Virus record (IMG/VR): IMGVR_UViG_3300043446_005775
Span: 1-64,000 of that record
DNA length: 64,000 nucleotides
Source: a virus
Reading direction: 5' to 3' (one strand)
Shown here: positions 1 through 64,000 of the stretch, piece by piece
How positions within the stretch are numbered: the first letter of the stretch is position 1
Layout: each line of letters starts with the position of its first letter
Position numbers and translations under genes: made by a program
The notes under the pieces: generated by a model
Database searches by the model: none
What the model saw: the letters and a program-made list of their open reading frames with translations, nothing else
What the model was told of the DNA's origin: nothing

Positions 1-4
1 CCCA

Positions 5-3000
5 TTGAAAAGACCCGGGGAAATTGCTGCCGCGCTTTGCGCCGAACCACCAAGGGAGGCGATCAGCCTTGCTGTCACGCCATTGCAAGTGTCAAAGTCA
101 ACACATGTTGCCACAAAAGTAGCCGACTTTTTCGCTCCTGGCGAAAGGGGTGATGTGCGTCCGGTTCGTTTGGACACAGACAGCGAAACTGGTGGCGTCG
201 GAATTCTGAACCCTGTTGCTGATCATTCTGTTCAGTATGAAGGAATTCCCTTGTCGCACGTACGGCGAGCGCATCTGTCTCGAAATCCCACTACTGGTGA
301 ATTGGAGTGGGTGAGAGGTGAGGCCAGGGGCCGTTTGCCAAAAGTCATTCATGGAACCCTCTTGCATCCTTTTGCTGCAGCAGATGCCATTGATGCCATT
401 CACGCAGGATCTTTTAAAGACGAAGACGGCAATTTGCACGAAAGTCATGTTGCAAGCGCATCCCCAACGGGAATAGTAAGCAGACCTGCCAGCAGCGACG
501 AGCGTTTTTCTGGGGCAGACATCAGCAGTGTTCGCACAAACGGCCTGCTTGAAATTCACGGATTGCCGTTGTTCCATGGGATTCTTGCGGGATCAAATGC
601 ACACGATACAACAGGAGTAGGCGCAGAAAATTCCTATTACGATGAATGGGTAAAACAAGTTCAGGCAACAAATCCCGGGCAATTGAGTGGCGAAGCATTG
701 CTTGGTCGTCATGGTCGCTCATTGTACGCCACTCCGCCTGTTGTGGCGTTTGAAAGACCTTTGAACAGGGAGATTTCCAGACTCAGGCAAAGGCTTGCGT
801 TTCTGCAATCAAAAACAACAAAACTGACCGCAGAAGGCAGAATGGAGATGCGAAGCCTGGAGGAGGAGTTGAGGAGCAAAGAGCAGCTCATGCAAAAAAT
901 ACGGATCCCTGATTCCGCATCTGCGATGGCTGACGACTCTGATCTTGGGCAAAGTTTTTTTGGAATAGCTCCGACTCTTCGTGGGGGAATGGCTCCCATG
1001 TATGGAAAGCCTTCAAATCCTCTTCGTATCGAAGACCTGACGAGAACCGTTTCCGCAACTGGTGGTGATCGTCCATATCTGACAAGAGGGATGGGATTGT
1101 TTGTCGATCCATCGAAACATGCAGGTCACTACGCGCAAGTGGTTCGCGCCATGACCGTCCCCACCGTCGGTGTTGGAGGAGGATTGAGATCGCCAAATAG
1201 GCCGTTCAGCGTAATTCCCACGCGAGTCAGGGTTCATACATCAGTAGAGCCAAACACCCGCATGATTCCCGGTCTTCCAAACATTCCCTTGCGAAATGTT
1301 GCCGCACTTTACCCGACAATACGAGGACTTGTTCAAGGACAGGTATTTTTTTCCGATGAGGACGGCGTTCCCACCTATGTGACGGCAGCGGACAATGGGC
1401 CTGTTCTTTATAATCCACGCGCGGAAACACGGGCAAGCCTTGTGGCTGATGGCCTTCCCATGTATGAGCATTGGGGATATGCATACACAAAATCCGGAAC
1501 TGGCCACACCTTGGAACTCACTCGGCTTCAAGACTTGAAAGCACGTAGCGAGATAGATCCCGCAGTCAAATTCACCGATAGTGATCGGCAAAAATTGGTG
1601 AAATTACAAGAAGAGGTTGATGTTCGCAGGAAAGCATCAGATCTGTTTGGATACAATTCTGACACGCGCCCGAAAATTCCGGGAGTCCCAAATCAGTATG
1701 GGCATCCAACCATTGGCGAAGGACCAATTGCAAGAAGGGCGATTCCTGGTCTTGATCCCAATGCGGAAGTTTCAAAGACTCGTGCAGTATTCGATCCGTT
1801 GCAGATAGGTACGGCTGACCGGCCTTCATATATTTCCTTGAGCATGATTCCGGCTCAATCCTTGGACAACATCAGCAATACACGCGAGTCTCCATACTTG
1901 AGGGTGCTGCATGATCACGACGGTGTTCCTGATGAGGTCGTGCGCATTCCTGATCGTGGAACAACCACCAAAAGATTGTCTCCTGATGAGTTGACATCAG
2001 AGGAACTCGCAAAAAAGTCATTTCGTGCCGTTGTTTCGTCCGTGGGGACAAGTCGTTATCGCGTGGCAATGCTCTTGCCGTCAACGGCAAAGCATCCTGT
2101 GATATCAACCTATAATGTGAGATATTCCCCGCAAACAATGTCTTATCGGGCACCAGCAGGAGCGCCAAATTTGCTTGGACAAATACTTGGTTCTGTTTCA
2201 GAGGAAAATAACAGGAGAATAAGCCAGAATGTTGATCAGGCAAGAATATTCGAAGAATTATTTGCGGCGCGAGATTCTGATACAGGAAGAATTTTCCAGC
2301 AAGTCATTGATTCTTCGAACAATCCTTTTGCAATGCATGCAAACTTGCCATTATTTGAACCTGTATGGGACGCTGAAGGAAACCCGATACCGGGAGCGTA
2401 CCGGCAAAGCTTGCAAGCTTCGTATGTGTCACGTCCTCTTCCCGGAATAAGCGCTGCTGAAGCAGCAAGGGCTGGCCTCCAGCCCATTTACCAGCCGCCT
2501 GAAGGAAATATTCCTCCGATTTTATTGGATGACCCATACTCGCCCATGAGTCCTGACGGAACAAGATCAGCAAGGGGGTTGGCAGTATATCGACTGAATT
2601 CTGACACCGAAAATGGAATGCAGCTTCTGTTTCCGCAAAATGCCAACGCATATTTTGGCGTATATGACGGCCAGCTTCGTCCGGAATCTCGGCGAGAAAC
2701 ATACACATATGTCAATGATACGATTCGGGCAGCTCCGGTTCGACAAAGCAAGGAAGGATCTGATTCGACCATAGACAAGCATGCAGCCATTGAACTAAGC
2801 AGGAGATTATATTACAGGCGAAGAAATTCTGCAGAATTGGCATCGGGACAATACAAGATAATTCCGGTGTTCGAGCATGATACACAGCCATCAAAAAAGT
2901 CAAATGCACTCATGATGCGTGGATGGCAAAGCGAATTGATGGATGGCGTTTCTTCTCATCTTGAAACGGTTGAGAATCCTTCAAAAGAATATGTCGAAAA

Positions 3001-6000
3001 TTACATTATCGATTCCTTTGCTGCTGATCCTTTTGCAAATTCAGAAGACAAAAGATCCAGCATAAGTGATGATCAGGCACGTGCCATGTTCAATGCGCTT
3101 GGCGTGTTCCAAATGTCTCAGCCGGAGCAATTTAGCTTGCAGGAGTTTAAAAACTGGATGCGGGAAGGGCTCAAAAAAGGCAAGACAGACAAGGAAATCA
3201 TAGAAAATCGCCCAGTGATTGGAGATGCCGTTTTTTGGCCACAAGATCCAGCTCCTCCACAAGTGACGACGCCACGGAAAAAAATCGTTGGCGCATATCG
3301 CTTGTTTTCTCAAAGCAGGCCATTGAGTCTTGGCGAATGCAGCATAAGCGAGGATGGCCGATTGATGATTCCATTCAAATCGCCAGATTTTGATCAAATT
3401 CGGGAAGGTCAATCGTTGCAATTGTACTCATACAACGATGGGACTAAAGATGTTCGGTACCAATATACTCCTGATCAGTTGACAAAAAGGCTGCTTGATC
3501 CTCTTCTTATCACCGAGGTGATGTATGACAAAAGAAGCAAGATGGCCTTCTGTCGCACTTCCCAGCCAATTGCATCATATTTTGGAACGGATCCTGATGC
3601 CATTAGAAAACTTGAATCAGATCTTACAAAAAGTTTTTCAATAACTCTTCATCGGCATGAACTTCATCCTGTTTTGCCGTCCGATTTTGTTCCATATGAC
3701 GGATATATTGAACAAACTGACGAACCAATTCCTCCTGACTTGTTCATGAAAATGCTCATGGGAAACGAGTTAAGGGATGCAGAAAAGGAAGTGGCCAAAA
3801 ATATCCTTCGGTATTTTCATGCCGCGGCAACAAAAAGGGAGTTGGGCAACGACAGCGAGGGACTGCTTCGAAAAATAGGCGTTCCTGTTGATGCCCAGGA
3901 TTCTCATTACATGTTTGCAAGCCTGAAGCCGGAACATTACACATGGGCAAGGTTTGCTGCGGACACCACTGTTGATTTGAATAGCCCACAATATTCCGAA
4001 GTCATGCAACTCATAAAAAGCATGGGCAAAGATACCGTTGATGAAATAAGTGATCCGCAGCAAAGAATAAAGATCTTTGAAGCCATAAAAGAAGTGGCTC
4101 AAAATCCCGAAAAGCAGGAGAAAGGAATTGCCGAATGGCTCAAGCAACCTCTTGGCCAAGCCATTCTGAACTTTCGCAACAATCGAAAGCCGGATGCCGA
4201 TCCCATGGTTCAAGTAAAAGGAGACGAAGGACAATTACTCAGCAGGACAATTGGATCATTGAGATGGGATCCACGCGACAAGCAAATACAGACGGGCGGC
4301 GAACCCATTACTGTGGCGCAACATATTTTCCGGATGCTCGGCGGCGGAGGACAATCAGCAGAGCAGAAAACTGTCCTGAATGGGGATCGATATTCTTACA
4401 CAACAGAACAGGGACAACAAAGACAATTGTCAATCAACGGGTTGGTCAATACAGGGAATTCTCTCCTTCTTCAGGAATACAAAGGATGCATAAATGATGA
4501 GTTCCTGAAAGTCATCGGATTTGGGGCGATGGCTGATTTTGCTGCCAATCTGGATGATTTTGACAAGAATCACTCATCACTTGAGTATTTGGATCCAACA
4601 AAAGAGGCAACCGGAAATCCGTTTGACGCAATACGGAAAAAACTTTCCCTTTTTGCTTTGTCTGATGACAATCAAGAAAAGATACGGTTGGCTGGACAAA
4701 TACAAAAAATATGCGATTCCTACCGGAATCAACAGTTGCGTTTGGTGCATGAAAGAATTGGTTATTATGAAGAATTAAGAGATCCCCAGAAAGCCATGTT
4801 TACAGCACTTGCAAATGAGGGGATCGTAGGAAATTTTGACAGATTGCAGGACGTGCTTTCTTTAATCCCTGGAATGAAACCTCAGGAATCAAAGATCATT
4901 GGCTTTCTTGGCGAAAGTGATGATTTTGGAAACAGGATGCCAGGAAATTCTGGTTTTTATCGATCTTCTTCAAACTCGAACGCCTATGAGTGTTCCGAAG
5001 CATACTTGAATCCATCAGCGTTTCAAATTGTCGCTGGAGCCGGGCAAAACCAAGATGATGAAGACCTTACTTTTGCAAAAGCGTTGGAATATCCAGTCAT
5101 CAGGAAGGAAGTTCAACAGGTAGCAAGAATAGGAATGGAATTGCTTTTTGATCCCGAAGGAGTAGGAGATGCTTGGGAAAAATTGGATGAACAAGACAAA
5201 TCATTGCTTTGGACGCATTTGGGTCTTGAAACTGATCCCTCCAATTTGTTGAAAGGTATTGCAAATTACCTGGGAATCGATGAAAATGACATTCGCGCAG
5301 GCATGATGGAGCAAATAAAATCAAGCGTTACCAATCTCATGTCAGCTGAAATTGCAAATTCGGCCTCACTAACAGCCTTGCACATACAAAGAGAGCAAGA
5401 GAAATTGCGTGATAGTGCATACGAGGCCGCGAAAACAAAAACTGCCCCCAGAATTGATCCGCCTGCGCCACTGGTCAGAAGATGGTCACCATTGACGAAT
5501 GTTGTGCCTCATTTCAGAGCCTATGCAGAATACGGAATGGAAAAAACGGACAGATTTGAGGGCAGACTCCCCGAAGTTGTTGCTGCAACCCTTCATCCTG
5601 ACAATTCTTTTGTCCCGCCGATGGCTCCTTATTCAGACGAGCACGAATTGATGGACATTCCGTATGGCGAGGGCGTATTGCGTGGTCAATCACCATTTCC
5701 CGCATGTTCGGATACCATGCTTCAAAACGTGATGAGATTGAAGCAGGATGCAAGAGCTGCATCGAGAATCATTTATTGGGACAACCCTGCAAAGTCCAAC
5801 GATATTGTCACCGTTGATCAATTTGATGGAGCCATGTTTGGAAACTCCTTCTCAAGCAGATGGGCTCCATTGAGAATGCTTGGTCAGGACAGCAGTGACG
5901 ATTCTGTATCTGACGGAGCGGTGGCTTCAATAACAAAGCAGTATTTTGGAATCGATCAGGAAGATGACGCACAAACAGTGGCACTGAAAATTCAAAATGC

Positions 6001-9000
6001 CATTTTGCAAGGAAATGCGCTCAATGGATTGCTGCTTGCCGCAGATGTGGCAGATCAAGTTGACGTTGAAGAAACAGTTGAATTGCCTGGGCACACACGA
6101 GAAAATCCAAAAACAAAGAACGAAAGAGGGACAGGAAGAGTCCACAGGATAGACGGAATAGCTGGCCAACTTGGTCGATCAAAAGCTCAAAATGGCATTT
6201 ACGCAGTAGTTGACAAGAGTCCGGATGCCCTGAAGTTTGAAAGAACAGGAAACTCGATTACCATACAGAAGGGCTTGTCTTTTTCATGGGTAAGCAAGGG
6301 GCAATCAAAAATACCAGGGCAGATATTTTCTGCGCAGAAAGTCATCACTGATGTTCCAATAACAATATCCTGGAGCGTTCAATCAAACAGAATAAATATA
6401 AACCTTTCTGACTTGAGAAAGAAAACCGAAATCGTGTCGAGAATCATTGATTCCGACCTCACGCCCACCGAGGAAAAAAACGCTCAAGCAAGCGCCCGGG
6501 AGCATGCAACACGCGAATCAAATGCCAGATTGTTTTCAGGCGCAATGCCGCAGGAAATTCCATCATTGTCTTCGCATGATCCCAGAGTCAAAAGCGCCTT
6601 CCAATCTCAATTTGATTCCTCATTGGTTGGCACTGGAAACGGATTTGAAAGCGTCCAGAATGCCAGGGAATTTGAACTGTCTACCGGATGGTCGCTGCTT
6701 CATGAAGACGCCATCAGGGACGCTTTCAAGGATCAGCGTTTTGAGGCATTGATAGCCCCACACGCCTCAGGACAGCAAGGGATTGTAGTTGCGACACTTC
6801 CGCAGCAGGAAGACGATGAAAAAGTCCATGCAATAGTTTTTATCCCCATGATTCCGGCAGGAGATACCTCAGCTCTTCACGATCACACTGATCACATTGA
6901 TCGGGAAGGCGCGTTGATAGAAGAAAGACTGTATCATCAAGCGCGGGAGAGTTCGTATGTTCTAGGTTTGCATAGCGGAAGCCTGGATGCCAGCTCTGGA
7001 AATCCCGGTCAAACTGCTGCAGAAAGAATGAGTCGAGCTCCTAATTTTGTCAACGGATCCCGAAGTCCTCTGCGCAATGGAAAACCGGATAATATTCGCG
7101 TTGGAAGACCGCTCGAAAACGAAACCGAGCGAATGGCGAGAACGAAGAGGGGCGGAGATGGAACACCGCGCTCGACTCCGTCAGTATACGGAAGATTTGT
7201 CGTTGTTTCGTTGGATACAAACGATTTCCAAAAAAGAGATCTTGCTGGATCCTATGTATCATTCGGAGATGTTGACAACAAAAAGGCGAAAAGTATTGAA
7301 GAATTAAAGATTAAATTGCAAGAAGCGCGAAAAAAGGCAAAAGAGGCAGGAATTGAAACTGTCAGCAATGTGAATAAAAGAGTGGAGCTCATGACTCCAA
7401 CAGAAAAACTGATGCATGCTATAAATATGCTGGAGAAAGAGATTAGAACGGCACAACTGGGACTTTCAGAAAAACAAAGGAAAATTAATGAATCCGCCGA
7501 AGATATTGTCGTTGTTCCCAGGGAATCCATAACATCATATTGGGATCCAACAATCATAATGAATCATAGTTCAGTGGCGAAAATGACGCCATATCTGGCG
7601 TATTGGTTATCGCAAAAATCAAAGAGGCTCGATTTTTCTGATTCCATGAAGGAAACATATGATCACATACAAGAACATCCGTTGATTGATGACAGCGCAA
7701 AGGCAGCTCTTCGCGATGGAATCTTCAGTTCAATCGAGGAGAGAGACAGAAACACCGACAGTGCAAGTGCAAACGACAAGCTATTGGCAAAAGATCATGT
7801 CCATTCCAGATTGATAACGATTCCTGATGGGGACTCGAAAATATCTTTCTTGGAAATACCGGATAGGGTGCTGAAGATTGATCCAACGCTAAGTGACAGG
7901 AAGATTCGCTTTAGCTCCCAACAAATAGCAACGTTCTTGGAAGAACTTCCAAGTCAGCTGAAGAAGATTGCCGCAGAAAACGGCTTGACTGTATGGGCAA
8001 TCAACGGGAAGGTTTCGGAGGCGTTCAACTATACGAATAGGGCCGGTCAACCACTCGATGCGTATGGGTACAGGAAAAAAAATGTCATCATAGCCAGCAC
8101 GATAGGCGTTGATCCGATGATGGAGTTCATTACGCATTTTGCGGATTTCATTGCGGAAAAAACGTGGCTTGTACAAGACGAAATGCAAATGGGCCAATTA
8201 AACTCTGTCAACAAGAATTACGGGGAGTGTTACACCAAGGCTCTGGATTGGGCAAAAACCAAGATTGATCAGGCAAAAAAGATACGTGACTCAGGATTCA
8301 GAGAAAACCCAGATGATCCAATGTCAGAAGAGTTGCCGAGGGAAAAAAGATGGATTTTCAATGAAATATTGGCAAACATTTCAGATCAGGATGAATTGCA
8401 AGACCAATTGAAAGTTGCAAAAAAATTATTTCAGATATACATTGCAACACTTTTGTTTTCAAGTGGATCGTTTGCGGAATCCAAGTCGGGAAAGACGCAC
8501 ACGTATGTGAACATGCCTCCTGTCGGATGGCTGAATGGAGCGATGCCTCCCCCGCATTTTGTGAGTTTTGATCCTGTCGAACAAGCTACTGCTCTTGTGC
8601 ACAAAAATGTGAGATGGGAACAGTTGCTCAATGATACAAACGACGAAAGCAAGGGGATAAAAGATGACGCCGCAGCATTGAGCACGGCTGTTTCAGACTA
8701 TGTGCTGTCATTGAGCAAAACAGTTGCTCCGGAAGAAAAACACATTAACATTGCAAAACTGAAAATTAATGCGAACACCGATGCCGAGCAGAAAGAGTCC
8801 ATAACGTATGGAATCCAGCCTGTCAACCCATCATGGGGAGCAGAATTGAGAACATTGGAGCAGCAGCTAAAACAGCAAACAGGCCTAACAGAACAAGAAA
8901 AGGAACAGGAACGGGCGAAGATAAGTAAATTGAAAAAAACCATTGCAGATGCAAAAAATACGGGAGCCTTGGCAATCATTGCTTCTGCCGGAACAGGAAA

Positions 9001-11899
9001 AACAACAACAATAACGCAGAGAATTGCAAACATTGTTGCAGCTAATATTGCCAGTCCATCACAGTTCTTTATCGCAAGCTTCACTCGTGAATCAGCAGAT
9101 GATCTTCTTGAAAGATTAAATAAGGTTTTTCAGGATGGCACAACCAAGGACAACCTGTTCTCGAAAAGCCAGGTGAATACGTGGCACGGCATGATGATGA
9201 ATCTGCTTACTTCCCCAATAAAATGGCAAATTCCCGAGGGGTTGTTGAGCTTGGGAAAAGTCTTTGATACAGAAGTGATTCCCTTGAGATTTTTCATGAA
9301 AGAGGAGTTTGTTCCCGCGCAGGGAGATGCGCCAGCATACATCAAGCAGTCAGGTCCGGCATTTACAAACGCAAAGTCTGTGGTAATCATGGATAGCGAT
9401 GAGAAATCAGATGAAGCAACAAGGTTGGCAATCATGGAGTTGCGCAAGCAAGCTTGTCAGGAGGCAGGAGTTCCGTTGGGTGTCGGCAGAGATGATCCGG
9501 AACAATTTGGCAAGCATAAGGATTCTTTTGATGTAGGCAATCTTGACAACATGGAGAATATTTTCAAGCAAATCGAAAAGATAAAGAGTTTTGGATATAC
9601 TCCTGCTCAACTTGAGTTGGCTTTTGAGCAGAGAAGAATTGCGCGAATGTCCGACAGCAGCATTCCGCCAATCAGCAAGGAAGATTTGGATCTTCTTGCG
9701 GTTTACAAAAAACATCAGCAATTGATGCAGCAGAGACACTGGATGGATCACACCGATGTCTTGAATGCTGCGTATTCAGTTCTGAGTAATGACAGAAAAT
9801 TGCTTTCAATTTATCAAAGAAAATTCAGGCAATTCTTTGTTGACGAATTCCAGGACCAAAATGGAGTACAGAGCAAGCTTCTGGAGCTTCTTGCCCACAA
9901 AAAGAATGGCGGTTCTGGAAACGTCACCGTTGTGGGAGATGCCAATCAAGCTATTTTCTCTTGGCGCGGATCTTCTTCAGATTTCCTGAACAATTTTGAT
10001 AGAGAGTATGGCGGTGTCAAGAAAACCATCAGCACAAACTACCGCTCAACACAGAATATCATTGAAACTGCAAACAGATTGCAATTGGTAAACAACACCG
10101 AAAGCAGGGCCAAGATGAAACCTCGGCCAAATGCGCCAGTGGGAGATCCGGTCCATCTGATCAAATGCGATACCCAGGACGACCAGATCAATTTCATTGC
10201 AAATCAAATACTGCAACTTATCGGAAAATCGAGACAAGAAGACGCAGTCATACCAACGGGAGAAATGATGTTCAATAAAAAAGACATCATGATTATTTGC
10301 CGCACAAATAGGGAAGCCAGGAGCATCACTGCCCAGCTCAATGCAAAAGGCATTGATGCTGCTGAAGTGCAAAGGCAACACGTAAGAAGACTTGACCGAG
10401 AAGAAGACGACAGGTCGGTCTTTGATCTGGGTTCAAGAGATACTGGCAGAAAAGTGGCAAGATTGGCTCGGTCAAGAAGGGAAACAGGATCACAGCATCT
10501 CTTTGAGGTTGTAGACGCCCTCGCCCTTGCAAATGACTACAACCAAAAACATGATGTGGATTATCCCAAAAAATGGACAAACAAGGCATTGTCCATCATG
10601 TCAACGATATCGCAGATCCTGCAAAAAAATAATGCAGGCATCAAAAAAGGAGTATTTTACAAGGATCTCATAGAGGCATATGCAGACCATCTGGAGACAA
10701 GATCACAGGATTCGCTTTTCCGCTTTTTAATGAAAAGCACTAGCGTTGCGGCCGGAAACTTGAGAGACAGGTTGACAAAAAAACAGCTATCCATTTTGCA
10801 AAGTGTTCAATCAATTGCAGAACAAGCAGCGAGAAAAAAGACAACAACTGCCGAAGGATATCTGGAGGCGATGTTTGGATCACCTACATTTTTCCAAAAG
10901 AAGCTGATGGCAATTGCAAAATCATCAAAAAATAACAAGGCATACAAATTGAATGAAGTCAGGGAATTCCTTGTTGAATTGGGAATTCTGGGAGGAGACG
11001 GAACGCAGCAGATGCGAGCCCTTTCAAGCATTCCCAAAATCCTGAGAATACAAGCCGACAGGGCACGAGCTGAGGCGGAGGCCTTCAATTCAACACAGGC
11101 CAACCAAGTGCGCGTGATTACCATTCATAAGGCAAAGGGAATGGAGGCTCCGGTTGTATTCTTGCCAAGCTGGTCAAGCGGCAACATGCCGTTGGAACAA
11201 AGCAAAACAGGCGGGGCAATACCTCGCGCCGAAGAAGCCAATCTGGGATACGTTGCGCTGACCAGGGCGAAGAGTCTTGCCTATGTGAGTTATGCCGCAA
11301 AATCAGGATCAGGGCGCGAGCAGGAAATTTCCCCTTTTGCTTCCTTGTTCCCAAAGACATCAAGCAAGATATGGGGATTTGACGGATCCTCACTCTCCGT
11401 GACTCGTGATACGACAGGCAGCCGGGCAACATCCTCTGCAGGGCCTAGTCGAGAGTTATCATATGCAGGATATGGATCGTCAGGTGGCATAGATCGGCAA
11501 GAACATGCAGCTCAATTGCTGACACTCCTTGCCCTTTTGCAAGGAAGGAGTCTCATCAGATCATCATACGCCCCTCTTGGGGTGACTCCTTGGGGAAGGC
11601 CTACATTTACGGAAAAAGGCACCATCGCCAGCGCGAGAGGCCACCTATTCAATCCCGAAAGCGAACAAGCCCCCGCTGCTGCTACTCCTCCCTCGCGCGT
11701 TAGGCATGATCCAGATGCTGATTCGGACATTGATTTGGACAATGAACCAGATTTTGATGTTTCAGCCTTCGACTCCTTGGAGAGAAGCTTGAGATTTCCC
11801 AACGTTTCCTCGTTTTTCAAGGCGAATCAACTGAAAAAATCGTTCTTTCGTGAGCAGCCAATACCAAGAGTTCCTTTCCGCGGCAAGATCCTTGTCTAG
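5..11899 (+). CDS. Giant (>=3964 aa) multidomain protein with C-terminal UvrD/PcrA-like SF1 helicase; probably truncated at the window's left edge
   Basis: Frame is open from the window edge (the TTG at 5 has no room for an RBS). SF1A motifs: ASAGTGKTT, ASFTRESA, NTWHG, VDEFQD, VGDANQAIFSWRG, TNYRS, ICRTN, TIHKAKGME, EEANLGYVALTRAK. The first ~2900 aa are not recognisable. Confidence 0.9.
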   Translation: MKRPGEIAAALCAEPPREAISLAVTPLQVSKSTHVATKVADFFAPGERGDVRPVRLDTDSETGGVGILNPVADHSVQYEGIPLSHVRRAHLSRNPTTGELEWVRGEARGRLPKVIHGTLLHPFAAADAIDAIHAGSFKDEDGNLHESHVASASPTGIVSRPASSDERFSGADISSVRTNGLLEIHGLPLFHGILAGSNAHDTTGVGAENSYYDEWVKQVQATNPGQLSGEALLGRHGRSLYATPPVVAFERPLNREISRLRQRLAFLQSKTTKLTAEGRMEMRSLEEELRSKEQLMQKIRIPDSASAMADDSDLGQSFFGIAPTLRGGMAPMYGKPSNPLRIEDLTRTVSATGGDRPYLTRGMGLFVDPSKHAGHYAQVVRAMTVPTVGVGGGLRSPNRPFSVIPTRVRVHTSVEPNTRMIPGLPNIPLRNVAALYPTIRGLVQGQVFFSDEDGVPTYVTAADNGPVLYNPRAETRASLVADGLPMYEHWGYAYTKSGTGHTLELTRLQDLKARSEIDPAVKFTDSDRQKLVKLQEEVDVRRKASDLFGYNSDTRPKIPGVPNQYGHPTIGEGPIARRAIPGLDPNAEVSKTRAVFDPLQIGTADRPSYISLSMIPAQSLDNISNTRESPYLRVLHDHDGVPDEVVRIPDRGTTTKRLSPDELTSEELAKKSFRAVVSSVGTSRYRVAMLLPSTAKHPVISTYNVRYSPQTMSYRAPAGAPNLLGQILGSVSEENNRRISQNVDQARIFEELFAARDSDTGRIFQQVIDSSNNPFAMHANLPLFEPVWDAEGNPIPGAYRQSLQASYVSRPLPGISAAEAARAGLQPIYQPPEGNIPPILLDDPYSPMSPDGTRSARGLAVYRLNSDTENGMQLLFPQNANAYFGVYDGQLRPESRRETYTYVNDTIRAAPVRQSKEGSDSTIDKHAAIELSRRLYYRRRNSAELASGQYKIIPVFEHDTQPSKKSNALMMRGWQSELMDGVSSHLETVENPSKEYVENYIIDSFAADPFANSEDKRSSISDDQARAMFNALGVFQMSQPEQFSLQEFKNWMREGLKKGKTDKEIIENRPVIGDAVFWPQDPAPPQVTTPRKKIVGAYRLFSQSRPLSLGECSISEDGRLMIPFKSPDFDQIREGQSLQLYSYNDGTKDVRYQYTPDQLTKRLLDPLLITEVMYDKRSKMAFCRTSQPIASYFGTDPDAIRKLESDLTKSFSITLHRHELHPVLPSDFVPYDGYIEQTDEPIPPDLFMKMLMGNELRDAEKEVAKNILRYFHAAATKRELGNDSEGLLRKIGVPVDAQDSHYMFASLKPEHYTWARFAADTTVDLNSPQYSEVMQLIKSMGKDTVDEISDPQQRIKIFEAIKEVAQNPEKQEKGIAEWLKQPLGQAILNFRNNRKPDADPMVQVKGDEGQLLSRTIGSLRWDPRDKQIQTGGEPITVAQHIFRMLGGGGQSAEQKTVLNGDRYSYTTEQGQQRQLSINGLVNTGNSLLLQEYKGCINDEFLKVIGFGAMADFAANLDDFDKNHSSLEYLDPTKEATGNPFDAIRKKLSLFALSDDNQEKIRLAGQIQKICDSYRNQQLRLVHERIGYYEELRDPQKAMFTALANEGIVGNFDRLQDVLSLIPGMKPQESKIIGFLGESDDFGNRMPGNSGFYRSSSNSNAYECSEAYLNPSAFQIVAGAGQNQDDEDLTFAKALEYPVIRKEVQQVARIGMELLFDPEGVGDAWEKLDEQDKSLLWTHLGLETDPSNLLKGIANYLGIDENDIRAGMMEQIKSSVTNLMSAEIANSASLTALHIQREQEKLRDSAYEAAKTKTAPRIDPPAPLVRRWSPLTNVVPHFRAYAEYGMEKTDRFEGRLPEVVAATLHPDNSFVPPMAPYSDEHELMDIPYGEGVLRGQSPFPACSDTMLQNVMRLKQDARAASRIIYWDNPAKSNDIVTVDQFDGAMFGNSFSSRWAPLRMLGQDSSDDSVSDGAVASITKQYFGIDQEDDAQTVALKIQNAILQGNALNGLLLAADVADQVDVEETVELPGHTRENPKTKNERGTGRVHRIDGIAGQLGRSKAQNGIYAVVDKSPDALKFERTGNSITIQKGLSFSWVSKGQSKIPGQIFSAQKVITDVPITISWSVQSNRININLSDLRKKTEIVSRIIDSDLTPTEEKNAQASAREHATRESNARLFSGAMPQEIPSLSSHDPRVKSAFQSQFDSSLVGTGNGFESVQNAREFELSTGWSLLHEDAIRDAFKDQRFEALIAPHASGQQGIVVATLPQQEDDEKVHAIVFIPMIPAGDTSALHDHTDHIDREGALIEERLYHQARESSYVLGLHSGSLDASSGNPGQTAAERMSRAPNFVNGSRSPLRNGKPDNIRVGRPLENETERMARTKRGGDGTPRSTPSVYGRFVVVSLDTNDFQKRDLAGSYVSFGDVDNKKAKSIEELKIKLQEARKKAKEAGIETVSNVNKRVELMTPTEKLMHAINMLEKEIRTAQLGLSEKQRKINESAEDIVVVPRESITSYWDPTIIMNHSSVAKMTPYLAYWLSQKSKRLDFSDSMKETYDHIQEHPLIDDSAKAALRDGIFSSIEERDRNTDSASANDKLLAKDHVHSRLITIPDGDSKISFLEIPDRVLKIDPTLSDRKIRFSSQQIATFLEELPSQLKKIAAENGLTVWAINGKVSEAFNYTNRAGQPLDAYGYRKKNVIIASTIGVDPMMEFITHFADFIAEKTWLVQDEMQMGQLNSVNKNYGECYTKALDWAKTKIDQAKKIRDSGFRENPDDPMSEELPREKRWIFNEILANISDQDELQDQLKVAKKLFQIYIATLLFSSGSFAESKSGKTHTYVNMPPVGWLNGAMPPPHFVSFDPVEQATALVHKNVRWEQLLNDTNDESKGIKDDAAALSTAVSDYVLSLSKTVAPEEKHINIAKLKINANTDAEQKESITYGIQPVNPSWGAELRTLEQQLKQQTGLTEQEKEQERAKISKLKKTIADAKNTGALAIIASAGTGKTTTITQRIANIVAANIASPSQFFIASFTRESADDLLERLNKVFQDGTTKDNLFSKSQVNTWHGMMMNLLTSPIKWQIPEGLLSLGKVFDTEVIPLRFFMKEEFVPAQGDAPAYIKQSGPAFTNAKSVVIMDSDEKSDEATRLAIMELRKQACQEAGVPLGVGRDDPEQFGKHKDSFDVGNLDNMENIFKQIEKIKSFGYTPAQLELAFEQRRIARMSDSSIPPISKEDLDLLAVYKKHQQLMQQRHWMDHTDVLNAAYSVLSNDRKLLSIYQRKFRQFFVDEFQDQNGVQSKLLELLAHKKNGGSGNVTVVGDANQAIFSWRGSSSDFLNNFDREYGGVKKTISTNYRSTQNIIETANRLQLVNNTESRAKMKPRPNAPVGDPVHLIKCDTQDDQINFIANQILQLIGKSRQEDAVIPTGEMMFNKKDIMIICRTNREARSITAQLNAKGIDAAEVQRQHVRRLDREEDDRSVFDLGSRDTGRKVARLARSRRETGSQHLFEVVDALALANDYNQKHDVDYPKKWTNKALSIMSTISQILQKNNAGIKKGVFYKDLIEAYADHLETRSQDSLFRFLMKSTSVAAGNLRDRLTKKQLSILQSVQSIAEQAARKKTTTAEGYLEAMFGSPTFFQKKLMAIAKSSKNNKAYKLNEVREFLVELGILGGDGTQQMRALSSIPKILRIQADRARAEAEAFNSTQANQVRVITIHKAKGMEAPVVFLPSWSSGNMPLEQSKTGGAIPRAEEANLGYVALTRAKSLAYVSYAAKSGSGREQEISPFASLFPKTSSKIWGFDGSSLSVTRDTTGSRATSSAGPSRELSYAGYGSSGGIDRQEHAAQLLTLLALLQGRSLIRSSYAPLGVTPWGRPTFTEKGTIASARGHLFNPESEQAPAAATPPSRVRHDPDADSDIDLDNEPDFDVSAFDSLERSLRFPNVSSFFKANQLKKSFFREQPIPRVPFRGKILV
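8780..11350 (+). other. UvrD/Rep/PcrA helicase domain
   Basis: Walker A at ~8981-9006, DEFQD at ~9842, motif III at ~9931, motif V at ~11119, motif VI at ~11250; full ordered motif set. Confidence 0.95.
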
Positions 11900-11930
11900 A
11901 TAGCGAACGGTGCGTCCTCTCAGACCATCA

Positions 11931-11939
11931 TGATATACT
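11931..11939 (+). promoter_or_regulatory. Candidate extended -10 promoter (TGATATACT)
   Basis: TGn-TATACT in the intergenic gap, followed by AAGGAG RBS and ATG at 11958. Confidence 0.4.
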
Positions 11940-11957
11940 AGAGCAAAGGAGAACAGA

Positions 11958-12242
11958 ATGGCAATCACAAAGAAAAACGACCAGTTTTACTATGATTATG
12001 AAGAAGACGACGACGAAGGCGACTCATCGCAAACATGGGTTCCCATCGAGAAACTCAGGGGCCGTCATCGCCGACAAGCACTTCAGGAATTGCATAGAGG
12101 TCGATTTGCCAATGTCAGGAATATCGATGCCGAGGAAGCGGAAAAAATGCTTACCTGGATGCGAAGGAAAAAGACGTTTTCCGACAAGGACATCAAGAGG
12201 GCCGAGCAAAAGCTTGCCGCAGAAAAGAAACTGTTTGGTTAA
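11958..12242 (+). CDS. Small hypothetical protein (94 aa), acidic N-terminus and basic C-terminus
   Basis: AAGGAG RBS; fills the gap between two giant genes. Confidence 0.75.
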   Translation: MAITKKNDQFYYDYEEDDDEGDSSQTWVPIEKLRGRHRRQALQELHRGRFANVRNIDAEEAEKMLTWMRRKKTFSDKDIKRAEQKLAAEKKLFG

Positions 12243-12262
12243 TCAAGCCCAAGGATATCTGA

Positions 12263-15200
12263 ATGAGTGACAACGAACCAGTGGCAACAGAAAGTGGCAC
12301 TTCGTATCTTGCATCTGATATCCATGCCTTGAGCAAAACCAATGATACAGCAGAAAGAAGCATTGGCGTACTTGTCGACAGGCCAGTTGACAGCAGTGCT
12401 GAGCCGCAAACTGATGCCCCTCCGCTGGCGTCAAGTGGAGTGGCATTCGTGCCACATGTCACACCCATGCAACCGAAGGGCCCCATCGGGAGTGAGCAAA
12501 TCGGCGGCAGCGCTGAAACCGATGCTCTCGTTCGCAAGTCGCCGATTGGTCGAGCTATTCAAAGAGCCATTGCAGACGGCGGCGGCGCTCAGGAGCGACC
12601 GCTCTCTGAAGCGAATGTTGCAGTTCCCGGAGGGTTCAAGTACGATGTCAATGGACAGCCAATACTTGTTCGGCCTTCGGGAACCGGACCTTTCACCGTC
12701 ACTCTTGGAGCGAACAGTCCAGCAGTTTCAGTAGCTGATCCGCACGGCGTGGCAGATGTAGCCGCGAGTCACTTGCAAAATGCAAGCATACAAAGGGCTG
12801 CTCCCACCATAGGGACAGCGGCAGATGTCGCAATTGGACAGCACCTGCAAAGACAAGATCATGCAGCGCAGCAGATGCGTCGAAGAAGTCGCAACGCGAC
12901 TGATGATTCAGAATCAGGAATCGGATTTAACGGCAGGGATGAGTTTGGCATCAAGACCATCGACAAGGTCCGATACCAGAGGCTTCTGGATAGAGAAGCC
13001 ACATCATGGAACACACCGCTGGATGCGGATTTTGATTTCGAATTTGTGCCCGGAAAGGGCGCTGATGCGCAAAAAGTCCTTTTGGATATAGTGCCTACAC
13101 GCGACAGTTCAGGGTCATACCTGAAGAAACAACAGCAGGCGGAGGCTTCGCTGCTTCGTCCTGAACGTGAAGCCGCAGAATTGGCATACGCAAGATATCA
13201 CGAGGAGAAAGGAAACCTGGGCTTCGTAGGGAAAATCAATGCCATGCGCAATGGAATCATTGACACGAGCAATGATTCACAAGAATCAGTATCTTATGCA
13301 ACGCACGACAGGACTGTGTACAGGGTTTTTTCGTTTGAAGACAAGGGAAAAAGGAAGGTCGTCATCCGGGAACCCATTATTCCGGGAGCGATAGGAGGCA
13401 CTCCTGCCGGGGAAGAGGCTAGCGTGGATACAGCTTCTGGAGTCCTTTTCCCAGCAGATATCAATCAGGACTTTTCAACGCTTTGGCAATTTCTTGACTC
13501 TCGTGACAACAAGAGAAGCGCAAAGTCAGAATCAATTCTCAGTGCATATGTAAACCGGGTCACAGAAATCGCCAAGGCAAGGTGGGAAGAACATATTGCC
13601 GGAAAAGAAGCAATCGCGGGTCGGCCTCCCATAGTCCAGGCAAGAGAAGGCCTTGTTGGAATAACTCGTGAATCAGGACTCAGTGGAGAGGCACATGCAG
13701 ATGCCGCTCTGGGCTCCGAAGACAGGAGGGGGCCAGATGACGAGGTCGCAGTTGCCAGGCGAATTGCCACACAAGCAGGCGAAGTCGCCCATCAAGCAAA
13801 CCTTAGGGAAATTGAAAACAAAGTTCCTTCAACAATGGATGATGATCATTTAGATGCAATTATTCCAGAATTGGCAGGCAGTTACACGCCGACGGCCCCG
13901 GTCATCGAGACTGATTGGCAAGCAGAAGCCGCATCGCTGTCGGCGGACAAAATCCAATCTGCCGCGGATGCAGTGGAGCGCGATCTGCTTAAGTCGCAAT
14001 CTGCTGTTTCCTCAAGCGAGATGAATGACACTTTTGAAGATGTGAATATTCCGGGATTGAAAAAACGCAGTGAATTTCCGTCACTTGCTGCGTATTTCCA
14101 GGCGGTGAACAAGCGGTACCGGCAAAGCAAAGACTCCGTAGAATTGTTCAATTTGAATATTCGTGTTTACAAGGCATTTATTGCCCAGAAAAATAGTCGA
14201 AGAATTGAAGCGTTCAGAAGATCAAAATTAAGCTTGCATCCGCTTGTGGAAGACAGTGCAAGAAGCGGAACGGCACGATTGCCTAATGTTTCAGCCACGC
14301 TGATGCAAATGGCTTCTTCCTCTTCAAAGGCAGACAATCTCGAAAGCATTGCCATGGCCATTCCAGCAGTGGCAACCGCGGGAATAATTGACGTTCTTCG
14401 CACACAGCAAGGCTCTTCCGACTTTCAAAAAGAGGCTGGCGCGGCAATTGCAAAAACCCTGACCGATTCTCTCGAATCCGCATTGAATCAGCGCCTGAGA
14501 GATGAGCATCTGATTGACAGGGCAGGGTTTGATACGGCGTTTCCTCAAATCGGCCTCAACAATTCCTCATCGGTGTTGTCAGGGTTCTTGAATGATACGC
14601 TGAAAGCCGCGATACCGCAGGATTCACTGGGTTTCAATGAGGAGTTCCGCACAAGGTTCTCAGATGAATATGAGAACAGGCTGAGAATCTCGCAGGCAGC
14701 TCTCTTGTCTGGCAATAAAGAAGCGATACAGGAAGCAAAAGATTCCATCTCTGAATTTGGGAAAAAAGAATTCGTCATGACCAAGGACGAAGAAAAGACT
14801 CTTAAAGCCATGCGAAAAAAGGGAAATTCCTTTATCTCCGATTGCATAGCATGGATGGAAAAAATTGGAAGAAGTGGCAAGCAATTCAAGCTACCGGGAA
14901 AAGACCCCGCAATTGTTTTATCGGAAGCGGCAGAGAAAGGCGACTTCGTAACAGTGTTGCGAGTCTTGGCGATGAATCTTGCCCCAAAGGAATATGTCAC
15001 TCTCAACCGCGATGACAACGCAAGAATGCCTATTGAGAAGCCATCAGAACAAGATCTGGCTGCAGCGAGGGAAAGAATTTTCCGCCTCGTTCATGATCTT
15101 TTGTCAAGTGATCAGTATGCAGACGATGTCAGAAAAGAAGTGCTTGCCACAGAGAATTATAATCTTTATCTACACACAGCAACTGGTCTTTCAGAGCTTG

Positions 15201-18200
15201 TTGGAATCGGTTTCTCAATGGCTGACAGGAAGACAAAGGAATGGCACTTTAGTCCTATCAGGTACATGGCAAACGCCGACATTATGAAGTTTGCAAATGA
15301 AAGAGCAAAAGTTGCCATTGAAAATGGCCTGCGGGGTGACTACCTCTCCAATTACGTACGCAATGCTCTTGCCAAGGAGTTCGATGGCGATCCACGCATC
15401 AGGGTGCCGGTGCTCCCCTCGCGTCGCCTAAACTCGGAGGGTAAGATCCACGTGGCTCTCTCTGTAGGAAATGAGGCGAAATCGATCAATATCGAATCCT
15501 ATGCTATGCAGGCAATACGGACAGTGCAGAAAGGGATTCAGGATCAATTAGAGAGGCACCTCAAGTCAGGAAAGTCACGTGAGACATTCAAGGGGGATTA
15601 TTCCAATCTTGGCTTGGATGAACCAAGAGCTCCGACAGGGTTGTTGCCAAAGCGATTGCCAGATGATGCCCCTGAGAAATTGAGGGATGACTGGCAGCAT
15701 GCGGCTGGGTTGTACAAGAAAAGCCAACGCGCGGAATATTACAAATCGCTTGACGCCAAAAGGCGAGCCGCGCTTGACATGTGCATTGGCAAAAACCCGG
15801 TGATTGATTCAGGTGATTTTGACTGGGGAAATGATGATCACAAGGCTTTGCTTGGAGATTGGCTATTTTCAAGATATCCGCAAGAGTCCTTGGGGAAACT
15901 CACGACGAGAAAAACGCAACAAGTCCCCGTTGCCGCGTACATGCAGCAATTTCTCCAGAATCCTGCTGATGGAGAATTGATCAGAAAGCTGGAGGCAGCC
16001 CTTGGAAACAAGCCTGTTGTCGTTGACAGGAAAACATTTGATCCCGCATTGAAGGCGAAGGCAACTCCTGAGATGCTGCTGGCAACCAATCCTCTTTGGT
16101 CCGCGTTTCTTTCGGCCAATGACCCGGAAAAATTGATCAATCATCCGTTTCAGCTTTCATTTTTCCATTCCATTTTTCAATCGGGATTGAAAAAAATAGA
16201 CGGACAATCATTGAAACCTGTTGAGGGAAGAACCAAATCAGCATTTGATGAGGAAGTAAATCGCATTGCAGGCTGGATAGAAGGCCAGCTGGGAAGAAGA
16301 GCAATTGAAGCGGGAGCTGCAGACAAGAAAATCAAAGCATCTGAAACTGTGTCCTTTTGGTCACAAAATGCTGTCTTGGCAGAACACACCGCGGCTTTCC
16401 TTTCTGCTGGAAACGAAGAATTAATCAAAGAGATAGAGAGGCAATTGCTTCAAAACCCTGGCGACCAGAAATTGCAGGACGATTTGAATGAACTGCAAAT
16501 AATCCAGGAAGATTCCGAGAAGGATCCAAGCAGAAAATCGATTAGATTCACACGTCGGCAGAGGGATGCCAACAACAACGACCTGGGAGCAGTTGCTCCA
16601 GATATGTTAGCCGATTATGTCCAGGCAAAATCCCGAATCATGCGCGACTACTCGCCTGTGAATGATTTGTCAACCCATCAGCCAATTCCCGTGGGAATTC
16701 TTGCGGGTATCGTCAAGGACTCTTTGCTGAGGTCACGCAATCCATCCGATTTCATTCTTGACTTGTCTCCGGCAATACCAAGAGATTCACAGGCAACTTC
16801 ACTGGCAGCCATCGATTCCGTTGCCGCAGATGTGCAAAAAGAAATAGATCAGAGAAAATCACAACAGGAGCTTGAGCAATCAGCAATGGGGCCAGCGAGC
16901 CTTGTTCCAGTAACCGAATCGTCAGTGCGGGAAATCATGAGTGAATCAAAGAAAAAGGGAATCATTCCAATAGGAAGATCAAGTCATGCATATCCGGCAA
17001 CGCTCAGGGGGAATCATGGAAAATCCAAGGAATTCCCTGTGATCTATACGTATGGATTCAGCGAATTGGTGGAATCTCCCAGCATTGTGCATTTGATTAG
17101 CGATCCCATTGCTGCTTCCGCAGGAGCTCAGTACGGAGCAATTAGTTCATTGGGGGATGTGCAAAATGCAATAAGGACTGTCAGCGACTCACTCGGATCA
17201 ATCGATGGCATGGATAGCGAAGCGCCGCTTCTTACCAGAAAACAGCACATTGACATGCATGTCACTACGTGGATGCAAAAATTGCAGACTTCTGAAAATT
17301 TCGGAGAGATTGACAACATAATCAGGGAACTGAACAAAGTTGACCAAAACCAACAACTTGACCTTTCTGACATGTATAGTTCTGATTGGACAAAGAAATT
17401 TTCAAAACTGCTAGAGAGATATTGCCAATCCAACGCCATAGCAATGATCACACCGGCTGATTCCGCTTACCCGCCATACCTGCTCAAGAGCCCCGGACGA
17501 AGACAATCCGGTGATGACGATCCTACTCCCTACACGCCCTCCGTGTTGTTTGTGAAAGGAAATCCACGCGCATTCCAACAAGTGCGCGATAATTCCGAGA
17601 GGGTTGTAACATGCATTGGCGTTGGAGAAGGAAAGACACACGGCGAGGATGTAGAGCACGGAAATGCCGTTTCTCAAAAAGCATGCGAAGTTGTCACGCG
17701 CCTTTCTTCGGCGTTCAAAGACAAGTCGTGGACTATTGTTACTTCATTGACTGGAGGCACAAACGATGCCATTCTTCAAACTGCGTTGCGATGGCAAATG
17801 CCAACAATTATCGTCGCTCCCTTTGGATTCAACACTTCTGCCGAATTGGGCTCATTTGGCCCAAGATTCAAGGATGCAAAGAGCAGGCTAAATGATGCAT
17901 TGGACAAAAACGCCGTTGTCATGACGGAATGCTTGCCTGGAATGGGAATGCAGAGACCAAAAAATGGGGCAGGCAGGGATTCTGTTCGCGAACATCAGCG
18001 CTTGCTCGCGGAACTGTCTTCTGCGACGATTGTCATTTCGGCGACTGGCACTCGCAATTGGGTTCAGACAGAAGGACAACGGAAAGGAATAAGTCCTGAG
18101 TATCTCGCCGCGATGATTGACGGATCGAGCGTGTCGAAGGTATTGAACGCCAAAGTTGAGGATTCCATCCCGATCTATGTTGCGCAACAGGCCGCAAGGC

Positions 18201-21200
18201 AAAAGAGGGCAGTGTTCGTCTTGCGTCCTGACACAATTGTCAACCATGAAGCAGCCATGGCGGAAGGAAGAATGAGCGGAAATGTGCAGCTTACGTCATC
18301 TTCGATCAGGAATGTCTTTTTCCTTGATACCGATGATCCAAAAAAGCAGCTTGAAAAATACATCAGCAAAGCGCCAATAGACATACCTCCTGTGAGCAAA
18401 GCGCAATCCGCCGTGGAAGACATTCTGAATGTGGCGCAAATGAGCAGGCCGCAAGGCATGACCGACGAGGAATTTCTCGGCACATTGTCAAATGTCTTGG
18501 TGGCGAAGAATGCAAGGATGATTGCCACTACGCGTCATTGGCTATCAGGAATCAAAGCGCAAAGGAATCCTGACGGAAGCCCTGTTTCGGTATTGATTGA
18601 TTCTCCAGATACCGACGATGCAAGCTTGCGAAATCTGCTTCTTGCAAAGGAAATGGGAGTTCACACAGTCGTTGTTCCCAGTCAAGCCATCTATTCGAGA
18701 ACAAGGATGCCGGATGAATACGAAATCACAGAAGAAGGCCCTGTGCTGAAGAAATTGAATTCACTCGATGACTGGGCTCCTCTCAAAAACAACGACAGGC
18801 TTTCTGGAACAAGCCTCATAGAACTGACATTTCGCGCAGACAACACGTCATCGGATCCGTATAGATTGGCTTTTGAGACGCCGGAGCTGGCGTTTGCGGC
18901 GACGAGGTTTTCAACAAGGGCTGACAGGGAGGCGCTTGCCGGACTATCCAATGATGACAGGCACTACAGGCAGAAATTAGCCAAGATACGAAAGGCAGAG
19001 CGAGAAAACAAGCTTTCCGCCATTCGTCCCGAGCAAGCAATCAAGGAAATGTATGAAATCCTGAGGCAAAAATTCAACTCGGAAACCTACAGGACCATAT
19101 TGATGCATACTGGAACCGCAGATATTGTGCACGGAAGCGATGGGGAAGATTTCTGGGGAGTTCCAAATTTCATGTCTTTATCAAAAACATCATTGATCAA
19201 GACTGGCATTGGGAACAACATGCTTGGAAAACTCCTGATGCATATCCGTTCTTTCATTAGTGCCTATCCTTCGAGCCGCCTTCCCAAGACTCTTTCTGAT
19301 GATTCCTGCCAAAGAATGCTGGATGGCGGAAGAAAACGAGACGAAACGATGGCGTGGCATGAGGCGCTTGGCCTCATGGGGCTTTCAGACAGGGACATCA
19401 CCCTTGCTCCAACCGTGCAAAGAGCCGTGGAGCCATTGAAGACCAAGGAGTTGCGCATAGGAATCACCGGCTCACGGGATCTCGATGGCTTGCTTACCGA
19501 AGACATGGTCAGGCATGCCCTTGAGCGGTCCATCAAGATCGCTCGCCCCGGCCCGAAGACCATTTCACCGCAGGCCGGGGCAGATCCCGCAAAGAAGCGC
19601 TCTGCGTGGGAAATGGCACATGGCATTGACATAGCGAATCCGGGACAAGCCAGTGATGCATTGTACACGGCTCATTCCATCGTTCATGGCGGAGCTGCTG
19701 GAGTCGATTCCGTTGCTGCTGCATATTTTCGCGATCATAATTTTACGAATGTCACAGCAATTCCCTATGAAGAACTCTCGACAAAGGAGGATAATTTTCA
19801 CAGGAAAGATCGCACTGCAGGACACAGGAGAAACACCAAGATCGTTGCAGATTGTGATGTATTGGTTGCAATCTGGGATGGGAAAAGTGCTGGCACATTA
19901 GACGCAATCATGAAAGGCATACGAATGCAAAAACGCATGCTGATCTGGACGCCGGATGGCAAAGGCGGGTTGGCCCTTCAGAAAATAAATCCGGCCGAAA
20001 AAGGAACCATAACATTGTCAACGCCCTTTTCCCCTGTTGTCAAGGAAGGTTCCGCAATACATGATTATCATCATGCTGGAGCAAATGTTGCCAGCTCGGA
20101 AGCACGTGCGTTTGCAGAAAAACTTAGAACCGCATCGCTTGTCTTGGGCCTGCATCATTCTTCCCGGTACGCTCAAGGATTGTATAGGGATTCAAGGACG
20201 ATTGGCGCACAAAAACCGATCATCGTTCTTGGCGGAGGCCAATCGCATCTGTCGGAAGGTTCTGCGGACGACCAGAAACGTGCAGACAGTGAGCTCCTCG
20301 GGTTCTTCCCTGCAGACCAGAAGTTGACGGAAGGACTCATTTACAAGGGTCGCCTCAATGGGGAATGGAATAATTATCATCATGTTTCTGATCCGGACAG
20401 TTATGCCGCTCTTGGATATCAATCAACAAGGAATGCAGACTCATTTGCAGCAAGCAATACTGCTGCGTCAAGGGCATTGCAGGAAGTGATTAACGCCAGA
20501 ACACGTTCCGGATATTCAAATCTCACAAGATCCCAGTTGGCAGCAGGCTTGGGCGCACTCTTGGGGCTTGGTAGCGCAACAGCGTCGCAAGAGGATGTTA
20601 AATCGCATAGAATTAGCGATATCGACACGCAGATACTTGAGACAAGGCTTAATCCGCTTCTTGACGACGCCGAAAAACTGGAGAAGGTCAGAAGCCTTGA
20701 GGAAGAAAAGCAGAAAATTATCAATGAAGTGCCATCTCGGACGGTAGCATTGGCAAAAAGCGAGGATGGTCAGCGCGGATTGCAAGCCATGGGACATGGC
20801 GCACATCGATCCATTCCTTATGCGGAAGAGGTCGCGCCATCGAATCATCAGTATGCCGAAACCGCAGTCGTCTCAAGCGAAGCAATCCCGCACATATATG
20901 CATCAATAAGTATTTCCATGGCTCCCAGCAAGAAGAAAACAAACGTTATCGATTCAACCATTCATGTGATGCTTTATCACAGGGATGGACAAGATGATCC
21001 CATACCAGTGCAAAGCATGGTATACCACATTCCTGATTCTCCACTTGTAACCACGCTTGCGCAACCATCGGACGAGAGCGCCCATACCCGGGGAACAAAA
21101 TCCGGAAGGTGGCTGGATGGATATGGCAACTACCGGCGGATCATTCGCATGCTTTCCGGAGATTTGGCAAAGGATTTGCTGGCCAGATATCATGCTGGAT

Positions 21201-24200
21201 CAATTCACCAGGAAGTGAGGGCAATCACGAGAACCCGGGATGTTGCCAACAACATTCCGGGAAGAGGTGTCGGCATTCCATTGCAAATTGCGCCGCAATC
21301 GGATGCGTTAACGAGTCTGCAAAGGCAAACATCGGCCACACCATCCGTGCATGCGTTTGATCCGGATTCAGTAGACTTGAAAAGAGTGAGCAATGGAGAT
21401 CAATTATCAAAAGATGCGGTTGACAGAGGGAGGCCCAGAATAATAAGCCAGGAGCAGATAAATGCCTATGTCGGGCAATGCAGGGCACGGCGAAGCTGGC
21501 CTCCCGTTTCAGAAGCAAGGATTTCTCAACGGCAACGCGAAGACACGAGAGCAAGCACATTCAATCCCCGGTATCAATTCACCCCCAATGTGAGGAAAGG
21601 GGACAAATTATCTCCATTATTTACCTCGTGGACCGTCCTTGGTGGAGAGACGACAAAATTTGAGGCAAAACGTGTCGCGCAGGACAGTCTTCGTTCAGCG
21701 TACGGACAATCTCAAGCAACACTTGCGGAAAGATCAGCCATTCAAAATGCTGATGGAACATTCAAGGTCAGTGCGAACCCCCAGAAACCGACAACCACTG
21801 CACTTGCACTATTTGGTCCGGCAACACGGATGGTCAGGGGTGCCCCCATTGATCGAGAGACTGGAGGGAACGAGCCTTACAACATCAATATCCTTGCCCT
21901 GCTTGGCGGAAGTCCGTTACATGTGTCCCCAGGAACTGGCCATTCGCCAATAGTTCCCAATGATGCCGTTCATCCCGAATATGCGTATGTCGCCGGAGGG
22001 AACCTTTCATCAGCAATCACCGACTTGTTGAAAATTCCCGAGCAGGGGAAGATCACCCTTGACGGATACTCGGATGCAGCATTATGTGTCGACCTTCAGC
22101 AGTATTTGCAACTTTCCCCAAAAGAGTCCTTGACACGCAAGCAACTGGAGCCTATCGTTGAGGATCTTCTCCGTCGACGCATCGGAGGAAGAAAGGCGCT
22201 GGATCAATTGGATTACGGACGACCAGTTGATAACCTAGCCTTGGTTGCCGGAGTGGGCGCTCCCATGTCAATACCCGCGCAATGGGACCGGTTGCGAGAT
22301 TCATTGTTCTATCTTGGAAAAAGAACGGCATTTTCTGAAGATGCTCCACGCGCAGTGATCGATGAGAATCTTCAGCAAGCAATGAGAAAATCAAGATTGA
22401 AGGTTGCAACAGGCTTGGAATTGCTTGCCTCGCTGGTTGTTGAAAGGGCCAATGGGAAAAGTGCATCACCGTTGGGCGCGGGAAAGACGACGACAATGCA
22501 AGACTACCTGCGTCGTTTCCTTCCTCCGGGCGCCACAACTTTCGACGATGATGCGCTCGCACGAAAAAACCTTGATGAGCATATTCAGGAGACCATGAAA
22601 ATGTTCGTGTTCCTGAGAAGTATCGACTCCGGATCCGATGCTTCTCAGATGCGAATATTCCAGCAAGGCAGCGGAAAAACCGCAGTTGAGCCGCTTGTGA
22701 AAAACCTCAGGAACGCGCTCTCGATCACATCAACGGACAATAGCAGAAAAATCATCTCGCAAATGGGATATCTTGCCTCAGCAATGGATGTCATGAATTC
22801 AATGAACGTGGACTTCAATCACGAGGACAAGATTTCACCAGAATCAACCATAGCAAAGATCTTTTCCCCATCATCGGCAAGCTCATCTGGAAAAACAAAG
22901 CTAATCATTGTTCCCGGATCAGTTTGGCAAGCAAAAACTATTCCAGGAGCAAATTTCTATGATCAAGGCAGGAATGAATTGTCTCCTCCGGAAAGAATGA
23001 ATCTCCTCGCAAACGTGATTGTTTGCTCAAGGAACGAGGAAATAAACAAGATCTTCCTTGGCATTACCGCAGGAACTGACAAGCAAACCCAGGCAGGATC
23101 CTTGAGCGAAATTCTTGACAAAGGCCAGAAAGGCGTTAGCGTCCCTGAAGGAGATGACCATTATGTCTACATAGGATGTCCATTAGGAGAGGATATCGGA
23201 GAAAACGTGTTGCATTTCGATGAAACAAAATCTGCGGAGTACAAGGCAAGCGTAGCGTTGGCCATGGCTCACGCGGCAAACATCAAGGCTGGGCGCAAGG
23301 CTGGCGTGGGCATCAACCTTGCAAGCGACGACGACAGGTTCAGGACCCTCCAGCAAAACAATGTTGATAAATTCAACCGGATTGCCAGCATGGCGCTGAA
23401 TGCCGCAAATGGTACACTTTCCGCAGATCATGCCATACGAGAGCGCCAGGTCCGCGCTCTCGTATGGGCCACACTGTATGTTGATGGGGTGCATGACGAA
23501 AAACGCAAGCGGCAGACCGCGGAACCTGACAGCCCCGTGCTGGTATACGCTCCTGAAGAATCCCTGATCGGCCGCTATGTCGGAGAAGACGGGAACGGTA
23601 TCATCACTCCTGTCGAGCGCACCAACTGGATGGAAAGCCTGTCTGATCTTCGCAATATCGTATTGGGGAACATGGGCATCAAGAGGCCAGCGACAGTCAT
23701 CAGCTTGTCAACCATTGCTCCTCCTGCTCCCGAAGTGGAAGAGACGCCTGCGGGAACAATCGCTGCACCGGCCTCCGTTGGTCAGCGAAGCAGAAAGGAG
23801 GAACTTATCAGGGAGGTTGATGATCTCAAGGCAGAATTGGGAGATCAGGCTCCGAAACCAGTAACATTTGGCGGACGTGCCGGAGACATGGGGGTCGGGG
23901 TCAATTCCCTGCAAGCGGAATTGACGCGAAGACTTGTCGCCGCGCAAGACGAGCTTTCCACGCTTGTGATGGACGGCCTTTCCTCAGAAGGAGAAAAAAA
24001 AGCCGCCGATGCAAAGAGGGAAGAATTCGAAGAGGCGAGGAAAGCATACGAGCAAGCCGCCGAGGCAAGGAGGGAGTCTTCGGCCCCCGAGATGGTAATC
24101 ACTGGTTTCCGGTCTGAATTGTCGAACTGGTCTGTCGAGAATCCGGACATATTCCCAACATTCACGTATGTGAACGACAAGGGGGAACAAAAGCCTTTTA

Positions 24201-25723
24201 TTGTTCCCCACGGTGCTGCACAATTTGAACTTTTTTTCGGTTCCGGAGCATTTAGTGTTTCACCGGAAAACATTGAAACCAGAATGCGTGAAGGAATGGA
24301 ATTTGTGGAGGCTGCAAAAAGACTGATAAGGGAGCATTCTCAATTGCCAAGAGGCAACAACAGCGACGAAAGCAATGAATTTGCCCGGATGCTCGCCAAG
24401 AATTCATTTCGCATTCCAGGAAGCAGCACACAGCAATTCGTTAATTACCAGACCTATCTGGAGGCGATTGCGGGTTGGCAATCTGCAGCAAAAGCGGACA
24501 CAGTGGAAAACCGACGATCATACATGAGGATGATCCGGGATCTTGCCATAATCGAAGAACAATCCGCGCAACAGAAAATGATCGCTGCATATGGAGATCA
24601 TTCAGAGCCAGCAATAACGAGAGCCTTGGAAGATCGTCAGAAATACATTGATGCTGCATCAGCGCTGAATGCCGTCATTGATTCCATGAGCGCCTCGCAA
24701 AAACTCATTTGCAGGCAACCGGAAAAAATTCCATTGGCAGACCAATCATCAGCTGTCCCGGTTGAGCTCATGCAATCAAAGGAGTACGATCATCTCAAGG
24801 ATGTCGCGAAGGAACTCAAGGACAAGATGGGTGGGACAACATTCCGGTTGAATCCGTATGAGTTGAATCTGATCCTCACGCAACATGACCCGGCAAATAC
24901 GATTGGCAACGTCCTGTTGCGAGGTACCCTGTTTTCAAAAGGCGCTCCGTTGATTCATTATTTGCAGTCTGTATCCCTGGAGAGCGATGTACTCTATTCG
25001 CCTCTCGCACAAGCATTCAGGATTTCAAGATACTTCACCGTGAACGATCTGATTACCGTATTGACTGACTTACGAAAGGCCCTAACTGCCGAAAAGAAGA
25101 AAAGCGATCCCGATTCCGAAAGAATTGACAAGCTGACATCACAAATTCACCGGGCGACCGGAATGCTCAACGCCGCAGCACATCCATGTGACGACAATGA
25201 CAAGGAGACACTGTTTGGCGCGTTTGACAGATTCTATGCGGAGGCGTCCAGAGCGTTTGCCCTGCTGCTTGGAAACCGGAGCAGGAAACTTGAAGACATG
25301 GAAAACATATGGAAAAATAGCCAGGGAAATCCGATAGGCACATTGCGTTTCTGGCGTGACCAGTTCATGTTCGTGAACGACAGTGAACGCATTTCCGGCC
25401 AAATAGAGGTTGAAACCAACGGCAACGTTCGTCCAGCTCCTTCATACGAGTGGACACAGGCGAAAGAGTGGGTTCCCCTCAAGAAAACATCCTTTCAGGA
25501 ATGGATACGAAGAATATCCCCTGATATTCAAAGTCAGAACACTACTGATCAGCGCATTCAGGACTTCAACTTGCTCCGAGGAAAATTCCCAGATATTGCA
25601 AAATCACTTTCTTCGATATACAAAATGCCGTATTTCGCAAAGTCCCGGCGATTGCCCAAGGTCCGAAAGAAACGCACAGGTCTCCTCCTTCGTTCTTATG
25701 ATAAAATAACATACAGAGCATGA
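12263..25723 (+). CDS. Giant (4486 aa) polyvalent protein with DprA-type SLOG, NADAR and YspA-type SLOG domains
   Basis: Uninterrupted 13.4 kb ORF with AAGGA upstream; three recognisable domains cluster at 17.4-20 kb and the remainder is unassigned. Confidence 0.9.
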   Translation: MSDNEPVATESGTSYLASDIHALSKTNDTAERSIGVLVDRPVDSSAEPQTDAPPLASSGVAFVPHVTPMQPKGPIGSEQIGGSAETDALVRKSPIGRAIQRAIADGGGAQERPLSEANVAVPGGFKYDVNGQPILVRPSGTGPFTVTLGANSPAVSVADPHGVADVAASHLQNASIQRAAPTIGTAADVAIGQHLQRQDHAAQQMRRRSRNATDDSESGIGFNGRDEFGIKTIDKVRYQRLLDREATSWNTPLDADFDFEFVPGKGADAQKVLLDIVPTRDSSGSYLKKQQQAEASLLRPEREAAELAYARYHEEKGNLGFVGKINAMRNGIIDTSNDSQESVSYATHDRTVYRVFSFEDKGKRKVVIREPIIPGAIGGTPAGEEASVDTASGVLFPADINQDFSTLWQFLDSRDNKRSAKSESILSAYVNRVTEIAKARWEEHIAGKEAIAGRPPIVQAREGLVGITRESGLSGEAHADAALGSEDRRGPDDEVAVARRIATQAGEVAHQANLREIENKVPSTMDDDHLDAIIPELAGSYTPTAPVIETDWQAEAASLSADKIQSAADAVERDLLKSQSAVSSSEMNDTFEDVNIPGLKKRSEFPSLAAYFQAVNKRYRQSKDSVELFNLNIRVYKAFIAQKNSRRIEAFRRSKLSLHPLVEDSARSGTARLPNVSATLMQMASSSSKADNLESIAMAIPAVATAGIIDVLRTQQGSSDFQKEAGAAIAKTLTDSLESALNQRLRDEHLIDRAGFDTAFPQIGLNNSSSVLSGFLNDTLKAAIPQDSLGFNEEFRTRFSDEYENRLRISQAALLSGNKEAIQEAKDSISEFGKKEFVMTKDEEKTLKAMRKKGNSFISDCIAWMEKIGRSGKQFKLPGKDPAIVLSEAAEKGDFVTVLRVLAMNLAPKEYVTLNRDDNARMPIEKPSEQDLAAARERIFRLVHDLLSSDQYADDVRKEVLATENYNLYLHTATGLSELVGIGFSMADRKTKEWHFSPIRYMANADIMKFANERAKVAIENGLRGDYLSNYVRNALAKEFDGDPRIRVPVLPSRRLNSEGKIHVALSVGNEAKSINIESYAMQAIRTVQKGIQDQLERHLKSGKSRETFKGDYSNLGLDEPRAPTGLLPKRLPDDAPEKLRDDWQHAAGLYKKSQRAEYYKSLDAKRRAALDMCIGKNPVIDSGDFDWGNDDHKALLGDWLFSRYPQESLGKLTTRKTQQVPVAAYMQQFLQNPADGELIRKLEAALGNKPVVVDRKTFDPALKAKATPEMLLATNPLWSAFLSANDPEKLINHPFQLSFFHSIFQSGLKKIDGQSLKPVEGRTKSAFDEEVNRIAGWIEGQLGRRAIEAGAADKKIKASETVSFWSQNAVLAEHTAAFLSAGNEELIKEIERQLLQNPGDQKLQDDLNELQIIQEDSEKDPSRKSIRFTRRQRDANNNDLGAVAPDMLADYVQAKSRIMRDYSPVNDLSTHQPIPVGILAGIVKDSLLRSRNPSDFILDLSPAIPRDSQATSLAAIDSVAADVQKEIDQRKSQQELEQSAMGPASLVPVTESSVREIMSESKKKGIIPIGRSSHAYPATLRGNHGKSKEFPVIYTYGFSELVESPSIVHLISDPIAASAGAQYGAISSLGDVQNAIRTVSDSLGSIDGMDSEAPLLTRKQHIDMHVTTWMQKLQTSENFGEIDNIIRELNKVDQNQQLDLSDMYSSDWTKKFSKLLERYCQSNAIAMITPADSAYPPYLLKSPGRRQSGDDDPTPYTPSVLFVKGNPRAFQQVRDNSERVVTCIGVGEGKTHGEDVEHGNAVSQKACEVVTRLSSAFKDKSWTIVTSLTGGTNDAILQTALRWQMPTIIVAPFGFNTSAELGSFGPRFKDAKSRLNDALDKNAVVMTECLPGMGMQRPKNGAGRDSVREHQRLLAELSSATIVISATGTRNWVQTEGQRKGISPEYLAAMIDGSSVSKVLNAKVEDSIPIYVAQQAARQKRAVFVLRPDTIVNHEAAMAEGRMSGNVQLTSSSIRNVFFLDTDDPKKQLEKYISKAPIDIPPVSKAQSAVEDILNVAQMSRPQGMTDEEFLGTLSNVLVAKNARMIATTRHWLSGIKAQRNPDGSPVSVLIDSPDTDDASLRNLLLAKEMGVHTVVVPSQAIYSRTRMPDEYEITEEGPVLKKLNSLDDWAPLKNNDRLSGTSLIELTFRADNTSSDPYRLAFETPELAFAATRFSTRADREALAGLSNDDRHYRQKLAKIRKAERENKLSAIRPEQAIKEMYEILRQKFNSETYRTILMHTGTADIVHGSDGEDFWGVPNFMSLSKTSLIKTGIGNNMLGKLLMHIRSFISAYPSSRLPKTLSDDSCQRMLDGGRKRDETMAWHEALGLMGLSDRDITLAPTVQRAVEPLKTKELRIGITGSRDLDGLLTEDMVRHALERSIKIARPGPKTISPQAGADPAKKRSAWEMAHGIDIANPGQASDALYTAHSIVHGGAAGVDSVAAAYFRDHNFTNVTAIPYEELSTKEDNFHRKDRTAGHRRNTKIVADCDVLVAIWDGKSAGTLDAIMKGIRMQKRMLIWTPDGKGGLALQKINPAEKGTITLSTPFSPVVKEGSAIHDYHHAGANVASSEARAFAEKLRTASLVLGLHHSSRYAQGLYRDSRTIGAQKPIIVLGGGQSHLSEGSADDQKRADSELLGFFPADQKLTEGLIYKGRLNGEWNNYHHVSDPDSYAALGYQSTRNADSFAASNTAASRALQEVINARTRSGYSNLTRSQLAAGLGALLGLGSATASQEDVKSHRISDIDTQILETRLNPLLDDAEKLEKVRSLEEEKQKIINEVPSRTVALAKSEDGQRGLQAMGHGAHRSIPYAEEVAPSNHQYAETAVVSSEAIPHIYASISISMAPSKKKTNVIDSTIHVMLYHRDGQDDPIPVQSMVYHIPDSPLVTTLAQPSDESAHTRGTKSGRWLDGYGNYRRIIRMLSGDLAKDLLARYHAGSIHQEVRAITRTRDVANNIPGRGVGIPLQIAPQSDALTSLQRQTSATPSVHAFDPDSVDLKRVSNGDQLSKDAVDRGRPRIISQEQINAYVGQCRARRSWPPVSEARISQRQREDTRASTFNPRYQFTPNVRKGDKLSPLFTSWTVLGGETTKFEAKRVAQDSLRSAYGQSQATLAERSAIQNADGTFKVSANPQKPTTTALALFGPATRMVRGAPIDRETGGNEPYNINILALLGGSPLHVSPGTGHSPIVPNDAVHPEYAYVAGGNLSSAITDLLKIPEQGKITLDGYSDAALCVDLQQYLQLSPKESLTRKQLEPIVEDLLRRRIGGRKALDQLDYGRPVDNLALVAGVGAPMSIPAQWDRLRDSLFYLGKRTAFSEDAPRAVIDENLQQAMRKSRLKVATGLELLASLVVERANGKSASPLGAGKTTTMQDYLRRFLPPGATTFDDDALARKNLDEHIQETMKMFVFLRSIDSGSDASQMRIFQQGSGKTAVEPLVKNLRNALSITSTDNSRKIISQMGYLASAMDVMNSMNVDFNHEDKISPESTIAKIFSPSSASSSGKTKLIIVPGSVWQAKTIPGANFYDQGRNELSPPERMNLLANVIVCSRNEEINKIFLGITAGTDKQTQAGSLSEILDKGQKGVSVPEGDDHYVYIGCPLGEDIGENVLHFDETKSAEYKASVALAMAHAANIKAGRKAGVGINLASDDDRFRTLQQNNVDKFNRIASMALNAANGTLSADHAIRERQVRALVWATLYVDGVHDEKRKRQTAEPDSPVLVYAPEESLIGRYVGEDGNGIITPVERTNWMESLSDLRNIVLGNMGIKRPATVISLSTIAPPAPEVEETPAGTIAAPASVGQRSRKEELIREVDDLKAELGDQAPKPVTFGGRAGDMGVGVNSLQAELTRRLVAAQDELSTLVMDGLSSEGEKKAADAKREEFEEARKAYEQAAEARRESSAPEMVITGFRSELSNWSVENPDIFPTFTYVNDKGEQKPFIVPHGAAQFELFFGSGAFSVSPENIETRMREGMEFVEAAKRLIREHSQLPRGNNSDESNEFARMLAKNSFRIPGSSTQQFVNYQTYLEAIAGWQSAAKADTVENRRSYMRMIRDLAIIEEQSAQQKMIAAYGDHSEPAITRALEDRQKYIDAASALNAVIDSMSASQKLICRQPEKIPLADQSSAVPVELMQSKEYDHLKDVAKELKDKMGGTTFRLNPYELNLILTQHDPANTIGNVLLRGTLFSKGAPLIHYLQSVSLESDVLYSPLAQAFRISRYFTVNDLITVLTDLRKALTAEKKKSDPDSERIDKLTSQIHRATGMLNAAAHPCDDNDKETLFGAFDRFYAEASRAFALLLGNRSRKLEDMENIWKNSQGNPIGTLRFWRDQFMFVNDSERISGQIEVETNGNVRPAPSYEWTQAKEWVPLKKTSFQEWIRRISPDIQSQNTTDQRIQDFNLLRGKFPDIAKSLSSIYKMPYFAKSRRLPKVRKKRTGLLLRSYDKITYRA
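17432..18330 (+). other. DprA/Smf-type SLOG Rossmannoid domain (divergent)
   Basis: ITPADSAYPPYL..PSVLFVKGN..TCIGVG..WTIVTSLTGGTN..TIIVAPFG..VMTECLPG..RLLAELSSATIVI..AARQKRAVFV..GNVQL follows the DprA motif order (D..YP..L, LF..G, IVSGLA.GID, SE.PPG, RNRII..LS, GR.VF, G.N.L) with several substitutions. Confidence 0.8.
18790..19258 (+). other. NADAR (YbiA-like) domain
   Basis: FETPELAFAATRF..MYEILRQKF..ILMHTG..EDFWG..GNNMLGKLLMHIR matches the NADAR signature (T.EH.FQA.KF, KF, L..TG, D..WG, G.N.LG.LLM..R). Confidence 0.9.
19451..19950 (+). other. YspA/DUF2493-type SLOG domain
   Basis: IGITGSR..IVHGGAAGVDSVA..AGHRRNTKIVADCDVLVAIWDGKSAGT, a canonical SLOG motif set. Confidence 0.92.
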
Positions 25724-25726
25724 CAG

Positions 25727-26392
25727 ATGAGCAACAAGGAATTAGGCAGCAAAGGATATGGTCACTGGATGTTCCTTCCCGGAGGGCAGCTGTCTTATGT
25801 GGGAGGAGCAATGACCGCACTTCACCCTCATTATGAAATCAGGAAGACAAAGCACAAAGTCAAGAAAATAACAAAAGCCAAGATGCATGAACTGGAATCA
25901 AATCATGATCACCAGATGATCATCGTTGGGGACAGCAGCGTTCCTCACAATGATCTTCTCGGATTGACTGAGGCGATCAAGAAAATATTGCGATCAAGCA
26001 TGAATATAAAAAGGGGATCTTCCAGGCATGGAGATGAGCATGACATGGCATTTGGAAGCACATCCATCTTTGCCAACACAAGCAGGGACGCAGACGGCAT
26101 GAATTTCGTCATCATTGATGGAAACGGACACCCGGTCATGGTTACCAGGCGCGAAAGCAATCATCGTGATCCAACAGCTTCGTTGCTTAACGATGTTGCC
26201 GAATATCTTGCGCACGAACACCACAGACTTGCATGGCACATTCATGACAAGGATGACAATGAGATAAACGGCGCACCTGATCACATATTGCCAAACATGT
26301 CTGCGTTGCGTTGCTGGCCAGTGCATGCGTCACAGATGATTTTTCGCTGTCCACCGCTGATCGACACGGATCCCGAGGAAAGCGATGAATAG
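25727..26392 (+). CDS. His-rich hypothetical protein (221 aa)
   Basis: Tightly packed: 3 nt after the previous stop and overlapping the next start. Confidence 0.75.
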   Translation: MSNKELGSKGYGHWMFLPGGQLSYVGGAMTALHPHYEIRKTKHKVKKITKAKMHELESNHDHQMIIVGDSSVPHNDLLGLTEAIKKILRSSMNIKRGSSRHGDEHDMAFGSTSIFANTSRDADGMNFVIIDGNGHPVMVTRRESNHRDPTASLLNDVAEYLAHEHHRLAWHIHDKDDNEINGAPDHILPNMSALRCWPVHASQMIFRCPPLIDTDPEESDE

Positions 26393-29300
26393 GATAGTAA
26401 AATCGATCATTGAAATAAGTGATCTTCCTGATGATGAAGAGAGTGATTCGTCAAAAAAACAACCGGCAAGCGACTATCATCATCTCTGGTCCAAGAATAC
26501 TGCAGCGTTCATGGGCATACCGATTGACGAGATATTGCCAGATTGCGTCTCGACAAGCGACAAGATAGCCGCCATGGATCGCTCGTTCATGAACGAGTTT
26601 CATGGGATTCTCAGCCAATCAAGGCAGTCATTCCAGATGATTGATTTGCTCGGGAAAAAAATCCTTTCCTATTCCAAACTATACTGCTATGCCGGGAAGA
26701 AGATACTTCGCGCGGACGACATGCGCATGATGATCGATGTGTTTGCCCGGTCATTTGGCCCAGAAGAGATGAAGACCTTGGCAAAGCTGATGCGCACGAC
26801 CTACAAGGGCATCAAGAGGGAAATGGACAGCCTTCGCGTGTCCAAAAAGCTTGATTTCCCGTATCGTCATCCTTCGCTGTCCATTCATGAGGATTCCATA
26901 TATCCGCACGGACAAGGATCCTACGGCCAGTCGCATTCGTGGGTCTACGGAAAACAATCCTATGTGGAATATACGAATATTATGGCAAAGCCTGAAGGCA
27001 AGGCAATACATCCATTCCTGCTCATAGAAATGCATCTGTCCAAGACTGGCAACAATGGGCTTTCTGTGGAAAGCGGCATCATCGGCCAATCGTTCTCGAT
27101 TGACGGATCAGGAAATATCGAGAAAAACACAAGCAACACGTTATCCTATGCATGGCAGGATTATCTTGAGGAACACATGAAGTCGACATCCTCATGGGCG
27201 CAAAGCACGAGCAAGGATGGAATCAAGAAAGCCTCGATAGAAATTGCGCACCCAAAAGTGGGAATACCATGGTTTTCCGCGGTTGAAACTTCCATGGACA
27301 GCCAATTGATGTTTGATACCGAGAAAAACATGCAGATATTCTTGGGCAAGAGAAAAAAGATCGGGCATCTGACGTATGCCGACACCGCGAACGATGATGC
27401 TGAAAGCCGGTCAAGGCGCCTGCTGGAGTTTCTTGGCAGGTACATCGCATCGGAAATAGTCGCGTATGGCTATGCTTCCCACGCCGGAATGTCCACCCCT
27501 CATTGTTGCGAAGTCCCACCAAACGGTAACCCGTGGTTGTCGTTCCGGGTGTCCGGAAGAATAAGCTCGGTTCCCTCAATCAGTACTGGGCAGTCTGCAT
27601 ATCCGGACAACTACTTGAGCCTGCCGAATGATTCCGAAGACCAAACCAATGGTTATTCGCCCATGCGGGTTGACTGGACACAATTTCAAAAGGAAACGTA
27701 TCACATCGTGGTGCAACCGAGCGTGACAAGATTCATGCATGACGCATTCAATTATCATGTCGATGTGCGAATCTTGCCGAACGGGTCCGGCGCTGCTGTC
27801 GTCCTGTTTTCTGATTCCTTCAATTTCATTGACGAAATGCGCGTCACCATGCCCGATCCGGATCGCGCAACCGTTATTGGCCAGGTGGCGTTGGCAAATG
27901 CGGTTGGAATCCGGAACTCGCCAACCTACGATGATCTTGGATGCAAGGTGCTCCCGGTTCCCATCGCTCTCTCAGAACAACGGACTGCATCAAGATCCTC
28001 ATTTTCCGTTGGCGCCGAACTCTCCGTTTTTGAATCCATGCCTCGTGATTTCATCTCCTATCATATCAATTCCGCATCAACCGTCATGTACAAGACTTCC
28101 GACATGTCGCAGCTGCGCGGAAACATCACGAACGCATTGAAGATGTTCAATACGAGAACCATTGACCAGAATAATCTGAGCAGCTTTATTTCCTGGAATG
28201 ATTTCGGTTCGTATTGCGGAGAGCATTTCATTGAAAATTTCAATGATTCATTCATGAAATCTGCGCATGCCTATTTTACTCCTGCCTCCTTGCAAAGTCT
28301 CCTGAAATCAATGCAGCAGTATTTTTCCGCGCATCAATTGAATGATTTTGGAATACATGACATTCCGGAGGTAAAGGAAAAAAACGAGAATACTTTTGTA
28401 AGCCTTTCACCAAAGACGTTGCTGAAGACATCATCACTGAGCAATGGACTGTCCTATGCTGTCTATCTTGTGCGCCATGTCCCGCATCAATCCGTGACCG
28501 AGTCCATGATCCCGATTGAAAAAACGATGTTCAATTCACTGTTCTCCTTCTACATGACATGTGTGAATCCCAATGGACATGAAATTTGCGTCTATCAGCC
28601 ATCCTTCAACATGAAGGCTGGAAATTATCCGCGCTATGCCTCTCTCGCAGACATTGTATGCGGGTATTTCCCGGACTTCATTTGCTGGATGACAAATGAG
28701 GGGTTGCGACTGCACAAGTCAAGCCAGATCTCCTCCGCTTCCTATGCAAGAATTGCAGAGATGCATAAGGTTGATCCAGCATCCGTTGCGAAGGATATTG
28801 AGATGCCCTTTTCCCCTGATGCATCCATGATCAGCGGCCAGAAGGAGATAGTCAGAAGATGGATTACTTATCATTTCCCGTCATTGGCAATCATTAACCA
28901 AGGCGGACCTCGCAAGGGAGGCTCCATAGTGGATCATCTCATGGAATCGGCGCTTGCCGTAGACACGCCAAGGGGGAAGGACAACTACAGCCCTTCGGAA
29001 AGCCTGAATGATGAAAATGTTGCACGGCTGCTGAGACTTGCAATGCTCCTCCACGATGTTGGGAGAAGCTTTCCGAGCGAAGGCGGTGTTGGCCCGGTGG
29101 AAAAGGGGCATGCGCACTATTCCGCGGCGCTTGCCAGAACCATCCTTTCCCAGTTCTATCTCAAGGAACGGGAAATCGCGGCAATAGAGAAGTGGATCTA
29201 TCATCATGACATCTTCGAAAAAGCAGTCATGGGCGCATATGGAACGATTGATGAGGCATCCCTTCATATCGCAAAAATTGCCGAGACCATAGACGACGCA

Positions 29301-30323
29301 GAGATTCTTTATCATGTCTATCGTTGCGACACGGATTTCCTCGGCAATTACCAGACAGCGGCAAGCATTCGCAGGGATGCCGGGAAACCGCTTCTCGATG
29401 CTGGCGACATACTGGATCGCGCGATCCAGTATATCACGTCAAGTACGCTGTCAAAGGTCTCTCTTCAAAGAAAGAGAGTCTCAAGGACATTCCAGGATGT
29501 GGGAACTTTCTGGTCTGATATTGCCCCCAAGGATACCAACTCGGAGAAAGTCATCAGGTCGCTAAGAATTGGTAGCGACTATGAAATTTCATCCCGACCG
29601 ATAAACAGAACCGCATTCTCGCCTGAATATCTCCTGAAGGCAGAGGCAATCATCAAGGATGTGAACAAGAATACCGATGCGTCATTTGCCAGAGCCTTTG
29701 GGATGTCCTATGATGGAAACACGGGAAGGATAGCGCGGTGCTTCCACTGGGCAAGCATCGATACGGTGCAGACCATATTCCTTGAGGGGATGATGCCATA
29801 CGCATCCATTGATGGAAGAAGCATTTACGCTTCGGTCAACTCTGCATCGCCGCTTCCTGTTCCGCTCTATAACGATGATTACGTGGCTCTTGTCGTCTTC
29901 GATTACCATTGTGGCAATATCATCTCAAAGAAATCCCTTGAGCTCCTCAGCAAGCAATACGTGCAGTGGAAGAAAGCGAAATTGGGAACGTCCGTGTTTT
30001 CCCTGAGCCGCGATGAAAATGACTTGATTGATAACGCAAAAGTGGGGCTTGACCTCGGCTATGCATCCTCCCTTGATTCTCATGCAGGGAAAAAGATACT
30101 TTGCTGCTTCGACACAAACAGGATTGCGCTCATCACGGCAATGGCCGTTCCGATGAAAGTCGCGACAAAAGACCTGTCGCCAAGCTTCAAAGGCTCTCCC
30201 CTGGATTTTTATGGTCGCGCCCATACTGGTCAATTCCGCAAGATCGCCTTGCCTGAATTGTCCTATGAAGATTTGAAAATAGAAGAAGCGAATGATCTTT
30301 GGTTAGGTGACATCAATGAATGA
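26385..30323 (+). CDS. 1312 aa protein with HD phosphohydrolase domain and C-terminal degenerate PARP-like ART fold
   Basis: HD domain (28920-29335): IVDH..LAMLLHDVGR..GHAHYSA..IYHHD..CD. ART-like region (29730-30135): CFHWAS..VQTIFLEG..DGRSIYAS..VVFDYHCG..LGYASS..CCFDTNRI. Confidence 0.85.
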   Translation: MNRIVKSIIEISDLPDDEESDSSKKQPASDYHHLWSKNTAAFMGIPIDEILPDCVSTSDKIAAMDRSFMNEFHGILSQSRQSFQMIDLLGKKILSYSKLYCYAGKKILRADDMRMMIDVFARSFGPEEMKTLAKLMRTTYKGIKREMDSLRVSKKLDFPYRHPSLSIHEDSIYPHGQGSYGQSHSWVYGKQSYVEYTNIMAKPEGKAIHPFLLIEMHLSKTGNNGLSVESGIIGQSFSIDGSGNIEKNTSNTLSYAWQDYLEEHMKSTSSWAQSTSKDGIKKASIEIAHPKVGIPWFSAVETSMDSQLMFDTEKNMQIFLGKRKKIGHLTYADTANDDAESRSRRLLEFLGRYIASEIVAYGYASHAGMSTPHCCEVPPNGNPWLSFRVSGRISSVPSISTGQSAYPDNYLSLPNDSEDQTNGYSPMRVDWTQFQKETYHIVVQPSVTRFMHDAFNYHVDVRILPNGSGAAVVLFSDSFNFIDEMRVTMPDPDRATVIGQVALANAVGIRNSPTYDDLGCKVLPVPIALSEQRTASRSSFSVGAELSVFESMPRDFISYHINSASTVMYKTSDMSQLRGNITNALKMFNTRTIDQNNLSSFISWNDFGSYCGEHFIENFNDSFMKSAHAYFTPASLQSLLKSMQQYFSAHQLNDFGIHDIPEVKEKNENTFVSLSPKTLLKTSSLSNGLSYAVYLVRHVPHQSVTESMIPIEKTMFNSLFSFYMTCVNPNGHEICVYQPSFNMKAGNYPRYASLADIVCGYFPDFICWMTNEGLRLHKSSQISSASYARIAEMHKVDPASVAKDIEMPFSPDASMISGQKEIVRRWITYHFPSLAIINQGGPRKGGSIVDHLMESALAVDTPRGKDNYSPSESLNDENVARLLRLAMLLHDVGRSFPSEGGVGPVEKGHAHYSAALARTILSQFYLKEREIAAIEKWIYHHDIFEKAVMGAYGTIDEASLHIAKIAETIDDAEILYHVYRCDTDFLGNYQTAASIRRDAGKPLLDAGDILDRAIQYITSSTLSKVSLQRKRVSRTFQDVGTFWSDIAPKDTNSEKVIRSLRIGSDYEISSRPINRTAFSPEYLLKAEAIIKDVNKNTDASFARAFGMSYDGNTGRIARCFHWASIDTVQTIFLEGMMPYASIDGRSIYASVNSASPLPVPLYNDDYVALVVFDYHCGNIISKKSLELLSKQYVQWKKAKLGTSVFSLSRDENDLIDNAKVGLDLGYASSLDSHAGKKILCCFDTNRIALITAMAVPMKVATKDLSPSFKGSPLDFYGRAHTGQFRKIALPELSYEDLKIEEANDLWLGDINE

Positions 30324-30978
30324 TAGGATGGAACGCTATGTCAATGATGACAAGTCCGCATTGATTGAGAAATACTCATCAATGATTCCCGTGAATATCA
30401 TGAACAGAAGCAAGGATTCATCCACCTACACCATCCTGTTGGGAATAGAGCGGCTTGATCTCCCTAAACTGACATCGGGCGATGCCGTTGTTTGGTGGTA
30501 TTGCATCCAGCTGAAGACGTGCAAGACGTGCGTCTTTCTTTCGGAAAAACAAAAGGAATTCCCGTATCAGATGTGCAACAATCCGAAGATATCCATTCGC
30601 CTGTTTGAAATCATTTCACGAAGCATGTCGACTTGTGATGAGTGGCATGCGGGGTTTTCTGAAGAGCGCATCGAAAGCGAACGATCAATGGGATATTCGG
30701 AGAACCTTTACGTTCTTGCGGCATTGATCAAGATGGGCCTCCGAGACATGCCGAAAAATATTCCCATACCTGCAATTGGAGCGGTAAAAATGTTACAGTT
30801 TTCCATAGAGCTTGCCGCTGCCGCGGACATCCATAACGCCATTGTTCATGAATACGTACAATTGTGTGTCTTGAAGCGATCTGGACATGATATTGACGAT
30901 GAATATTTTTCCGTTGTTTCACAAAGGGAATTGCCCTTGATACAAGGGAATAAATTCAATACCAATCTGCTACTATGA
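30316..30978 (+). CDS. Hypothetical protein with four-Cys cluster (possible Zn/Fe-S site)
   Basis: CKTC..MCNNP..TCDEW; the ATG at 30316 follows AGGTG and overlaps the upstream gene end. Confidence 0.75.
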   Translation: MNDRMERYVNDDKSALIEKYSSMIPVNIMNRSKDSSTYTILLGIERLDLPKLTSGDAVVWWYCIQLKTCKTCVFLSEKQKEFPYQMCNNPKISIRLFEIISRSMSTCDEWHAGFSEERIESERSMGYSENLYVLAALIKMGLRDMPKNIPIPAIGAVKMLQFSIELAAAADIHNAIVHEYVQLCVLKRSGHDIDDEYFSVVSQRELPLIQGNKFNTNLLL

Positions 30979-30997
30979 AAATTGTCCGGAGAAGAAG

Positions 30998-33900
30998 ATG
31001 GTTCAGTTGACAAAAGAGACTTCCTGGTCGGGAAAATGGGATGAGGAAAATGACCGCGCTTCCCTGGAGCAGGAGAAGCGACGGATCGCTGCGTTATCAA
31101 AAAGAATTGGCAGGATGGTCACCTCGGCAGATTTCGAGCTTCTCGCTGGCCCGAAGGCAACGAGAGCCGGGATTGAGCAGGCGCTAGGGCAGACGCTTGA
31201 CAGTGGCCCCAACGAACGCGTCGGACAGGCTGACCTCATGATCCTGCTTCGCCGAATGGACAAGGCAATAAGGAAAAGCCTTCCGCTCGAAGCGCACGGC
31301 AACTCCGCGTTTCCAGTTCGTGATGAACGCTACCGTCGGCCAGATGGAACAGTAAATGAGCATCAAGGGGAACATACGGATCGTTACCTTGCCGGGATTG
31401 CAAACAACCATGGCGAAGAGGCAGCAAATGAAGTTCGCCAAGCCATCCAGAGGGGCGATGTCCTGAAGGTTGCAAACAAGTACAAGAGAGATCGCGTTCA
31501 GGAGGGCACACGGGCAAGCGAAGACTCCGAATCCGATGATTGCGAGCATCCGGGCGGCGATATTGACGGGTTCATTCATCCCGAGTATCGAGCTAGAGGA
31601 TGGGATCCGGACACGAAGGCTTTCCAGGCAGAATATGCCGGTATGGGGGTTCGTGATTACTATTCCGAAATGTATTCACGCCTTTATCCCAAGGAAATTT
31701 CGGACCAGATCGTGCAGGGATTGTTTGGTGATCGGAATGAGGAGAATTCAAGGCCCCCCGACATGAAGCAAATACGCAGGGAGCGTCCCAGAAGACAGAA
31801 ATTGGATATGCCCAGCTATTCCGATGATGAATGGGAAGGCCTTCTGAACCAAGATCCCGGAAGACGCGCAGGGCGGCGGATCTATGGAGATGCTGAGCGG
31901 GATATCTATTCCAATGATCCAAGAGATGACCAGTCACCGGAGGATGATGAATCTCCCCGGGAGCAGCAATCAATTCCCACTGAAGAGAATCCCACTCCTG
32001 ATGGTGGCCCGATTGAAGAAACAAGCACTGACGAACACCAGCAACATCGAAAGGATCCCAACTTCGTCAGGATTGATGACCTGTCTCCATTCCGTGGTTT
32101 CATCAAGAAGGCGCGACAATATCTCAAGACAAAAAGCGATGTTGCTCCGGGAAAGCAATCCCATGCATTGTCACGTGCTCTTTTGCGCGGGGAACTCACA
32201 ACAAGGGCGCTCCCTTCCATCAGGGCGCAGGCCACGAAGGAGGCTATCAACAACAATGTCCGCTCACAGGTGAATCAGAACGAGGATCCTTTGGAGGGAA
32301 TGAACAAGAGAACACTCGGGAAATACTACCGGATGGCCATACAGAGGATCTTTTCCGCGGCAAAAAAGCAAGCAGGAAACAGGAAGCGTGTTCAGCGCCA
32401 AGAACAAAGTCAGCGAACCAAGACATACATGAGAATGCCTGAAACGCGTCCATCACTCACTCAGGAAGGTACAGGCAGGGCAGTTGCCCCTAATGCCTCC
32501 TCGTCCGTGTCCACGAACAGTGGCCCAATTATTCCTCGGGAATACAAGGATGCGTTGCAAGAATACAATGACGAGTATTACTTGCCTTACGACACTGACA
32601 ATTTTCATAACCTGACGGAACTGGGCTTGGTCGATGAGGACGGGAATTGGGTAAGCAAAAAAATGGCACCCGTTCTCAAGGAAAATGGATTCTGGGAGAT
32701 TGAATCCGTAGGCGAAACGCAAAAGTCCTTGATCGGCAGAATGCGCAAGGCTTTGCGAAAAGCCGAGGATGCGACGCGACCCTTGGCCGTGGAACATGTT
32801 GTCGTAAGTGATAAGTATACGTCACGGAAACCGACTTATCTTGATTCGTTCCCGCCTTCCGGAAGACAATCCTCACCTGATGACGGCGATGTCCGGGATT
32901 TGACCGGCCGTGGCTCAGATAACCAAAAGCTGGTGGATACAGCTGGACTCCAGAACAGGCGTGACAGCTTTTGGCAAAGCGGATCAACGGCGCTGCCGAG
33001 TATTGCGCCAAACAGGTCGCCTGATCCGAACAAGAAAGATCGATTGCTCTCCTACAATCGGGATACCGATGCATGGGAAGGAAAGCTGACGCGTGTTCAT
33101 TCGGGAATTCTCCATCCCGCAGTGGCGCTTGGGAAATTTGGCTATGACTTGGCTCGGGCTGGCATTGCTGGCCTTACAACGGTTGATCTCAATGATGTGG
33201 GACACCTCGCCAATAATGCGGCAAAGGATGCCACCAGTGTCGCACAGGATACACTTGCCGGACTTGGCTCGGGACTCAAGCGCACAAAGGATTGGGTCAA
33301 GCAGACCATAGGGCCAAAACTGGGATTCGGACCGGATCAGAGCACTGCCAAGGAAACAGTTGGGGACGGTGCCACGAATCCTTACGGCGCTGAGGTGACG
33401 GGAATTGGCGGGGAAGCGCCACACAACAGCATGAGCACTCAGGATCTTTGGGATAGTAGCGATCCCGTGCACAAGGCCGCACTCATTGATCGGCTCAGGC
33501 AGCATCCTCGCACTCGGGCCAAATGGGATAGATGGAATAACGCCGTCCCTGGACCAAGAAAGGATGCCGCAAGGCAAGAACTGAATGCAGCCGTGGCAGA
33601 TCTGATCGAAGAAGAGAAGGCCGCTGCGCATAAAAATACACCCGATCAACAAAGGATCGAGAGAGCACGGAGTCGGGAAGACGTAAGAAAGCTATCTATG
33701 GAAGAGCCGCAGTTACTTGCCGGAATCCTCAGCAACTGGATGAGGGCTGGAGATGCTGTGCCCGATCCAGGAGCTCCAAAAGATGCCAACCCTAGGTACC
33801 AGCGAACATTAACCAAAGATGAGCAGGTAAAACTCAGGCAAAAAATGCTCGAAAATCCTGAGTTAGGAGCGTCCATTGCGCAATCATTGCTTGCTGGCAT

Positions 33901-36544
33901 GAGAAAGAAGCCGACCACAACGCGTGATCCTAAGGCTCAGGCAGCACAAGACACAAAAATAGCATTGCTAACTAAAATTGCAAAAGGCGACCCCTCGTCG
34001 GGGTTGTATAACGCCCTCATGGAAATTATCAATCAGATGGCCACCGGCACTGGAGACACGAATCCAAATGCGATTGACTCAACTACTACTGATTCAGCTG
34101 TTCAAGCAGAGCAAAACGCACGAATGAGCGCAGAGATTGACCTCAGAGAACACAGCAAAAATCATGGCGTCGAATCAAAACAATTCCTGGATGCCGCTAA
34201 TCGGCATCCAGAAATACAAAGAATAGACGATTTGATCGATGAGAGAAAACAACAGATAGGCGCAGCGGGAGGAGGGAACCGTGGAGCAGTACAAGAGCTG
34301 AGAGATACTTTGAATGTTCTTCAGCAAAGAAGAGCCGAAACCATACAAAGATTCAAGGAACAATTCAAGCCGAGGGCCCCTGAAGAGGCGCAGGCTGAAC
34401 TTGACGCTCCTGTTACAGTCTCTCCTGATCTAGAGTCTACACTCAGAACCAATGGCGATAGATTTGGCGTTGACTCAGTGGAATTTCTTGATTCCGCTAA
34501 TAACCATCCAGAAGTAAAAAATTTAAACGACTTGATTATTGCTCTAAAGCAGGAACTAAGAACGATGGGATTGAGCGCGGATCCTAATGAAAAAGCGAAG
34601 AAGAAGAAAGATTTGGAAGCTCTTCAGGAACAAAGATCCGAGGCCATAAAAAAATTGCAGGAACAATTCAGGCCCAAGACCGCTAAAGAGGTGACAGAAG
34701 AGGCAACAAGACTTATGGCTGGGGATGGTCCGCCAGTAAATGCAACTCCTGAGATGAGGGCAGCGGCAGAAGCATGGTTGGCCAGTATGCTCGCTGGTCG
34801 TGGTGCACCCCCTGTTGCACCCCCTGCTGGTGGTGAACTCCCTGCTGGTGAACGCCCTGCTGGTGAACTCCCTGCTGAACGCCCTGTTGATGGTGCCGCT
34901 GTTGATGGTGCCGCTGCTGGTGAATCCGATGGTGTTAAACCCGCTGCTGCTGATGCCGCTGCTGGTGAATCCGATGGTGTTAAACCCGCTGCTGCTGATG
35001 CTGCTGGTGGTGTATCCGAGCCCCAAAACTTCTCCGGGCAAGACCTTAACGGTCGTGATTTCTCGGGACAGGATTTGACAGGTGCCAACCTGTCCAGTGC
35101 CAACTTGACCAATGCCAAACTGCCCAATGCCAAACTGTCCGGTGCCGATCTGACAGGTGCCAACCTGTCCAGTGCCAATCTGACCAATGCCGACCTGCCC
35201 GGTGCCAAACTGCCCGGTGCCCACCTGCGCGATGCCGACCTGCGTCGTGCCGACCTGACTGGGGCCGATCTGACCGGGGCCAGACTGGCCGGGGCCAAAC
35301 TGACCGGGGCCAGCCTGACCGGGGCCAACTTCACGGATGCCGACCTGACTGGTGCCGACCTGAAGTATGTCGTCCTGCTGGATGTTAACCTGACTGGCGC
35401 CGACCTGACTGGTGTCTCCCTGTCTGGGGCAAACACGATGGGTGCCTACACGCTAGACGACTCTGGTAAAAAAGTTCGATTCGTTGCTCCGGTTAGCGGT
35501 GGTACCTCTACCACTCCTGCAGATGTTGAAAACGTTGCAAGAACGGCTTTGGAAAATATGGGACCCGGTGGTGATGGCAAAACTGACGATCCTGTAGATC
35601 TGGTCAACGTCGATATAAGCGGCATGACTCCAGAGCAGTTGCAAGCACACAAGGAAGCCATAGAAAAAGAAATGGATGAAGAATCCAAACGGCTGGGGAA
35701 TCAATTTGGTGGAAGATGGCATTTCGCACCCCAGGAAGAGAGAAAGAGACTAAATGCCCTTTCTTTGGCGCATACGTTTGCCATAAGGGCGATCAACGAC
35801 AGGCGTTCTACTCCTCCTCCTCCTGCCGCTGTTGAAACCGCTGTTGAACGCCCTGCTGAACTCACTCCTGAAAAGGTTGCAAGTGCGACTTTGGGCGATC
35901 TGGAACCTACTAAAGATGTAGTTGATGTCGATATAAGTGACATGAATGAAAGTCAATTAAAAAGACACTTGAAAAACATAAACGACGAAATGACAAAGAT
36001 TTCCGCAGAAATCATGAATCTTCCTAATCAATGGAAAAGCGCAAGCATGGAACAAATAGCGAGGATCAATGCCCTTGAGGGGGCACGTGTGGATGCGGAC
36101 AAAAAAGCAAGGAGTTTTAGACCTGTTGGAGTTGCGACAGCAGCAACACGTCAACCCACGTCACCTGAGGAAATTGCCTCGCTCCTCAACAGAACCGGCG
36201 CTAGGCGTCCTGACACCGCCGAAAGTCTGCGCCCAACACTGGAGACCAGTCCTGTATCCATGGAACAACTTGAGACGCAAGTGGCGTTACTTCCCGAAGC
36301 GGACAGATCAGCCATGCGGGAGTCTATCGCACAATTGAGAACTTATCAAGCTGCGGTGGACGCCGCGACGGATCCAGAAGAAAGAGCTGCTTACCAAGAA
36401 GAAGTAAATAGAATGATTGAGGCTTTGCGAACGAAGGGAATTCTGAAGAGTTCATTATCAAGAAAAATGCCGAGGAAGTTCTCAAAGTCATCCCTGTCAA
36501 ATGATCCCAAAAGACTCATCATGTCAATCTACAATTCATTATAA
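30998..36544 (+). CDS. 1848 aa largely disordered/helical protein with pentapeptide-repeat domain; probable internal virion protein
   Basis: GGAG RBS; 28 pentapeptide repeats, internal duplications, and K-S/K-A motif clusters at the N-terminus, near 32715-32765 and at the C-terminus. Confidence 0.85.
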   Translation: MVQLTKETSWSGKWDEENDRASLEQEKRRIAALSKRIGRMVTSADFELLAGPKATRAGIEQALGQTLDSGPNERVGQADLMILLRRMDKAIRKSLPLEAHGNSAFPVRDERYRRPDGTVNEHQGEHTDRYLAGIANNHGEEAANEVRQAIQRGDVLKVANKYKRDRVQEGTRASEDSESDDCEHPGGDIDGFIHPEYRARGWDPDTKAFQAEYAGMGVRDYYSEMYSRLYPKEISDQIVQGLFGDRNEENSRPPDMKQIRRERPRRQKLDMPSYSDDEWEGLLNQDPGRRAGRRIYGDAERDIYSNDPRDDQSPEDDESPREQQSIPTEENPTPDGGPIEETSTDEHQQHRKDPNFVRIDDLSPFRGFIKKARQYLKTKSDVAPGKQSHALSRALLRGELTTRALPSIRAQATKEAINNNVRSQVNQNEDPLEGMNKRTLGKYYRMAIQRIFSAAKKQAGNRKRVQRQEQSQRTKTYMRMPETRPSLTQEGTGRAVAPNASSSVSTNSGPIIPREYKDALQEYNDEYYLPYDTDNFHNLTELGLVDEDGNWVSKKMAPVLKENGFWEIESVGETQKSLIGRMRKALRKAEDATRPLAVEHVVVSDKYTSRKPTYLDSFPPSGRQSSPDDGDVRDLTGRGSDNQKLVDTAGLQNRRDSFWQSGSTALPSIAPNRSPDPNKKDRLLSYNRDTDAWEGKLTRVHSGILHPAVALGKFGYDLARAGIAGLTTVDLNDVGHLANNAAKDATSVAQDTLAGLGSGLKRTKDWVKQTIGPKLGFGPDQSTAKETVGDGATNPYGAEVTGIGGEAPHNSMSTQDLWDSSDPVHKAALIDRLRQHPRTRAKWDRWNNAVPGPRKDAARQELNAAVADLIEEEKAAAHKNTPDQQRIERARSREDVRKLSMEEPQLLAGILSNWMRAGDAVPDPGAPKDANPRYQRTLTKDEQVKLRQKMLENPELGASIAQSLLAGMRKKPTTTRDPKAQAAQDTKIALLTKIAKGDPSSGLYNALMEIINQMATGTGDTNPNAIDSTTTDSAVQAEQNARMSAEIDLREHSKNHGVESKQFLDAANRHPEIQRIDDLIDERKQQIGAAGGGNRGAVQELRDTLNVLQQRRAETIQRFKEQFKPRAPEEAQAELDAPVTVSPDLESTLRTNGDRFGVDSVEFLDSANNHPEVKNLNDLIIALKQELRTMGLSADPNEKAKKKKDLEALQEQRSEAIKKLQEQFRPKTAKEVTEEATRLMAGDGPPVNATPEMRAAAEAWLASMLAGRGAPPVAPPAGGELPAGERPAGELPAERPVDGAAVDGAAAGESDGVKPAAADAAAGESDGVKPAAADAAGGVSEPQNFSGQDLNGRDFSGQDLTGANLSSANLTNAKLPNAKLSGADLTGANLSSANLTNADLPGAKLPGAHLRDADLRRADLTGADLTGARLAGAKLTGASLTGANFTDADLTGADLKYVVLLDVNLTGADLTGVSLSGANTMGAYTLDDSGKKVRFVAPVSGGTSTTPADVENVARTALENMGPGGDGKTDDPVDLVNVDISGMTPEQLQAHKEAIEKEMDEESKRLGNQFGGRWHFAPQEERKRLNALSLAHTFAIRAINDRRSTPPPPAAVETAVERPAELTPEKVASATLGDLEPTKDVVDVDISDMNESQLKRHLKNINDEMTKISAEIMNLPNQWKSASMEQIARINALEGARVDADKKARSFRPVGVATAATRQPTSPEEIASLLNRTGARRPDTAESLRPTLETSPVSMEQLETQVALLPEADRSAMRESIAQLRTYQAAVDAATDPEERAAYQEEVNRMIEALRTKGILKSSLSRKMPRKFSKSSLSNDPKRLIMSIYNSL
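34910..34999 (+). repeat. Perfect 45-bp tandem duplication (AAAGESDGVKPAAAD x2) within a 15-bp-unit low-complexity tract
   Basis: gccgctgctggtgaatccgatggtgttaaacccgctgctgctgat occurs at 34910 and 34955. Confidence 0.95.
35024..35443 (+). repeat. Pentapeptide repeat array A(D/N)Lxx, 28 units
   Basis: QNFSG QDLNG RDFSG QDLTG ANLSS ANLTN ... ADLTG VSLSG ANTMG. Confidence 0.97.
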
Positions 36545-36562
36545 TTGTGCAAGGAGAAAGCA

Positions 36563-37213
36563 ATGGCATCGCTAGAACACAACATGTCGAAGTTGAAGGT
36601 CAAGGAAAAGGCAGAGAAGCTGGGCGTTGACCGGGCTGTGGCGTCCCATAGCGGCGGCCGTCGTTCTTCCAGGAAATCCTTTCAGGCAGTGCTGTATCCA
36701 AAAACTGCATCAAGGAACACGACCATTGAGCAGCGGGTGCGAAGCCTGCAGAAATCCGTGCAGAATACGGCCGGAATAGGGCGCATCATGGAGAACATCG
36801 CCGACATCGTCGGTTCTTCGTTCAACTCTCCGATGCCGATGCCCATGACAAGTGATGGGTCTCCTGATTGGGACGGCCCGAATGAGAACAGTTTTGTCAT
36901 GATGCCAATCAACAACAAGAAGTCGAGCTTGCATGGAAGATTCGTGATTCTTCAGAAGCTGCCAAATGGAATGTACAAGATTGCTGAAAAGCCCTCTGGC
37001 AAGAAGAAGAAGGCCAAGGATGACGATGACGATGATGATCGTGACAATCGTGACAATGATGAGGGAAAAGTCAGCAAGGGGATCATCACGGGTTCCCGGC
37101 AACAACGACGTGACAAGGGTGCCACACATCACTGGGCGCCGAGGGGTGTTTCCTCCCGCAGCCCAAGAACGGCAGGAAGGGGCCCCAAGGGGTCGAAGAG
37201 TGGGGCGCTCTGA
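36563..37213 (+). CDS. Basic, disordered hypothetical protein (candidate internal head protein)
   Basis: AAGGAG RBS before ATG 36563; SRKSF, LQKSV, KKSSL and VSKG motifs, plus poly-D and basic tracts. Confidence 0.75.
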   Translation: MASLEHNMSKLKVKEKAEKLGVDRAVASHSGGRRSSRKSFQAVLYPKTASRNTTIEQRVRSLQKSVQNTAGIGRIMENIADIVGSSFNSPMPMPMTSDGSPDWDGPNENSFVMMPINNKKSSLHGRFVILQKLPNGMYKIAEKPSGKKKKAKDDDDDDDRDNRDNDEGKVSKGIITGSRQQRRDKGATHHWAPRGVSSRSPRTAGRGPKGSKSGAL

Positions 37214-37812
37214 TGCGCACCAGCAGGAAAGTCGGAGCGAGGAATGCCCCCGCCCTGACGCCGACTGGCTTGCGCAAATCATCTTCGGGAAATGGCGGCC
37301 CCAATGCCGAGAAAAGTCACGGCATCCCAACTGCGCTCCGCAGGGAAAAGTCTGGCCCAGCAGCGCAAAAGGCGACCAATATCGAAAACCAATTTCGATA
37401 TGCGCTGCTTAGGAAAGGATTGGACTTCATCGAGCAAGCGAACATTGGCCCGTGGTCCTGCGATTTTCTCCTGCCCGATCACAAGATTGTCATCGAAGCT
37501 GATGGTGAATACTGGCATTCGATTCCGAAAACCATCATGAAGGACAGGAGGAAAGATCTCTGGTTACGATCAAAAGGCTATTCGGTCTTGCACTTTGAAG
37601 GAAAACGCATATCTGCAGATCCGGATGGCTGCATAAGCAAAGTGATACAATTGATAGAAAAGAATAAACTTTCCCTTGTGATTGAAGAAGAAGAAGAAGA
37701 AGAATTCATGGAAAAGCCGGAAATAGCCATAGCAAAGGAAACCGACGACGATGCAGAATACGAAGCTTGGCTCTCTTCCGGATCTGTCGGATCACGAGGA
37801 AGCCTTGGTTAA
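37213..37812 (+). CDS. DUF559 / Vsr-like PD-(D/E)xK endonuclease
   Basis: TNIE..EQANIGPWSCDF..IVIEADGEYWH..KDRRKDLWLRSKGYSVLHF; TGATG coupling to the upstream gene. Confidence 0.9.
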   Translation: MRTSRKVGARNAPALTPTGLRKSSSGNGGPNAEKSHGIPTALRREKSGPAAQKATNIENQFRYALLRKGLDFIEQANIGPWSCDFLLPDHKIVIEADGEYWHSIPKTIMKDRRKDLWLRSKGYSVLHFEGKRISADPDGCISKVIQLIEKNKLSLVIEEEEEEEFMEKPEIAIAKETDDDAEYEAWLSSGSVGSRGSLG

Positions 37813-38053
37813 GAAACTGAAGAAAAGTCTGCGTATTCCTCATATCTCCCACTCGGGAAATGCCGTGTGCACCAACCCATCCTGCAGGGCAAGAATGATC
37901 AAGTCCAATGCAAATCTTGAGGTAAATTCAATCTCACATCGCGCAGTCATGATTACAGGAAAAACAAAAATCTTTCTGATCGGCAAATCAATCATTGCCG
38001 AATGTGTATGCGGAACAAGATACGACCTTGATGGCGCACTGAGTGAGGAATGA
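37805..38053 (+). CDS. Small zinc-ribbon protein
   Basis: CTNPSC ... CVCG; likely TTG start at 37805 after GAGGA; LKKS, MIKS and IGKS motifs. Confidence 0.7.
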   Translation: MVKKLKKSLRIPHISHSGNAVCTNPSCRARMIKSNANLEVNSISHRAVMITGKTKIFLIGKSIIAECVCGTRYDLDGALSEE

Positions 38054-38054
38054 C

Positions 38055-39515
38055 ATGCCAGTATTGCAAATGCTAGTAGCAACAGACAAGACAGAATATT
38101 CAAGATACAATTTCTCGACCCGGGTCATCACGGTTACTGCAACCGCGGCACTGGGAACAATAGAGCTTGAAGATTCCTTTGTCTTTTCCATACGAAGGGT
38201 GCTTACGGAAAACTGGCCGGAAGAACACTCTGCGCTCATGACCAAGACAATTACGGCAACAAGCCAGGATGTGGCCACGCAATCGGTGACTTGTCAATTC
38301 ACCATCGGATCCGATGATCTTGATCAGGATTTCATCAGCCGATCCCTGCATGCACAGTACCGGGTGCGAGTTGCCGCAGGATCATCCTACTGGGAGTGTC
38401 CGTCGCTGATTTCCATTGCGATCATCACGACACGCGAGATGCGAGAGGAGTGGTGCTATGGTGCTCCGCTCAAGGCAATGGAAGTGCTTGGAGTCAAGTT
38501 CCAGCCACGAAACATCACCGGGTTCTCAATTGATGAGGTGTCCAACGGCGTAGTCCCTGGAGTGAAGACGTTTGCATTGAAATACATTGCGCCGATTGCG
38601 CCAGCAACCGCCCATCAGTGGACGCTGCAATGGGACAGCGGGACACCCATATCGATCACGTCCCCGGCCAGGCAGCAGTACCTTCTTCTTGACGAGACCA
38701 ACATCAACTACATGCTTGTTGATATCAACCCTGCCTTTCTGCCGCGCGTCAGCATGACGGAATCCCTTCTCGTGTCCGAACTGGCAATGACTGACGAGAT
38801 GATCCAGCGAAGAATTGCCTTTGCCATTGGCTCTGCGGAATCATTGCTTGGATTTCCGATGGAGCCGAACCTGATAACGACATTGCCCCGTCACCCCGGA
38901 CAGACACAGGAGTTGCAGCACCAGGCGGATCATTGGGACCGGATCGGCAGACCGGCAGACTTCATCGCTCCGGTTGACCTCATGATGTGGCCGACATTCA
39001 GGCTTCCCCAGCAATGGTGCCTCAAGCTGCATGAAATCTATGGATACCATTCCACCAACAAGATCGTGAAGGTGACGGAAGACTGGTTTGCCACCACGGT
39101 TGACCGGATGAGCGGACTGGTCTCCCTTGTTCCTTCATTGGGGAGCTTTGCGCAGTGGCAGGTTTACACGTATCCGCTGATCTCTCCCTTTTACATGCGT
39201 CATAATATTCCTTCGTTCTGGCAGTACACGGGCATCTTCGGATTGCCTGACCTCACCAATGATGGACGCGCCCCTGTGCGCGAACTGATCGGAAGGATTG
39301 GCGCAACCTCCATCCTCACTGAGGCCGGAAGAGGCTATCAAGGGGGATTATCTGGGGAATCAACATCCCGGGACGGAATTTCCAGCAGCCGATCATTCAA
39401 TCCCGGCGGCCCATACGCCAACACGATCCAGGCTCATCAGCAATGGATACAGGCAGAAGCCCCGCGATTGAAGAGCAAGCTCGGAGGCGTCCTGATCCAA
39501 ATGATTGGAGCATAG
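38055..39515 (+). CDS. Neck / head-tail adaptor protein (SPO1/Twort-like) with N-terminal extension
   Basis: C-terminal GLSGESTSRDGISSSRSF...LKSKLGGVLIQMIG resembles the G...S.S.DGIS.S end of Herelleviridae-type neck proteins; followed by the Cys-rich partner gene. Confidence 0.65.
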   Translation: MPVLQMLVATDKTEYSRYNFSTRVITVTATAALGTIELEDSFVFSIRRVLTENWPEEHSALMTKTITATSQDVATQSVTCQFTIGSDDLDQDFISRSLHAQYRVRVAAGSSYWECPSLISIAIITTREMREEWCYGAPLKAMEVLGVKFQPRNITGFSIDEVSNGVVPGVKTFALKYIAPIAPATAHQWTLQWDSGTPISITSPARQQYLLLDETNINYMLVDINPAFLPRVSMTESLLVSELAMTDEMIQRRIAFAIGSAESLLGFPMEPNLITTLPRHPGQTQELQHQADHWDRIGRPADFIAPVDLMMWPTFRLPQQWCLKLHEIYGYHSTNKIVKVTEDWFATTVDRMSGLVSLVPSLGSFAQWQVYTYPLISPFYMRHNIPSFWQYTGIFGLPDLTNDGRAPVRELIGRIGATSILTEAGRGYQGGLSGESTSRDGISSSRSFNPGGPYANTIQAHQQWIQAEAPRLKSKLGGVLIQMIGA

Positions 39516-39517
39516 TC

Positions 39518-40195
39518 ATGCCTATCGATATCCAGCAGCATGTTCGATTCATTCTCCGGCATGGGGAGCGGGTTGTCCATTACCGTGGCATCCTGTGTTC
39601 CTGCTCCCCAACAGCAAGGCCGGAAGAGGCAGACCTAGGGTGCCAGAAATGCAACGGACTTGGAATATTCTGGGTTGACCCCGTGACGGTCATCGCGCTT
39701 GTGCATGGACTGGATTCCGACCGTTCCGGAAGGCTTTGGCTGCAGACCGGAATTGCGCTTCCCGAGGACATGACCTGCTCTCCATTGCCCAATGCTGCAC
39801 GAAGGTTCAAGGATTACGACAAGGTCATTCCCACATGGCCGCGAGGATTTCCATACCCTGGGGAACTGCTTATCCGCGGCCAAAAGGAGGTGCTGATCTA
39901 CCGGCCAGTCGGGAAGATCATGCGTGTCTCGCAAGTCCACGCAACCAATGGAAAGGAAACAACGTGGACACAAGGTGAGGATTTTGAGATGGCCGGGGAA
40001 GACCAGAAAAGACTCGAATGGTTTCCCAACAAGGGGCCGACTGCCAATTCCACGTACTCGGTGCTGTATGAGCCAAGGTTCGAGTTCGTCTCATGGACCC
40101 CGCCAGCTCCGCGATGGGAACGTGGCCGCGACCTTGGAGTGCGGGTGCTGCTCCGCAAGATCCACTTGCCGTGGCCGGTGACGAACTGGGGCTAG
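39518..40195 (+). CDS. Head-closure/neck protein with zinc finger
   Basis: LCSC...CQKCNGLG near the N-terminus, as in the CPC..C..C.G.G neck protein of SPO1/Twort-like phages. Confidence 0.65.
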   Translation: MPIDIQQHVRFILRHGERVVHYRGILCSCSPTARPEEADLGCQKCNGLGIFWVDPVTVIALVHGLDSDRSGRLWLQTGIALPEDMTCSPLPNAARRFKDYDKVIPTWPRGFPYPGELLIRGQKEVLIYRPVGKIMRVSQVHATNGKETTWTQGEDFEMAGEDQKRLEWFPNKGPTANSTYSVLYEPRFEFVSWTPPAPRWERGRDLGVRVLLRKIHLPWPVTNWG

Positions 40196-40210
40196 CCTGC
40201 CGTGCGACGG

Positions 40211-40221
40211 TGTGGTATAGT
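40211..40221 (+). promoter_or_regulatory. Candidate extended -10 promoter TGTGGTATAGT
   Basis: Lies just upstream of AGGAGG and ATG 40237; near-identical to TGTGGTATACT at 52341. Confidence 0.45.
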
Positions 40222-40236
40222 CGCATCAGGAGGAAC

Positions 40237-40818
40237 ATGTCGCAGGGCTACAGACCCCAATCGGGAGGACGGGATTCCGGACCTTCCTATGATCAGATCC
40301 TGCAAGAAGTCCGCAATGCAGGGATGATCTCCACTACGACCTCCGTGGATGTTGCACCAACTGCCGGAAACGAGTACCTGTGCATTGTCCGCGCGGAGTG
40401 CACCATGCCGCCGCTGCGTGAAGGCGATCAGCCGCGCCTGTACTCGGGGCTTGGCGCAGCATATCCGCGCAAGAACGGACAGAATGTTGTCCACGGCGTC
40501 AGTAATCCTGCGTTTTACATGCACATTGCCGAGAGTCGCGCAAAGAAACGCGCGTGGATGGATGCCATTGGGCGTGGCGACGGACTTGAGGAGAACATCC
40601 GTGAGGATGTCATGATGGATCGCGCCCACACTTCAGCAGCACGTGATGCGGCTGCCCTTCCTCCTCCGCGTTGGCAGATGTCCGATGAAGCAGCTCATCG
40701 GCTTGTCTCCCTTAGCACCTATACCTTTGAAGAGGCCAAAGCCATGACAAAGGAAGAAGCCAAGAGCGCAGTCCAAGCGATCAATGCAAAATTGGCTTCC
40801 ACGGAAGGCGAAAATTGA
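40237..40818 (+). CDS. Putative Rad52/Sak-like single-strand annealing-fold protein
   Basis: AGGAGG RBS; CIVRAEC..YSGLGAA..MHIAESRAKKRAWMDAIG resembles the 'G.G...AE(T/S).A.KRA....G' Rad52-fold signature. Confidence 0.55.
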   Translation: MSQGYRPQSGGRDSGPSYDQILQEVRNAGMISTTTSVDVAPTAGNEYLCIVRAECTMPPLREGDQPRLYSGLGAAYPRKNGQNVVHGVSNPAFYMHIAESRAKKRAWMDAIGRGDGLEENIREDVMMDRAHTSAARDAAALPPPRWQMSDEAAHRLVSLSTYTFEEAKAMTKEEAKSAVQAINAKLASTEGEN

Positions 40819-40889
40819 CAAGCCCCATGAATAATGCCCAGTAGGTATTATATATAGGACAAAAGAGTAGGGCCAGCGCAGACATGCGA

Positions 40890-40962
40890 AGGGGCCGTCA
40901 TTACCCGGATTGGCCTTGCGGATGCAAGGATTTTTGGGGTAATGACGGCCCCTATTAATTTT
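40890..40962 (+). terminator. Long hairpin: 17-bp perfect inverted repeat with nested 6-bp stem
   Basis: AGGGGCCGTCATTACCC (40890-40906) pairs with GGGTAATGACGGCCCCT (40937-40953); inner CCTTGC-GGAT-GCAAGG; followed by ATTAATTTT. Confidence 0.7.
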
Positions 40963-40978
40963 GGGATAGAATTGACAC

Positions 40979-41959
40979 ATGAATCAAGCAGATACCATAA
41001 GACAACATAGAAAAAGCCTTGCAGAAATGGATGGCGTAAGCGCAACCTTCGAGGTTCCGCTTACGTACATCAAGTCCTTTGTTGGGAACTACACCACATC
41101 AATGGGCGAGGTCAAGAAGGGTCGCATCATTGAAGGCATCGCTTCCACTGAGGACAAGGACCAGCAGGGAGAGATCGTGGTTCAGGACAAGATGGATTGT
41201 TCCTACTTGCTTGAAAAGGGGTTTTTGAATTGGAATCATTCGCATGCACCGGAAGACCAGATCGGAAAGCCCTTGGAGGTCATCAAGCTGGCTGGCGGCC
41301 CATCGACCCCGAATGGGTTGCCGTGCACGTTCTTCCGGGCGTTGCTCTTCGAGAGCATGCCACGAGCTGAAGCGGTGTGGACATTGAGCAAGGCTCTGGA
41401 GGATTCAGCCGGGGTTGGCCAGGACAGGTATCTTGGGTTCTCCGTGGAAGGCGGTGTCCGGGTACGCCACAACAATATCCTGATGGAGACCATGGTCAGG
41501 CACATGGCCGCCACGCATGAGCCGGTGAATGCCCAGGCAGTTGCCCGTTGTGTCCTGGCGAAAAGCCAAGGTTTCAAGGTCGAGGAGAATGTGCTGATTG
41601 ACACGCTTGATGATAATGTCCCGCATTTCATCTTCAAGAGTTTTTCGCAACTCTCGAAATCCCTTCTGCTTGCCAAGAATGTTTCCGCGGAAGTTTCTTC
41701 CCATGCGACACTTGCGGAGATGTCTCCTCTTCGGCGCGAATTTCTGAGCCGCAAGGGGAGCAAGCATCGGAAGTCTTTTGCGGACGTTCTCTATGGGGAT
41801 TGTGCTCACGGAAACAGATGCAAGTCTGGAGACACATTCAAGAAAGGCTATCAGGGTGCACTGGATCATCTGGTGTACTGTGGAGGCATGCAACCTGCAG
41901 AAGCGGCAAAATCACTCTTGTCGCATATACGTATGTTAAAATCAAATCAGAATCTTTAA
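40979..41959 (+). CDS. Prohead (maturation) protease, SPO1/Twort-like
   Basis: IEGIAST..DQQGE..GFLNWNH (His)..IGKP..LGFSVEG (Ser)..ATHEPVN; lies upstream of scaffold and capsid genes. Confidence 0.92.
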   Translation: MNQADTIRQHRKSLAEMDGVSATFEVPLTYIKSFVGNYTTSMGEVKKGRIIEGIASTEDKDQQGEIVVQDKMDCSYLLEKGFLNWNHSHAPEDQIGKPLEVIKLAGGPSTPNGLPCTFFRALLFESMPRAEAVWTLSKALEDSAGVGQDRYLGFSVEGGVRVRHNNILMETMVRHMAATHEPVNAQAVARCVLAKSQGFKVEENVLIDTLDDNVPHFIFKSFSQLSKSLLLAKNVSAEVSSHATLAEMSPLRREFLSRKGSKHRKSFADVLYGDCAHGNRCKSGDTFKKGYQGALDHLVYCGGMQPAEAAKSLLSHIRMLKSNQNL

Positions 41960-41969
41960 GGAGGAAATA

Positions 41970-43517
41970 ATGGTTAGTGAAATGCAGTTAGCCAGAAGAC
42001 AGCTCGACAAGGAGCTTAATCGGCACAACATCCCTGATGCACTGCAAGTCCTCGACCGTGCTGTTGGCGGGTTGATTGACCTTGCCAAGAGCCGTGTCGG
42101 CGATGGCGTGACAAATGCCAAGGAAGTCAAGAACCCATTTGGCGATCCACCCGGAATTCCGGGAGCGGGGAAAGCTGATGGGAACTACCGCTTGCCGAAG
42201 TTCGCTGGCGTCTACACCAATACCCAAAGTGTGCCCAAGAAGAAGGTGAAGACCAAGTCGGAGTCCTCGACAGCGCTTCCCACCGCTGCCGGGAGCATGC
42301 GTCTCGGCAAGGCTGCCGACGGGATGTACGAAGACGAGGAGAAGGCCTGGGACGAAGACGAGGAGAAAGGCTGGGGTAACGACAACGACAACGACGCTGA
42401 TGACAGCGAGGGCATGACCTACAAGGGTCCCCGAGGCATGGGTCCGGGCATGAGCGCCGGTGGCGGCGAAGATGACGATGAGGAGTACGATCCCGACGCT
42501 GACGACGACGAAGAAGGCGAAGACGACGGGGACTATGATGATTCGGATAACGAAGAGCGTTATGACGAAGAGGGAAATCCCGATCCGAATGGCGAGTACG
42601 ACAAGGATGGCAATAAGATCGGACCTTCGGACGACGACGAGGAAGAGGAAGAGGAAGAGGACGAAGAGCAAGAAGGTGGTGGGGATGCCTCTCGCCAGCA
42701 GGCCTTGGAAGAATTGCTTTCCCGAGACAACAAGTACGACAAGGGACCGGGCATGCGGCCGCGCAAGCCAGTAATGCCACCGGCCCCACCCCCGGCTCCG
42801 GCTGGCCCTCCGGGCATGCCTCCGGGAGCAGGACCAATGGCAGGAGGAGGTGCGCCTATGGCACAGAGTTTCCAGCGGAGCCGCAAGGCCAGGCTCGGCG
42901 ATATTCACAAGGCTCTGGTTTCTGGCCCTGATGGGGCACAGGTCGCAGAGGTTGTGGAAGCCAGCAAGGAACTTGCACAGATGGTGAATGTTTTCGGACG
43001 ATTCCTCGCGGACATCTCGACACAGGTCGAGTCGGTTCGTCAGGAGCAGTACGAGAGCACCGCCATGCTGGCCAATGCGGTCAGCACAGTCGTGAAGAGT
43101 CAGGCTGCCATGGCTCTTGGCCTTGAGCGGATTGCCAAGTCCGCGACAGCACTGGCGCAGAACAACGCCCCGATGCAGAAGTCGCTCCGTCAGGAACCTG
43201 CTTCTCGCCCGAATCCCGGAGTGCTCATGAATGGAAAGGTCATGTCCGAAGGAGCCCAGCTCCGTCGCTCGAACGCGACCGTTCTTGATGATTCGGGATA
43301 CGCGATGGTGTCCGGTTCCCAGATCGAAGGGCGCTTGACAAAGTCCCTGGTTGGAACGGTTATCCAGCAGTCGGTACTGGACGGGGAATATTCCCCCAAG
43401 GAAGCGCTTCGTTGGTTGACTGAAACCGATAGTCCGACAACGGGCCCTATTGGAGTGTTCCAGCAGCTTCCTCCGAAGCTGCGTGATCGCATCATCGCGA
43501 AGACACAAGAAGTCTAA
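41970..43517 (+). CDS. Acidic scaffold-like head assembly protein
   Basis: Between protease and MCP; AAGGAGG RBS; D/E tract, Pro-rich linker, coiled coil, repeated LAKS/LGKA/IHKA/VVKS/IAKS/MQKS/LTKS. Confidence 0.75.
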   Translation: MVSEMQLARRQLDKELNRHNIPDALQVLDRAVGGLIDLAKSRVGDGVTNAKEVKNPFGDPPGIPGAGKADGNYRLPKFAGVYTNTQSVPKKKVKTKSESSTALPTAAGSMRLGKAADGMYEDEEKAWDEDEEKGWGNDNDNDADDSEGMTYKGPRGMGPGMSAGGGEDDDEEYDPDADDDEEGEDDGDYDDSDNEERYDEEGNPDPNGEYDKDGNKIGPSDDDEEEEEEEDEEQEGGGDASRQQALEELLSRDNKYDKGPGMRPRKPVMPPAPPPAPAGPPGMPPGAGPMAGGGAPMAQSFQRSRKARLGDIHKALVSGPDGAQVAEVVEASKELAQMVNVFGRFLADISTQVESVRQEQYESTAMLANAVSTVVKSQAAMALGLERIAKSATALAQNNAPMQKSLRQEPASRPNPGVLMNGKVMSEGAQLRRSNATVLDDSGYAMVSGSQIEGRLTKSLVGTVIQQSVLDGEYSPKEALRWLTETDSPTTGPIGVFQQLPPKLRDRIIAKTQEV

Positions 43518-43540
43518 GAAAGAAAGAAGGAGGATCGAAA

Positions 43541-45469
43541 ATGGCACTTTTGACAGAGTTCCCTTCGGGGTACAAAAAGCCGGAGCCGCTTAACAAGTCG
43601 TTTGACATGATTGTTCGCGACTGGAGTCGGCAGCAGTTCGGAGGCGACGACATCGTCGACGAGATTCGCAAGGCGCTCAGCACAGGCGTTGCTTCCCAGA
43701 TCACCGCTGGCGGCGCGGTTACCGCTGGCAACAACAATCCGGGCGAGACCACTGCGTTGCGTCTTGAGAACCTCGACAATACCATGACGAGCGTCTTGGC
43801 GACCGCGGAGCATCTCAAGATTTTCCGCTGGCTTCACAAGGAGCCCAGCAAGCAGCCGTTCTATCAGTGGAACCGTCGCGAGTCGTATGGCTCGACAAGA
43901 GGGTTCTTCGGATTTCAGGAAGGCGGGTTACCCAACGGCGGCAAGGGTCAGTGGTCAAGAAATGGTGCGTACGTCAAGTTCCTTGGTACCAAGGGCGGGG
44001 TAACCCATCCTGCGGTGCTGACGAACATCCTCGGTGGCATGTCGGTTGACCCGGTTGCCGAAGATCAGCTTGGCCGTACCATGGACTTCATGCAGCGCAT
44101 CGAAAGAGCCGTCATGTATGGCGACGAGGATATCTACGATGTTTCGGGCTCTGATGCGAACTACGACGGAATCCTGAAGCAGCTTACGCAGAAGCGCTCG
44201 AAGAACATCATCGACCTTGAAGGCAAGCCGCTCACGCTCGACGTGATCGCGAATGTCGCGTCGCGACTGGTCAGCGAAGGCAAGCTTCTTTCCTTCAACG
44301 ACATCTCGCTCTTCATGAGCCCCCAGAACATCGAGGACTTCGGCAAGCTGCGGTACTCGACCATTCTTGGCACCAACAATGAGCCCGGAGGCCCTGGTAC
44401 GCGCGTGGACCGTGCTGACCTGACCACCTCGGCTCGCAACAACCTCATCGCCGGTCTGTCCATCGTTGGACAGGCGACATCGTTCGGCGTGATTCCGTTC
44501 GAGTGGTCGATTTTCACCGAACCGGTCGAAGGCAGCGATCCGCTGGTAACCGGAGATCCTTCCGCTCCCGCTGCGCCGCTCAACAATTCGCCGCTGTATG
44601 CGAATCGTCTATCCACGCAGATCACAAGCGCCAGTAATGTCGCCTCTGACCTGGATTCTGCCGTTGCAGTCGTTTCGAAGAGAGTGAGCGGAACGGTTAC
44701 CACGTCGCTGAGCGCCACGTATTACAGACGCGACCAGGCTCCCGGGAGTGCCATGATCAACGGGACTCGTGACGGCACAGGATACAGCAGCGCCACCTCC
44801 TTGAGCACTCCTTCTGAAACCACCACGGTAACGAGCTATTCCGATAGCGGCGGAACACCGTACATCAACGAAGGAAGAATCTGCCACAATATCACCGTCG
44901 CTGCTGCATCAAGCAAGCATGATGCGTCTGATACCACATTCTACTGGTACCGTGCATCGTCGGTCAACGACAATGGCGAGTCCGCTGCCTCGTATGTCTC
45001 TTCTGGAGCGGTAAGCCCATCGAAGGATTATGTCGTGAAGTTCCTCATCCCACGTGTTCAGGGAACCGGTCTCGCCGCTGCCCGTGCGTACCGGATCTAC
45101 CGCTTGGCATCCACCGTCGAGAATCCAACTTACCAGCCTTCGCTTTCTTCGACCACCGTTGGAGTTGGAACAGCTGGATGGCAGTTTGTCGGATATGTCG
45201 CAGATCCCGGCGTTGGTGACTGGGTCGAGTTCACGGACTCGAACGGAGCCTCTTCGGACTACACCAACTTCCGGCCGGGCACCAACATCGCCCCGTTGCT
45301 TTGCCGTAACAGTGCTGACCTGTGCGTCGCGCAGATGTCGCCGCTGCTCAAGATGCCGCTTGCCCCGACAAGCACAACCTTTGAGTATCTGCTGCTTCTG
45401 TACCATACGCTGGTCCTCAAGGCACCGGAGCGTCAGTTCATCTTCAAGAATGTCGGCAAGCTGAACTAA
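43541..45469 (+). CDS. Major capsid protein (SPO1/Twort-like HK97 fold) with enlarged beta-sandwich insertion
   Basis: EIRKALSTG..TALRLENLD..FQEGG..IERAVMYGD..YDGIL..IIDLEG..QMSPLLKMPLA..LLYHTLVLKAPER..IFKNVG; strong RBS. Confidence 0.92.
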   Translation: MALLTEFPSGYKKPEPLNKSFDMIVRDWSRQQFGGDDIVDEIRKALSTGVASQITAGGAVTAGNNNPGETTALRLENLDNTMTSVLATAEHLKIFRWLHKEPSKQPFYQWNRRESYGSTRGFFGFQEGGLPNGGKGQWSRNGAYVKFLGTKGGVTHPAVLTNILGGMSVDPVAEDQLGRTMDFMQRIERAVMYGDEDIYDVSGSDANYDGILKQLTQKRSKNIIDLEGKPLTLDVIANVASRLVSEGKLLSFNDISLFMSPQNIEDFGKLRYSTILGTNNEPGGPGTRVDRADLTTSARNNLIAGLSIVGQATSFGVIPFEWSIFTEPVEGSDPLVTGDPSAPAAPLNNSPLYANRLSTQITSASNVASDLDSAVAVVSKRVSGTVTTSLSATYYRRDQAPGSAMINGTRDGTGYSSATSLSTPSETTTVTSYSDSGGTPYINEGRICHNITVAAASSKHDASDTTFYWYRASSVNDNGESAASYVSSGAVSPSKDYVVKFLIPRVQGTGLAAARAYRIYRLASTVENPTYQPSLSSTTVGVGTAGWQFVGYVADPGVGDWVEFTDSNGASSDYTNFRPGTNIAPLLCRNSADLCVAQMSPLLKMPLAPTSTTFEYLLLLYHTLVLKAPERQFIFKNVGKLN

Positions 45470-45493
45470 TACCTGTTATACTTACACTAATGC

Positions 45494-45550
45494 AATATTG
45501 CCGGGAACGGGGAACCATTCTGGGTTGCCAGGTTCCCGGCAATATTCTTT
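45494..45550 (+). terminator. Hairpin/terminator after MCP (15-bp perfect inverted repeat)
   Basis: AATATTGCCGGGAAC (45494-45508) pairs with GTTCCCGGCAATATT (45532-45546), then CTTT. Confidence 0.75.
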
Positions 45551-45574
45551 ATAATCATCAGAAGAGGTGTCAAT

Positions 45575-46081
45575 ATGCCAAGAATGAATCCACAGGAAAA
45601 AGCGGAAATGATGAAGGCGCGACTTGCCGATGTGCAGCGTGAGCAGGCAGCAATTGCCACAACAGCTATCGAGGCAGTCGAAAAGGGCACTGATCCGGAG
45701 CTGGCCGTGCAGCTTGCCGAAGCTGCAGCAAGCGAGATTCCCAGCGTTTCGGAATTGTCAAATCGGCTTAGCAAGGTTGCGCAACACATGATCCCTGCGA
45801 CAGTCTCGGATTACAACGCGATTTCGACAAATCGCCTCGATTATGTTCCGGAAGTTCCTGCCGAGAACAGGTTGCCACATGTTGTCGATTCCCCATTTAG
45901 CGAGGGAGTGAAAATCTGGCGACGAAATCCAAACGGCCCCGCGTTCTTTTCGATGACCCATCCGAATGGAACGCGAGGCACAGTCGCGTTTGACGCGAAC
46001 GGCATTGGCTTTGCGCCCGAAGAGTTTGCAACGCTACTCATTCGTGGGGGCATGTGTGTCCGCGTGAAGGAAACACCGTAA
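45575..46081 (+). CDS. Hypothetical protein following MCP
   Basis: GAGGTG RBS; TAATG coupling to the next gene. Confidence 0.8.
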   Translation: MPRMNPQEKAEMMKARLADVQREQAAIATTAIEAVEKGTDPELAVQLAEAAASEIPSVSELSNRLSKVAQHMIPATVSDYNAISTNRLDYVPEVPAENRLPHVVDSPFSEGVKIWRRNPNGPAFFSMTHPNGTRGTVAFDANGIGFAPEEFATLLIRGGMCVRVKETP

Positions 46082-46752
46082 TGCCATACCCGACATTCTC
46101 CCCTAATGCATCCACGGCAAACATCCTGAATGATGTCAGCGGCAACAGTTTCGTTGTTCACGATTTCAATGAGGCGCAGAGACAGTATTTCATTTCCCGC
46201 GCCCCGTTTTTCGTCCGTGATGTCCTTCTCTGCGCAGCGTATCCCCTGCGATTTGATCTGCCCGGACGTACATCGTTCCTTATTGAGCATCCTCATCGAA
46301 CCGTTGAGTTGACGGTATCCCTGACCGGATCCATCTCCAACTATGGTGGCGTCACATTGTCTCCCGCAGAACTGGTGGCTGGATCGGCCACGGCGCTTAC
46401 GGTGAATGGGTACTCGATTGCATATCCGTATCGATTTTTTTCGGTATCACTCGCGGGAGGAGGCAGTGGTTTTGCGCTAAACCTGACTGCAGTGCCTGAC
46501 AGCAGCGGCTCTTCGCTCAATGACTTCGCCCTTGCGATTGGAACAGCAGGAAGTGGATGGGAGGCTGGGGACCTGATTGCCATCGGAGACCCGTATTTCA
46601 ACGGCGGTGTATTGCGAGTTGACACTGTTTCTGCTCATCCCCACCCTGTCGCCACATTCACCGTCGTGAGGCCGGGCAAGGGCTACAAAGAAGGGGTCGC
46701 GCAGATGGGCACACATGCCGCGTATATCAGCCTGTCTGCGATGAGGGCATAA
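46081..46752 (+). CDS. Beta-rich putative structural/decoration protein
   Basis: C-terminal AGSGWEAGD..LRVDTV..VATFTVVRPGKGY unit, similar to the sheath insertion. Confidence 0.7.
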   Translation: MPYPTFSPNASTANILNDVSGNSFVVHDFNEAQRQYFISRAPFFVRDVLLCAAYPLRFDLPGRTSFLIEHPHRTVELTVSLTGSISNYGGVTLSPAELVAGSATALTVNGYSIAYPYRFFSVSLAGGGSGFALNLTAVPDSSGSSLNDFALAIGTAGSGWEAGDLIAIGDPYFNGGVLRVDTVSAHPHPVATFTVVRPGKGYKEGVAQMGTHAAYISLSAMRA

Positions 46753-46753
46753 G

Positions 46754-47416
46754 ATGTCCCTGCCCGAATTTGTATTCCACTCCCGCGTAGTGGACTTCTA
46801 CGAAAGGATACGGGCCGGGAAGAACCTGCACAAGCTTGACGAGATGTTTTTCTATCTTGACGAAAAAAGCCTGTCCATGACCAAGAGGTGGATCATGGAC
46901 GAGCGGTTCCCATGGACCATCGGCAAGGGATGGTCCCTCCTTTCCCAGGCTCCTCCATTGGTTGCCATGACCATGGACTCCGAAGCCGACCGCCCCGGTG
47001 GGCAATTTCTCGGGAATGTCGCTGGTGTGCCATCCATTTCGTATGAGCCGGATGGAGTCACGCCACAGTTCTACTTCGAGACCAATGGACGGCTGAAAAA
47101 CGCAACGTACAGATTCTTCCTTGTCGCGCCAAATCCCGACATGATCTCCACCATGTACACCATGGTGCTTCGTGCGCTGATGGAAGGTGAACAGCCGCCC
47201 GTGGATGAGCCGCACATCATTCCTTACGAGGAGTATGGCATCGGGGAGTTGCACTATAGTGGGTCGGACATCAGCCCGAATCAGAGTTTCCTGCCAAATG
47301 TCATGTTTGCGCGAAACCTGACCGTTAATTGCACCTATCTTGCTTCATGGACCGGAAGGTCTTTTGGAAAAGATGGCTTTGTATCAAGCATAGATATTGA
47401 AGAAAAAATACCGTAG
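46754..47416 (+). CDS. Putative tail completion/terminator protein
   Basis: Size and position upstream of the sheath; function inferred from synteny only. Confidence 0.55.
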   Translation: MSLPEFVFHSRVVDFYERIRAGKNLHKLDEMFFYLDEKSLSMTKRWIMDERFPWTIGKGWSLLSQAPPLVAMTMDSEADRPGGQFLGNVAGVPSISYEPDGVTPQFYFETNGRLKNATYRFFLVAPNPDMISTMYTMVLRALMEGEQPPVDEPHIIPYEEYGIGELHYSGSDISPNQSFLPNVMFARNLTVNCTYLASWTGRSFGKDGFVSSIDIEEKIP

Positions 47417-47435
47417 CATAGATATGAGGTTTAAA

Positions 47436-47729
47436 ATGGCCAGAACAAGCAAATCTTCACCCAACATTCTCCAGAACCCGAATGACGCGCTGTCCGAAGA
47501 AGTGATTGACGAAACAGCAACTGCGCCGGAAGAACCACAGGCAGTGTGGGAAGTTCCCGGCGAAGTGGAACACATCGTCAACCTTGAAACATGGAGCAAG
47601 GATTGCAACACAATGAGTCCGGAACTGATTGGCGGATTCGTGCATCATGCCCGTGCCCTTAACCTGCGGTATGACACCCCTTCGGGATGGAAAGCCAAGG
47701 CAATCTCTTGGTCAAAAAAGCCCGTATAA
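47436..47729 (+). CDS. Small hypothetical protein before sheath
   Basis: GAGGT RBS before ATG 47436. Confidence 0.7.
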   Translation: MARTSKSSPNILQNPNDALSEEVIDETATAPEEPQAVWEVPGEVEHIVNLETWSKDCNTMSPELIGGFVHHARALNLRYDTPSGWKAKAISWSKKPV

Positions 47730-47768
47730 TAAAAAATATTGAGTACAGAGTGATGATAGGAGGAAACA

Positions 47769-50700
47769 ATGTCTGTTGCTTTTAATGGTGTGGTGCTCGT
47801 TGCTCCAGGAGTCGCTTCGTATATCGACGATTCAGCCTCCAGCAGTTCTCCCACAACGTCTGCGAATGCGATTGCGATTCTTGGAGAGGCAGAACGCGGA
47901 GAAACCGGACAGCCGGTCGTGTTCACTGATTCCTCGACGGTACGTGCCTACTATGGCACAAGCAGCGTCGATCTGCCGCTTATTTATGGCATTACAAGAG
48001 CCATGAATGCCGGGGCATCCCGTGTCTACGGATTACGGGTTGGCAATGCCACGAAGGCATCCGTGTCCATCACCTCTGGAACACGAAACATTATCTCCCT
48101 TGTTGCCAAGGAGTGGGGAAACACTGGCAACTCATGGAATCTTGAGATAAGCACAAATCCTTCTGATTCGATGGCAAAGGACATCAAGCTGACGCTGCAT
48201 GATGGCCGCATCTACAAGCAATCCAAGATTGGGAAGAATGTTGCTCAAATCGAGTACTATTCGCCAATTTATTCCTTGGGATCGGGCGAGATTTTCCAGG
48301 TGACTTCCGGAACATACGGTGGGGTTACTGCCACGGTGCAGGCTCCGCTCTATGATTTTCGTGGCTTTGCCGTGGATGGCGTTGCTGAGGGATCGGTGCT
48401 CTCGGGCGGTGGCGCAATCACCGATGCCGGTTCGTTTGGGGCAGGCCGGTGCGTGGCCCTCTCGGTTGTTTCGCCAGTAGGGACATCGAATGCCGAACGG
48501 GGCCATATCTACTTCCAGAGCGATGACGCTACCGTGGCTGGTGCGCCACGCACTGGCAATATCGGAGGGGATGCTGCGTTCCCTGTCAGGGCGCAGACAA
48601 CGACCAAGAAGAACTTGTCCGGCGCGTATCTCTGGCAGCCAACTGCGCAGATCATTGCGGTCAACCAGGTTCCGACTCTTGTCCTGAAGTCTCCGGATTC
48701 CACCAAGAATGACGTGTATATTCCCTTGCAACCATACGACACGCTGGCGAAATTGTCCGCAAGAGTCAATCAGTATTACTCCCTTTCGAGGGCGGGTAGT
48801 GCGGCTGTTCCTGCAATTTCCGCATCCGTCAACGGCGCTCCGAGCGCGACAACATTCGAGCGATTGGGATTGACAGAAGATTCCGGATCAGTCCAGTTTG
48901 GATTAACTGATCGTGATGGAGCAAATCGCACGACAATCAGTGTTCCTTACACCCGAATGGAAACAATTTCGGAGTTTATTGCCTCTGTCCAAGCGGATTT
49001 GAGAACCATCAACAACACAGGGCTTGTCGGGGCTGAATCCCTGTCGTTGGCGACAGCGGAATACCGGCAGGTGTCCGGGCAAATCACGGGCAATCTGGGA
49101 GCGGTAGCTTCGGCTGCCACGGGGACAATCGTTGCAACGTTGACGGGCCCCTCCGTTACCGGAGTTGCGTTCACTGGATCCGGATTTGTCAGCGGAGACC
49201 TGGCAACAATTACGTCGGGGTCTGCAAGTGCCGTGGTGAAGTTCACCTCATCAAGCGCCGCCACCGTTCAGACATCGACAACGGGATGGAGAGTCGCCGC
49301 AGGAACCGGCACCGGAGCGACGTTCACCACTACCGTCAATGGCCAGGGAGCCATCACGAGTGCCACCGTTACATTAGGATCAGCAGGATCAGGATATGCG
49401 GTAGGAGATGTGCTGGGTGTCGGAGGAGCAGGAACTTCGGGAACACTTACGGTTGCCACATTGGCGTCAGGAGGGAGCAACGGTCTCGGCGCAATTGCAA
49501 CGGTAACCATCTTGAATGCTGGAACTGGCTACATTGCCGGATCCAACGTGGCGACGACGTTCCTGACCGCTTCCCCGGGAAGCACGGTGTCCGTCCCTTC
49601 GCTTGCTGTGGTGCCAGTCAAGCCAATCATCGTGTTCAATACAGGTTCGCAAGCAAAGTTCTATTCAGTCATCCCTAGCTCAAACACGTTTCTCCCATTG
49701 ATCGGACTTGATGACGCGTCGACAAATGTAGGAGGATCAACCATTTCTGGCGTATCCTTCAACACGCCTGTCGTCAACTTTGTTGCGGCAAAGCCAGCGG
49801 TAAGCGCGAACGGATGGAAACTCAGCCTTGCGCCGGGAATGGCTGACGGGACGTTGTCCAGCTCAAAACTTGACATGTTTCCGATTCCCATTCCTGTATT
49901 CACGACTGCTGCCCTTCAGGATGATGCGACACTTTCGAAGACGTATTTCTCCGCAAATACGAATGCATTGGTTGAGGCCTTGAATGGAAGCACCTTCGGG
50001 GCACTTGTTGAGGCGACGAAGCTCTATAGTTCAGCGCGAATTGACAATGGCGTCTACGCATTCACCGGCGCTATCGAAACCCCTGTGGAGCCATCCCATT
50101 GGGATGATGCCTTGGCAAAACTGCAGCAAATTGAGGATCTTGAGATCATTGTCCCAATGACATCGAATGCCTCGATCCAGAGCGCAACCCTTGCCCATTG
50201 CCTGAGCATGTCCGGACCTGCCGGGAAGCGAGAGCGATTCGCAGTCTTTGGTGGTCCGCTGGGAATGTCCAACGCAGAAGTTTCGGCACTGGCGGCACAA
50301 TTCAACGACAAGCGAGCCGTCGTGGTGTGGCCTGGGATCAAGGATTACAACGATCAAGGCGACCTCATCACTTGGGCACCATACTTCGCTGCGGCGACCA
50401 TCGCCGGGCAGTTGGCTGCACAGTCGGATGTTGCCACACCGTTGACAAACAAGTCGGTGAGCATCCGTGGCCTTGAGACAATCCCGAGATTGACGGAAAT
50501 CGACGACCTTGTCAATGCTGGCGTCCTTGTCATCCGGTATGACTCGAACCGCGGCTATAGCGTGGCACAATCGTTGACTACATGGAGTGGCGATACCCGT
50601 TATGTGCGTCGCGAAATCTCGACAATGCGGAGTGCAGATCTTGTCATGCGACGAGTGCGCGGATCAATTGCAAACATCATCGGAAGCAAGTTGACTCCTA

Positions 50701-50900
50701 CGTTGATCAATACAATCAAGAGTCGAATCACGACACAACTTGAGATTTGCGAGAATGCCCAGCTTATCGTTGGCAACGCGCAGTTTCCGGCATACAAGGA
50801 CATCCTCATCCGTGCGGTCGGAGATGCGGTATACGCGGAATTCTCGATCAGCCCTGCGATCCCGGCAAATTACCTGCTGATTACCGCGCACATCATGTAA
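47769..50900 (+). CDS. Tail sheath protein with large insertions (1043 aa)
   Basis: N-terminal PGVASYID..ILGEAERGETG..; C-terminal HCLSMS..ER..AATIAG..PLTNK..LVNAGVL..QSLTT..EISTMR..PAIPANYLLIT. Confidence 0.93.
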   Translation: MSVAFNGVVLVAPGVASYIDDSASSSSPTTSANAIAILGEAERGETGQPVVFTDSSTVRAYYGTSSVDLPLIYGITRAMNAGASRVYGLRVGNATKASVSITSGTRNIISLVAKEWGNTGNSWNLEISTNPSDSMAKDIKLTLHDGRIYKQSKIGKNVAQIEYYSPIYSLGSGEIFQVTSGTYGGVTATVQAPLYDFRGFAVDGVAEGSVLSGGGAITDAGSFGAGRCVALSVVSPVGTSNAERGHIYFQSDDATVAGAPRTGNIGGDAAFPVRAQTTTKKNLSGAYLWQPTAQIIAVNQVPTLVLKSPDSTKNDVYIPLQPYDTLAKLSARVNQYYSLSRAGSAAVPAISASVNGAPSATTFERLGLTEDSGSVQFGLTDRDGANRTTISVPYTRMETISEFIASVQADLRTINNTGLVGAESLSLATAEYRQVSGQITGNLGAVASAATGTIVATLTGPSVTGVAFTGSGFVSGDLATITSGSASAVVKFTSSSAATVQTSTTGWRVAAGTGTGATFTTTVNGQGAITSATVTLGSAGSGYAVGDVLGVGGAGTSGTLTVATLASGGSNGLGAIATVTILNAGTGYIAGSNVATTFLTASPGSTVSVPSLAVVPVKPIIVFNTGSQAKFYSVIPSSNTFLPLIGLDDASTNVGGSTISGVSFNTPVVNFVAAKPAVSANGWKLSLAPGMADGTLSSSKLDMFPIPIPVFTTAALQDDATLSKTYFSANTNALVEALNGSTFGALVEATKLYSSARIDNGVYAFTGAIETPVEPSHWDDALAKLQQIEDLEIIVPMTSNASIQSATLAHCLSMSGPAGKRERFAVFGGPLGMSNAEVSALAAQFNDKRAVVVWPGIKDYNDQGDLITWAPYFAAATIAGQLAAQSDVATPLTNKSVSIRGLETIPRLTEIDDLVNAGVLVIRYDSNRGYSVAQSLTTWSGDTRYVRREISTMRSADLVMRRVRGSIANIIGSKLTPTLINTIKSRITTQLEICENAQLIVGNAQFPAYKDILIRAVGDAVYAEFSISPAIPANYLLITAHIM

Positions 50901-50910
50901 GGAATTCATA

Positions 50911-51585
50911 ATGACTGCCAAGCTATGGGATACCGGAGTACGAACAGGAGGCAAGGTCTTGCTCAAGATGGACGACAAGGTCATTGCCTTTGCCCAGTCA
51001 GCACGATTTCGTGATGATTATGGGCTTGAACCAGTCCAGATCATCGGACAGCTTCAAGCCATTGAGTACGTTCCTACCCATGCTCGACACGAAATTACCG
51101 TCACAACGCTTGTTGTTCGCAATGCAAGTCTTGTGAGTATGGGGCTTGAGCCCGGATCCGCAGGAAGTTTTGGAATACTGACTCCGGAGAATACCAGTGG
51201 CGCCGTAGGACAGGGAATTGTCAATGCATCACCAGGGCGGGTAGGAACTAATGAACCGGGCTCCGCAATAGGAGCCTGGAATGCCACGTTCAACGGCCCT
51301 GGCGCTGATGCCAATGTCAATGCATTCGGATACCTGACGTTTTATCGGGTTTTGCATCAACGGGTATTTGATATCGAAGTGGTAGACATGGAATTCCTTG
51401 ACGCGGACCAAGCAGCTGATTCGCTTTTCTTGGGCAACACATTACTCAAGTATGTGAATTGCTTCTTTGCTGGCGGAGAGGTGTCGGTGGACTCCAATCG
51501 GGTCTTGATGCATACCGCAACATTTTATGCTCAGGACAAGGATGGAAATTTCGGGTTGCATTCAAGACCGGCACCAGTATTTTAA
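50911..51585 (+). CDS. Tail tube protein, copy 1
   Basis: Directly follows the sheath; VRTGGKVLLKMD..FAQS..DYGLEPV..IGQL..EYVP, like SPO1/Twort-type tubes. Confidence 0.85.
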   Translation: MTAKLWDTGVRTGGKVLLKMDDKVIAFAQSARFRDDYGLEPVQIIGQLQAIEYVPTHARHEITVTTLVVRNASLVSMGLEPGSAGSFGILTPENTSGAVGQGIVNASPGRVGTNEPGSAIGAWNATFNGPGADANVNAFGYLTFYRVLHQRVFDIEVVDMEFLDADQAADSLFLGNTLLKYVNCFFAGGEVSVDSNRVLMHTATFYAQDKDGNFGLHSRPAPVF

Positions 51586-51615
51586 TCAACAAGTATCAAG
51601 AAAAGGAGAAAGAAC

Positions 51616-52284
51616 ATGGCAAAGCTTTGGGACACAGGGGTACGCACAGGTGGGAAAGTCCTGCTCAAGATGGACGGTGCTGTCATCGGATTTGCGCAAT
51701 CGGCGCGATTCCGCGATGATTATGGTCTTGAACCAGTCCATATTGTCGGACAGCTGCAGACGATTGAGTATGTGCCAATGCATGCGCGACATGAAATCCA
51801 GATGTCCGTCCTTGTCGTGCGGAACACCAGCTTGGCCGCAATGGGACTGGAGCCAGGTTCCGCTGGCAGCTTCGGATTGATCCCGGACTCTGTTTCGACC
51901 CAGCTGGGATCATCAGGGTCAATCGTTGGAAGCAGCCCTGCCAGGACAGGGCCTGAGAACGGATGGGACAAAACACTCCCCGGCACTACTGGCGCAAACG
52001 CAAACCTGGGCAATCCAGCCCTGATGTCGGACAAGGCCGCTCCATATCGGGTCTTGCATCAGAAAGTGTTTGACATCGAAGTTGTTGATGCGCAGTACAA
52101 TACCGCTGCTGACGTCACCAACACAACCTTTCAAGGACATGTCATTGCCAAGTACCTGAATTGCTTCTTTGCTGGCGGCGATCTCTCCGTTGACGCCAAC
52201 CGGGTGTTGATGCACAATGTGACATTTTATGCGCAAGACAAGGATGGCCGTTACGGACTCAATGGAAACAACGCTATTTCGTAA
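51616..52284 (+). CDS. Tail tube protein, copy 2 (paralog)
   Basis: Near-identical to copy 1 in the N- and C-terminal blocks; AAGGAG RBS. Confidence 0.85.
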   Translation: MAKLWDTGVRTGGKVLLKMDGAVIGFAQSARFRDDYGLEPVHIVGQLQTIEYVPMHARHEIQMSVLVVRNTSLAAMGLEPGSAGSFGLIPDSVSTQLGSSGSIVGSSPARTGPENGWDKTLPGTTGANANLGNPALMSDKAAPYRVLHQKVFDIEVVDAQYNTAADVTNTTFQGHVIAKYLNCFFAGGDLSVDANRVLMHNVTFYAQDKDGRYGLNGNNAIS

Positions 52285-52309
52285 TGCGTAATGCACAGTC
52301 GCGCTTCTT

Positions 52310-52357
52310 TATGCCACGGTTTTCGACGACAGAAGAAAACTGTGGTATACTTTTTTT
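52310..52357 (+). terminator. Rho-independent terminator with G-U pairs
   Basis: TATGCCACGGTTTTC pairs with GAAAACTGTGGTATA (two G-U pairs), followed by C and T7. Confidence 0.8.
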
Positions 52358-52378
52358 AAATACATCGAGGGAGATCAC

Positions 52379-52801
52379 ATGGCCAACGAAGAAGCACCTG
52401 AACTAACTATTGCGCAGATTGCCGCGAAAGCAGTCGAACCGATCAAGCCTTCGTACGCTACCGACACAAAGACATACGATCCCAACAAGCCGCACGAGAT
52501 CGATGGGCCAGCCGGAAAGATCGGCGTAGTACGTGGCCACATGAACATGCAGCGCATGGCTGGGAAAGCCGTTGCCGTCGCCCTTCAGGGGTTATCTGTT
52601 GATAATCGCACGTATGAAATGACGTACATGAGCCTGATGATCCAGTTTGTTACCCAATCACCCGGATATCTTCCCGCGTATGCCAATGGGAATATCGATA
52701 AGTTCCTGGAAAACATTTACGAGTTTGAAGACTTGTCTCACTACTTCAACGAATGGGAGTCCTGGCGAAACTCGTTTCGTGTCTCCCGACCGGTTTCTTG
52801 A
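52379..52801 (+). CDS. Tail assembly chaperone (G-like)
   Basis: 140 aa, between tube and tape measure; GAGGAG RBS. Confidence 0.7.
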   Translation: MANEEAPELTIAQIAAKAVEPIKPSYATDTKTYDPNKPHEIDGPAGKIGVVRGHMNMQRMAGKAVAVALQGLSVDNRTYEMTYMSLMIQFVTQSPGYLPAYANGNIDKFLENIYEFEDLSHYFNEWESWRNSFRVSRPVS

Positions 52802-53480
52802 CAGGAAAATTCGCCGCAACGCCCTTGAGGGCGTCTATGAATCAGACATGCTGGAATGGTACCGGCAACAATACAATCTTCCATTGACTGACGAGAAGTA
52901 TCTCCGTGTCTCTTCTGAAGAGGCAGCGCTTGATTTTTATCGCCGCCAGTTTTACATGGAGGTTCAATTCGGTGTGCGCAAATGGGGCGATCTTGATCCG
53001 GTGTTCAAGATGCCACCGCTGCCGATGCTCAAGCAATTTGGCGGAGTGCTTCCTTCTCCAAATGGCTATGGATATGACGATGATGATACTATCGACGAGA
53101 AGAGGCTGCAACAACAAGTTGCGGAACGTCAGTCTTCGCGTCCGCGAACATCAGCAAGTGGTGCAGATCGCGTTCGTCCCGCACAGGAAAGAGGCTCCAC
53201 CCCTCCAGGCAGCACGAAGAGAAAAAGCGATGCGCCTTCGGAGTTCCTGGAGCCAAGCCCCAATCTTCCCCCTCATCTTGCCCATGATATTGTCAGCACC
53301 GGGTCCAACATGGTCAAGACGGAAAGTGCGGAGTACGGAATGGAAGAGGATGAATTCTGGGAATTCGTTGCGTTGGTGGAGCGTCTCGATGCAGAAGAAG
53401 CGCGAAAGGCAAACAAGGGAGAGGAATGGCAAGTCGTTGAGTCCTTGAGTCCGGAGTCGCGACAAAGGACTTCCGAGTAA
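52776..53480 (+). CDS. Chaperone extension (T-like), probably reached by +1 frameshift
   Basis: Overlapping +1 frame ORF with no well-placed RBS; TCG TTT CGT at 52772-52780. Confidence 0.65.
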   Translation, partial: FVSPDRFLDRKIRRNALEGVYESDMLEWYRQQYNLPLTDEKYLRVSSEEAALDFYRRQFYMEVQFGVRKWGDLDPVFKMPPLPMLKQFGGVLPSPNGYGYDDDDTIDEKRLQQQVAERQSSRPRTSASGADRVRPAQERGSTPPGSTKRKSDAPSEFLEPSPNLPPHLAHDIVSTGSNMVKTESAEYGMEEDEFWEFVALVERLDAEEARKANKGEEWQVVESLSPESRQRTSE

Positions 53481-53565
53481 TTCTCAAGCGCAGTTGTCCA
53501 TGTTTGGATAGGTATACTATTTAGTAGCAGTAGCAAAAACTTGCAAATCTGGAGAGGTTAACATC

Positions 53566-56500
53566 ATGGCAACGCCCAAGGGAGTACCTGCTAGAGCATC
53601 AACTGCACAAGTCGCGCGTAATCTCGCCACAGATGTTATGTACACGGGCGCCAGAAAAGTGGCGGAATCCTCTGCCCTTACTCCGGGTCAGGTTGATGCC
53701 CAGATTCGCGAGGGTTCAACTATCAGCCGTCAGCAGGATTATGACGTAGGTTCCTTTTCTCGGCAGCTCAAGGACCTCGGCACCTCTTTGGAGAGCTTGA
53801 ACAAAAGTTTCATCAATGCCTCGAAAGGACTGAACGCCACAACGCAAGAAAACATCACCATGATGAAGATTGCCATGAGAAATGTTGGCAATGACAGGAA
53901 TGCCATAGGAAATGCTGCCGCAGCCGCACAATCGACGCTGTCTACCGCATATTATGGCGGCATGAACCGTGGGCAGGCAATGCAGAACATTGAAGCACTT
54001 TCCCAATCGGGAGTGCTTGGTTCGGGATCACGGGCGACAGGAGGCACGGCGATGTCCATCCAGTCGTACAACACGGCGTTCACGGCAGCAAGCGCTGCAT
54101 CCGGAGGGTTTGGAACACGTGCTGATCAGTACGGGATGACTGCAACAGCCATGCTGAACAACATGGCGCAACGGGGCGCACAGGGCATTAGTGGCAGCCA
54201 GGTAACAACGACCTTGGGTGCCATCAATCTGGCTGCACAGCAGAACAACAATGCGATGCTTCACAACGTGGCCCCAGGGGCATACGCGAAAGCAGAGCAG
54301 TCAATGATGGCTGGTGCGACCCAAGCCAACCCGATGCTCATGGCCGGGTTCAGCAAGGCGCGTTCGGGAATCCAGAGGCGCAACCAGGAAAGTCTTGACG
54401 CCGCCGAAAGCGAAGCAGCAAAGATTGAGGCGCAGATTGCATCGACAACGGATGAGGCCAGAAAATCCGAGCTGCAATCGCAACTTACTGCCAAGAAAGA
54501 TGAAGCGAAGACATTCAGGACGCGATTGGACACACTTTCTGCGGCAAGGAAAGCTGGCCCCATGGGGGTGCAAGCATACATGGAAACTGGCGACATAGAG
54601 GCAAATGCTGAAATCATTCAAGGCCAGATGAGGCAATTCATGGGCAAAAGGGGTGGCGATCCCACCGGGATGAGCGCCCGGGCGATCATGGCGAGATCAC
54701 AAATTGCGCAAGCCAATGGCTTGACCATGCAAGAGGTAACCAGCATGCTCCAAACCCAGGCAGCTTTGCCGCAAGTAAAGGCGAGGCAAGCTGAAGCTGC
54801 GCAATACATGTCAACCGAGTATCAGGACATTGGAAAGACATACAAGAGTGGAGGCAAGACAGTCACCCGGACCGCAGAGGCGGCCAACCAGATACAAGAG
54901 GCTTTTCAGGGAACATTCAGATCCGGAACATTTGAGGATTTCAGAAGATCCGCATTGAACACTACTGAGCAGACCGGCCAAAGCGCCAAATTCAAAACAT
55001 CACTGCAAAGAGATCTTGATGCAATTGCAGCCAATTCTACATTGGACGATAAAGGCAAGCTTGACGCAGCAAGGGCAATAACAAAAAGGGCAATCAATGA
55101 AGGGTCGGGCGGAGAGATCTTTCAGGCAAGCAGCACCGGAGTTGCGGCAAATAAACTGCAAGAAGGTCAAGCCGGAGCAGTTCAACTCGATAATGCGTTC
55201 AAGTCCGCTGGAAAATCCATGAACGACATGGCAAAAGCTTCAATCCAGTATGCAGATGACATTGCAAAGGCTGCTGGGGCAATGCCCAAGGGAGACAGGA
55301 GCACGGGAACTATGCAGAGCGCAGCTGCAGACGCGTCGGCAGCTGCAGTTGATGCCGCTACGAAAGCAGCGACGGCAGCGTCATCAGCAGCGTCATCAGC
55401 ACCGGACGCGGTTTCAGCTTTCCTGTTCACTCCTTCGCCAGGGCCAGGAGGAGCCACCAAGGGCGGCACTGGCAAGCCCTCCACCACTGGCAAGCCCTCC
55501 ACCACTGGCAAGCCCTCCACCGCCTCCCCTGACAATCCCGCCGCCATCCCTGATCAGCCGCAAAAAGGCTCCGAATTTGGCGGTCCTGTATTCCGCGGAT
55601 TATCAGGGATAGTGGGGGAACGTGGCCCTGAAATATTCACTCCGAAACAGGATGGGTTCATCACGACCAACAAGGACAGTTCCTCAATCAGCGACTTGTT
55701 CAAATCGTCATTGAGTGCAATCAACCGGGCATTTACCGGAGGGCTTTCAAAATCGATGAAGGACAAGCCCCCATCGACGCCAATGCCTGCTGGCGCAAGC
55801 GTGGACGGCAGCACCGCTCCAGTGGGGGGCGGAGATGACGGCAAGGATTTCCTCGGAAAGGTAGCAGCCATGTTCGAATCCGGTGGCGATCCCGGTCGTG
55901 TCTCCACAGGACAGGGGGATGCTGGAGGAAAAAGCTTTGGAGCATTCCAGTTGTCCAGCAAGACCGGGTCACTGGAAGCATTCCTCAAGCAAACCGGCTA
56001 CATAAAGAACTTCGAAGGCATGAACCTGAAGAACCCCGGCAAGGATGTGGAGGCGCAGTGGAAGAAGCTTGCCGAAAATCCAGACTTCGTCAAGGCGCAG
56101 TCGGGATACGCAAAAGAAAAATATTATGATCCCTACTTGGCAATGCTGAAGAAAAACGGCATTGACCTTTCTGGCAAGGGAAGAGCCGTGGACGAAATGA
56201 TCCTCAGTACGGCAAACCAGTACGGAGCAGGATCATCCGTTCTCTTGAACGCCTTCAAGGGAAAGAACGTCGCTCAAATGTCCCCAGAGGAAATCATCAC
56301 GACCGCCCAGAAATACAAGGCCGACTCAACTGAAACATATTTCTCAAGCAGCAGCGAAAATGTACGCGCGGGAGTAAAGAACCGCATTGCCAAGGAGCAG
56401 GCAATGCTATTGGGCATGACCAAGAGAGCCGAAGGCGGAGATATTGTCCGGGGAGAACCAACATTGGTTGGCGAAAAGGGCCCCGAGATGTTCGTTCCAA

Positions 56501-56706
56501 ACTCCGGCGGGTCTGTCTCGTCGTCCGCGCAAACAAAAAAATTGCTGGAAGCGAAGCAAGACTCAGGCAATGGCGGAGGAAGCAAGGAGGTATCAGGTAA
56601 AATAATTGTTGAATTCGTTTCGGATGGACAGAAAGTGGGTGAAGCTGAACTCAAGTTCAACGGACCTGATCAAAGAGTATCAATCAATCCGCGACAAAGA
56701 AGATAA
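53566..56706 (+). CDS. Tape measure protein with C-terminal lysozyme-like (VgrG3-C-type) peptidoglycan hydrolase
   Basis: Ala/Gln-rich helical body; LGKVAAMFESGG..STG.GD.GGKSFGAFQ at ~55850-55950; two VGE.GPE.F.P motifs. Confidence 0.85.
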   Translation: MATPKGVPARASTAQVARNLATDVMYTGARKVAESSALTPGQVDAQIREGSTISRQQDYDVGSFSRQLKDLGTSLESLNKSFINASKGLNATTQENITMMKIAMRNVGNDRNAIGNAAAAAQSTLSTAYYGGMNRGQAMQNIEALSQSGVLGSGSRATGGTAMSIQSYNTAFTAASAASGGFGTRADQYGMTATAMLNNMAQRGAQGISGSQVTTTLGAINLAAQQNNNAMLHNVAPGAYAKAEQSMMAGATQANPMLMAGFSKARSGIQRRNQESLDAAESEAAKIEAQIASTTDEARKSELQSQLTAKKDEAKTFRTRLDTLSAARKAGPMGVQAYMETGDIEANAEIIQGQMRQFMGKRGGDPTGMSARAIMARSQIAQANGLTMQEVTSMLQTQAALPQVKARQAEAAQYMSTEYQDIGKTYKSGGKTVTRTAEAANQIQEAFQGTFRSGTFEDFRRSALNTTEQTGQSAKFKTSLQRDLDAIAANSTLDDKGKLDAARAITKRAINEGSGGEIFQASSTGVAANKLQEGQAGAVQLDNAFKSAGKSMNDMAKASIQYADDIAKAAGAMPKGDRSTGTMQSAAADASAAAVDAATKAATAASSAASSAPDAVSAFLFTPSPGPGGATKGGTGKPSTTGKPSTTGKPSTASPDNPAAIPDQPQKGSEFGGPVFRGLSGIVGERGPEIFTPKQDGFITTNKDSSSISDLFKSSLSAINRAFTGGLSKSMKDKPPSTPMPAGASVDGSTAPVGGGDDGKDFLGKVAAMFESGGDPGRVSTGQGDAGGKSFGAFQLSSKTGSLEAFLKQTGYIKNFEGMNLKNPGKDVEAQWKKLAENPDFVKAQSGYAKEKYYDPYLAMLKKNGIDLSGKGRAVDEMILSTANQYGAGSSVLLNAFKGKNVAQMSPEEIITTAQKYKADSTETYFSSSSENVRAGVKNRIAKEQAMLLGMTKRAEGGDIVRGEPTLVGEKGPEMFVPNSGGSVSSSAQTKKLLEAKQDSGNGGGSKEVSGKIIVEFVSDGQKVGEAELKFNGPDQRVSINPRQRR
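55468..55521 (+). repeat. Perfect 18-bp tandem repeat x3 (TGKPST)
   Basis: actggcaagccctccacc three times, in a linker of the tape measure gene. Confidence 0.95.
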
Positions 56707-56718
56707 CTGGAGGCGACC

Positions 56719-59061
56719 GTGAGTAGCCAATCGGCAAGTGTATCGCCTCTTCTGCAAAGAATACAGATCGGCAAATATGACATCAGTGATTTCGTGATGA
56801 GTTGCGAAGTCATGAAGTCCTTGAAGGAGCCTGCTGGGTTTTTCAGCATGACTCTCCGGCCCGAAATCATTGACAATGGTATTGTGGATTTCAACGACCT
56901 TCATGTCAACGACTTCGTGGAAATTCGTGTCGGAAGATTTGTCGTGCAGACATCCGGGGGCATGGATGCGCCAATTGTCATGCGCGGCATGGTTGATGCC
57001 ATCGAGATATCCGAAAGCTACAGTCAGGGACTTGATGGAACGCCACAAAGAACAGTGAGCGTAAGCGGACGCGATCTTTCCAAGCTTATCATTGACAAAT
57101 CACTTTGGATTCCACAAGAACAGTTTGCGGATTATTCCGTTGACAGATCCCAGCTTATTCTTGATTTGCAGGGCAAATTATTGGATTCCCCGAAAACTGA
57201 CGGGGCTTTCCAGGAATTGAAGCCGTGGATTGAAAGCATCATGAAGGATGTGTTCACGGATCCCCTTGTCGGATTTGATGTTGGGAATACCATAAATTTT
57301 GCCATTGATGTCAATCTGCCAAAGAATTCGCTTAATCAAGAGCGCGTAAAGGCACTGACCTCATTTACCTTAAGTAGTTCAAAGGGAACACTTTTCAACT
57401 ACATTGATTCCTACATCACCCGTCCATTCATGGAAATGTTCATTGAGGACTATGAAACGGAAACAAGGCTCAAGATTCGATGGGCCCCATTCAGGGACAG
57501 GAATGGAGATTTCCCATATCAGGCGCTTGAGCATATGGGAGCAGCAAATCCGGATGGCACCATGAACGACAACGCAGGAAGCGCACGATTCTGGTGGGAC
57601 ACCAAACGTGACCCCTCTGTGATCGAAATAGGCTCGAATGAGATCGTGCAAAAAAGCATCCGGCGGCACTCAGGGGATGTCTATACCTATTTTTTCACAA
57701 CATGGAGTGGATTCAAATCTGCTGATCCAGCGGCAGGAGATCGACCGTTATGGGACAGTGCCGAGAAACCAGTAGTCCAGGAGCCGGAAACTGCCATGCT
57801 CGGCCCGAAAAAATACCTGAACATGAATCCCCGTTTCAATCCTCAATATGATTTCGTCGGAATCAAGCGTTTCGGATTGAAGCCGCTGGTGGTTCCGATT
57901 CCATTCTGGACACAAGATGATCAGGAAGAAACAGGAAGTACCACTACGACAAGCCGCACTGTGGCGGTAGTTGACACAACGCGCACCATGACCACGGGAG
58001 GCTCCGATTCCACAGCAGTCAGCAAGTCTCTCAGATCCGCAGAAGAGGCAATAGCGTGGGCTCGGGCACAGCCATCATCGGACTACGTCAAGATAGAAGG
58101 TGGCCAAACAGTTACCTATTGTGAGATGTTCACAAGAAAAGCATACAATAGTTCGATCCTGTATCCCACCGCATGGGCAAATGCATCAAGAAACAGGACA
58201 TCGGGATCCCTTTCTGATGCAAAAATTGGCAGCTTGATATTTTTCAAGCAAGACAAATCCAACGGGAATGCCGGACATGTGGCGCTGATCACCAGAATTG
58301 AGGAAAAGGCATCGGGCGCCAAATTATATTACATGCTTGGCGCAGTCAACTCAGGACTCAAGGAAGAACCGGTAAACTCATCCTCGAACCCCTATTGGGT
58401 GAAGCTGTTCTATGGGATTGGATCAGCAGAAAAGTCCTATGGTGCGGGGGCAACCACGATTTCAGAAGTCACATCAACCATCACTCCTGTCACGGAGGAG
58501 GATGCGTCGGGAAAACCCACGACAACGCGGACAGTGATCGTGGACAAGGTTACGGCAGAAAAGCCATCAGATGAGATTTCTGCGCTCCTTGACGACTGCA
58601 ATCAATGGATGTATGACACCCTAAGGCAAATGGACAAGGTTTATACTGGTAAAATGAGATTGATTGGCAATCCGTTCATAAAGATAGGAATGGAACTCGT
58701 CATCGATGATGACAAGGAACGCTCCTATTCGTCATACAAATCCACCAGCAGCAGGGTATCAACAAATTCGGCAGTAGAATCTGCAGTAGGCAGCGAGATA
58801 CTTCAAACTGGAATTGACAGGAGAGAACGTTACTACATAGAATCCGTTCATCATTCCTGGAGTGTCTTTCCATCCCCGAATTTCATGACTGAAGTTGGAC
58901 TGACCCGAGGCATTTTTGTCAATGGATCAAGCAACGTTCTCCCTGCTGGTGATGAAGGTGGTTTTGCGGCGACGCATACCAAGTGGGGAACTGAAACATC
59001 AACACGCTTGACGGATGCAGAAATGGCGGCCATAAACGGAATAGAAGTTGTGGAAAGCTGA
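56719..59061 (+). CDS. Baseplate hub / tail lysin with inserted CHAP-NlpC/P60 domain
   Basis: Hub-like N-terminus (FSMTL..VMRGMVD..VSGRDLSK..RPFMEMFIED) and C-terminus (GNPFIKIG..YYIESVHHSW..LTRG); insert AIAWARAQ..YCEMF..GSLIFF..AGHVAL at ~58040-58430. Confidence 0.85.
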   Translation: MSSQSASVSPLLQRIQIGKYDISDFVMSCEVMKSLKEPAGFFSMTLRPEIIDNGIVDFNDLHVNDFVEIRVGRFVVQTSGGMDAPIVMRGMVDAIEISESYSQGLDGTPQRTVSVSGRDLSKLIIDKSLWIPQEQFADYSVDRSQLILDLQGKLLDSPKTDGAFQELKPWIESIMKDVFTDPLVGFDVGNTINFAIDVNLPKNSLNQERVKALTSFTLSSSKGTLFNYIDSYITRPFMEMFIEDYETETRLKIRWAPFRDRNGDFPYQALEHMGAANPDGTMNDNAGSARFWWDTKRDPSVIEIGSNEIVQKSIRRHSGDVYTYFFTTWSGFKSADPAAGDRPLWDSAEKPVVQEPETAMLGPKKYLNMNPRFNPQYDFVGIKRFGLKPLVVPIPFWTQDDQEETGSTTTTSRTVAVVDTTRTMTTGGSDSTAVSKSLRSAEEAIAWARAQPSSDYVKIEGGQTVTYCEMFTRKAYNSSILYPTAWANASRNRTSGSLSDAKIGSLIFFKQDKSNGNAGHVALITRIEEKASGAKLYYMLGAVNSGLKEEPVNSSSNPYWVKLFYGIGSAEKSYGAGATTISEVTSTITPVTEEDASGKPTTTRTVIVDKVTAEKPSDEISALLDDCNQWMYDTLRQMDKVYTGKMRLIGNPFIKIGMELVIDDDKERSYSSYKSTSSRVSTNSAVESAVGSEILQTGIDRRERYYIESVHHSWSVFPSPNFMTEVGLTRGIFVNGSSNVLPAGDEGGFAATHTKWGTETSTRLTDAEMAAINGIEVVES

Positions 59062-59067
59062 AAAAGC

Positions 59068-62000
59068 ATGAGCGTCAGAGGAATTTCGTTTGCTGATTCC
59101 GCGCTCGGTGGACAATCAGCACTTGCAAGCATAGGGGAAAGGTCTCCTTTTCAGGACAATACGCCCTCCCTTATTTTTGCAAAGGTAGTATCCGTCAATT
59201 ATGACGCACATACCATAAATTGCGTAGGGCTTTCCCAGCAACGAAGCAAGAGATTTGACAACGTCCCGGTATTGTCATCTGCATTCACGAATAAGCATGG
59301 CACAACAAATCTTCCAGTCATCTCCGCTCCTGCAGGCAGCACGGATCTCGAAAAGACTCGGCTCGAAGATGATAATTCTGCATTGGCAGCCATTGCCTTT
59401 TTTGAGAACACTGCGTCGAAACCAGTCTGCATTGGATTTGTGTATCCAAGCGGAGATGGAGAGGTGCTTTTTGCCGAAGAAGGACTCTCCATTGATCGCC
59501 ACAACAGTAACGTGTATGAGCGATTGGACAGGAAGGGAAACTGGGAATTCGTTTTCCCTGACTCGACATTCCTGAAAATAGCACGAACGGACGAACTTTC
59601 GGAAATAACCGATCTGACGGGCAAGAACGCATCTGGCAACGCCTCTGACAACGCCAGGAGAAAATGGCAGATAGATTATGATCATGATCGATCAATAATC
59701 CTTTCGCATGCATATGGCGCACGTATGACGCTTGGGCAGACAGGTCTCAGGATCACTACGTCAACGCTGAACAAGAATGCAAATCCCGACACTGGCGAAG
59801 CAATAAAATCCCAGAACCTTTCATGGTCATTCCAATCAGACGGAACCATCACTTCAAACTTCACTTCCCTCAGTTTTGTCACGAACATTGGCACAGTATT
59901 TTCCATTGATCAATATGGATCACTGTTTACCAACTCGCCCGTAAGCATTGACAACACGTTTGTTGTGTCAGGAACAACAAACCTTCCCTACGAAACGTAT
60001 GTGGATGGCAAACGCATCGACTTGCTGATTTCGGAAATTGCTCAGTGGTACACCAACAATCATCGGCATACGTACACCGATACATATGACAATGGAGGAG
60101 ATACCCGGTGGACAGACTCTACCGAGATCACTTCATCCCTGACGATTCTTCCCTCTACCCCGGCAACAACGGGCGCGGCAGGAGAAACAACCACAGGAGC
60201 GGACACTGGTGCCACGACAACAGCGGCTGCGGTGGCGGGAGCAACTGGCGCTGCCCTCGCCACCGGCATAGACCCGTCCAAGATATTCATCGGCGTATCA
60301 AGCTCCGTTGGCGAGTCGGAGTTTGCCGCGCGAGCCGACCACTCGCACGGTCTTGATACACCACAAACGCCAACGCCACTGTCGTTGCTCGTCGAGGGGC
60401 TCATCGGGCAAAGTGCACTTGCTGCCCGAAGCGATCACCGGCACCAACTCCTTGATGTTGCCGGACTGAAAATAAATAATTCTTTCACCCAACTCAACAC
60501 ATTCCAGGCGGGGCTTTCAGCCACATCACCAGGATTGACCGGTGCATCGCGATGGATGGGCGCAACCACATCAGGGGCGCCACAATCCGGCTCGTACAAG
60601 AAAGGAGACTTCGTCGTTGACCAGACTGGGTCATTCTGGATATGCACTGCCGATGGATCACAAGGAACGTGGCTGCAAATTGGCGGGACAAAGTACGGTA
60701 CATCTTCCCTGTCAACCGGCGCAGTGAACCTTCCCGGAACCAGCCTGTTCCTTTCTCGACAGGATCATGTGCACTCCGTGGGCGCTGCCACCGTGGGGAC
60801 CGTGGCAATCGTCAATGGATCGGTAACGCCGGAAAAGCTATCGTTCACTGCCGCAACGCAAGCGGACCTGAACGCACACACGTCAAGTCTGCATCTTTCC
60901 ATCGGAACAACCGATAGCACCGCCGCTGCCGGAAACCACACACACACCTTGCAATCGTTCGTTGTCATTGGCGGCGAGACCTCCATGTTGTCCGCATCGG
61001 CAGTCACCATTGGCGGAGCGCCATTGACACTCAGGAACTACGCGTCAACAGGGTCTTTGGTGATTTCCCAGTCGGGAATCCTCACCCTTGCCGGAACCGA
61101 GATCAATCTTGACGCTTCAAGCGTGAAGATCAATGGAGTCTCCATACAGAACCTTGCAGGAATTTCCCCGGGAGGCGGAACAACAGGGATCGTCTCTTCC
61201 CAGTCTGCTTCGGAATATACCTACACCCTCCGGGCAATCACGACAAATGACACGACATCCGTGACATTGACCACGAACTCTTCCTCTCCATCGTCAACAA
61301 ACATGATTCTCGTGACTGCCGGAGAAGTGTGGTCCTATCAAGTCATCCTTACCGCAAATTCCTCGGCAGGAACATCCGTGGGAAGATGGACGGCCAATGG
61401 CCTGATAAAGCGAGGGGCAACCATCGCATCCACGACACTCGTGAACGATCCCGGCATAGAAGGGTTTTTTGAACCGGCGCTGGAAAACTGCATCATTTCC
61501 ATTTCGGCCGAAAATACTACCTATGGAGCGCTGGCAATAGCGGTCACCGGCATGGCCAGCACATCGATTGCGTGGACTGCCTCCGTCAAGGTTTCCGGCA
61601 TCCAGACTCCGCTGGCATCAATACCGACGGAAACGTTCGGCTCGTCAGGATCAACCACCGGATATGGAAGATTCACTTTTGCATCAGGGAAATTCGTGAC
61701 TGATGGGGATTCGCAATATGGAGTGCAAGTCCTTCGTGGATCAACCAGTGATGATGTGCCATTGATTCTCACCTCAAATGGATTGCCCGTGTCGAATCAG
61801 AATATTCCCATTCTTTCCTCGAATTCCTCCTGGATTTTTGACATCAAGGTTGCGGCGAACTGCACAGGGTCGAAAGCGGCCCTGTGGGCATTCACCGGAT
61901 TGATTCGCAAGGCGCTGACGAACGCATCGACGTACATGGTCGGATTGATAGACAGCAAATCAACATCTGATCCGGATCTTGAGGATATTGAAATAACAAT

Positions 62001-62103
62001 AGAGGCAAACACCACCTATGGCGGCATAAATGTCCAGGTCAAGGGAATTGAATCAACCCTTCTGCATTGGGTTGCAACAGTGCAAACTACTGAAGTCATA
62101 TAA
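59068..62103 (+). CDS. Baseplate spike-like N-terminus fused to fibre/adhesin-like domains
   Basis: OB-fold-like IFAKVVSVNY..NVPVL..PVCIGF, beta-strand repeats, NHRH and four more HxH motifs, then two tandem beta-sandwich domains. Confidence 0.7.
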   Translation: MSVRGISFADSALGGQSALASIGERSPFQDNTPSLIFAKVVSVNYDAHTINCVGLSQQRSKRFDNVPVLSSAFTNKHGTTNLPVISAPAGSTDLEKTRLEDDNSALAAIAFFENTASKPVCIGFVYPSGDGEVLFAEEGLSIDRHNSNVYERLDRKGNWEFVFPDSTFLKIARTDELSEITDLTGKNASGNASDNARRKWQIDYDHDRSIILSHAYGARMTLGQTGLRITTSTLNKNANPDTGEAIKSQNLSWSFQSDGTITSNFTSLSFVTNIGTVFSIDQYGSLFTNSPVSIDNTFVVSGTTNLPYETYVDGKRIDLLISEIAQWYTNNHRHTYTDTYDNGGDTRWTDSTEITSSLTILPSTPATTGAAGETTTGADTGATTTAAAVAGATGAALATGIDPSKIFIGVSSSVGESEFAARADHSHGLDTPQTPTPLSLLVEGLIGQSALAARSDHRHQLLDVAGLKINNSFTQLNTFQAGLSATSPGLTGASRWMGATTSGAPQSGSYKKGDFVVDQTGSFWICTADGSQGTWLQIGGTKYGTSSLSTGAVNLPGTSLFLSRQDHVHSVGAATVGTVAIVNGSVTPEKLSFTAATQADLNAHTSSLHLSIGTTDSTAAAGNHTHTLQSFVVIGGETSMLSASAVTIGGAPLTLRNYASTGSLVISQSGILTLAGTEINLDASSVKINGVSIQNLAGISPGGGTTGIVSSQSASEYTYTLRAITTNDTTSVTLTTNSSSPSSTNMILVTAGEVWSYQVILTANSSAGTSVGRWTANGLIKRGATIASTTLVNDPGIEGFFEPALENCIISISAENTTYGALAIAVTGMASTSIAWTASVKVSGIQTPLASIPTETFGSSGSTTGYGRFTFASGKFVTDGDSQYGVQVLRGSTSDDVPLILTSNGLPVSNQNIPILSSNSSWIFDIKVAANCTGSKAALWAFTGLIRKALTNASTYMVGLIDSKSTSDPDLEDIEITIEANTTYGGINVQVKGIESTLLHWVATVQTTEVI

Positions 62104-62130
62104 AATAGGTATAGTTTAACGGCGAAGGAA

Positions 62131-62787
62131 ATGCGAATGGCATACATAACAACGGGAAAATCCCAATATGTGCTGACAATTCCGTTCGGGGTTTCACAGA
62201 ATGTCTTGCCGGGAAGCTCAATTCCTGCAAGATTTGCTGGAGCAACGACAGATGGCCCTCCCACGATCAATGGGAAATACAATGTCGGCGACTTTGTCAT
62301 TGACACATCCGGGAAAATTCACATCTGCCATACTGCCGGATCCGCAAGCAGCCCTGGGTTATGGCACACGATATCCGCCAGTGGCGCATTATCTGCAAAT
62401 GATTTCGGGAAATTGCAAGCGACAACCACCGATGGAACAACAATTGTGGACATGACAAAAGACGGACTTGCAAAATCAAGCGCAAACAGCATTGTCATCC
62501 CGGTAAACACCGCTGTCATGGCGAACATCAGCATCATGGCGAATGCATCTGGGGCCTATGCCGCCATGTGGAAATTCTCAGGCCTTTTTCGCAGGCAAAC
62601 ATCCCTTGGATCTGCCACATTGGTTGGCATATCGCAGAACGAGGTCGTTGCGGATCCATATTTCAATTCCTCGTACATCGACATTGATACTGAATCGACA
62701 TTCGGTTCGATTTCGCTCAAGGTAAAAGGCCCTGACACAAGAAACATCACGTGGTCATCAACCTTTCAATTGATTGGACTTTCATGA
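62131..62787 (+). CDS. Tail fibre-associated beta protein, paralogous to parts of the upstream gene
   Basis: Shares the GATT.G.P...GDFV.D..G...IC module and the C-terminal beta domain. Confidence 0.75.
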   Translation: MRMAYITTGKSQYVLTIPFGVSQNVLPGSSIPARFAGATTDGPPTINGKYNVGDFVIDTSGKIHICHTAGSASSPGLWHTISASGALSANDFGKLQATTTDGTTIVDMTKDGLAKSSANSIVIPVNTAVMANISIMANASGAYAAMWKFSGLFRRQTSLGSATLVGISQNEVVADPYFNSSYIDIDTESTFGSISLKVKGPDTRNITWSSTFQLIGLS

Positions 62788-63218
62788 TGGTAATCATATC
62801 CGGAACATCAACCGTCATTACCGCGGCTTTATATCATCAGGAAGTTGTTTTGAAGGGTTCCACTAATGGCACAGCAACTGTTACGCTAACAACAGATGGT
62901 TCAGGATCATATGCAAAGGCATTCATACCGGAGCTGGGGAAGAGCATGGTTTGCTCAATTGGGGTTTGCGCGTCATACAACGGAATCTTCTCCGCATCAT
63001 GGTATGGAAACGTGACTTTGCGGAAAGGATCCACTCATGGAAGCCTGCAAATATCTGGATTGCAGATGAGCGAAACAACTTCAGATGCCGAGCTTGTGAG
63101 TGCACAAGTATCCTTTGATGTTGATTCGTCAAATGGTGCGCTGATCATCCAATGCACCGGGGTAACGAACATGAATCCCCTTAAATGGGTGGCGAGAATA
63201 AGCACTGTGGAGGCATAA
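62784..63218 (+). CDS. Stand-alone copy of the same beta-sandwich domain
   Basis: ATGA overlap; LKGST..TLTTDG..W..LRKG..GALIIQCTG..LKWVA. Confidence 0.75.
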   Translation: MMVIISGTSTVITAALYHQEVVLKGSTNGTATVTLTTDGSGSYAKAFIPELGKSMVCSIGVCASYNGIFSASWYGNVTLRKGSTHGSLQISGLQMSETTSDAELVSAQVSFDVDSSNGALIIQCTGVTNMNPLKWVARISTVEA

Positions 63219-63222
63219 AAAA

Positions 63223-64000
63223 ATGGCAGCAGAAATTTTCACAGCGGTAAAGCAAACAACATTCAAGGATCAGATCACCGGCGTACTCGCCAAAGGCCTT
63301 GTCGTTGGCAAGGCGACTCATGCAACCGAAAACACGGACGCTTCGGCAATGACCATCGATGCGTACACTGTTTCGGCGGCACAGTCCGGATATGCACACG
63401 GACTCTACGTCACAGGCCCTCTTGCCTCGGCTGCCTCTGCCACCACGATGGCCAATGTAATCACCACGTACATCGCTGCTCCGACAAAATCCGGATCAGC
63501 ATCAATAACCAATGCGTATGCATTGAGACTTGCCGCTCCTTCGGCAGCGGATACAGAGAATTACTCATTATGGGCAGAGGGAAGCGCAAAGATCGATGGA
63601 ACATCGATCTTGCTGGGAACAAAGACAAATAGCGTAACCACGGCAACCGTCGGCGGAGCATACACAGGCAATATCCTCAAGATTGCCAGCACCGCCGGAG
63701 GAACCATCAACCTCACAACCGATGTAACCAGCGGAACCGTGAACATTTTTGACAGCGTGACCGGTACTGCAAATATTGTCAAGGCAGCGACAACCATCAA
63801 TATCGGATCTATAACTGCTGCATCAACAATGAATTTAGGGGGCGGAAACGCAGTCGCAGCAACCCTTGTCATCGGTGGCACAGTGACCTCCAATACCCTC
63901 AAACTAAGAAGTATTAATAGTGGATCAATCAACCTGACAACGGATGCCACCACTACTGATGTCAATATCTTTACTGCCGCAACGGGTATGTTTTCGATTG
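63223..64000 (+). CDS. Tail fibre-like Thr/Gly/Ala-rich protein, runs off the right edge (absent from the ORF track)
   Basis: GGAGG then ATG GCA GCA GAA; MAAEIFTAVKQ... stays open to 64000; internal repeat GG..T.N.LK..S...G.INLTTD.T...VNIF. Confidence 0.85.
   Translation, partial: MAAEIFTAVKQTTFKDQITGVLAKGLVVGKATHATENTDASAMTIDAYTVSAAQSGYAHGLYVTGPLASAASATTMANVITTYIAAPTKSGSASITNAYALRLAAPSAADTENYSLWAEGSAKIDGTSILLGTKTNSVTTATVGGAYTGNILKIASTAGGTINLTTDVTSGTVNIFDSVTGTANIVKAATTINIGSITAASTMNLGGGNAVAATLVIGGTVTSNTLKLRSINSGSINLTTDATTTDVNIFTAATGMFSI

Follow-up and report, generated by a model that had tools for sequence, protein, structure and literature searches.

In phage T4, the internal proteins IPI-III and Alt carry a capsid targeting sequence (CTS), are loaded on the scaffold core, and lose the CTS through cleavage by the prohead protease gp21 (PMC3012670). 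The Dar anti-restriction system of phage P1 comprises the 250-kDa protein DarB together with Ulx, DdrA/B, DarA, and Hdf (PMC9024508). In the phiKZ-like phage SPN3US, the ejection (E) proteins are processed by the prohead protease gp245 at propeptides of 20–254 aa containing several copies of the cleavage motif, and the protease also sheds its own C-terminal propeptide (PMC10052503). For the polyvalent proteins that Iyer, Burroughs, Anand, de Souza and Aravind described in 2017 in phages and conjugative elements, packaging and injection have been predicted; the paper makes no mention of NADAR or pentapeptide domains (PMC5512222).

We analyzed a window of 64,000 nucleotides (the whole stretch of DNA under study) from an uncultured freshwater myovirus with head genes distantly related to those of the SPO1/A511 (Herelleviridae) type. 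Four giant ORFs and small intervening ORFs, all on the + strand, lie upstream of the head genes:

5–11899, + strand: giant 1, 5' truncated by the end of the contig; the visible part has 3964 aa (about 441 kDa)
11762–11896, + strand: giant 1 basic C-terminal tail, last 45 aa, pI 11.5, with SLERS, FFKA, and LKKS
11958–12242, + strand: small ORF after giant 1, 94 aa, conserved in the related genome G001 (58% identity)
12263–25723, + strand: giant 2, 4486 aa, 493 kDa
25571–25720, + strand: giant 2 basic C-terminal tail, pI 10.8, with IAKS and FAKS
25727–26392, + strand: small partner ORF, 221 aa, always before the giant-3 family and present in all lineages seen
26385–30323, + strand: giant 3, 1312 aa; HD phosphohydrolase domain at aa 880–966
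30307–30978, + strand: small partner ORF after giant 3, 223 aa, 57% and 39% identity in relatives
30998–36544, + strand: giant 4, 1848 aa, with a conserved N-terminal module (about aa 1–110), variable cargo, and a conserved tail
31256–31279, + strand: double motif MDKAIRKS (aa 87–94), end of the giant-4 N-terminal module
36456–36541, + strand: giant 4 C-terminal tail (SLSRKMPRKFSKSSLSNDPKRLIMSIYNSL)
36545–37213, + strand: small basic protein, 222 aa, pI 10.2
37213–37812, + strand: Vsr/DUF559-type endonuclease, conserved in all relatives
37751–38053, + strand: Cys-rich protein of 100 aa (94% identity in G001), in which 3 motif sites are conserved
38043–39515, + strand: protein of 490 aa; in its structure model, aa 1–270 form tandem Ig-like beta-sandwich domains
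39443–40818, + strand: two conserved head-module proteins, 250 aa and 241 aa, with the motif in neither

From the giant block to the head genes, ORFs are joined by start/stop overlaps or very short gaps, and between giant 2 and the 250-aa head protein (a PHROG 1004 virion structural protein) all junctions are start/stop overlaps or gaps of 0–20 nt. The giants form one contiguous, same-strand run with the protease, scaffold, major capsid protein (MCP), and sheath genes, which is the virion-gene context of polyvalent proteins, and a giant block also precedes the head genes in the relatives G001, G003, G004, and G002. Contigs from a lake metatranscriptome matched only conserved head genes of the relatives, the giants being unmatched. 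The 490-aa protein was considered as a portal and rejected, its model consisting of tandem Ig-like domains and the relatives having a portal homologue elsewhere.

Giants 1, 3, and 4 have one recognized domain each, with 70–90% of each protein devoid of recognized domains. In giant 1 this domain is a UvrD/PcrA-type SF1 helicase (aa 2980–3770, nt about 8942–11314), and in giant 4 a pentapeptide-repeat domain of the DNA-mimic type (aa 1343–1560), which belongs to the variable cargo. Giant 2 combines a DprA-like SLOG (aa 1721–1928), a NADAR (aa 2191–2331), and a YspA/LDcluster4-type SLOG (aa 2469–2562) domain, its remaining parts having no assignment; a sequence search of the PDB gave no match for giant 2. 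Giants 1 and 2 have homologues in G001 of 4202 aa (25–32% identical, N-terminus MVVVFRKS) and 4272 aa (26% identical), and giant 3, whose counterparts are 46% identical in G001 and 28% in G003, is the only one to be conserved clade-wide. Searches of Pfam (up to E 5) and of the PHROGs revealed in the giants no zincin-like MPTase, MuF domain, or portal fusion, features typical of many packaged polyvalent proteins, and no DNA methylase-helicase dyad, although remote homologues may have escaped such searches. Both position and domain content fit the polyvalent class, which a previous sequence-only reading of the stretch had brought up.

That reading had also placed a prohead protease downstream of the giants and proposed that a Lys-Ser/Lys-Ala signal is common to the giants, the protease, the scaffold, and the MCP (the arrow marks the annotated or candidate cut in the sites quoted below):

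40979–41959, + strand: prohead protease of Herelleviridae type (PHROG 1028)
41970–43517, + strand: scaffold, 515 aa, pI 4.5; its core is poly-Asp/Glu and its C-terminal domain is conserved
43541–45469, + strand: MCP, SPO1/A511-like (PHROG 752)

The protease assignment was borne out by homology to Herelleviridae prohead proteases (PHROG 1028, E 1.3e-29) and by a tblastn search matching 740 phage records, where the best hits listed, 26–32% identical, carry the annotation of prohead protease or head maturation protease. Residues H87, H89, and S155 (GFSVEGG) are invariant in 9 aligned relatives, and the protease of Listeria phage A511 has EH and GFSIEG at the equivalent places. The assignment of a catalytic His and Ser is putative because a sequence search against solved structures gave no match. 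The record of phage A511 annotates its mature capsid protein, Cps, from after EDALK↓SFTTG (Lys23), in agreement with the Lys-Ser cut cited in the sequence-only reading, and this position aligns with LNK↓SF of the MCP. LNK↓SF (between aa 19 and 20) and IRK↓AL (between aa 45 and 46) are candidate maturation cuts conserved in all relatives. In the protease, LAK↓SQGF and IFK↓SF (which corresponds to FMK↓SWTTG of the A511 protease) are conserved in 9/9 aligned relatives, and LSK↓S and the C-terminal MLK↓S in most, not all, of them. Six of the 7 scaffold sites are conserved as well; over 12 relatives, the scaffold, protease, and MCP sites are maintained even with changed flanks. For the prohead protease, the most likely specificity is cleavage after the Lys of Phi-x-K↓S/A, as read from one annotated cut in a family member 26–32% identical.

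All the ORFs and motif strings quoted by the sequence-only reading were found in the sequence. We measured the enrichment of the motif [LIVMF]xK[SA] against composition-preserving shuffles of each whole protein. Only the scaffold (z 6.4), the protease (4.0), and the 100-aa protein (3.8) were enriched, with a weak signal in the MCP (1.85), where both sites are N-terminal. The 100-aa protein probably serves as a protease substrate or in head assembly. The ranking was repeated in three relatives, and in the four genomes the same proteins were at the top of the proteome (scaffold z 6.4–10.9, protease 3.8–6.1, 100-aa protein 3.8–5.4, MCP 1.8–4.4). Outside low-complexity tracts, K-S was the top dipeptide of protease and scaffold combined (z 8.4). 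Neither the sheath nor the other tail proteins showed enrichment over shuffles. As whole proteins, giants 1–4 were at chance level (z 0.66, 0.45, 1.73, and 2.06), as were several of the motifs quoted for the small ORFs.

The ends of the giants behaved differently from the whole proteins. At least two motifs were present in the last 50 aa of 6/24 giant-block proteins versus 0/95 others (four genomes; Fisher 4e-5), and a motif occurred in the first 12 aa of 7/25 block proteins versus 4/140 others (P = 2e-4). Shuffling inside each tail for 15 giants yielded 2.9 ± 1.6 expected motifs against 14 observed. As both motif and window size had been picked on the present sequence by the sequence-only reading, the tests on relatives are the independent ones: in the 11 giants of other genomes, 8 motifs were observed versus 1.8 expected (P = 5e-4). 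The bare K-S dipeptide reached a z of only 1.7–2.4 in the tails. Giants 1, 2, and 4 have motif sites at residues 3937 and 3943 (of 3964), 4445 and 4458 (of 4486), and 1815 and 1828 (of 1848), respectively; for the giant 1 tail, shuffling inside the tail gave P = 0.019, and the giant 2 homologue in G001 has three motifs in its own tail. Among the other genomes, LRKS and LKKA occur in the tail of a 1702-aa giant of G002, the L027/L042 proteins combine a leader with tail pairs of motifs, and the L035/L038 proteins start with MKKSF. The proposed clustering at the ends was therefore supported, preferentially at the extreme ends and repeatedly in independent relatives, although some giants have no strict terminal motif: two of G003 (2222 and 1363 aa) and one of G004 (1986 aa, VKAF only). 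In G001, giant 4 lacks an extreme N-terminal strict motif and giant 1 a C-terminal one. The idea of one signal common to all giants was not supported, since giant 3 possesses only a 7-residue N-terminal instance (MNRIVK↓S, motif at residues 4–7, none at the C-terminus), lost in more distant relatives. We found no sequence tag common to the tails beyond the 4-mer and a basic composition; the giants have a pI of 5.7–6.5 and their last 45 aa one of 10.8–11.5.

The giant-4 family offers a comparison in which the ends are kept and the cargo is exchanged. Its members, of 377–1848 aa, have in common only the N-terminal ~110 aa, which end in a conserved double motif (aa 87–94 in giant 4). This motif is maintained across the family as Phi-x-K-A-Phi-x-[KR]-[SA] and is therefore a candidate propeptide boundary. 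At the opposite end, DNA homology to L031, which has an unrelated cargo, begins exactly at the tail start (36456), and the tail is in frame in four variants (the present sequence, P0001, P0003, and L031); the cargo has been exchanged with the last 30 codons still in frame. P0001 is 98% identical to giant 4 up to aa 1306 and 41% identical in the following part, and its tail is identical.

Most giants have a probable head-protease signal at their very ends and are therefore probably capsid-loaded, as are the injected proteins of T4 and P1. Beyond the motif statistics, conservation, protease-family homology with an annotated K↓S cut, gene context, and in-frame tail retention, which are direct observations, we infer how the giants are loaded, cleaved, docked, and ejected, and what they do. 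The prohead protease would mature the MCP, break up the poly-acidic scaffold, and trim itself. The giants would be fast-evolving multi-enzyme ('polyvalent') proteins (UvrD helicase, SLOG-NADAR-SLOG, HD, pentapeptide DNA mimic) made alongside the head proteins. Short terminal elements, in each of which the protease motif occurs once to three times, would bring them into the prohead. In giants 1, 2, and 4 the element would be a strongly basic C-terminal tail of 30–50 aa, and in the giant-4 family a propeptide of about 100 aa; the remaining kind is a short leader at the N-terminus, M-Phi-Phi-Phi-K-K↓S in type. Such terminal elements, ending in the motif of the phage's own protease, appear to be present statistically and not on every giant. 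A plausible docking site for the basic tails is either the acidic core of the scaffold or the inside of the capsid; the protease would then clip the terminal elements, leaving the cargo free inside the head to be ejected with the DNA and act against host defences. We give about an even chance to this explanation, in which the giants would be capsid-loaded polyvalent proteins trimmed at terminal propeptides, like the T4 internal proteins, P1 DarB, and SPN3US proteins.

A somewhat unlikely alternative is that the giants are ordinary intracellular enzymes for repair, recombination, or anti-defence that stay outside the virion and merely lie upstream of the head genes, their terminal K-S/K-A arising from basic, Ser-rich disordered ends and Lys-rich N-termini. 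The chance-level motif density of whole giants with their unconserved internal sites, the low z of the K-S dipeptide, the giants without terminal motifs, and the lack of any virion-associated domain detected in them are all compatible with it. However, the tail shuffles keep local composition and the excess is nevertheless found both in all the giants and in those of other genomes; multiple C-terminal motifs and N-terminal motifs are absent or rare, respectively, among other proteins; the giant-4 tail keeps its reading frame when the cargo is swapped; and a translationally coupled placement among late structural genes would be odd for early-acting functions. We consider it quite improbable that the giants are packaged with terminal elements acting as uncut anchors that bind DNA, scaffold, or capsid, the likeness to the protease motif being secondary. 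Tails with a pI of about 11 would suit such a role, the literature on polyvalent proteins proposes anchors that bind DNA and 'piggyback' on it and reports the N4 vRNAP as packaged unprocessed (PMC5512222), and PMC9024508 does not report that the targeting signal of P1 DarB is cleaved. Nonetheless, the order Phi-x-K-[S/A] exceeds shuffles of identical residues and is a conserved feature of the scaffold, protease, and MCP sites, and the double or triple copies recall the multiple cuts in SPN3US propeptides (PMC10052503).

The sequence-only reading had called the giants polyproteins; in the stronger form of this idea, the prohead protease would release separate effector enzymes by cutting at many K↓S/A sites inside each giant, which seems very improbable. 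Giants 1–4 do have 12, 13, 7, and 8 motif sites, and giant 4 contains two conserved internal double motifs (aa 87–94 and 582–589). But these counts match the shuffle expectation (9.8, 11.6, 3.9, and 3.9, respectively), and the internal sites of giants 1–3, FMKS and LLKS included, look like chance occurrences because they are unconserved in homologues 25–46% identical. Leaving aside the loosely aligned giant-2 tail, the strict motif is kept in G001 at only 2/32 sites of giants 1–3, namely the one at the N-terminus of giant 3 and LLKA (aa 1083), and a search around the sites revealed no repeated tag. With giants at chance density and internal sites unconserved, cutting at many sites is unsupported.

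If the giants are capsid-loaded and terminally trimmed, as we favour, they would resemble the T4 internal proteins in being diverse, fast-evolving cargo with only a short terminal signal in common, ending in the motif of their own head protease. The motif itself is (L/I)-x-E↓ in T4 versus Phi-x-K↓S/A in the giant block, T4 uses N-terminal leaders whereas many giants have C-terminal basic tails, and the T4 cargo is of about 10–76 kDa versus 150–490 kDa for the putatively multi-domain giants. P1 DarB is likewise a giant helicase-bearing protein with head-morphogenesis neighbours, a short terminal packaging signal, and small accessory proteins (PMC9024508). Nevertheless, we found no sequence relation between DarB and the giants, darB adjoins the portal and protease genes whereas the relatives of the giants have their portal homologue elsewhere, and, unlike that of DarB, the signals of the giants contain protease motifs and are often C-terminal. 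In SPN3US, the propeptides parallel the ~95-aa candidate propeptide of giant 4 (up to the aa 87–94 double motif) and the C-terminal propeptide of the protease parallels the C-terminal MLK↓S of the protease described here, although family and motif of the SPN3US protease are different and all its substrates except the protease itself have N-terminal propeptides. Like polyvalent proteins, the giants are very large and encoded among virion genes, and giant 2 combines unrelated conflict-type domains; polyvalent proteins are proposed to be processed mainly by embedded zincin-like peptidases and anchored via MuF, portal, or DNA-binding domains (PMC5512222), whereas in the giants such peptidase and anchor domains were undetected and the ends have the prohead-protease motif instead.

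In the Herelleviridae record of A511, the genes upstream of the portal-protease-capsid set are those for terminase, endolysin, and small virion proteins, not giant ORFs. Its protease and MCP are homologues of those described here, with a positionally equivalent K↓SF cut site, but only 25–32% identical, and the portal is placed elsewhere in the relatives of the giants. Within the giant block, the 222-aa small basic protein that follows giant 4 has a homologue in G004 fused at the N-terminus of a 765-aa tail-bearing protein.

The window opens a single viral contig of 77,255 bp, without terminal repeat and with an estimated completeness of 47%, in which all genes lie on the + strand. Its head region is preceded by four very large ORFs (giants 1–4), and in the stretch that begins with giant 2 and ends with the 250-aa protein, adjacent genes overlap or are spaced by 0–20 nt:

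5–11899, + strand, giant 1, cut by the contig end
11958–12242, + strand, 94-aa ORF
12263–25723, + strand, giant 2 (4486 aa)
25727–26392, + strand, 221-aa ORF between giants 2 and 3
26385–30323, + strand, giant 3
30307–30978, + strand, 223-aa ORF
30998–36544, + strand, giant 4
36545–37213, + strand, 222-aa basic protein
37213–37812, + strand, Vsr/DUF559 endonuclease of the PD-(D/E)xK type
37751–38053, + strand, 100-aa Cys-rich protein
38043–39515, + strand, 490-aa protein, followed by 250-aa and 241-aa proteins
40979–41959, + strand, prohead protease (PHROG 1028, E 1e-29)
41970–43517, + strand, scaffold (515 aa)
43541–45469, + strand, major capsid protein (MCP; PHROG 752)
47769–50900, + strand, sheath, with tail genes also present

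The MCP and the protease showed 25–32% identity to their counterparts in SPO1-, A511- and K-like Herelleviridae. Near-identical DNA was present in lake and freshwater metagenomes from several studies, and one relative of giant 4 had been filed under a Planctomycetia metagenome-assembled genome. Searches of four records with A511 TerL and PF03237 gave no terminase match.

We scored the motif [LIVMF]xK[SA], a candidate prohead-protease site cut after Lys, against composition-preserving shuffles. It was strongly enriched in the scaffold (7 seen vs 1.0 expected, z 6.4), the protease (5 vs 1.1, z 4.0) and the 100-aa protein (z 3.8), and weakly in the MCP (z 1.85), where both sites are N-terminal, whereas the sheath, tape-measure-like and other tail proteins showed no enrichment. 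The same four proteins led the whole ranking again in three related genomes, with the scaffold reaching z 10.9. In an unbiased count, K-S was also the first dipeptide of protease and scaffold outside low-complexity tracts (36 vs 11.2, z 8.4). Alignments of 12 relatives showed that the sites are kept even where their flanks vary: LNK|SF and IRK|AL in the MCP (the bar marking the predicted cut), six sites in the scaffold and, in the protease, LAK|SQGF and IFK|SF in all aligned relatives and L-x-K|S and a C-terminal site in most of them. The signal that the sequence-only reading had noticed in protease, scaffold and MCP is thus real, and it stands out from the tail-protein background. The GenBank record of the Listeria phage A511 annotates its mature capsid protein (Cps) from after ...EDALK|SFTTG...GALRREFL, a region that aligns with ...EPLNK|SFDM...TALRLENL of the window MCP, and FMK|SWTTG of the A511 protease occupies the position of IFK|SF here. 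Because the annotated A511 cut aligns with sites in these proteins, a K|S specificity of the window protease can be predicted by homology on good grounds.

The giants had been taken for polyproteins that are loaded into the prohead, trimmed by the protease at 40979 and then ejected. Their whole-protein motif counts (observed/expected 12/9.8, 13/11.6, 7/3.9 and 8/3.9 for giants 1–4) revealed no enrichment over shuffles. Compared with the syntenic relative G001, the head proteins of the window reach 75–94% identity and the giants only 25–46% (~25% for giants 1 and 2, 46% for giant 3). In G001, the strict motif recurred at just two of the 32 sites of giants 1–3, the giant-3 N-terminus and LLKA at aa 1083, the loosely aligned giant-2 tail being counted apart. 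Giant 4 is the exception, with conserved double motifs at aa 87–94 and 582–589. The internal instances of giants 1–3 look like chance occurrences, and, since they are not conserved and whole-giant density is at the level of chance, we rejected polyprotein processing as the main reading and consider it unlikely. When the 32-aa segments surrounding every site were compared without gaps, no common tag emerged. Giant 2 aa 75–106 (12485–12580), GSEQIGGSAETDALVRKSPIGRAIQRAIADG, resembles a conserved scaffold segment, GYAMVSGSQIEGRLTKSLVGTVIQQSVLDG, which follows LTK|S (local score 45 vs 29.9 ± 4.8 shuffled; chosen post hoc from 3889 pairs, P about 0.01); owing to this post hoc choice, the likeness is only a weak lead towards a possible scaffold-mimicking loading element.

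The ends of the giants behaved differently from their interiors, and here the motif clustering described from the sequence held, including in giants outside the window. Giants 1, 2 and 4 each carry two motifs within their last 28–42 residues, and giant 3 starts with MNRIVK|S. The comparison covered four genomes, namely the window, G001 (giants of 4202, 4272, 1316 and 1314 aa), G003 (184 kb, 97% complete; 2566, 2222, 1363 and 524 aa) and G004 (784, 765 and 1986 aa). At least two motifs occurred in the last 50 aa of 6 of the 24 proteins of the giant block and in 0 of 95 others (Fisher 4e-5). When tails were shuffled internally, which controls for their basic, Ser-rich composition, all 15 giants together had 14 motifs against 2.9 ± 1.6; the 11 giants from outside the window, a test independent of the initial choice of motif, had 8 against 1.8 (P = 5e-4). 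The first 12 residues contained a motif in 7/25 block proteins and 4/140 others (P = 2e-4), the N-terminal instances being MVVVFRKS, MMQQALMKS, MLIFKKS, MLFFKKS, MKKLKKS, MTMRKS and MNRIVKS. Further lineages added MKKSF on proteins of 433–437 aa, MTMKNLKKS, and MSTRTRVSKS together with a tail pair, as well as pairs of tail motifs in proteins of 434 and 349 aa and a 1702-aa giant ending in ...LRKS...LKKA.... The bare K-S dipeptide reached only z 1.7–2.4 in tails, some giants lack a strict terminal motif, and all that the tails have in common is the 4-mer and a basic composition.

Giant 4 provided a view of how sequence is exchanged between such ends. Its relative P0001 is 98% identical over aa 1–1306, 41% in the next region, and identical in the last 30 residues; another close relative wholly lacks the pentapeptide-repeat module. 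This module is missing or replaced in P0001 and P0003 and therefore acts as an exchangeable cassette. A metagenome contig (L031) showed 87% DNA homology from window position 36456, with unrelated sequence upstream; from this point 30 codons are left to the stop of giant 4, and the tail thus stays in frame. The C-terminal 399 aa of giant 4 had no match in five related records, indicating that the cargo is variable. In the family found at this position (377–1848 aa), conservation is limited to the N-terminal ~110 aa, which mostly start with M..KKS and end with the double motif Phi-x-K-A-Phi-x-[KR]-[SA] (Phi, hydrophobic), itself conserved. This succession of candidate propeptide, predicted cut sites and variable cargo matches the layout described for the head proteins of phage SPN3US (PMC10052503).

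The domains that could be assigned were an intact UvrD/PcrA-type helicase in giant 1 (aa 2980–3770), a DprA-like SLOG domain, a NADAR domain and a second SLOG domain in giant 2, an HD domain in giant 3 and, in giant 4, a pentapeptide-repeat domain of the Qnr/MfpA DNA-mimic type (aa 1343–1560; 35024–35677). Domain searches detected no peptidase, MuF or portal domains in the giants, and 70–90% of each giant had no domain assignment. PDB sequence searches with giants 2 and 3 and the protease profile gave nothing useful, giant 3 had no match among cultured phages, and all-against-all BLAST detected no paralogy among giants. The AF2 model of giant 4 aa 1–300 was unusable (pLDDT only 47), and an atlas search with this region gave no match.

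The pI is 5.7–6.5 for whole giants, 10.8–11.5 for the C-terminal 45 aa of giants 1, 2 and 4, and 4.5 for the scaffold, which has a long poly-Asp/Glu core. Among the scaffold homologues L002–L012 this core is very variable in length; the first 45 and last 210 residues are conserved, and some relatives have GGPPMGG-type Gly/Pro-rich repeats. Electrostatic docking of the basic giant tails on the acidic scaffold core would be a plausible mechanism. The best reading, to which we give about an even chance, is that the giants are loaded into the capsid and trimmed at their ends; to this extent the interpretation from sequence survives, shorn of polyprotein processing. More tentatively, we propose a two-ended plug-in loading code. 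At the N-terminus it would use either a propeptide of ~100 aa or a short leader, M-Phi-Phi-Phi-K-K|S, and at the C-terminus a basic tail with tandem Phi-x-K|S/A sites; whichever signal is present would bind the poly-acidic scaffold and then be clipped by the head protease. Tails would then be fixed adaptors around which cargo cassettes recombine, and the phage could load and freely swap half-megadalton multi-enzyme anti-defence proteins.

The underlying idea, internal proteins trimmed by head proteases and packaged polyvalent proteins, is already established. The T4 internal proteins are a diverse anti-restriction set sharing only a capsid targeting sequence (CTS) that the prohead protease cuts off (PMC3012670). 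P1 DarB (250 kDa), encoded beside portal and protease genes, is packed via its N-terminal 30 residues and requires small helper proteins (PMC9024508). SPN3US propeptides contain several cleavage motifs each, and the SPN3US protease loses part of its own C-terminus (PMC10052503). For the known class of polyvalent proteins, packaging has been predicted (PMC5512222). The system proposed here would work like these. Unlike them, it has a K|S/A motif, an often C-terminal signal and cargo of up to 493 kDa, and no embedded peptidase, MuF or portal domain was detected. If the two-ended code is true, the giants would exceed every cargo so far shown to pass through a phage tail, and capsid targeting, known for leaders at the N-terminus (T4, P1), would also operate through tails at the C-terminus. 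Among uncultured SPO1-like phages, a large group, proteins carried in the capsid and injected could then be recognised by a simple sequence rule: a basic tail or a short leader bears, at the protein end, the site of the phage's head protease. Proteins of 4000–4500 aa would be marked as possibly ejected. As candidate adaptors, the tails might serve to bring foreign proteins into capsids, and the giants, since 70–90% of their length is unassigned, would offer a reservoir of unassigned anti-defence domains.

Several neighbouring genes deserve mention. A small ORF follows every giant (94, 221, 223 and 222 aa), none with a family match; their products could be chaperones, loading helpers of the kind that Ulx and DdrB are for P1 DarB, or inhibitors. 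The 221-aa ORF, giant 3 and the 223-aa ORF form a trio conserved in every lineage seen, giants 1, 2 and 4 being variable. The 100-aa protein, with 94% identity to G001 the most conserved of the proteins compared between both genomes, has 3–4 conserved Phi-x-K-[S/A] sites (z 3.8–5.4); it has no family match, and its C-x4-C ... C-x-C pattern is possibly a zinc ribbon. The Vsr/DUF559 endonuclease within the head-gene string is 82% identical in G001 and found in all relatives. HNH endonucleases occur beside terminase and portal genes, and by analogy this enzyme may be a packaging-associated nuclease.

We rejected the 490-aa protein as the portal despite its portal-like size and position. Its hhalign probability against the A511 portal was 0.3, and its atlas neighbours belonged to tail or other virion-type clusters. 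The AF2 model (overall pLDDT 62, with good values in aa 1–270 and the C-terminal half unmodelled) shows predicted tandem Ig-like beta-sandwiches in aa 1–270. A511-portal homologues lie elsewhere in relatives (G003:C1:16615–17436, about 65 kb away from the head genes, and G004:C1:18754–19764), and none was found in the 77,255-bp contig.

Lake metatranscriptome contigs on 26–46 kb covered only conserved head genes of 90–95% relatives, a pattern uninformative about expression of the giants. One such contig overlaps the boundary between giant 4 and the gene that follows (36524–36576). Its loose end encodes a giant-4 tail of the G001 type (DESHYGSLLK), a hint that the RNA library of a relative contains this junction, with DNA carry-over possible. 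G+C climbs toward the head genes within 1–46000, from 43–47% in giant 1 to 47–52% in giants 2–4 and 54–58% in the head genes. Protein identity to G001 rises in the same direction. Between 25.5 and 45.5 kb, promoter-like (22 vs 14.4 ± 4.1 shuffled) and terminator-like (19 vs 19.5) counts did not clearly exceed shuffles. The head region has only one sizeable intergenic gap, which precedes the protease gene and measures 160 nt (40819–40978). It contains two terminator-like hairpins on the + strand (40914–40929 and 40936–40952) and may be a transcript boundary or regulatory element.

Follow-up and report, generated by a model that had tools for sequence, protein, structure and literature searches.

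Why three giant proteins with unrelated bodies should end in similar short, basic tails is the question raised by the region just upstream of the phage head genes in the viral record IMGVR_UViG_3300043446_005775 (40 called genes), of which the window, the whole stretch of DNA analysed, covers positions 1 to 64,000. The tails carry a likely head-protease motif, and this makes the giants probable capsid cargo, with trimming at the C-terminus. A cleavable C-terminal propeptide on such presumed cargo is well supported by sequence comparison; that the tail is also a packaging tag, perhaps through binding a polyacidic scaffold, is only plausible.

Three giants and their tails

All genes described here lie on the + strand. 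G1 (5..11899) runs off the contig at its 5' end, leaving 3964 aa visible, and contains a UvrD/PcrA-type helicase at aa ~2980–3765. G2 (12263..25723; 4486 aa) has a DprA-like/SLOG domain and a NADAR domain, and G3 (30998..36544; 1848 aa) has pentapeptide repeats at aa ~1345–1560. BLASTP among the three bodies found nothing at E ≤ 1, bearing out an earlier, sequence-only reading in which they were described as dissimilar. In the same region, G1312 (26385..30323; 1312 aa) is an HD-domain protein with no such tail in a site scan of its last 45 aa, and p222 (36545..37213), which follows the G3 stop codon without a gap, encodes a strongly basic product (+18) and opens a block of genes conserved together with the head genes.

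The three C-termini have the layout that the sequence-only reading described. Each has two to three hydrophobic-x-K/R-S sites in the last 45 aa, then a basic, Pro-containing stretch and a short hydrophobic patch, with the two main sites 13–18 aa apart in each tail. The G1 tail (11770..11899) has three sites, LER↓S (nt 11777–11788), FFK↓A (11813–11824) and LKK↓S (11831–11842), the arrow marking the presumed cut. Three are also found in the G2 tail (25580..25723), namely IAK↓S (25595–25606), FAK↓S (25634–25645) and LLR↓S (25685–25696), and two in the G3 tail (36430..36544), ILK↓S (36440–36451) and FSK↓S (36479–36490), both of which AlphaFold2, run on the single sequence, places in low-confidence coil after the last confident helix. 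The net charge of the last 40 aa is +7 in G1, +12 in G2 and +9 in G3; in all other genes it lies between -10 and +4, except for the generally basic p222 (+9).

Hydrophobic ends after basic residues might suggest a C-terminal degradation or quality-control signal, marking unpackaged copies for host proteases; on this reasoning, removal by the head protease would spare the packaged ones. No known degron match was seen, however, the three ends differ from one another, and the double sites and strong positive charge would be left unexplained, making such a signal very improbable.

At least two sites in the last 45 aa are found in only four of the 40 called genes, the three giants and the prohead protease. 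Measured against each protein's own rate elsewhere, the clustering is significant in every case (P = 0.011 for G1, 0.00068 for G2 and 0.001 for G3; Fisher combination, 1.5e-6). Under a harsher null, in which each 45-aa tail was shuffled, the values are 0.076, 0.014 and 0.174, combining to about 0.01, so that, in tails this rich in K, R and S, the sites by themselves are only modestly unlikely. Smith–Waterman scores among the three tails do not exceed those of shuffles (P = 0.12–0.52), the tails show no homology to the scaffold C-terminus, and an HMM built from them, the check proposed along with the sequence-only reading, retrieves only its training sequences. The "same architecture" is thus one of common motif, charge and composition, not of sequence homology.

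This pattern, a common composition without a common sequence, together with the weak composition-preserving result for G1 and G3, would also be expected if the tails stayed uncleaved and, as disordered basic ends, bound nucleic acid or some other partner, with the motif a product of their composition. Such a reading is improbable in the light of the head genes and of related phages.

A candidate cleavage motif in the head genes

The prohead protease (40979..41959; 326 aa) matches phrog_1028 at E 1e-29, and tblastn against Herelleviridae prohead proteases gives 26–32% identity. Of its six hydrophobic-x-K-S sites, two fall within the final 18 aa (nt 41903–41914 and 41933–41944), giving it an ending with the same double-site layout as the giants, which argues against uncleaved tails. 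The first of these two sites is not conserved in relatives, and the pattern common to the protease end and the G2 and G3 tails was defined post hoc.

The adjacent product (41970..43517; 515 aa, net charge -39) is a putative scaffold, a role suggested by its position, composition and motif density; it has no family match. It combines a polyacidic core at aa ~115–245 with five K-S and four K-A sites; the site at nt 43335–43346, LTK↓S, is conserved. The major capsid protein (43541..45469; phrog_752) has a single hydrophobic-x-K/R-S site, LNK↓S at aa 17–20 (nt 43589–43600), which is present in the window and in 10 of 11 relatives and would define a 19-aa propeptide if the cut falls after Lys.

In the window, hydrophobic-x-K-S occurs six times in the protease and five times in the scaffold, against 0.7 expected in each (0 of 300 shuffles as high in either case). 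Across the window and 11–12 relatives the motif is about 8-fold enriched in these two proteins; in the relatives, 46 sites are seen in proteases where 6.7 are expected, and 70 in scaffolds where 8.4 are expected, with the K-A version at 56 against 11.5 in the scaffolds. In the same proteins of the relatives neither K-S lacking the hydrophobic P3 residue nor hydrophobic-x-E-S is enriched. The tail sites follow the same P3 requirement, a second point against uncleaved tails. The motif is also top-enriched in the protease and scaffold of phiEF24C, f2b1 and EalM-132, which represent three Herelleviridae subfamilies. Hydrophobic-x-K-S/A is therefore very probably the site at which the prohead protease cuts, as judged from these sequence statistics, and the proposal that the tails are cleavable gains good, if inferential, support from the enrichment in protease and scaffold, the conserved capsid site and the Herelleviridae counterparts.

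Tails and leaders in related phages

The tails are conserved in the close orthologues P0011, P0006, P0008 and P0009. In the G1 orthologue P0011 (4056 aa) the tail is 71% identical, compared with 52% in the linker just upstream; the G2 tail is 82% identical in P0006; and the G3 tail is 100% identical in P0009, where the preceding 100 aa are only 34% identical. Conservation does not extend throughout, as the G1 orthologue of G001 and the three largest proteins of this module in G002 are without such tails. The G001 orthologue of G2 has a tail only 17% identical, yet it keeps two sites and a charge of +10, and this persistence of sites through divergence is again difficult to reconcile with uncleaved tails. 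So is their distribution: across six related records, basic multi-site tails occur on 7 of the 19 large proteins encoded upstream of the capsid gene and on none of the 53 encoded downstream (P = 3.4e-5). Two of the seven, in the distant relatives G003 and G004, are unrelated to G1–G3.

The suggestion that the tail is modular can be upheld in part, from these two further unrelated proteins and from G3, whose tail persists even where the neighbouring part of the body has been replaced or deleted, has diverged or is different. In L035 and L037 the ~220–250 aa before the tail differ from the window, and homology begins exactly at the tail and extends over ~9 kb as far as the capsid gene. These records keep only one of the two G3 sites, a loss that would be more easily accommodated if the tails were uncleaved.

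This boundary, and with it the conservation of the G3 tail, could instead reflect the position of a recombination join, or a DNA-level constraint from the downstream gene start, and not protein function. Homology to L035, L036 and L037 begins at nt 36437–36456 of the window and runs into the downstream genes, the 93% DNA identity of the tail in L035 and L037 is only at the 66th percentile of windows across the ~9-kb block, and p222 starts immediately after the G3 stop codon. Constraint of this kind would account for ~20 nt near the next start codon but not for 90 nt, identity is higher in the tail DNA (93%) than in the p222 gene beside it (78%), and the tails of G1, of G2 and of the unrelated G003 and G004 proteins would be unexplained; we consider this account highly doubtful.

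A stronger challenge concerns how the giants would be loaded. Since the G001 orthologue of G1, the three G002 proteins and G1312 are without tails, the tails cannot be the only route into the head. The prohead protease might cut the tails while loading depends on N-terminal elements, the tail serving, for example, to keep the protein inactive or tethered until maturation. Two kinds of element are candidates: short leaders of the form M-x(2-5)-hydrophobic-x-K↓S and, in G2 and G3, conserved N-terminal stretches of ~93 aa with a site at their end. In favour, T4-like short leaders ending in the motif are found on G1312 (IVK↓S, aa 4–7), on the G1 orthologues of P0011 (FRK↓S) and G001, and on three proteins of the G002 head module. 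Sites are also present at aa 90–93 of G2 and at aa 91–94 (IRK↓S) of G3, and within the G3 family conservation is highest not in the tail but in the N-terminal ~110–120 aa that carry this site. Against this, a short leader is missing from G2, whose site at aa 90–93 is not shared by G001, and comparison of the giants' N-terminal segments with one another shows marginal similarity at most (P = 0.03–0.99). Retention of the G3 tail beside an exchanged or deleted segment suggests that its role does not depend on the domain next to it, as that of a domain-specific inhibitor would. On balance, loading by N-terminal elements seems rather unlikely, though it deserves serious weight.

Proposed role and known systems

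We give roughly even chances to the full reading, in which the tails serve capsid cargo as C-terminal propeptides, basic and disordered, that the prohead protease cuts and that hold on to the scaffold while uncut. The giants would be made late, along with the head proteins, and enter the assembling prohead, where the protease would cut them at hydrophobic-x-K↓S/A. The same cutting rule would remove the 19-residue N-terminal peptide of the capsid protein, fragment the scaffold and trim the protease itself. Two to three closely spaced sites would yield tail peptides small enough to exit the shell, whereas the giant body (roughly 200–500 kDa) would stay inside and be delivered with the DNA. Before cutting, the tail would most likely serve to hold the cargo by charge on the strongly acidic scaffold core. 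Scaffold charge is -37 to -84 in all relatives and, as every scaffold in the clade is acidic whether or not the local giants carry tails, scaffold and tail do not co-vary.

In this sense the uncut tail would be a functional analogue, at the opposite end of the protein, of the T4 capsid-targeting sequence (IPI–III and Alt, cut by gp21). In both, a terminal peptide on unrelated cargo ends in the motif of the head protease, the cargo is basic at its tagged end and the scaffold core acidic, and the peptide is discarded after loading, or would be here (PMC9026906, PMC10052503). The T4 tag, however, sits at the N-terminus, spans about 10 aa with a single site (L/I-x-E) and is alike from one cargo to the next; the tails here are C-terminal, 37–47 aa long, non-homologous and have two to three sites of the hydrophobic-x-K↓S/A type, and the protease is of the SPO1/Herelleviridae and not the gp21 type. 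The leaders found here on other proteins are closer to the T4 tag. With these leaders, the non-homologous tails, the HMM that retrieved nothing new and the tail-less orthologues, the designation of the tails as a packaging tag is not established.

The phiKZ-like phage SPN3US (gp245 protease, A-x-E motif) is similar in that its prohead protease processes many large proteins packaged in the head, with several sites per propeptide and hence small fragments as the outcome (PMC10052503). The propeptides of all eight non-protease substrates are N-terminal, with a C-terminal one only on the protease (PMC10052503), which favours N-terminal loading. The SPN3US motif also ends in Glu, not Lys, and the cargo here, at up to 4486 aa, is far larger.

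C-terminal precedents exist in other systems. The maturation protease of HK97 reportedly has a C-terminal encapsidation region, an observation attributed to Duda, Oh and Hendrix in 2013 (J Mol Biol 425:2765, cited in PMC12749128). Through this segment a protein that is not part of the shell is brought into the prohead, and a foreign protein can be taken in by it as well. The protease in the window likewise ends in the same double-site layout as the giants, but the HK97 partner is the long delta domain of the capsid protein, whereas here there is a 19-aa capsid propeptide and a separate scaffold. In herpesviruses, the C-terminal ~25 aa of the scaffold, which hold this internal protein to the shell, are released at the M site (V/L-x-A↓S) by assemblin, which belongs to the same structural lineage of proteases. 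Common to its motif and the one here are a hydrophobic residue at P3 and Ser at P1'; the herpesvirus peptide, however, is on the scaffold itself and not on cargo, and its single site has Ala, not Lys, at P1. Encapsulin cargo-loading peptides are short, C-terminal and direct unrelated enzymes into an HK97-fold shell, but they are uncleaved, belong to a system without protease, scaffold or portal, and have a recognisable consensus, which is absent from the tails here.

Iyer et al. (2017, PMC5512222) predict packaging, and delivery along with the DNA, for polyvalent proteins, very large multidomain proteins with conflict-related domains encoded beside head genes. In the parts of that work consulted, the phage versions are linked mainly to MuF/portal fusions, and no description of protease-site tails was found; no MuF domain was detected in the large proteins upstream of the head genes here. 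By their domain content (helicase, NADAR, SLOG-like, HD and pentapeptide, counting G1312) and by the position of their genes, which adjoin the head genes, the giants fit the polyvalent proteins as described there.

Head module and probable protease recognition motif

The window comprises the first 64 kb of a 77-kb IMG/VR record (estimated completeness 47%), for which no near-identical cultured phage was found, and carries almost all of its genes on the + strand. On this strand, directly 5′ of the portal-like, protease, scaffold, capsid and sheath genes, lie three giants: G1 (5–11899, +), of 3964 aa with its 5′ end off the contig, which has a UvrD/PcrA-type helicase domain; G2 (12263–25723, +), of 4486 aa, which combines a DprA-like/SLOG domain and a NADAR domain in one polypeptide; and G3 (30998–36544, +), of 1848 aa, which has pentapeptide repeats. 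Between G2 and G3 lies G1312 (26385–30323, +), a 1312-aa protein with an HD domain; as in G1 and G3, this is the one recognised domain, and most of the length is unannotated.

G2, G1312 and G3 are each followed directly by a 221–223-aa gene, namely p221 (25727–26392), p223 (30307–30978) and p222 (36545–37213, +), the last encoding a basic protein. Start and stop codons abut or overlap at each junction, and the synteny is retained in the related records G001 and G002. No paralogy was detected among the three small proteins, and the idea that they form a family of paralogous adaptors was rejected. Within the head module, between p222 and p490, the latter a putative portal by gene position alone, is a Vsr/DUF559-type endonuclease gene (37213–37812), which is kept in relatives at 46–82% identity. 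Further 3′ are the prohead protease (40979–41959, +; phrog_1028, E 1e-29), a putative scaffold in the form of a 515-aa acidic protein (41970–43517, +), and the major capsid protein (43541–45469, +; phrog_752), with the 1043-aa tail sheath and further tail genes 3′ of the capsid gene. A 519-aa antisense ORF (41988–43547) overlapping the putative scaffold is almost certainly spurious.

The capsid protein has distant relatives in Herelleviridae, Thermus phages and Bacteroides phages. The protease had no match in Pfam at E ≤ 0.01, and is 26–32% identical to Herelleviridae prohead proteases, with 31–32% for the three best matches (tblastn E 7e-15 to 3e-16, 56–59% of the query covered) and 26% for the others; this homology points to a prohead protease of the SPO1/Herelleviridae type. 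It is not of the T4 gp21 type, which cuts after Glu (L/I-x-E).

The tetrad hydrophobic-x-K-S is approximately eightfold over-represented in both the protease (6 sites, 0.7 expected) and the scaffold (5 sites, 0.7 expected), neither count being reached in any of 300 shuffles. Among relatives fetched via the capsid protein, it was found 46 times in 11 proteases (6.7 expected) and 70 times in 12 scaffolds (8.4 expected), with K-A likewise enriched in the latter (56 versus 11.5). In the protease and scaffold set there was no enrichment of K-S lacking a hydrophobic residue two positions before the Lys, nor of hydrophobic-x-E-S. The capsid protein contains exactly one hydrophobic-x-K/R-S site, L-N-K-S at residues 17–20, and this site is kept in the window and in 10 of 11 relatives; a scaffold site, L-T-K-S, immediately ahead of the conserved C-terminal domain, is found in all relatives. 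Such a distribution is the classic signature of prohead-protease recognition, covering self-processing, scaffold degradation and removal of the capsid-protein propeptide.

As an independent replicate, the test was repeated on phages from three Herelleviridae subfamilies, in which hydrophobic-x-K-S was the top-enriched tetrad in both the protease and the scaffold-position protein: phiEF24C (observed/expected 3/0.55 and 6/0.49, respectively), f2b1 (5/0.56 and 8/0.67) and EalM-132 (4/0.59 and 13/0.90). This enrichment suggests a clade-wide, Lys-specific cleavage rule, and the protease lineage of the window very probably recognises hydrophobic-x-K followed by S or A. The HK97 protease cuts between Lys and Ser, and herpesvirus assemblin between Ala and Ser; by likeness to these, the cut would fall after the Lys. 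No published cleavage specificity for Herelleviridae prohead proteases was found in the literature searched, and the shared motif offers a cultured system in which the rule is directly testable.

C-terminal tails of the giant proteins

The C-terminal ends of G1 (11770–11899), G2 (25580–25723) and G3 (36430–36544) are as the sequence-only reading had described them. Each has two hydrophobic-x-K/R-S sites, here measured at 13–18 aa apart; beyond them come basic residues with Pro and, at the very end, a short hydrophobic patch. There is a third site in the G2 tail and an additional F-F-K-A in that of G1. These sites conform to the motif that is enriched in the protease and scaffold and seen at residues 17–20 of the capsid protein. 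Measured against site density elsewhere in the same protein, clustering gave P = 0.011, 0.00068 and 0.001 for G1, G2 and G3, respectively (combined 1.5e-6). When each tail was shuffled on itself, a null that preserves its K/R/S-rich composition, the corresponding values were 0.076, 0.014 and 0.174, so part of the site signal is compositional. At least two sites in the last 45 aa occur in 4 of 40 called genes, these being G1, G2, G3 and the prohead protease, and the net charge of the last 40 aa is +7, +12 and +9 in G1, G2 and G3, versus −10 to +4 in all other genes apart from p222, which is basic throughout. In a single-sequence AlphaFold2 model, the two G3 sites fall in low-confidence coil that follows immediately on the last confident helix and precedes a short terminal one; the G2 end was predicted too poorly for use (mean pLDDT 41.5).

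No BLASTP similarity was detected among the bodies of G1, G2 and G3, in which the sequence-only reading had seen no similarity either. The tails also lack significant mutual similarity, such that the proposal of a single tail architecture survives as common motif and charge and not as homology. An HMM built from the tails, the check suggested at the outset, retrieved its training sequences alone, with no new members. A resemblance between the tails and the C-terminus of the scaffold was likewise rejected (P = 0.48–0.74). A post-hoc pattern, [KR]-S-[LS]{1,2}-S-x(1-3)-[KR]-M, was found three times among the record's 25.5 k residues, each time between double sites (G2 tail, 25595–25645; G3 tail, 36440–36490; protease C-terminus, 41903–41944), and is absent from G001 and G002; it hints that the giant tails may imitate the protease's own end.

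Conservation in orthologues, whose absence the sequence-only reading had named as one refutation of its packaging tag, is partial. Tails are kept in P0006, P0008, P0009, P0011 and the G2 and G3 of G001, and missing from the G1 of G001 and the three large G002 proteins of this module. In P0006, a G2 orthologue at 69% identity, the tail is complete and 82% identical, and P0011, a G1 orthologue at 73%, keeps both sites and the end, with identity to G1 of 71% in the tail, 52% in the preceding acidic linker and 84% in the folded body. The G3 orthologue P0009 is 100% identical to G3 over the first ~1260 and the last 30 residues, and mostly 16–41% identical over the ~500 residues before the tail; another, P0008, lacks the pentapeptide region entirely and retains an identical G3 tail. 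In G001, the closest longer relative, head proteins are 75–90% identical and the giants have diverged: where the last ~900 aa of G1 and G2 align, identity is 23–28%. Two terminal sites and a charge of +10 persist in its G2, two sites and an unchanged final hexapeptide in its G3, and its G1 has no site at the C-terminal end. In G002 (97% complete), three large proteins of this module are without double-site tails. Where it is kept, an apparently accessible terminal recognition motif is what a prohead-protease substrate would be expected to show.

When the final 600 aa of each giant were searched against viral contigs, the outcome was helicase-motif matches or nothing, and degenerate DNA patterns for the three tails had no match in these contigs. 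A metagenome scan with the G3 tail yielded three variant contigs, L035, L036 and L037. In L035 and L037 the same tail follows ~220–250 aa without nucleotide homology to the window, homology starting at 36456; in L036, whose short fragment resembles the divergent end of P0009, it starts at 36437. Both junctions fall within about six codons of the first G3 tail site, and from there homology continues through the head genes, with DNA identities of 93% in the tail, 92% in the protease, 91% in the scaffold and 78% in the neighbouring p222. The same comparison found no nucleotide homology in the G3 body upstream of the tail. The pentapeptide part of G3 (~34800–36440, aa ~1260–1815) behaves as an exchangeable cassette whose 3′ boundary is the conserved tail, being deleted in P0008 and exchanged for divergent sequence in P0009; the pre-tail sequence of L035 and L037 is different.

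The distribution of tails was also surveyed in six related records, which were gene-called; proteins of at least 700 aa were sorted by whether they lie upstream or downstream of the capsid gene on its strand, the downstream set including sheath, baseplate and fibres. A tail was scored where the last 60 aa held at least two sites and the last 40 aa a net charge of +5 or more; by this rule, 7 of 19 large upstream proteins carried one, versus 0 of 53 downstream (Fisher P = 3.4e-5, somewhat inflated by orthologous pairs). Two of the seven, of 784 aa in G003 and 1702 aa in G004, are unrelated to G1–G3. Given this upstream restriction and the presence of tails on unrelated proteins, the feature recurs on at least five unrelated bodies and is specific to, without being universal within, the module. 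Three further G002 proteins with double C-terminal sites were discounted, as their number is, by a rough estimate, about that expected by chance in 173 genes; two of them were scanned against Pfam and gave no match. In G003 (L050–L056), on the reverse strand, the gene beside that of the tailed 784-aa protein encodes 765 aa and includes a p222-like domain as a fusion, so the p222 family also forms part of larger module proteins. The basic C-terminal end of the 765-aa protein carries MAMR↓S (arrow, presumed cut) and F-A-K-A.

Probable propeptides, candidate loading signal and N-terminal leaders

The best reading of the tails is that they are basic C-terminal propeptides which the protease removes from presumed capsid cargo. 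The uncut tail would hold the cargo on the scaffold core during assembly, after which the protease would cut it at two or three sites and release small peptides, leaving the giant body inside the head. That the tails are cleaved is likely; that they act as a loading signal is a tentative proposal, and one we would put somewhat short of an even chance. The scaffold has a net charge of −39, with a polyacidic core of ~130 residues at about −50, and acidity is common to all eleven relatives. In T4, basic internal proteins sit on an acidic core, an arrangement matched here by basic cargo tails and an acidic scaffold core. Downstream of its core, the scaffold has a Pro/Gly-rich linker and then a helical part dense in K-S and K-A sites. 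Co-variation of scaffold acidity with tail presence was rejected, all scaffolds being acidic.

An enzyme produced late would presumably help against host defences only when delivered to the next cell. Iyer et al. (PMC5512222) predict packaged polyvalent proteins, to which the giants appear to correspond in domain content, and the giants lie in the phage packaging and late-gene context described for such proteins. If the packaging reading is right, the three giants probably counter host defences just as infection begins.

The packaging-tag reading is weakened by the lack of homology among the tails, the failure of the HMM to find anything new, and the existence of tail-less orthologues, the last of which also favours a second candidate for the loading signal: very short leaders at the N-terminus, with the pattern M-x(2-5)-hydrophobic-x-K↓S, which are more T4-like than the tails. 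Leaders are found on G1312 (26385–26405) and its G001 orthologue, on both full-length G1 orthologues (P0011 and that of G001), and on three head-module proteins of 2566, 226 and 524 aa in G002 (L031–L033). In SPN3US, every substrate other than the protease itself carries its propeptide at the N-terminus (PMC10052503). Leaders, 6–8 residues long, are absent from G2 and G3, two of the three tailed giants. G2 and G3 each carry a further site at residues 90–94, and within the G3 family conservation is highest over the N-terminal ~120 residues.

In function, the C-terminal tails come nearest to the T4 capsid-targeting sequence, a ~10-residue N-terminal leader; the tails differ in being C-terminal, and resemble it in ending in the motif of their own prohead protease, at which they would be cleaved. 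By position, their nearest counterparts are the C-terminal encapsidation region of the HK97 protease, the tail that herpesvirus scaffold loses at the M site, and encapsulin cargo-loading peptides, which, unlike the tails, share a conserved C-terminal consensus among cargoes. None of these systems fits as a family, and no description of multi-site basic C-terminal cargo propeptides was found in the model systems compared. The tails are a real observation, and their function as a packaging tag is a candidate. A broader proposal, which we regard as rather doubtful, is that in this uncultured-myovirus clade the multi-site basic tail would be a transferable loading signal, docking proteins of any size up to ~500 kDa on the polyacidic scaffold core before being clipped, and constituting a C-terminal, charge-based counterpart of the T4 signal that could pass from one cargo body to another through recombination at the edge of the tail.

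If the propeptide reading of the tails holds, the head-protease rule of this phage group, hydrophobic-x-Lys then Ser/Ala, could be read from sequence alone, and would flag proteins travelling inside the capsid, among them the three giants, whose domains are helicase, NADAR/SLOG and DNA-mimic-like pentapeptide. A transferable loading tail this short would, in addition, offer a practical handle for placing foreign proteins in phage heads.

Genes 3′ of the sheath

Directly 3′ of the sheath gene are two adjacent paralogues of 224 and 222 aa (50911–51585 and 51616–52284), with nearly identical N-termini and similar C-termini, which are probably duplicated tail-tube proteins. Beyond these, a 1046-aa protein (53566–56706) with a VgrG3-like C-terminal domain (E 6e-53) and a weak GH46 match is probably a tail-associated cell-wall hydrolase.

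What the first reader, a model, noticed from the sequence alone, without database searches (positions are those of the whole stretch)
17432..19950. SLOG-NADAR-SLOG cassette inside a 4486 aa phage protein: possible injected anti-defence module
Seen: DprA-type SLOG, NADAR and YspA-type SLOG in tandem. NADAR keeps the acidic residues of TPE and DFWG, although the usual EH reads EL. Known: NADAR enzymes reverse guanine ADP-ribosylation by DarT1 toxins, SLOG domains bind nucleotides including the ADPR-derived Thoeris signal in ThsA, and SLOG-NADAR fusions are known in small proteins. Inference: a virion-delivered unit that erases DNA ADP-ribosylation and/or sequesters NAD-derived immune signals.
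Basis: partly seen in the sequence, partly recalled or inferred. Interest (0 to 1): 0.82.

Follow-up and report, generated by a model that had tools for sequence, protein, structure and literature searches.

The report
ADP-ribose enzyme cassette in giant phage protein
A 4,486-residue protein encoded just upstream of the head genes of an uncultured freshwater phage really does hold three nucleotide/ADP-ribose-type domains in a row, probably a counter-defence tool; the strategy has already been predicted and partly demonstrated in other phages, so this is a new carrier, not a new principle.

Summary
The 4,486-aa ORF (12263-25723) contains three domains:
- A DprA/ShosA-type SLOG domain, aa ~1695-2040.
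- A NADAR domain, aa ~2161-2338.
- A YAcAr/DUF2493-type SLOG domain, aa ~2393-2570.

Each is supported by HMMs, by an orthologue in a related phage record (G001), and by AlphaFold models matched to solved structures.

The three domains are not equally intact:
- The second SLOG keeps all 18 family-defining residues.
- The NADAR keeps the catalytic Glu, the WG and the GxGxN...R motifs. It has Arg for the phosphate-binding Lys and His at the second acid position (the phage type).
- The DprA-like domain has lost its Gly-rich loop and its RNR motif. It keeps 19 of 43 conserved positions, against 31 of 43 in G001.

G001 is collinear with this window. Its virion core genes are 60-90% identical, but the giant is only about 30%, and the cassette holds its best-conserved stretches.

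Virion delivery and enzyme activity remain inferred. Stoichiometric signal sequestration by an injected protein is implausible.

SLOG+NADAR fusions, head-packaged NADARs and anti-DarT1 phage NADARs are already published. This scan has also noted NADAR+SLOG cassettes in giant virion proteins on other DNA.

Verdict: a real feature and a new variant of a known kind, of moderate interest.

The parts
12263..25723 (+). Giant ORF of 4,486 aa (P0001) that carries the cassette. The other ~3,600 aa match no known family.
   Evidence: It is collinear at about 30% identity with the 4,272-aa ORF of G001/L002. The N- and C-terminal parts give no tblastn hit in cultured phages. No DxDGD or HExxH motif is present.
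17345..18382 (+). DprA/ShosA-type SLOG domain, aa ~1695-2040, degenerate in this phage.
   Evidence: Sequence: Pfam DNA_processg_A 27.4 bits and PADLOC ShosA 4.2e-7; the orthologue scores 100.6 bits. Fold: Foldseek gives ShosA 2.7e-11 and DprA 3.3e-10; VIA gives Z 21-22. Motifs: SGMAKGID reads TSLTGGTN (aa 1827-1834), RNR reads HQR (aa 1911-1913) and GxR reads GEG. It keeps 19 of 43 conserved DprA positions, against 31 of 43 in the orthologue.
18383..18742 (+). Conserved segment of unknown fold between the DprA-like and NADAR domains, aa ~2041-2160. It includes a small beta-alpha-beta unit and the motif T[RK]MxDEY.
   Evidence: aa 2101-2200 is the best-conserved 100-aa stretch of the giant (49% identity to G001). 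For model secondary structure. The Atlas search found nothing. hhalign against the SLOG profile was not significant (probability 2.6%).
18743..19276 (+). NADAR domain, aa ~2161-2338. Key residues: E2208 (catalytic Glu), R2215 (in place of Lys), H2290 (in place of the second acid), E2295/D2296-F-W2298-G, and GxGxN...LLMxIR.
   Evidence: Pfam 40.2 and 46.4 bits, above the 35.1-bit cut-off. A profile of this clade hits YbiA 2b3w at 2.1e-30 and PnNADAR 8bau at 7e-16. Fold Z 10.4 and 8.5. E, H, W, G, N and R are invariant among the three giant homologues.
19277..19438 (+). Low-confidence linker, aa ~2339-2392.
   Evidence: pLDDT is below 50 in the model, and identity to G001 is 24%.
19439..19972 (+). 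YAcAr/DUF2493-type SLOG domain, aa ~2393-2570, with an insert of about 60 aa after strand 1. Motifs: GSR (aa 2403-2405), GGAxGxD (2476-2482), RRN (2522-2524) and WDGKSAGT (2538-2545).
   Evidence: phrog_289 at 4e-11. Hundreds of small YAcAr proteins are hit. All 18 family-conserved residues are kept. Fold: Z 13.0 to YpsA, 11.7 to ShosA and 9.3 to the ThsA SLOG. BFVD hits are YspA/DUF2493 viral proteins. Identity to G001 is 46%.

Best explanation
The cassette is the best-conserved part of a fast-evolving 'polyvalent' accessory protein of a freshwater myovirus.

The protein is most likely made together with the head proteins, carried in the capsid, and released into the cell with the DNA. All of this is inferred from context.

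Proposed roles of the parts:
- NADAR domain: the probable catalytic element. It would be an N-glycosidase that removes ADP-ribose from guanine in (phage) ssDNA, as DarG1 and AdfN do, or that cleaves a soluble ADP-ribose derivative.
- Adjacent YAcAr SLOG domain: its nucleotide-binding loops are fully intact. It most likely binds, and possibly processes, an ADP-ribose-derived nucleotide. That would make it a second enzyme or a ligand sensor for the module, not a sponge.
- DprA/ShosA-type domain: ancestrally it would have tethered the module to ssDNA, which is the substrate of DarT. In this phage it has lost the canonical pocket and is probably decaying or repurposed.

Shown here: domain identities, folds, residue conservation, synteny, the rate contrast between the giant and the virion core, and purifying selection.

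Inferred: packaging, injection, substrates and targets.
For: - Domains and folds.
- NADAR active site: the catalytic Glu, His, WG and GxGxN...R residues are invariant across the three giant homologues and align with functional NADARs, including the AdfN-Bas32-type protein bas33_0070.
- Second SLOG: keeps 18 of 18 family-conserved residues.
- Context: the giant lies in one same-strand block with the protease, major head protein, sheath and baseplate lysozyme. Its neighbours look like other conflict-type proteins: a UvrD-containing giant, an HD protein, a pentapeptide-repeat protein and a Vsr-like nuclease.
- Rate contrast: G001 is collinear, with virion genes 60-90% identical but the giants 27-31%. 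The cassette islands reach 35-49%. This is the pattern expected of an arms-race protein with a constrained functional core.
- Selection: the cassette recurs at about 99.8% identity in freshwater metagenomes from several studies. Of 8 SNPs, 6 are synonymous.
- Literature: phage NADARs neutralise DarTG1 (PMC11825919). Head-associated NADAR, Macro and Nudix proteins and SLOG+NADAR fusions have been predicted to act early against NAD/ADPr-based immunity (PMC9503650, PMC7824862). The polyvalent injected-protein concept is set out in PMC5512222.
Against: - There is no direct evidence of packaging. No MuF, ART-PolyVal or peptidase hallmark was found. No homologue exists in a cultured phage with a virion proteome.
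- The Lys that is essential for efficient ADPr-guanine hydrolysis is Arg here. In E. coli C7 NADAR, K95R is active in vitro but fails to rescue cells (PMC11543638). The orthologue has Leu at this position, so canonical ADPr-phosphate binding is not conserved in this clade.
- The N-terminal LSN motif reads LSG.
- The DprA-like domain has lost its Gly-rich loop and RNR motif.
- No host is known, so no target system is known.
- The model pLDDT values are only 68-70, and the alignments supplied for folding contained family members.
Confidence: 0.5

Rival explanations
1. The giant is not packaged. It is an accessory protein expressed inside the cell, and it merely sits next to the head module. Its NADAR and SLOG domains act in the cytoplasm after synthesis, like T4 AdfN or the T5-like NADARs.
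For: All experimentally studied phage NADARs are small cytoplasmic proteins encoded among early or metabolic genes (PMC11825919). One example is bas33_0070, which lies next to thymidylate synthase and RNase H. No packaging hallmark domain was found here. The -10-like TATACT motif upstream of the giant is a generic sigma-70-like element.
Against: The gene order, with the giants directly upstream of and co-oriented with the head genes, is conserved in G001. A 13.5-kb gene is slow to express, which makes it poorly suited to a response that must precede DarT action; this point is my inference. The same TATACT motif occurs upstream of structural genes.
Confidence: 0.2
2. The domains are relics. The giant is a bulky internal head or ejection protein whose enzyme-derived domains now serve only as structural filler or spacers.
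For: The DprA-like domain has lost 24 of 43 conserved positions, including its whole Gly-rich loop. The NADAR Lys is not conserved (R here, L in the orthologue). The protein overall diverges very fast.
Against: The NADAR catalytic Glu and the WG and GxGxN motifs, and all 18 SLOG signature residues, are retained across lineages that are only about 30% identical elsewhere. The SNP pattern is mostly synonymous.
Confidence: 0.15
3. The cassette is a DNA-entry, recombination or repair module. The DprA-like domain, together with the UvrD helicase of the neighbouring giant, protects or processes incoming or replicating ssDNA. NADAR and SLOG would serve NAD-dependent nucleic-acid repair rather than counter-defence.
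For: DprA and ShosA bind ssDNA and promote recombination (PMC11961720). Jumbo phages keep DprA homologues as possible ssDNA-binding proteins (PMC7824862). Giant 1 carries a UvrD helicase. NADARs are also linked to RNA-repair contexts (PMC9503650).
Against: The DprA ssDNA-pocket motifs are eroded here. No ligase, KptA or 2H partner was seen in the window. Fast divergence of the giants fits conflict better than housekeeping.
Confidence: 0.1
4. The cassette is a signal 'toggle'. The SLOG domain makes an ADPr-derived signal from NAD+ and the NADAR degrades it, so that the phage manipulates host physiology.
For: [quoted passage not shown]
Against: No biochemical precedent exists for signal synthesis by YAcAr domains. 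Nothing in my data distinguishes this reading from binding or hydrolysis.
Confidence: 0.05

Closest known systems
Polyvalent proteins of phages and conjugative elements (Iyer, Burroughs, Anand, de Souza, Aravind 2017, PMC5512222); archetype phage P1 DarB
   Same: It is a very large multidomain phage protein, encoded with late/head genes, that combines enzyme-like domains predicted to act at the start of infection. A neighbouring giant carries a UvrD-type helicase, a domain also noted in some polyvalent proteins.
   Different: That paper does not mention NADAR or SLOG domains (0 occurrences). None of its hallmark domains (MuF, ART-PolyVal, zincin peptidase, DarB methylase-helicase) was found here. 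Packaging is unproven.
Phage 'orphan antitoxin' NADARs (AdfN: T4 gp30.3, Bas32/33, Bas60; PMC11825919) and DarT1-associated NADAR antitoxins (PMC11543638)
   Same: It has the NADAR fold and the catalytic Glu. It has His at the second catalytic position, as described for phage NADARs. It is 33% identical to bas33_0070 over the domain.
   Different: The domain is embedded in a 4,486-aa protein rather than being a ~150-aa stand-alone protein. Lys is replaced by Arg, the LSN motif reads LSG, and there are two inserts. No activity data exist.
Small viral SLOG(YAcAr)+NADAR/Macro/DUF4326 fusions (PMC9503650, PMC7824862); examples P0005, P0007, P0014, P0137
   Same: The same two domain families are adjacent, and the sequences are detectably related (E 1e-13 to 1e-5).
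   Different: Those proteins are 275-600 aa and usually have two domains. Here the pair sits behind a DprA-type domain inside a giant protein. PMC9503650 describes the viral exemplars as 'typically standalone proteins'.
DprA and ShosA (the DprA-like type IV antitoxin of the ShosTA defence system; PDB 8zva, PMC11961720)
   Same: The fold match is Z 21-22 over about 230 residues. The orthologue in G001 is a clear DprA-family member at 100.6 bits.
   Different: In this phage the conserved Gly-rich loop, the GxR motif and the RNR motif are replaced. The domain has a ~40-aa insert and is not linked to a PRTase toxin.
NADAR+SLOG cassettes on giant virion proteins of crAss-like and N4-like phages
   Same: The same pair of domain families rides on a giant phage protein that is presumed to be injected.
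   Different: The carrier here is not a recognisable virion RNA polymerase (no DxDGD motif). The phage is a contractile-tailed freshwater virus, and a DprA-type domain is part of the block.

Membership tests
NADAR superfamily (PF08719) | Profile score above the curated cut-off | tested here: met
   40.2 bits and 46.4 bits, against a cut-off of 35.1. A profile of this clade hits YbiA at 2.1e-30.
NADAR superfamily (PF08719) | YbiA-like alpha+beta fold | tested here: met
   Z 10.4, rmsd 3.0, 134 residues aligned to 2b3w. Z 8.5 to 8bau. Model pLDDT is about 85-90 in the domain core.
NADAR superfamily (PF08719) | Catalytic Glu (EcC7 E88 / Pn E43 / T4 E36) | tested here: met
   E2208 aligns with this Glu. 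It is invariant in the three giants.
NADAR superfamily (PF08719) | Phosphate-binding Lys seven residues after the Glu (EcC7 K95 / Pn K50 / T4 K43) | tested here: not met
   The position is R2215 here and Leu in the G001 orthologue. K95R keeps in vitro activity but does not rescue cells (PMC11543638).
DarT1-associated NADAR antitoxin (DarG1) / AdfN function | Second catalytic acid (EcC7 D171) and hydrolysis of ADPr-guanine | not testable with these tools
   The position holds H2290, the state the paper describes for phage NADARs (PMC11543638). Activity needs a biochemical assay. No DarT gene is in the record, as expected for an orphan.
DprA / DNA_processg_A (PF02481, TIGR00732) | Profile score above the cut-off | tested here: not met
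   27.4 bits against 29.6, and TIGR00732 28 against 191. The orthologue P0004 passes with 100.6 bits, so homology holds by descent.
DprA / DNA_processg_A (PF02481, TIGR00732) | DprA-type extended Rossmann fold | tested here: met
   Z 22.4 (3uqz), 21.5 (3maj, 4ljk) and 21.4 (ShosA), against Z 12-14 for other SLOGs. Caveat: the folding alignment contained DprA homologues.
DprA / DNA_processg_A (PF02481, TIGR00732) | Conserved GxR, SGxAxGID and RNR motifs | tested here: not met
   They read GEG, TSLTGGTN and HQR. 19 of 43 conserved columns are kept.
YAcAr / DUF2493 SLOG family (PF10686) | Family signature residues (GSR, GGAxGxD, RN, WDGxSxGT) and similarity to members | tested here: met
   All 18 invariant or near-invariant columns are kept. 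Hundreds of small family members are hit by phmmer. phrog_289 scores 4e-11. The short Pfam model itself scores only 14.2 bits against 28.2.
YAcAr / DUF2493 SLOG family (PF10686) | SLOG Rossmannoid fold | tested here: met
   Z 13.0 to YpsA 2nx2 (135 residues aligned, rmsd 3.2), with Moco-carrier, DprA, LOG and ThsA SLOG structures at Z 9-12.
Polyvalent proteins (PMC5512222) | Several domains of disparate activity in one polypeptide of a phage or plasmid | tested here: met
   Three recognisable domains sit in a 4,486-aa phage protein. All three are nucleotide/ADPr-related, so 'disparate' holds only moderately.
Polyvalent proteins (PMC5512222) | Gene context with packaging/late genes | tested here: met
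   The gene is in the same-strand block as, and 12 kb upstream of, the head protease, major head protein and sheath. The arrangement is conserved in G001.
Polyvalent proteins (PMC5512222) | Carried in the virion and injected with the DNA | not testable with these tools
   The phage is uncultured and no proteome is available. There are no MuF or ART-PolyVal hallmarks.

The most novel reading that the evidence does not exclude
The giant is a pre-loaded string of 'orphan type IV antitoxin' look-alikes: a ShosA/DprA-like domain, a DarG1/AdfN-like NADAR, and a SLOG domain aimed at an ADPr-derived toxin or signal. It would be delivered with the genome so that toxin-antitoxin-type abortive-infection systems are neutralised before any phage gene is expressed. 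Those systems fire when host transcription stops and labile antitoxins decay. The rapid divergence of the carrier, and the decay of the DprA-like unit in one lineage, would record a changing set of host defences.
Probability: 0.15. Interest if true: 0.75.

Novelty: new variant of a known kind. Interest (0 to 1): 0.45.

Why it matters
If the NADAR and SLOG domains are active and the giant is injected, ADP-ribose-based defences (DarTG1, and possibly Thoeris-like signalling) could be countered by ready-made enzymes in the first seconds of infection. That would add a contractile-tailed freshwater phage lineage to the carriers of such kits.

The pair of related genomes also offers a natural experiment. 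The virion genes are 60-90% identical and the giant about 30%. One DprA-like domain is intact and the other eroded. This shows which cargo domains stay under selection.

The principle is already published, so the value lies in breadth and in testable constructs rather than in a new concept.

Tried and rejected
- tblastn of the cassette against cultured phages and plasmids at E 1e-5 found nothing. At E 0.1, only weak NADAR hits appeared.
- A phmmer search of the NADAR segment against PDB sequences found nothing. A profile was needed.
- The word-indexed homologue search with aa 2150-2600 (near lengths) found nothing.
- A viral-contig scan with the single protein found nothing. With an alignment, it found one giant relative plus small YAcAr genes. 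The metagenome scan returned only that same contig.
- A self-comparison of the giant showed no internal repeats.
- I tested whether the conserved middle segment (aa ~2041-2160) is an eroded SLOG. hhalign gave probability 2.6% and the Atlas search found nothing, so this is unsupported, though not excluded.
- I looked for a phage-encoded ART partner. There was no ART-PolyVal or DarT hit in the record. Pfam, PADLOC, NCBIfam and the Atlas found no ART in the 1,312-aa HD protein.
- I tested whether the giants are a virion RNA polymerase or a zincin. None of the four giants has a DxDGD or HExxH motif.
- No RNA holder is listed among the public runs, so expression could not be addressed.
- ORFs upstream of giant 1 in G001 have no family hits, so no terminase was located.

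Full report
**What is there.** The window is the first 64 kb of a 77-kb IMG/VR virus record that CheckV estimates at about 47% complete. ORF 12263..25723 (+) is an uninterrupted frame of 4,486 aa. It lies in a long same-strand block:
- A first giant of at least 3,965 aa with a UvrD helicase.
- A 94-aa ORF.
- The 4,486-aa giant.
- Proteins of 221, 1,312 (HD domain), 223, 1,848 (pentapeptide repeats) and 222 aa, then a Vsr/DUF559-like nuclease.
- The head and tail genes: prohead protease, major head protein, tail sheath, a VgrG3-like lysozyme and a tail lysin.

The virus is therefore a contractile-tailed phage. Its capsid and sheath proteins are only 25-35% identical to those of cultured phages.

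**The three domains.**

Pfam finds the following in the giant:
- NADAR, aa 2191-2331, 40.2 bits, above the cut-off.
- DNA_processg_A (DprA), aa 1721-1928, 27.4 bits, just under the cut-off.
- LDcluster4 and YAcAr, aa 2472-2562, weak.

PHROGs supports the NADAR (4e-12) and the second SLOG (4e-11).

An exhaustive phmmer search of 1.84 billion representative proteins with aa 1624-2662 gave 568 hits. Only two of them span the cassette:
- P0003, an 81%-identical fragment.
- P0004, 4,241 aa and 31-34% identical across the whole cassette.

P0004 scores 100.6 bits for DprA, 43.2 for NADAR and 32.1 for LDcluster4. The weak calls in our protein are therefore homologous to clear ones. Nearly all other listed hits are small (about 110-170 aa) YAcAr/DUF2493 proteins matching the third domain. 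A few are NADAR+YAcAr fusions of 275-600 aa.

AlphaFold models were built with alignments assembled from these hits, and reached pLDDT 68 and 70. Their fold matches were:
- DprA-like part: Z 22.4 to DprA 3uqz, Z 21.5 to 3maj and 4ljk, and Z 21.4 to ShosA 8zva. Generic SLOGs scored Z 12-14. Foldseek E-values were 2.7e-11 and 3.3e-10.
- NADAR: Z 10.4 to YbiA and Z 8.5 to the P. nicotianae NADAR.
- Third domain: Z 13.0 to YpsA. Moco-carrier, DprA, LOG and ThsA SLOG structures followed at Z 9-12.

In BFVD the best matches are viral 'YspA cpYpsA-related SLOG' and DUF2493 proteins.

**How intact are they?**

NADAR. Mapping onto the residues tested by Schuller et al. (PMC11543638) and Johannesman et al. 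(PMC11825919):
- The catalytic Glu is kept (E2208).
- The His after it is Leu, but that position varies among relatives.
- The phosphate-binding Lys is Arg (R2215). The G001 orthologue has Leu.
- The second catalytic position (Pn E125 / EcC7 D171) is His (H2290), the state the paper reports for phage NADARs.
- The acid-x-x-WG and GxGxN..LLMxxR motifs are kept.
- E, H, W, G, N and R are invariant among the three giant homologues.

I read this as a plausibly active, non-canonical NADAR. The variable Lys position is a real caveat.

Second SLOG. All 18 invariant or near-invariant family residues are present: GSR, GGAxGxD, RN and WDGxSxGT.

DprA-like domain. Only 19 of 43 positions conserved among 25 DprA homologues are kept here. 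The orthologue keeps 31 of 43.
- The Gly-rich loop SGMAKGID reads TSLTGGTN.
- RNR reads HQR.
- GxR reads GEG.

The canonical pocket is lost in this lineage.

A segment of about 120 aa between the DprA-like domain and the NADAR contains the best-conserved stretch of the whole giant. It has no assignable fold.

**Relatives and evolution.** The record holding P0004 (G001, 79.9 kb) is collinear with the window. Per-gene identities are:
- Putative portal-position gene 87%, protease 85%, major head protein 75-80%, sheath 64%.
- The two giants, only 27-28% by tblastn. MAFFT gives about 31%.
- The accessory proteins after them, 40-57%. The 1,848-aa protein aligns over only 18% of its length.

Within the giant, the second SLOG (46%), aa 2101-2200 (49%) and the NADAR (35%) stand above the roughly 30% background.

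The cassette DNA recurs at about 99.8% identity in freshwater and lake metagenomes from several studies. Of 8 SNPs in 3.1 kb, 6 are synonymous (one-sided binomial p about 0.02 for third-position excess). This is a small sample.

Together this shows a real, expressed-type gene with a constrained core inside a very fast-evolving carrier.

**Mechanism.** The best-supported reading is a polyvalent accessory protein that is co-encoded with the head genes and probably packaged.
- The NADAR would remove ADP-ribose from DNA guanines, or from a soluble ADPr derivative.
- The YAcAr SLOG would bind or process an ADPr-type nucleotide.
- The DprA-type unit would originally have targeted ssDNA, which is the DarT substrate.

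I give this about 0.5.

Sequestration of signals by an injected protein is unlikely. Such proteins arrive in few copies, while signals accumulate to many molecules (inference), so catalysis or sensing fits better.

The rivals are a non-packaged cytoplasmic protein (0.2), relic or structural domains (0.15), a DNA-entry/repair role (0.1) and a signal toggle (0.05).

**Comparison with the known.**
- Phage NADARs that neutralise DarTG1 are experimentally established (PMC11825919).
- SLOG+NADAR/Macro fusions, and head-associated NADAR, Macro and Nudix proteins, were predicted to counter NAD/ADPr immunity (PMC9503650, PMC7824862).
- The injected polyvalent-protein concept dates from 2017 (PMC5512222). 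That paper does not list NADAR or SLOG.
- PMC9503650 calls the viral exemplars 'typically standalone proteins'.
- This scan has already noted NADAR+SLOG cassettes on giant virion proteins of crAss- and N4-like phages on other DNA.

What is new here:
- The carrier: an unrecognisable 4.5-k-aa protein of a myovirus, with no RNA-polymerase or zincin motif and no MuF or ART-PolyVal domain.
- The DprA/ShosA-type partner domain.
- The natural contrast between an intact copy and an eroded copy in two related phages.

**Limits.**
- Packaging, injection, activity, ligand and host are all untested.
- The structure models are of moderate confidence and were guided by family alignments.
- No RNA data were available.

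Noticed in passing
window 11934, 45477, 52346, 53513 (+ strand): A -10-like hexamer, TATACT, is often preceded by TGn. Four of its seven + strand occurrences fall in the ~3% of the window that is intergenic. These four sit upstream of the small ORF before the giant and upstream of three structural-gene starts. TATACT occurs 12 times against 4.2 expected, and GRTATACT 6 times against 0.5. This may be a shared promoter type linking the giant to the virion genes.
   Followed up: partly
window 11958-12243 (+): An unlisted 94-aa ORF lies between the two giants. It is acidic at the N-terminus and basic at the C-terminus, and is 58% identical in G001. It has no family hit.
   Followed up: partly
window 2-11899 (+): The first giant (at least 3,965 aa here, 4,202 aa in G001) ends in a complete UvrD/PcrA-type helicase. 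Like the second giant, it is only about 28% identical between the two phages.
   Followed up: partly
window 30998-36544 (+): The 1,848-aa protein has a pentapeptide-repeat (DNA-mimic-type) domain. Only 18% of its length aligns with G001, which makes it the most variable gene of the block.
   Followed up: no
window 26385-30323 (+): The 1,312-aa protein has an HD domain (aa 880-966). Pfam, PADLOC, NCBIfam and the Atlas gave no support for the ADP-ribosyltransferase that another first-stage note suspected in its C-terminus. This does not exclude it.
   Followed up: partly
window ~45498-45542: An 11-bp perfect inverted repeat (TTGCCGGGAAC / GTTCCCGGCAA) followed by a T-rich run sits directly after the major head protein gene. 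It is a likely terminator or attenuator that sets capsid-protein stoichiometry.
   Followed up: no
L070 (G001) 1-4100: In the related record the rightward block begins after a strand switch near 3.1-3.4 kb. Two small genes then precede giant 1. The leftward genes have no family hits.
   Followed up: partly
window 39443-40818: ORFs 38043-39515, 39443-40195 and 40093-40818 overlap by 70-100 nt, just upstream of the prohead protease. I did not examine whether these are real overlaps, alternative starts or a frameshift.
   Followed up: no

Follow-up and report, generated by a model that had tools for sequence, protein, structure and literature searches.

[quoted passage not shown] In ARTs of the H-Y-E type, the backbone of the glycine following the strand-1 histidine binds nicotinamide. 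Characterised HD domains of the GlnD and CCA-adding enzyme type cleave nucleotidyl phosphodiesters, 2',3'-cyclic phosphates and phosphomonoesters.

The ART-PolyVal family (PF18760) is the H-Y-D ART of polyvalent proteins from phages and conjugative elements (Iyer et al. 2017, PMC5512222), and the MuF domain has been treated as a marker of polyvalent proteins that are packaged in the head and injected (PMC5512222, PMC9503650). The SidE enzymes combine a mono-ART (mART) with a phosphodiesterase (PDE) resembling classical HD domains, which cleaves ADPR-Ub (PMC6941232).

The window analysed here comprises 64,000 nucleotides (positions 1 to 64,000 of IMG/VR record IMGVR_UViG_3300043446_005775). The original prediction, made from the sequence of this window, described a protein in which an HD domain is followed by a PARP-like domain, and this observation was confirmed.

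Gene and genomic context

The gene is located at 26385-30323 on the plus strand and encodes 1312 amino acids plus stop, according to the ORF list and translation. The region 28920-30135, to which the prediction referred, corresponds to residues 846-1250 within this single ORF, and the strings quoted from it (FHWAS, VQTIFLEG, DGRSIYAS, GYASS and ILCCFDTNRI) were all found in the translation. Giant multidomain ORFs flank the gene in the head-gene region of a large, uncultured tailed phage. Genes for a head maturation protease (40979-41959), the major head protein (43541-45469) and the sheath (47769-50900) are found downstream.

Polyvalent proteins are large multidomain proteins that are encoded with virion genes and in many cases linked to MuF, portal or other head-packaged proteins (Iyer et al. 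2017). The gene belongs to a run of giant multidomain ORFs, and the genes for the head protease and major head protein follow shortly downstream. The window protein itself lacks a MuF domain; distant homologues are MuF fusions. We infer from this setting that the window protein is packaged and injected: it would probably be carried in the head of a large contractile-tailed phage and delivered along with the DNA.

The giant protein encoded upstream (4486 aa) features a NADAR domain, confirming the original prediction, and a DprA-like SLOG domain. Together with these neighbours, the locus might contain writer, reader and eraser functions for ADP-ribose chemistry, as had been proposed. Each giant ORF is followed by an ORF of about 220 aa. 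These three ORFs were considered as paralogues, e.g. dedicated chaperones, but turned out to be mutually unrelated, each having only its own orthologue.

The N-terminal part of the protein (about 825 aa, 26385-28859, plus strand) is conserved in alignment A1, with strongly conserved motifs (YPHGQGSYGQS, CEVPPNGNPW) and an invariant K6-S7 close to the N-terminus. It yielded no match in Pfam, PHROG, PDB sequences or Atlas, and an Atlas features search with the N-terminal 840 aa gave no usable match. No enzymatic signature was detected in these 825 residues by the Pfam, Atlas and PDB sequence searches.

HD domain

A predicted metal-dependent phosphohydrolase domain of the HD type spans residues 826-1006 (28860-29402, plus strand), based on Pfam HD and NCBIfam matches and on motif conservation. 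In the whole protein, Pfam HD (PF01966) matches residues 880-966 with 23.5 bits, which is above the cut-off of 22 (E 7.4e-5); the sub-region of residues 841-1029 yields 27.2 bits (E 5e-6). The ligand residues H851, H890-D891, H909, H940-H941 and D982, and also D984, were verified individually, so that the metal-ligand set (H, HD, H, HH, D) is indeed intact, as originally described. Conservation of the motif was seen across 16 homologues, and the ligand set is complete in all of them. The usual lysine of the HDxGK motif is replaced by R894 in the window protein only. Phosphoesterase activity of the window protein is predicted here from these motifs.

The assignment to the type associated with CCA-adding enzymes and GlnD was likewise borne out. 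According to NCBIfam, the nearest sub-families are GlnD and CCA tRNA nucleotidyltransferase (HDIG type), with an E value of 0.0045 for the window protein and clearer matches in homologues (2e-6 to 6e-5). The best sequence matches (E down to 2e-6) thus come from the uridylyl-removing HD domain of GlnD and from the HDIG-type domain of class II CCA-adding enzymes, and both share the pattern H...HD(V/I)GK...H...H(D)...D with the phage HD family. However, the phage domains score far below the cut-offs of the full-length GlnD and CCA families and, unlike these enzymes, are not accompanied by a nucleotidyltransferase domain. With PADLOC, weak Cas3-HD matches alone were obtained, and none for the ART-like domain.

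One reading of the CCA-type matches would be a role in processing RNA or DNA ends: a CCA-type HD domain (2',3'-cyclic phosphodiesterase/phosphatase) would cooperate with an ART-fold domain which, like Tpt1/KptA and some PARPs, binds nucleic-acid ends that are phosphorylated or modifies them. The two would repair or protect tRNA, or phage DNA entering the cell, when host nucleases have attacked. Homologues match the HD models of CCA tRNA nucleotidyltransferase (E 5.7e-5 and 4.3e-4), a weak profile match links the domain to the Aquifex poly(A) polymerase / A-adding enzyme (E 0.3), Tpt1 and DarT are among the fold matches listed for the C-terminal domain (Z 4.4-5.2), and the neighbouring giant protein carries a nucleic-acid-related (DprA-like) domain. 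However, GlnD-type matches are equal to or better than CCA-type matches, Tpt1 and DarT score below PARP and toxin domains, the R-H-R-R tetrad of Tpt1 is not apparent, and the locus yielded neither a ligase nor a kinase partner. We consider this explanation highly improbable.

Fold of the C-terminal domain

The HD domain is followed by a linker (residues 1007-1074, 29403-29606, plus strand), which is poorly conserved in the A1 and MAFFT alignments. The remaining part of the protein (residues 1075-1312, 29607-30320, plus strand) was assigned to the ART fold (PARP-like) on the basis of an AF2 model, Foldseek, VIA-align, hhalign and site tables. Sequence libraries did not recognise it. In Pfam, no family matched residues 1030-1312 at E ≤ 10, ART-PolyVal (PF18760) and PARP included; PHROGs gave no match for the domain, nor did PDB sequence searches, for which the protein itself and profiles A1 and A3 served as queries.

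Modelling of the C-terminal region was the point on which the original prediction was to stand or fall. An AF2 run with an alignment of five sequences was unusable (pLDDT 35), whereas 18 sequences including distant homologues yielded a model of residues 1075-1312 with a pLDDT of 85.8 and a pTM of 0.85, and this model retrieves hardly anything but ART folds. Retrieval was performed in three libraries with two aligners (Foldseek and VIA-align). The best Foldseek matches in the PDB are all catalytic PARP or pseudo-PARP domains, with probabilities of up to 1.00. VIA-align against 48,161 representative chains returned about 45 members of the ART superfamily among the 50 matches listed (Z 7.5-4.2). 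A second VIA-align search gave 403 chains at Z ≥ 5, and the best 50 of these 403 are all PARP or exotoxin A domains. The highest-ranking structures are PARP10, PARP13, RCD1, PARP1 and exotoxin A, e.g. PARP10 3hkv with a Foldseek E value of 2.6e-3, RCD1 5ngo with Z 7.8 and PARP13 2x5y with Z 7.6; Z-scores of up to 7.8 are middling by the tool's own scale. Among the fold matches in BFVD are PolyVal ARTs, phage proteins with PARP domains and MuF fusions. Atlas features of the C-terminal part pointed weakly to exotoxin A, PARP and Arr (0.81-0.84), in line with the fold, although these leads are no evidence alone.

The assignment is therefore based on the uniformity of the matches and on the motifs, no single match being strong. 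Judging from the model, the C-terminal domain adopts the PARP/diphtheria-toxin ART fold, and the PARP-like pattern is real, beyond a chance resemblance.

Active-site positions of the ART-like domain

From its N-terminal side, the domain consists of a helix followed by the invariant loop SFARAFGMSYDGxTG, strand 1 (RCFHW, with H1121 and W1122), strand 2 (GRSIYAS, with Y1148), the VFDYHCG strand (D1173, H1175), a helical insert (residues 1182-1223) and GYASS. ILCCFDTNR, with I1238 at the position of the catalytic glutamate, D1243 and R1246, is succeeded by two extra C-terminal strands. The residue mapping given in the original prediction, in which FHW corresponds to HG[ST], GRSIYAS to GxGxY and ILCCFD to E-x-V-V-Y-D, is essentially right.

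The codons of H1121-W1122 (29745-29750, plus strand; site tables, residues verified) mark the site of the H-G dipeptide of H-Y-E ARTs. The strand-1 histidine is present, and the glycine contacting nicotinamide is replaced by W1122, a tryptophan that is invariant across the clade. As a guess, W1122 may fill the nicotinamide pocket. The strand-2 tyrosine is Y1148 within D-G-R-S-I-Y, which is kept in the five closest relatives and replaced in the wider clade of about 1360 aa.

In place of the catalytic glutamate on strand 5, the protein has I1238 (codon 30096-30098, plus strand), and this position is hydrophobic throughout the family. I1238 is equivalent to PARP1 E988 and PARP10 I987; it was placed by arithmetic on the structural-alignment ranges (model 3..185 to PARP1 839..1009, model 3..184 to PARP10 856..1007). 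The altered HGT motif and the hydrophobic residue at the glutamate position, both part of the original description, were thereby substantiated. The acidic residues of the E-V-H-T-G-R / V-F-D-Y-H strand were considered as the catalytic acid and rejected, since this strand is positioned between strand 2 and the helical insert and, in the ranges aligned with PARP1 and PARP10, corresponds to the L-x-G-E-V-x-L-G strand of PARPs and not to the one bearing the glutamate.

H1121, Y1148 and I1238 reproduce the H-Y-hydrophobic pattern seen in mono-ART PARPs. Inactivity does not follow from a hydrophobic residue in place of the glutamate, since PARP10-type mono-ARTs have H-Y-I/L and such a residue is compatible with mono-ART activity.

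Distribution and conservation of the family

Full-length homologues have 1314-1316 aa and share 46-61% identity over the whole protein. The gene order is kept in four other metagenomic phage contigs, L002 and L003 among them. Megablast and tblastn searches of cultured phages gave no match for P0001, P0016 or P0024, no relative was found in bacterial genome contigs, and queries with P0016, P0008 or alignment A5 revealed no further viral loci. The family is rare, found solely in metagenomes, and unannotated.

An HD domain is located 55-100 aa upstream of the ART-like domain in all 21 full-length members, always at the C-terminus; the two form an obligate module at this end of the protein. Conservation is highest in the ART-like domain, with identities of 54-75% compared to 45-61% for the whole protein, and the polar residues Y1109, T1113, N1152, H1175, D1243 and R1246 are invariant family-wide.

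These values bear on whether the C-terminal domain could be purely structural, belonging to an internal virion protein or ejection protein but having no ligand-related function, with the HD domain acting alone or being a relic. A fold match to chain 9k3a_B of the cyanophage A4 pre-ejectosome (Z 6.7) suggests that such folds occur in ejection proteins, and the missing enzymatic signature of the N-terminal part points the same way. However, the high conservation of the domain, its invariant polar residues and its constant tie to an HD domain with intact metal ligands fit a functional site better than a scaffold, and we regard a purely structural role as very unlikely.

Constraint on the NAD-contacting positions varies between branches. 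The window protein and its three closest relatives retain both His and Tyr, orthologues of 46% identity have Gln at the His position, and in more distant members of about 1360 aa His gives way to L/Y/V/F and Tyr to I/H/F/Q/S, while the remainder of the domain stays conserved. Across the clade of about 1300 aa, the two positions thus range over H/Q/L/Y/V/F and Y/I/H/F/Q/S, respectively. As the triad varies in an otherwise conserved domain, the function under selection needs no triad.

A distant branch, some members of which are fused to the phage head protein MuF, has canonical H-G-T and G-x-G-[IV]-Y motifs in the corresponding places; most of its members retain H-G-x, G-x-G-x-Y and the second Tyr. 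In hhalign, VYHGT and YGxGxY in the profile of this branch are paired with the ART-PolyVal domain of relative P0018 (E 1.7e-4), whereas the full-family profile is insignificant against the same domain in local hhalign (E 0.095). Over the VYHGT/YGxGxY stretch, relative P0014 has a weak Pfam PARP match (E 0.12). In our reading, the ART-like domain descends from an H-Y-hydrophobic, mono-ART-like family.

An active two-step enzyme is one way to read the module. The ART-like domain would still act as a mono-ADP-ribosyltransferase (H1121-Y1148-I1238, PARP10-like) marking a host target, and the HD domain would then cut the pyrophosphate or phosphodiester of the ADP-ribose, so that a phosphoribosyl mark is left behind or passed on, in resemblance to the PDE and mART pair of SidE. 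His and Tyr retained in the window protein and its closest relatives, a hydrophobic residue that fits PARP10-type activity, the fixed pairing in the order HD then ART and the SidE precedent, in which an HD-resembling PDE cleaves ADPR-Ub (PMC6941232), are in line with this, and for the distant branch with its retained motifs it is the natural reading. Against it stand the invariant Trp in place of the nicotinamide-binding Gly in the window's clade, the Gln at the His position already at 46% identity, the variability of both His and Tyr in the members of about 1360 aa, and the fact that the SidE mART belongs to the R-S-E clade, which makes the precedent one of analogy, not homology. For the window protein, we consider an active two-step enzyme unlikely.

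The original prediction had left a choice between a mono-ART and an NAD-binding pseudoenzyme. Since Trp is invariant in place of Gly and the constraint on His and Tyr is lost, a pseudoenzyme that binds NAD or another ligand is the more likely of the two in the window's clade, and a mono-ART the less likely. Transferase activity has probably been lost in the window protein, as far as its residues indicate; as a counterpoint, PARP10 and other active mono-ART PARPs have the triad that H1121, Y1148 and I1238 form, and residual activity may persist.

Proposed function

Taken together, we consider it fairly probable that the protein is a virion-associated effector whose enzymatic activity resides in the HD domain, the ART-like domain being a module repurposed for binding. 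The HD domain would be a working metal-dependent phosphoesterase of the GlnD/CCA-enzyme type. In the clade of about 1300 aa, the ART-like domain has lost the constraint on the NAD-contacting His-Gly and Tyr and most likely serves as a binding or specificity module, presenting substrate to the HD domain or gating it. It could bind a molecule resembling NAD or ADP-ribose, or a target that has been ADP-ribosylated or nucleotidylated. Such repurposing would be comparable to that in the pseudo-PARPs PARP13/ZAP, RCD1 and TASOR.

A broader proposal, which we regard as distinctly doubtful, is that HD followed by ART fold constitutes an undescribed obligate phage effector module for the two-step handling of ADP-ribose marks. 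In the ancestral H-G-T branch, the ART would write ADP-ribose on a host target and the HD domain would cleave its phosphodiester, following a SidE-like logic. In the window's branch, the ART would have turned reader and would bring the HD domain to ADP-ribosylated or NAD-derived defence molecules, candidates being DarT-type DNA marks and Thoeris-type ADPR signals. If the reader function proved true, this would be a new kind of injected anti-defence eraser complementing the NADAR domain of the neighbour.

The analysis adds an ART-fold family that was missed by domain libraries and is tied without exception to a predicted HD phosphoesterase. One branch looks catalytically competent, and in the other the NAD signature has decayed in a highly conserved domain. 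The two branches form a natural pair for testing the conversion of an ART into a binding module and for learning what an HD enzyme does beside an ADP-ribose-handling fold. The interest would be modest if the module merely decorates a structural ejection protein.

Comparison with known systems

The phage domain has its fold in common with mono-ART PARPs (PARP10, PARP14, PARP15, PARP12) and pseudo-PARPs (PARP13/ZAP, plant RCD1/SRO1, TASOR). It keeps the order of PARP motifs (H-x-x, G-x-x-x-Y, a V-x-x-G strand, [YF]-[DA]-S and hydrophobic-V-V-[YF]-D-x-x-[QR]) and shares the hydrophobic residue at the catalytic-Glu position. It differs in that no sequence similarity to Pfam PARP was detected in the window protein, in the Trp replacing the Gly after the His, in a helical insert of about 40 aa, the N-terminal loop M-x-Y-D-G-x-T-G and two extra C-terminal strands, and in its setting in a phage protein, always preceded by an HD domain.

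ART-PolyVal belongs to the same superfamily and occurs in the same setting, i.e. large multidomain phage proteins, some with MuF. It nevertheless forms a family of its own: the window domain gives no match to the PF18760 HMM, no counterpart of the strand-5 Asp of ART-PolyVal was found at the equivalent position of the window domain, and relative P0018 carries a bona fide ART-PolyVal domain at 1109-1273 in addition to the HD-ART-like module at 1875-2356.

Legionella SidE (SdeA) likewise joins an HD-like PDE and an ART in one polypeptide of an injected effector, with the PDE processing the mark written by the ART. However, the SidE mART is of the R-S-E clade, whereas the window domain is a degenerate-looking member of the H-Y-E lineage. 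Catalysis by the SidE PDE relies on an H-E-H set and proceeds through a His intermediate, which sets this PDE apart from canonical metal-binding HD domains; the window HD domain, in contrast, has the classical ligand set. The SidE target, ubiquitin, is eukaryotic. The resemblance to SidE would thus be one of architecture and logic, as an analogy only.

Genomic context

The window covers 64 kb of a 77-kb IMG/VR viral contig with an estimated completeness of about 47%. The feature under study lies wholly within a single ORF on the plus strand (26385-30323), which encodes a protein of 1312 aa. The region delimited in the original prediction (28920-30135) corresponds to residues 846-1250 of this protein, and all peptide strings quoted for it were found in the translation.

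The same-strand run containing the gene comprises, in order, ORFs of more than 3965 aa, 4486 aa and 221 aa, the 1312-aa gene itself, a 223-aa ORF and an 1848-aa ORF with pentapeptide repeats. The NADAR domain expected upstream was found in the 4486-aa ORF (E 5.5e-10), while the accompanying SLOG assignment, of the DprA-like type (E 2.2e-6), fell slightly below the cut-off. A Vsr/DUF559-type endonuclease gene (37213-37812; Pfam E 1.2e-11; PHROG annotated as HNH endonuclease, E 4e-11) separates the giant-protein block from the head genes. Beyond it lie genes for a virion structural protein, for the head maturation protease at 40979-41959 and for the major head protein at 43541-45469; a tail sheath of 1043 aa and a VgrG-like spike come last. 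This ORF content identifies the source as a large phage with a contractile tail, in which the gene forms part of a block of giant multidomain proteins close to the head genes. The related metagenomic phage contigs L002 and L003 show the same arrangement: a giant ORF, one of about 220 aa, one of about 1315 aa, another of about 220 aa and a second giant ORF.

The three giant or large ORFs are each succeeded by an ORF of about 220 aa (25727-26392, 30307-30978 and 36545-37213). These three small ORFs are mutually unrelated, each has a conserved counterpart in contig L002, and family searches yielded no significant family match for any of them. At the N-terminus of the 1312-aa protein (aa 1-12; 26385-26420), K6-S7-x-I9 is invariant in all four full-length homologues, with variable flanks. 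The 61%-identical relative on another phage contig (L005, 2260-6242) matches in tblastn from position 2260, but the frame containing its C-terminus opens only at 2634 (1203 aa). Its sequence suggests a frame break or a sequencing error in the N-terminal region.

HD domain and its association with the ART-like domain

The Pfam HD family matches residues 880-966 above the gathering score (27.2 bits on the sub-region), and a family HMM built in this analysis places the domain bounds at residues 826-1006. The ligand set consists of H851, H890-D891, H909, H940-H941 and D982, all of which are conserved across 16 aligned homologues except H940. The nearest NCBIfam models for the HD domain of the family are GlnD, CCA tRNA nucleotidyltransferase and HDIG; against these models, homologues reach E values of 2e-6 to 6e-5 and the window protein 0.0045. 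Both results agree with the previous assignment to the CCA-adding/GlnD-associated type with intact ligands. From its sequence, we infer that the HD domain is an active hydrolase.

In all 21 full-length proteins, the family HMM located the HD domain 55-100 residues upstream of the ADP-ribosyltransferase (ART)-like domain. The pair is always C-terminal, whatever precedes it: the phage head protein MuF, a kinase-like region, ART-PolyVal (PF18760, a separate ART family), an unassigned 825-aa region or almost nothing. Of all the indications of function, this obligate association is the strongest.

Extent and branches of the family

A Pfam search with residues 1030-1312 gave no match even at E ≤ 10. 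The family is rare: only 14 clusters came out of an exhaustive profile search across 1.84 billion representatives, and a further seeded search added five proteins. The family splits into two branches. Branch B comprises the window protein, its orthologues of 1314-1316 aa, an HD-ART protein of 534 aa and relatives of 1358-1374 aa. The more distant branch A (homologues P0014-P0024) includes proteins of 633-788 aa in which the HD-ART module makes up nearly the whole sequence and longer ones of about 1100-1350 aa. Two polyvalent proteins with MuF, P0014 (1896 aa) and P0018 (2356 aa), also belong here. In P0014, the HD-ART-like module accompanies MuF and a stretch resembling PI3/PI4 kinases (E 1.4e-4). 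P0018 unites MuF with two ART-fold families in a single polyvalent protein: a canonical ART-PolyVal domain at 1109-1273 and, as part of the HD-ART-like module at 1875-2356, the ART-like domain.

The motifs of branch A are canonical for the H-Y-E lineage (the PARP/diphtheria toxin clade): H-G-[TIAV] is present in 8 of 11 sequences and G-x-G-[IVM]-Y in 10 of 11, with a second Tyr about 13 residues after the latter. Over VYHGT...YGxGxY, the branch can be aligned to the ART-PolyVal domain of P0018 (hhalign E 1.7e-4), and P0014 weakly matches Pfam PARP (E 0.12) in the same stretch.

Fold of the C-terminal domain

For residues 1075-1312, AlphaFold gave a pLDDT of 35 with five close sequences, and a pLDDT of 85.8 and a pTM of 0.85 with 18 sequences from both branches. 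Top Foldseek matches in the PDB were exclusively PARP catalytic and pseudo-PARP domains (PARP10, RCD1, PARP14, PARP4, PARP13, TASOR), with a best E value of 2.6e-3, probabilities of up to 1.00 and TM scores of 0.3-0.45. VIA-align, an aligner independent of Foldseek, was run against 48,161 representative chains. Among the matches listed, about 45 of 50 belonged to the ART superfamily (Z 7.5 to 4.2), including SAIP, PARP13, RCD1, exotoxin A, PARP1-3, tankyrase, diphtheria toxin and cholix toxin as well as MbcT, DarT, Tpt1, ParT and RES. A second look yielded 403 chains at Z ≥ 5, with RCD1 (7.8) and PARP13 (7.6) at the top. The BFVD hits included phage fusions with MuF, PolyVal ARTs and PARP-domain proteins from viruses.

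Although the individual Z scores are middling by the tool's own warning, the uniform match lists and the sequence motifs of branch A indicate that the C-terminal domain very probably adopts an ART fold. The region thus modelled as originally predicted.

A chain of the cyanophage A4 pre-ejectosome (9k3a_B) also aligns to the model (Z 6.7 over 152 residues). The domains named for this complex are only a lytic transglycosylase and an M23 peptidase, and gp28 has an unassigned alpha+beta domain (PMC12002296). This unassigned domain may be ART-like.

Residue mapping and conservation

In strand 1 (IARCFHWA), H1121 occupies the His position, and the next residue, W1122, takes the place of the Gly of H-Y-E ARTs. 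Strand 2 (IYASV) contributes Y1148, and Y1162 is likely the second Tyr. PARP1 E988 and PARP10 I987 both map to model residue 164, which is I1238, in a register good to about two residues (model 3..185 to PARP1 839..1009; model 3..184 to PARP10 856..1007). In the ungapped register EYIVYDIAQV / ILCCFDTNRI, PARP1 D993 corresponds to the invariant D1243 and Q996 to the invariant R1246. The resulting triad is H-Y-I in the window protein and H-Y-(A/M/I/F) in branch A. The mapping essentially bears out the earlier reading of an altered HGT motif and a hydrophobic residue at the catalytic Glu position. The E/D of the E-V-H-T-G-R / V-F-D-Y-H strand was rejected as the catalytic acid: the PARP counterpart of this strand is L-x-G-E-V-x-L-G, which precedes the insert.

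A hydrophobic third triad position alone is no sign of inactivity, as mono-ARTs of the PARP10 type are active. In branch B, the His position is occupied by His (n = 4), by Gln in the 46%-identical orthologues (n = 2) and otherwise by L, Y, V, F, Y, L and Y; the following residue is Trp in every sequence. Tyr is retained in the six closest sequences only, the others having I, H, H, F, F, Q and S. Nevertheless, no part of the protein is better conserved than the ART-like domain (54-75% identity vs 45-61% overall), and several polar residues are the same throughout both branches (Y1109, G1111, T1113, G1114, N1152, H1175, G1177, D1243, R1246). This combination means that selection acts on something other than the classical NAD-transfer triad. 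The NAD signature has decayed more than once in the family, since within branch A the strand-1 His is replaced by Arg in P0017 and P0019, and P0024 lacks both His and Tyr.

These substitution patterns suggest that in branch B transferase function has probably been lost or become vestigial and the domain repurposed for binding. The alternatives offered originally were a mono-ART or an NAD-binding pseudoenzyme; the decay of His-Gly and Tyr favours the latter and speaks less for the former. A two-step enzyme that still acts as both writer and processor is the foremost rival, but we consider it unlikely.

Proposed function and comparison with known systems

The gene position and the MuF fusions of its relatives suggest that the 1312-aa protein would be a late product, made alongside the head proteins, that is packaged and enters the host together with the DNA. 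In the host, the predicted HD domain would hydrolyse a nucleotide-type phosphoester, and the ART-like domain would lend it specificity or regulate it, by binding to a modified macromolecule or to a moiety that resembles NAD or ADP-ribose. Next in weight after the two-step enzyme comes a purely structural role, which seems improbable for this protein, followed by processing of RNA or DNA ends, which we regard as slightly less probable still.

The publications consulted on polyvalent proteins and on NAD/ADPr systems of viruses treat ARTs as the most frequent modifying domains in injected phage proteins and MuF as a packaging marker; they do not describe the HD-ART module (PMC5512222, PMC9503650, PMC7824862). 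The analysis defines an unannotated ART-fold family locked to a predicted HD phosphoesterase in putative phage effector proteins. In the SidE family, an HD-like phosphodiesterase acts on the ART product within the same injected effector (PMC6941232). The resemblance of the HD-ART module to this system is one of analogy, not homology.
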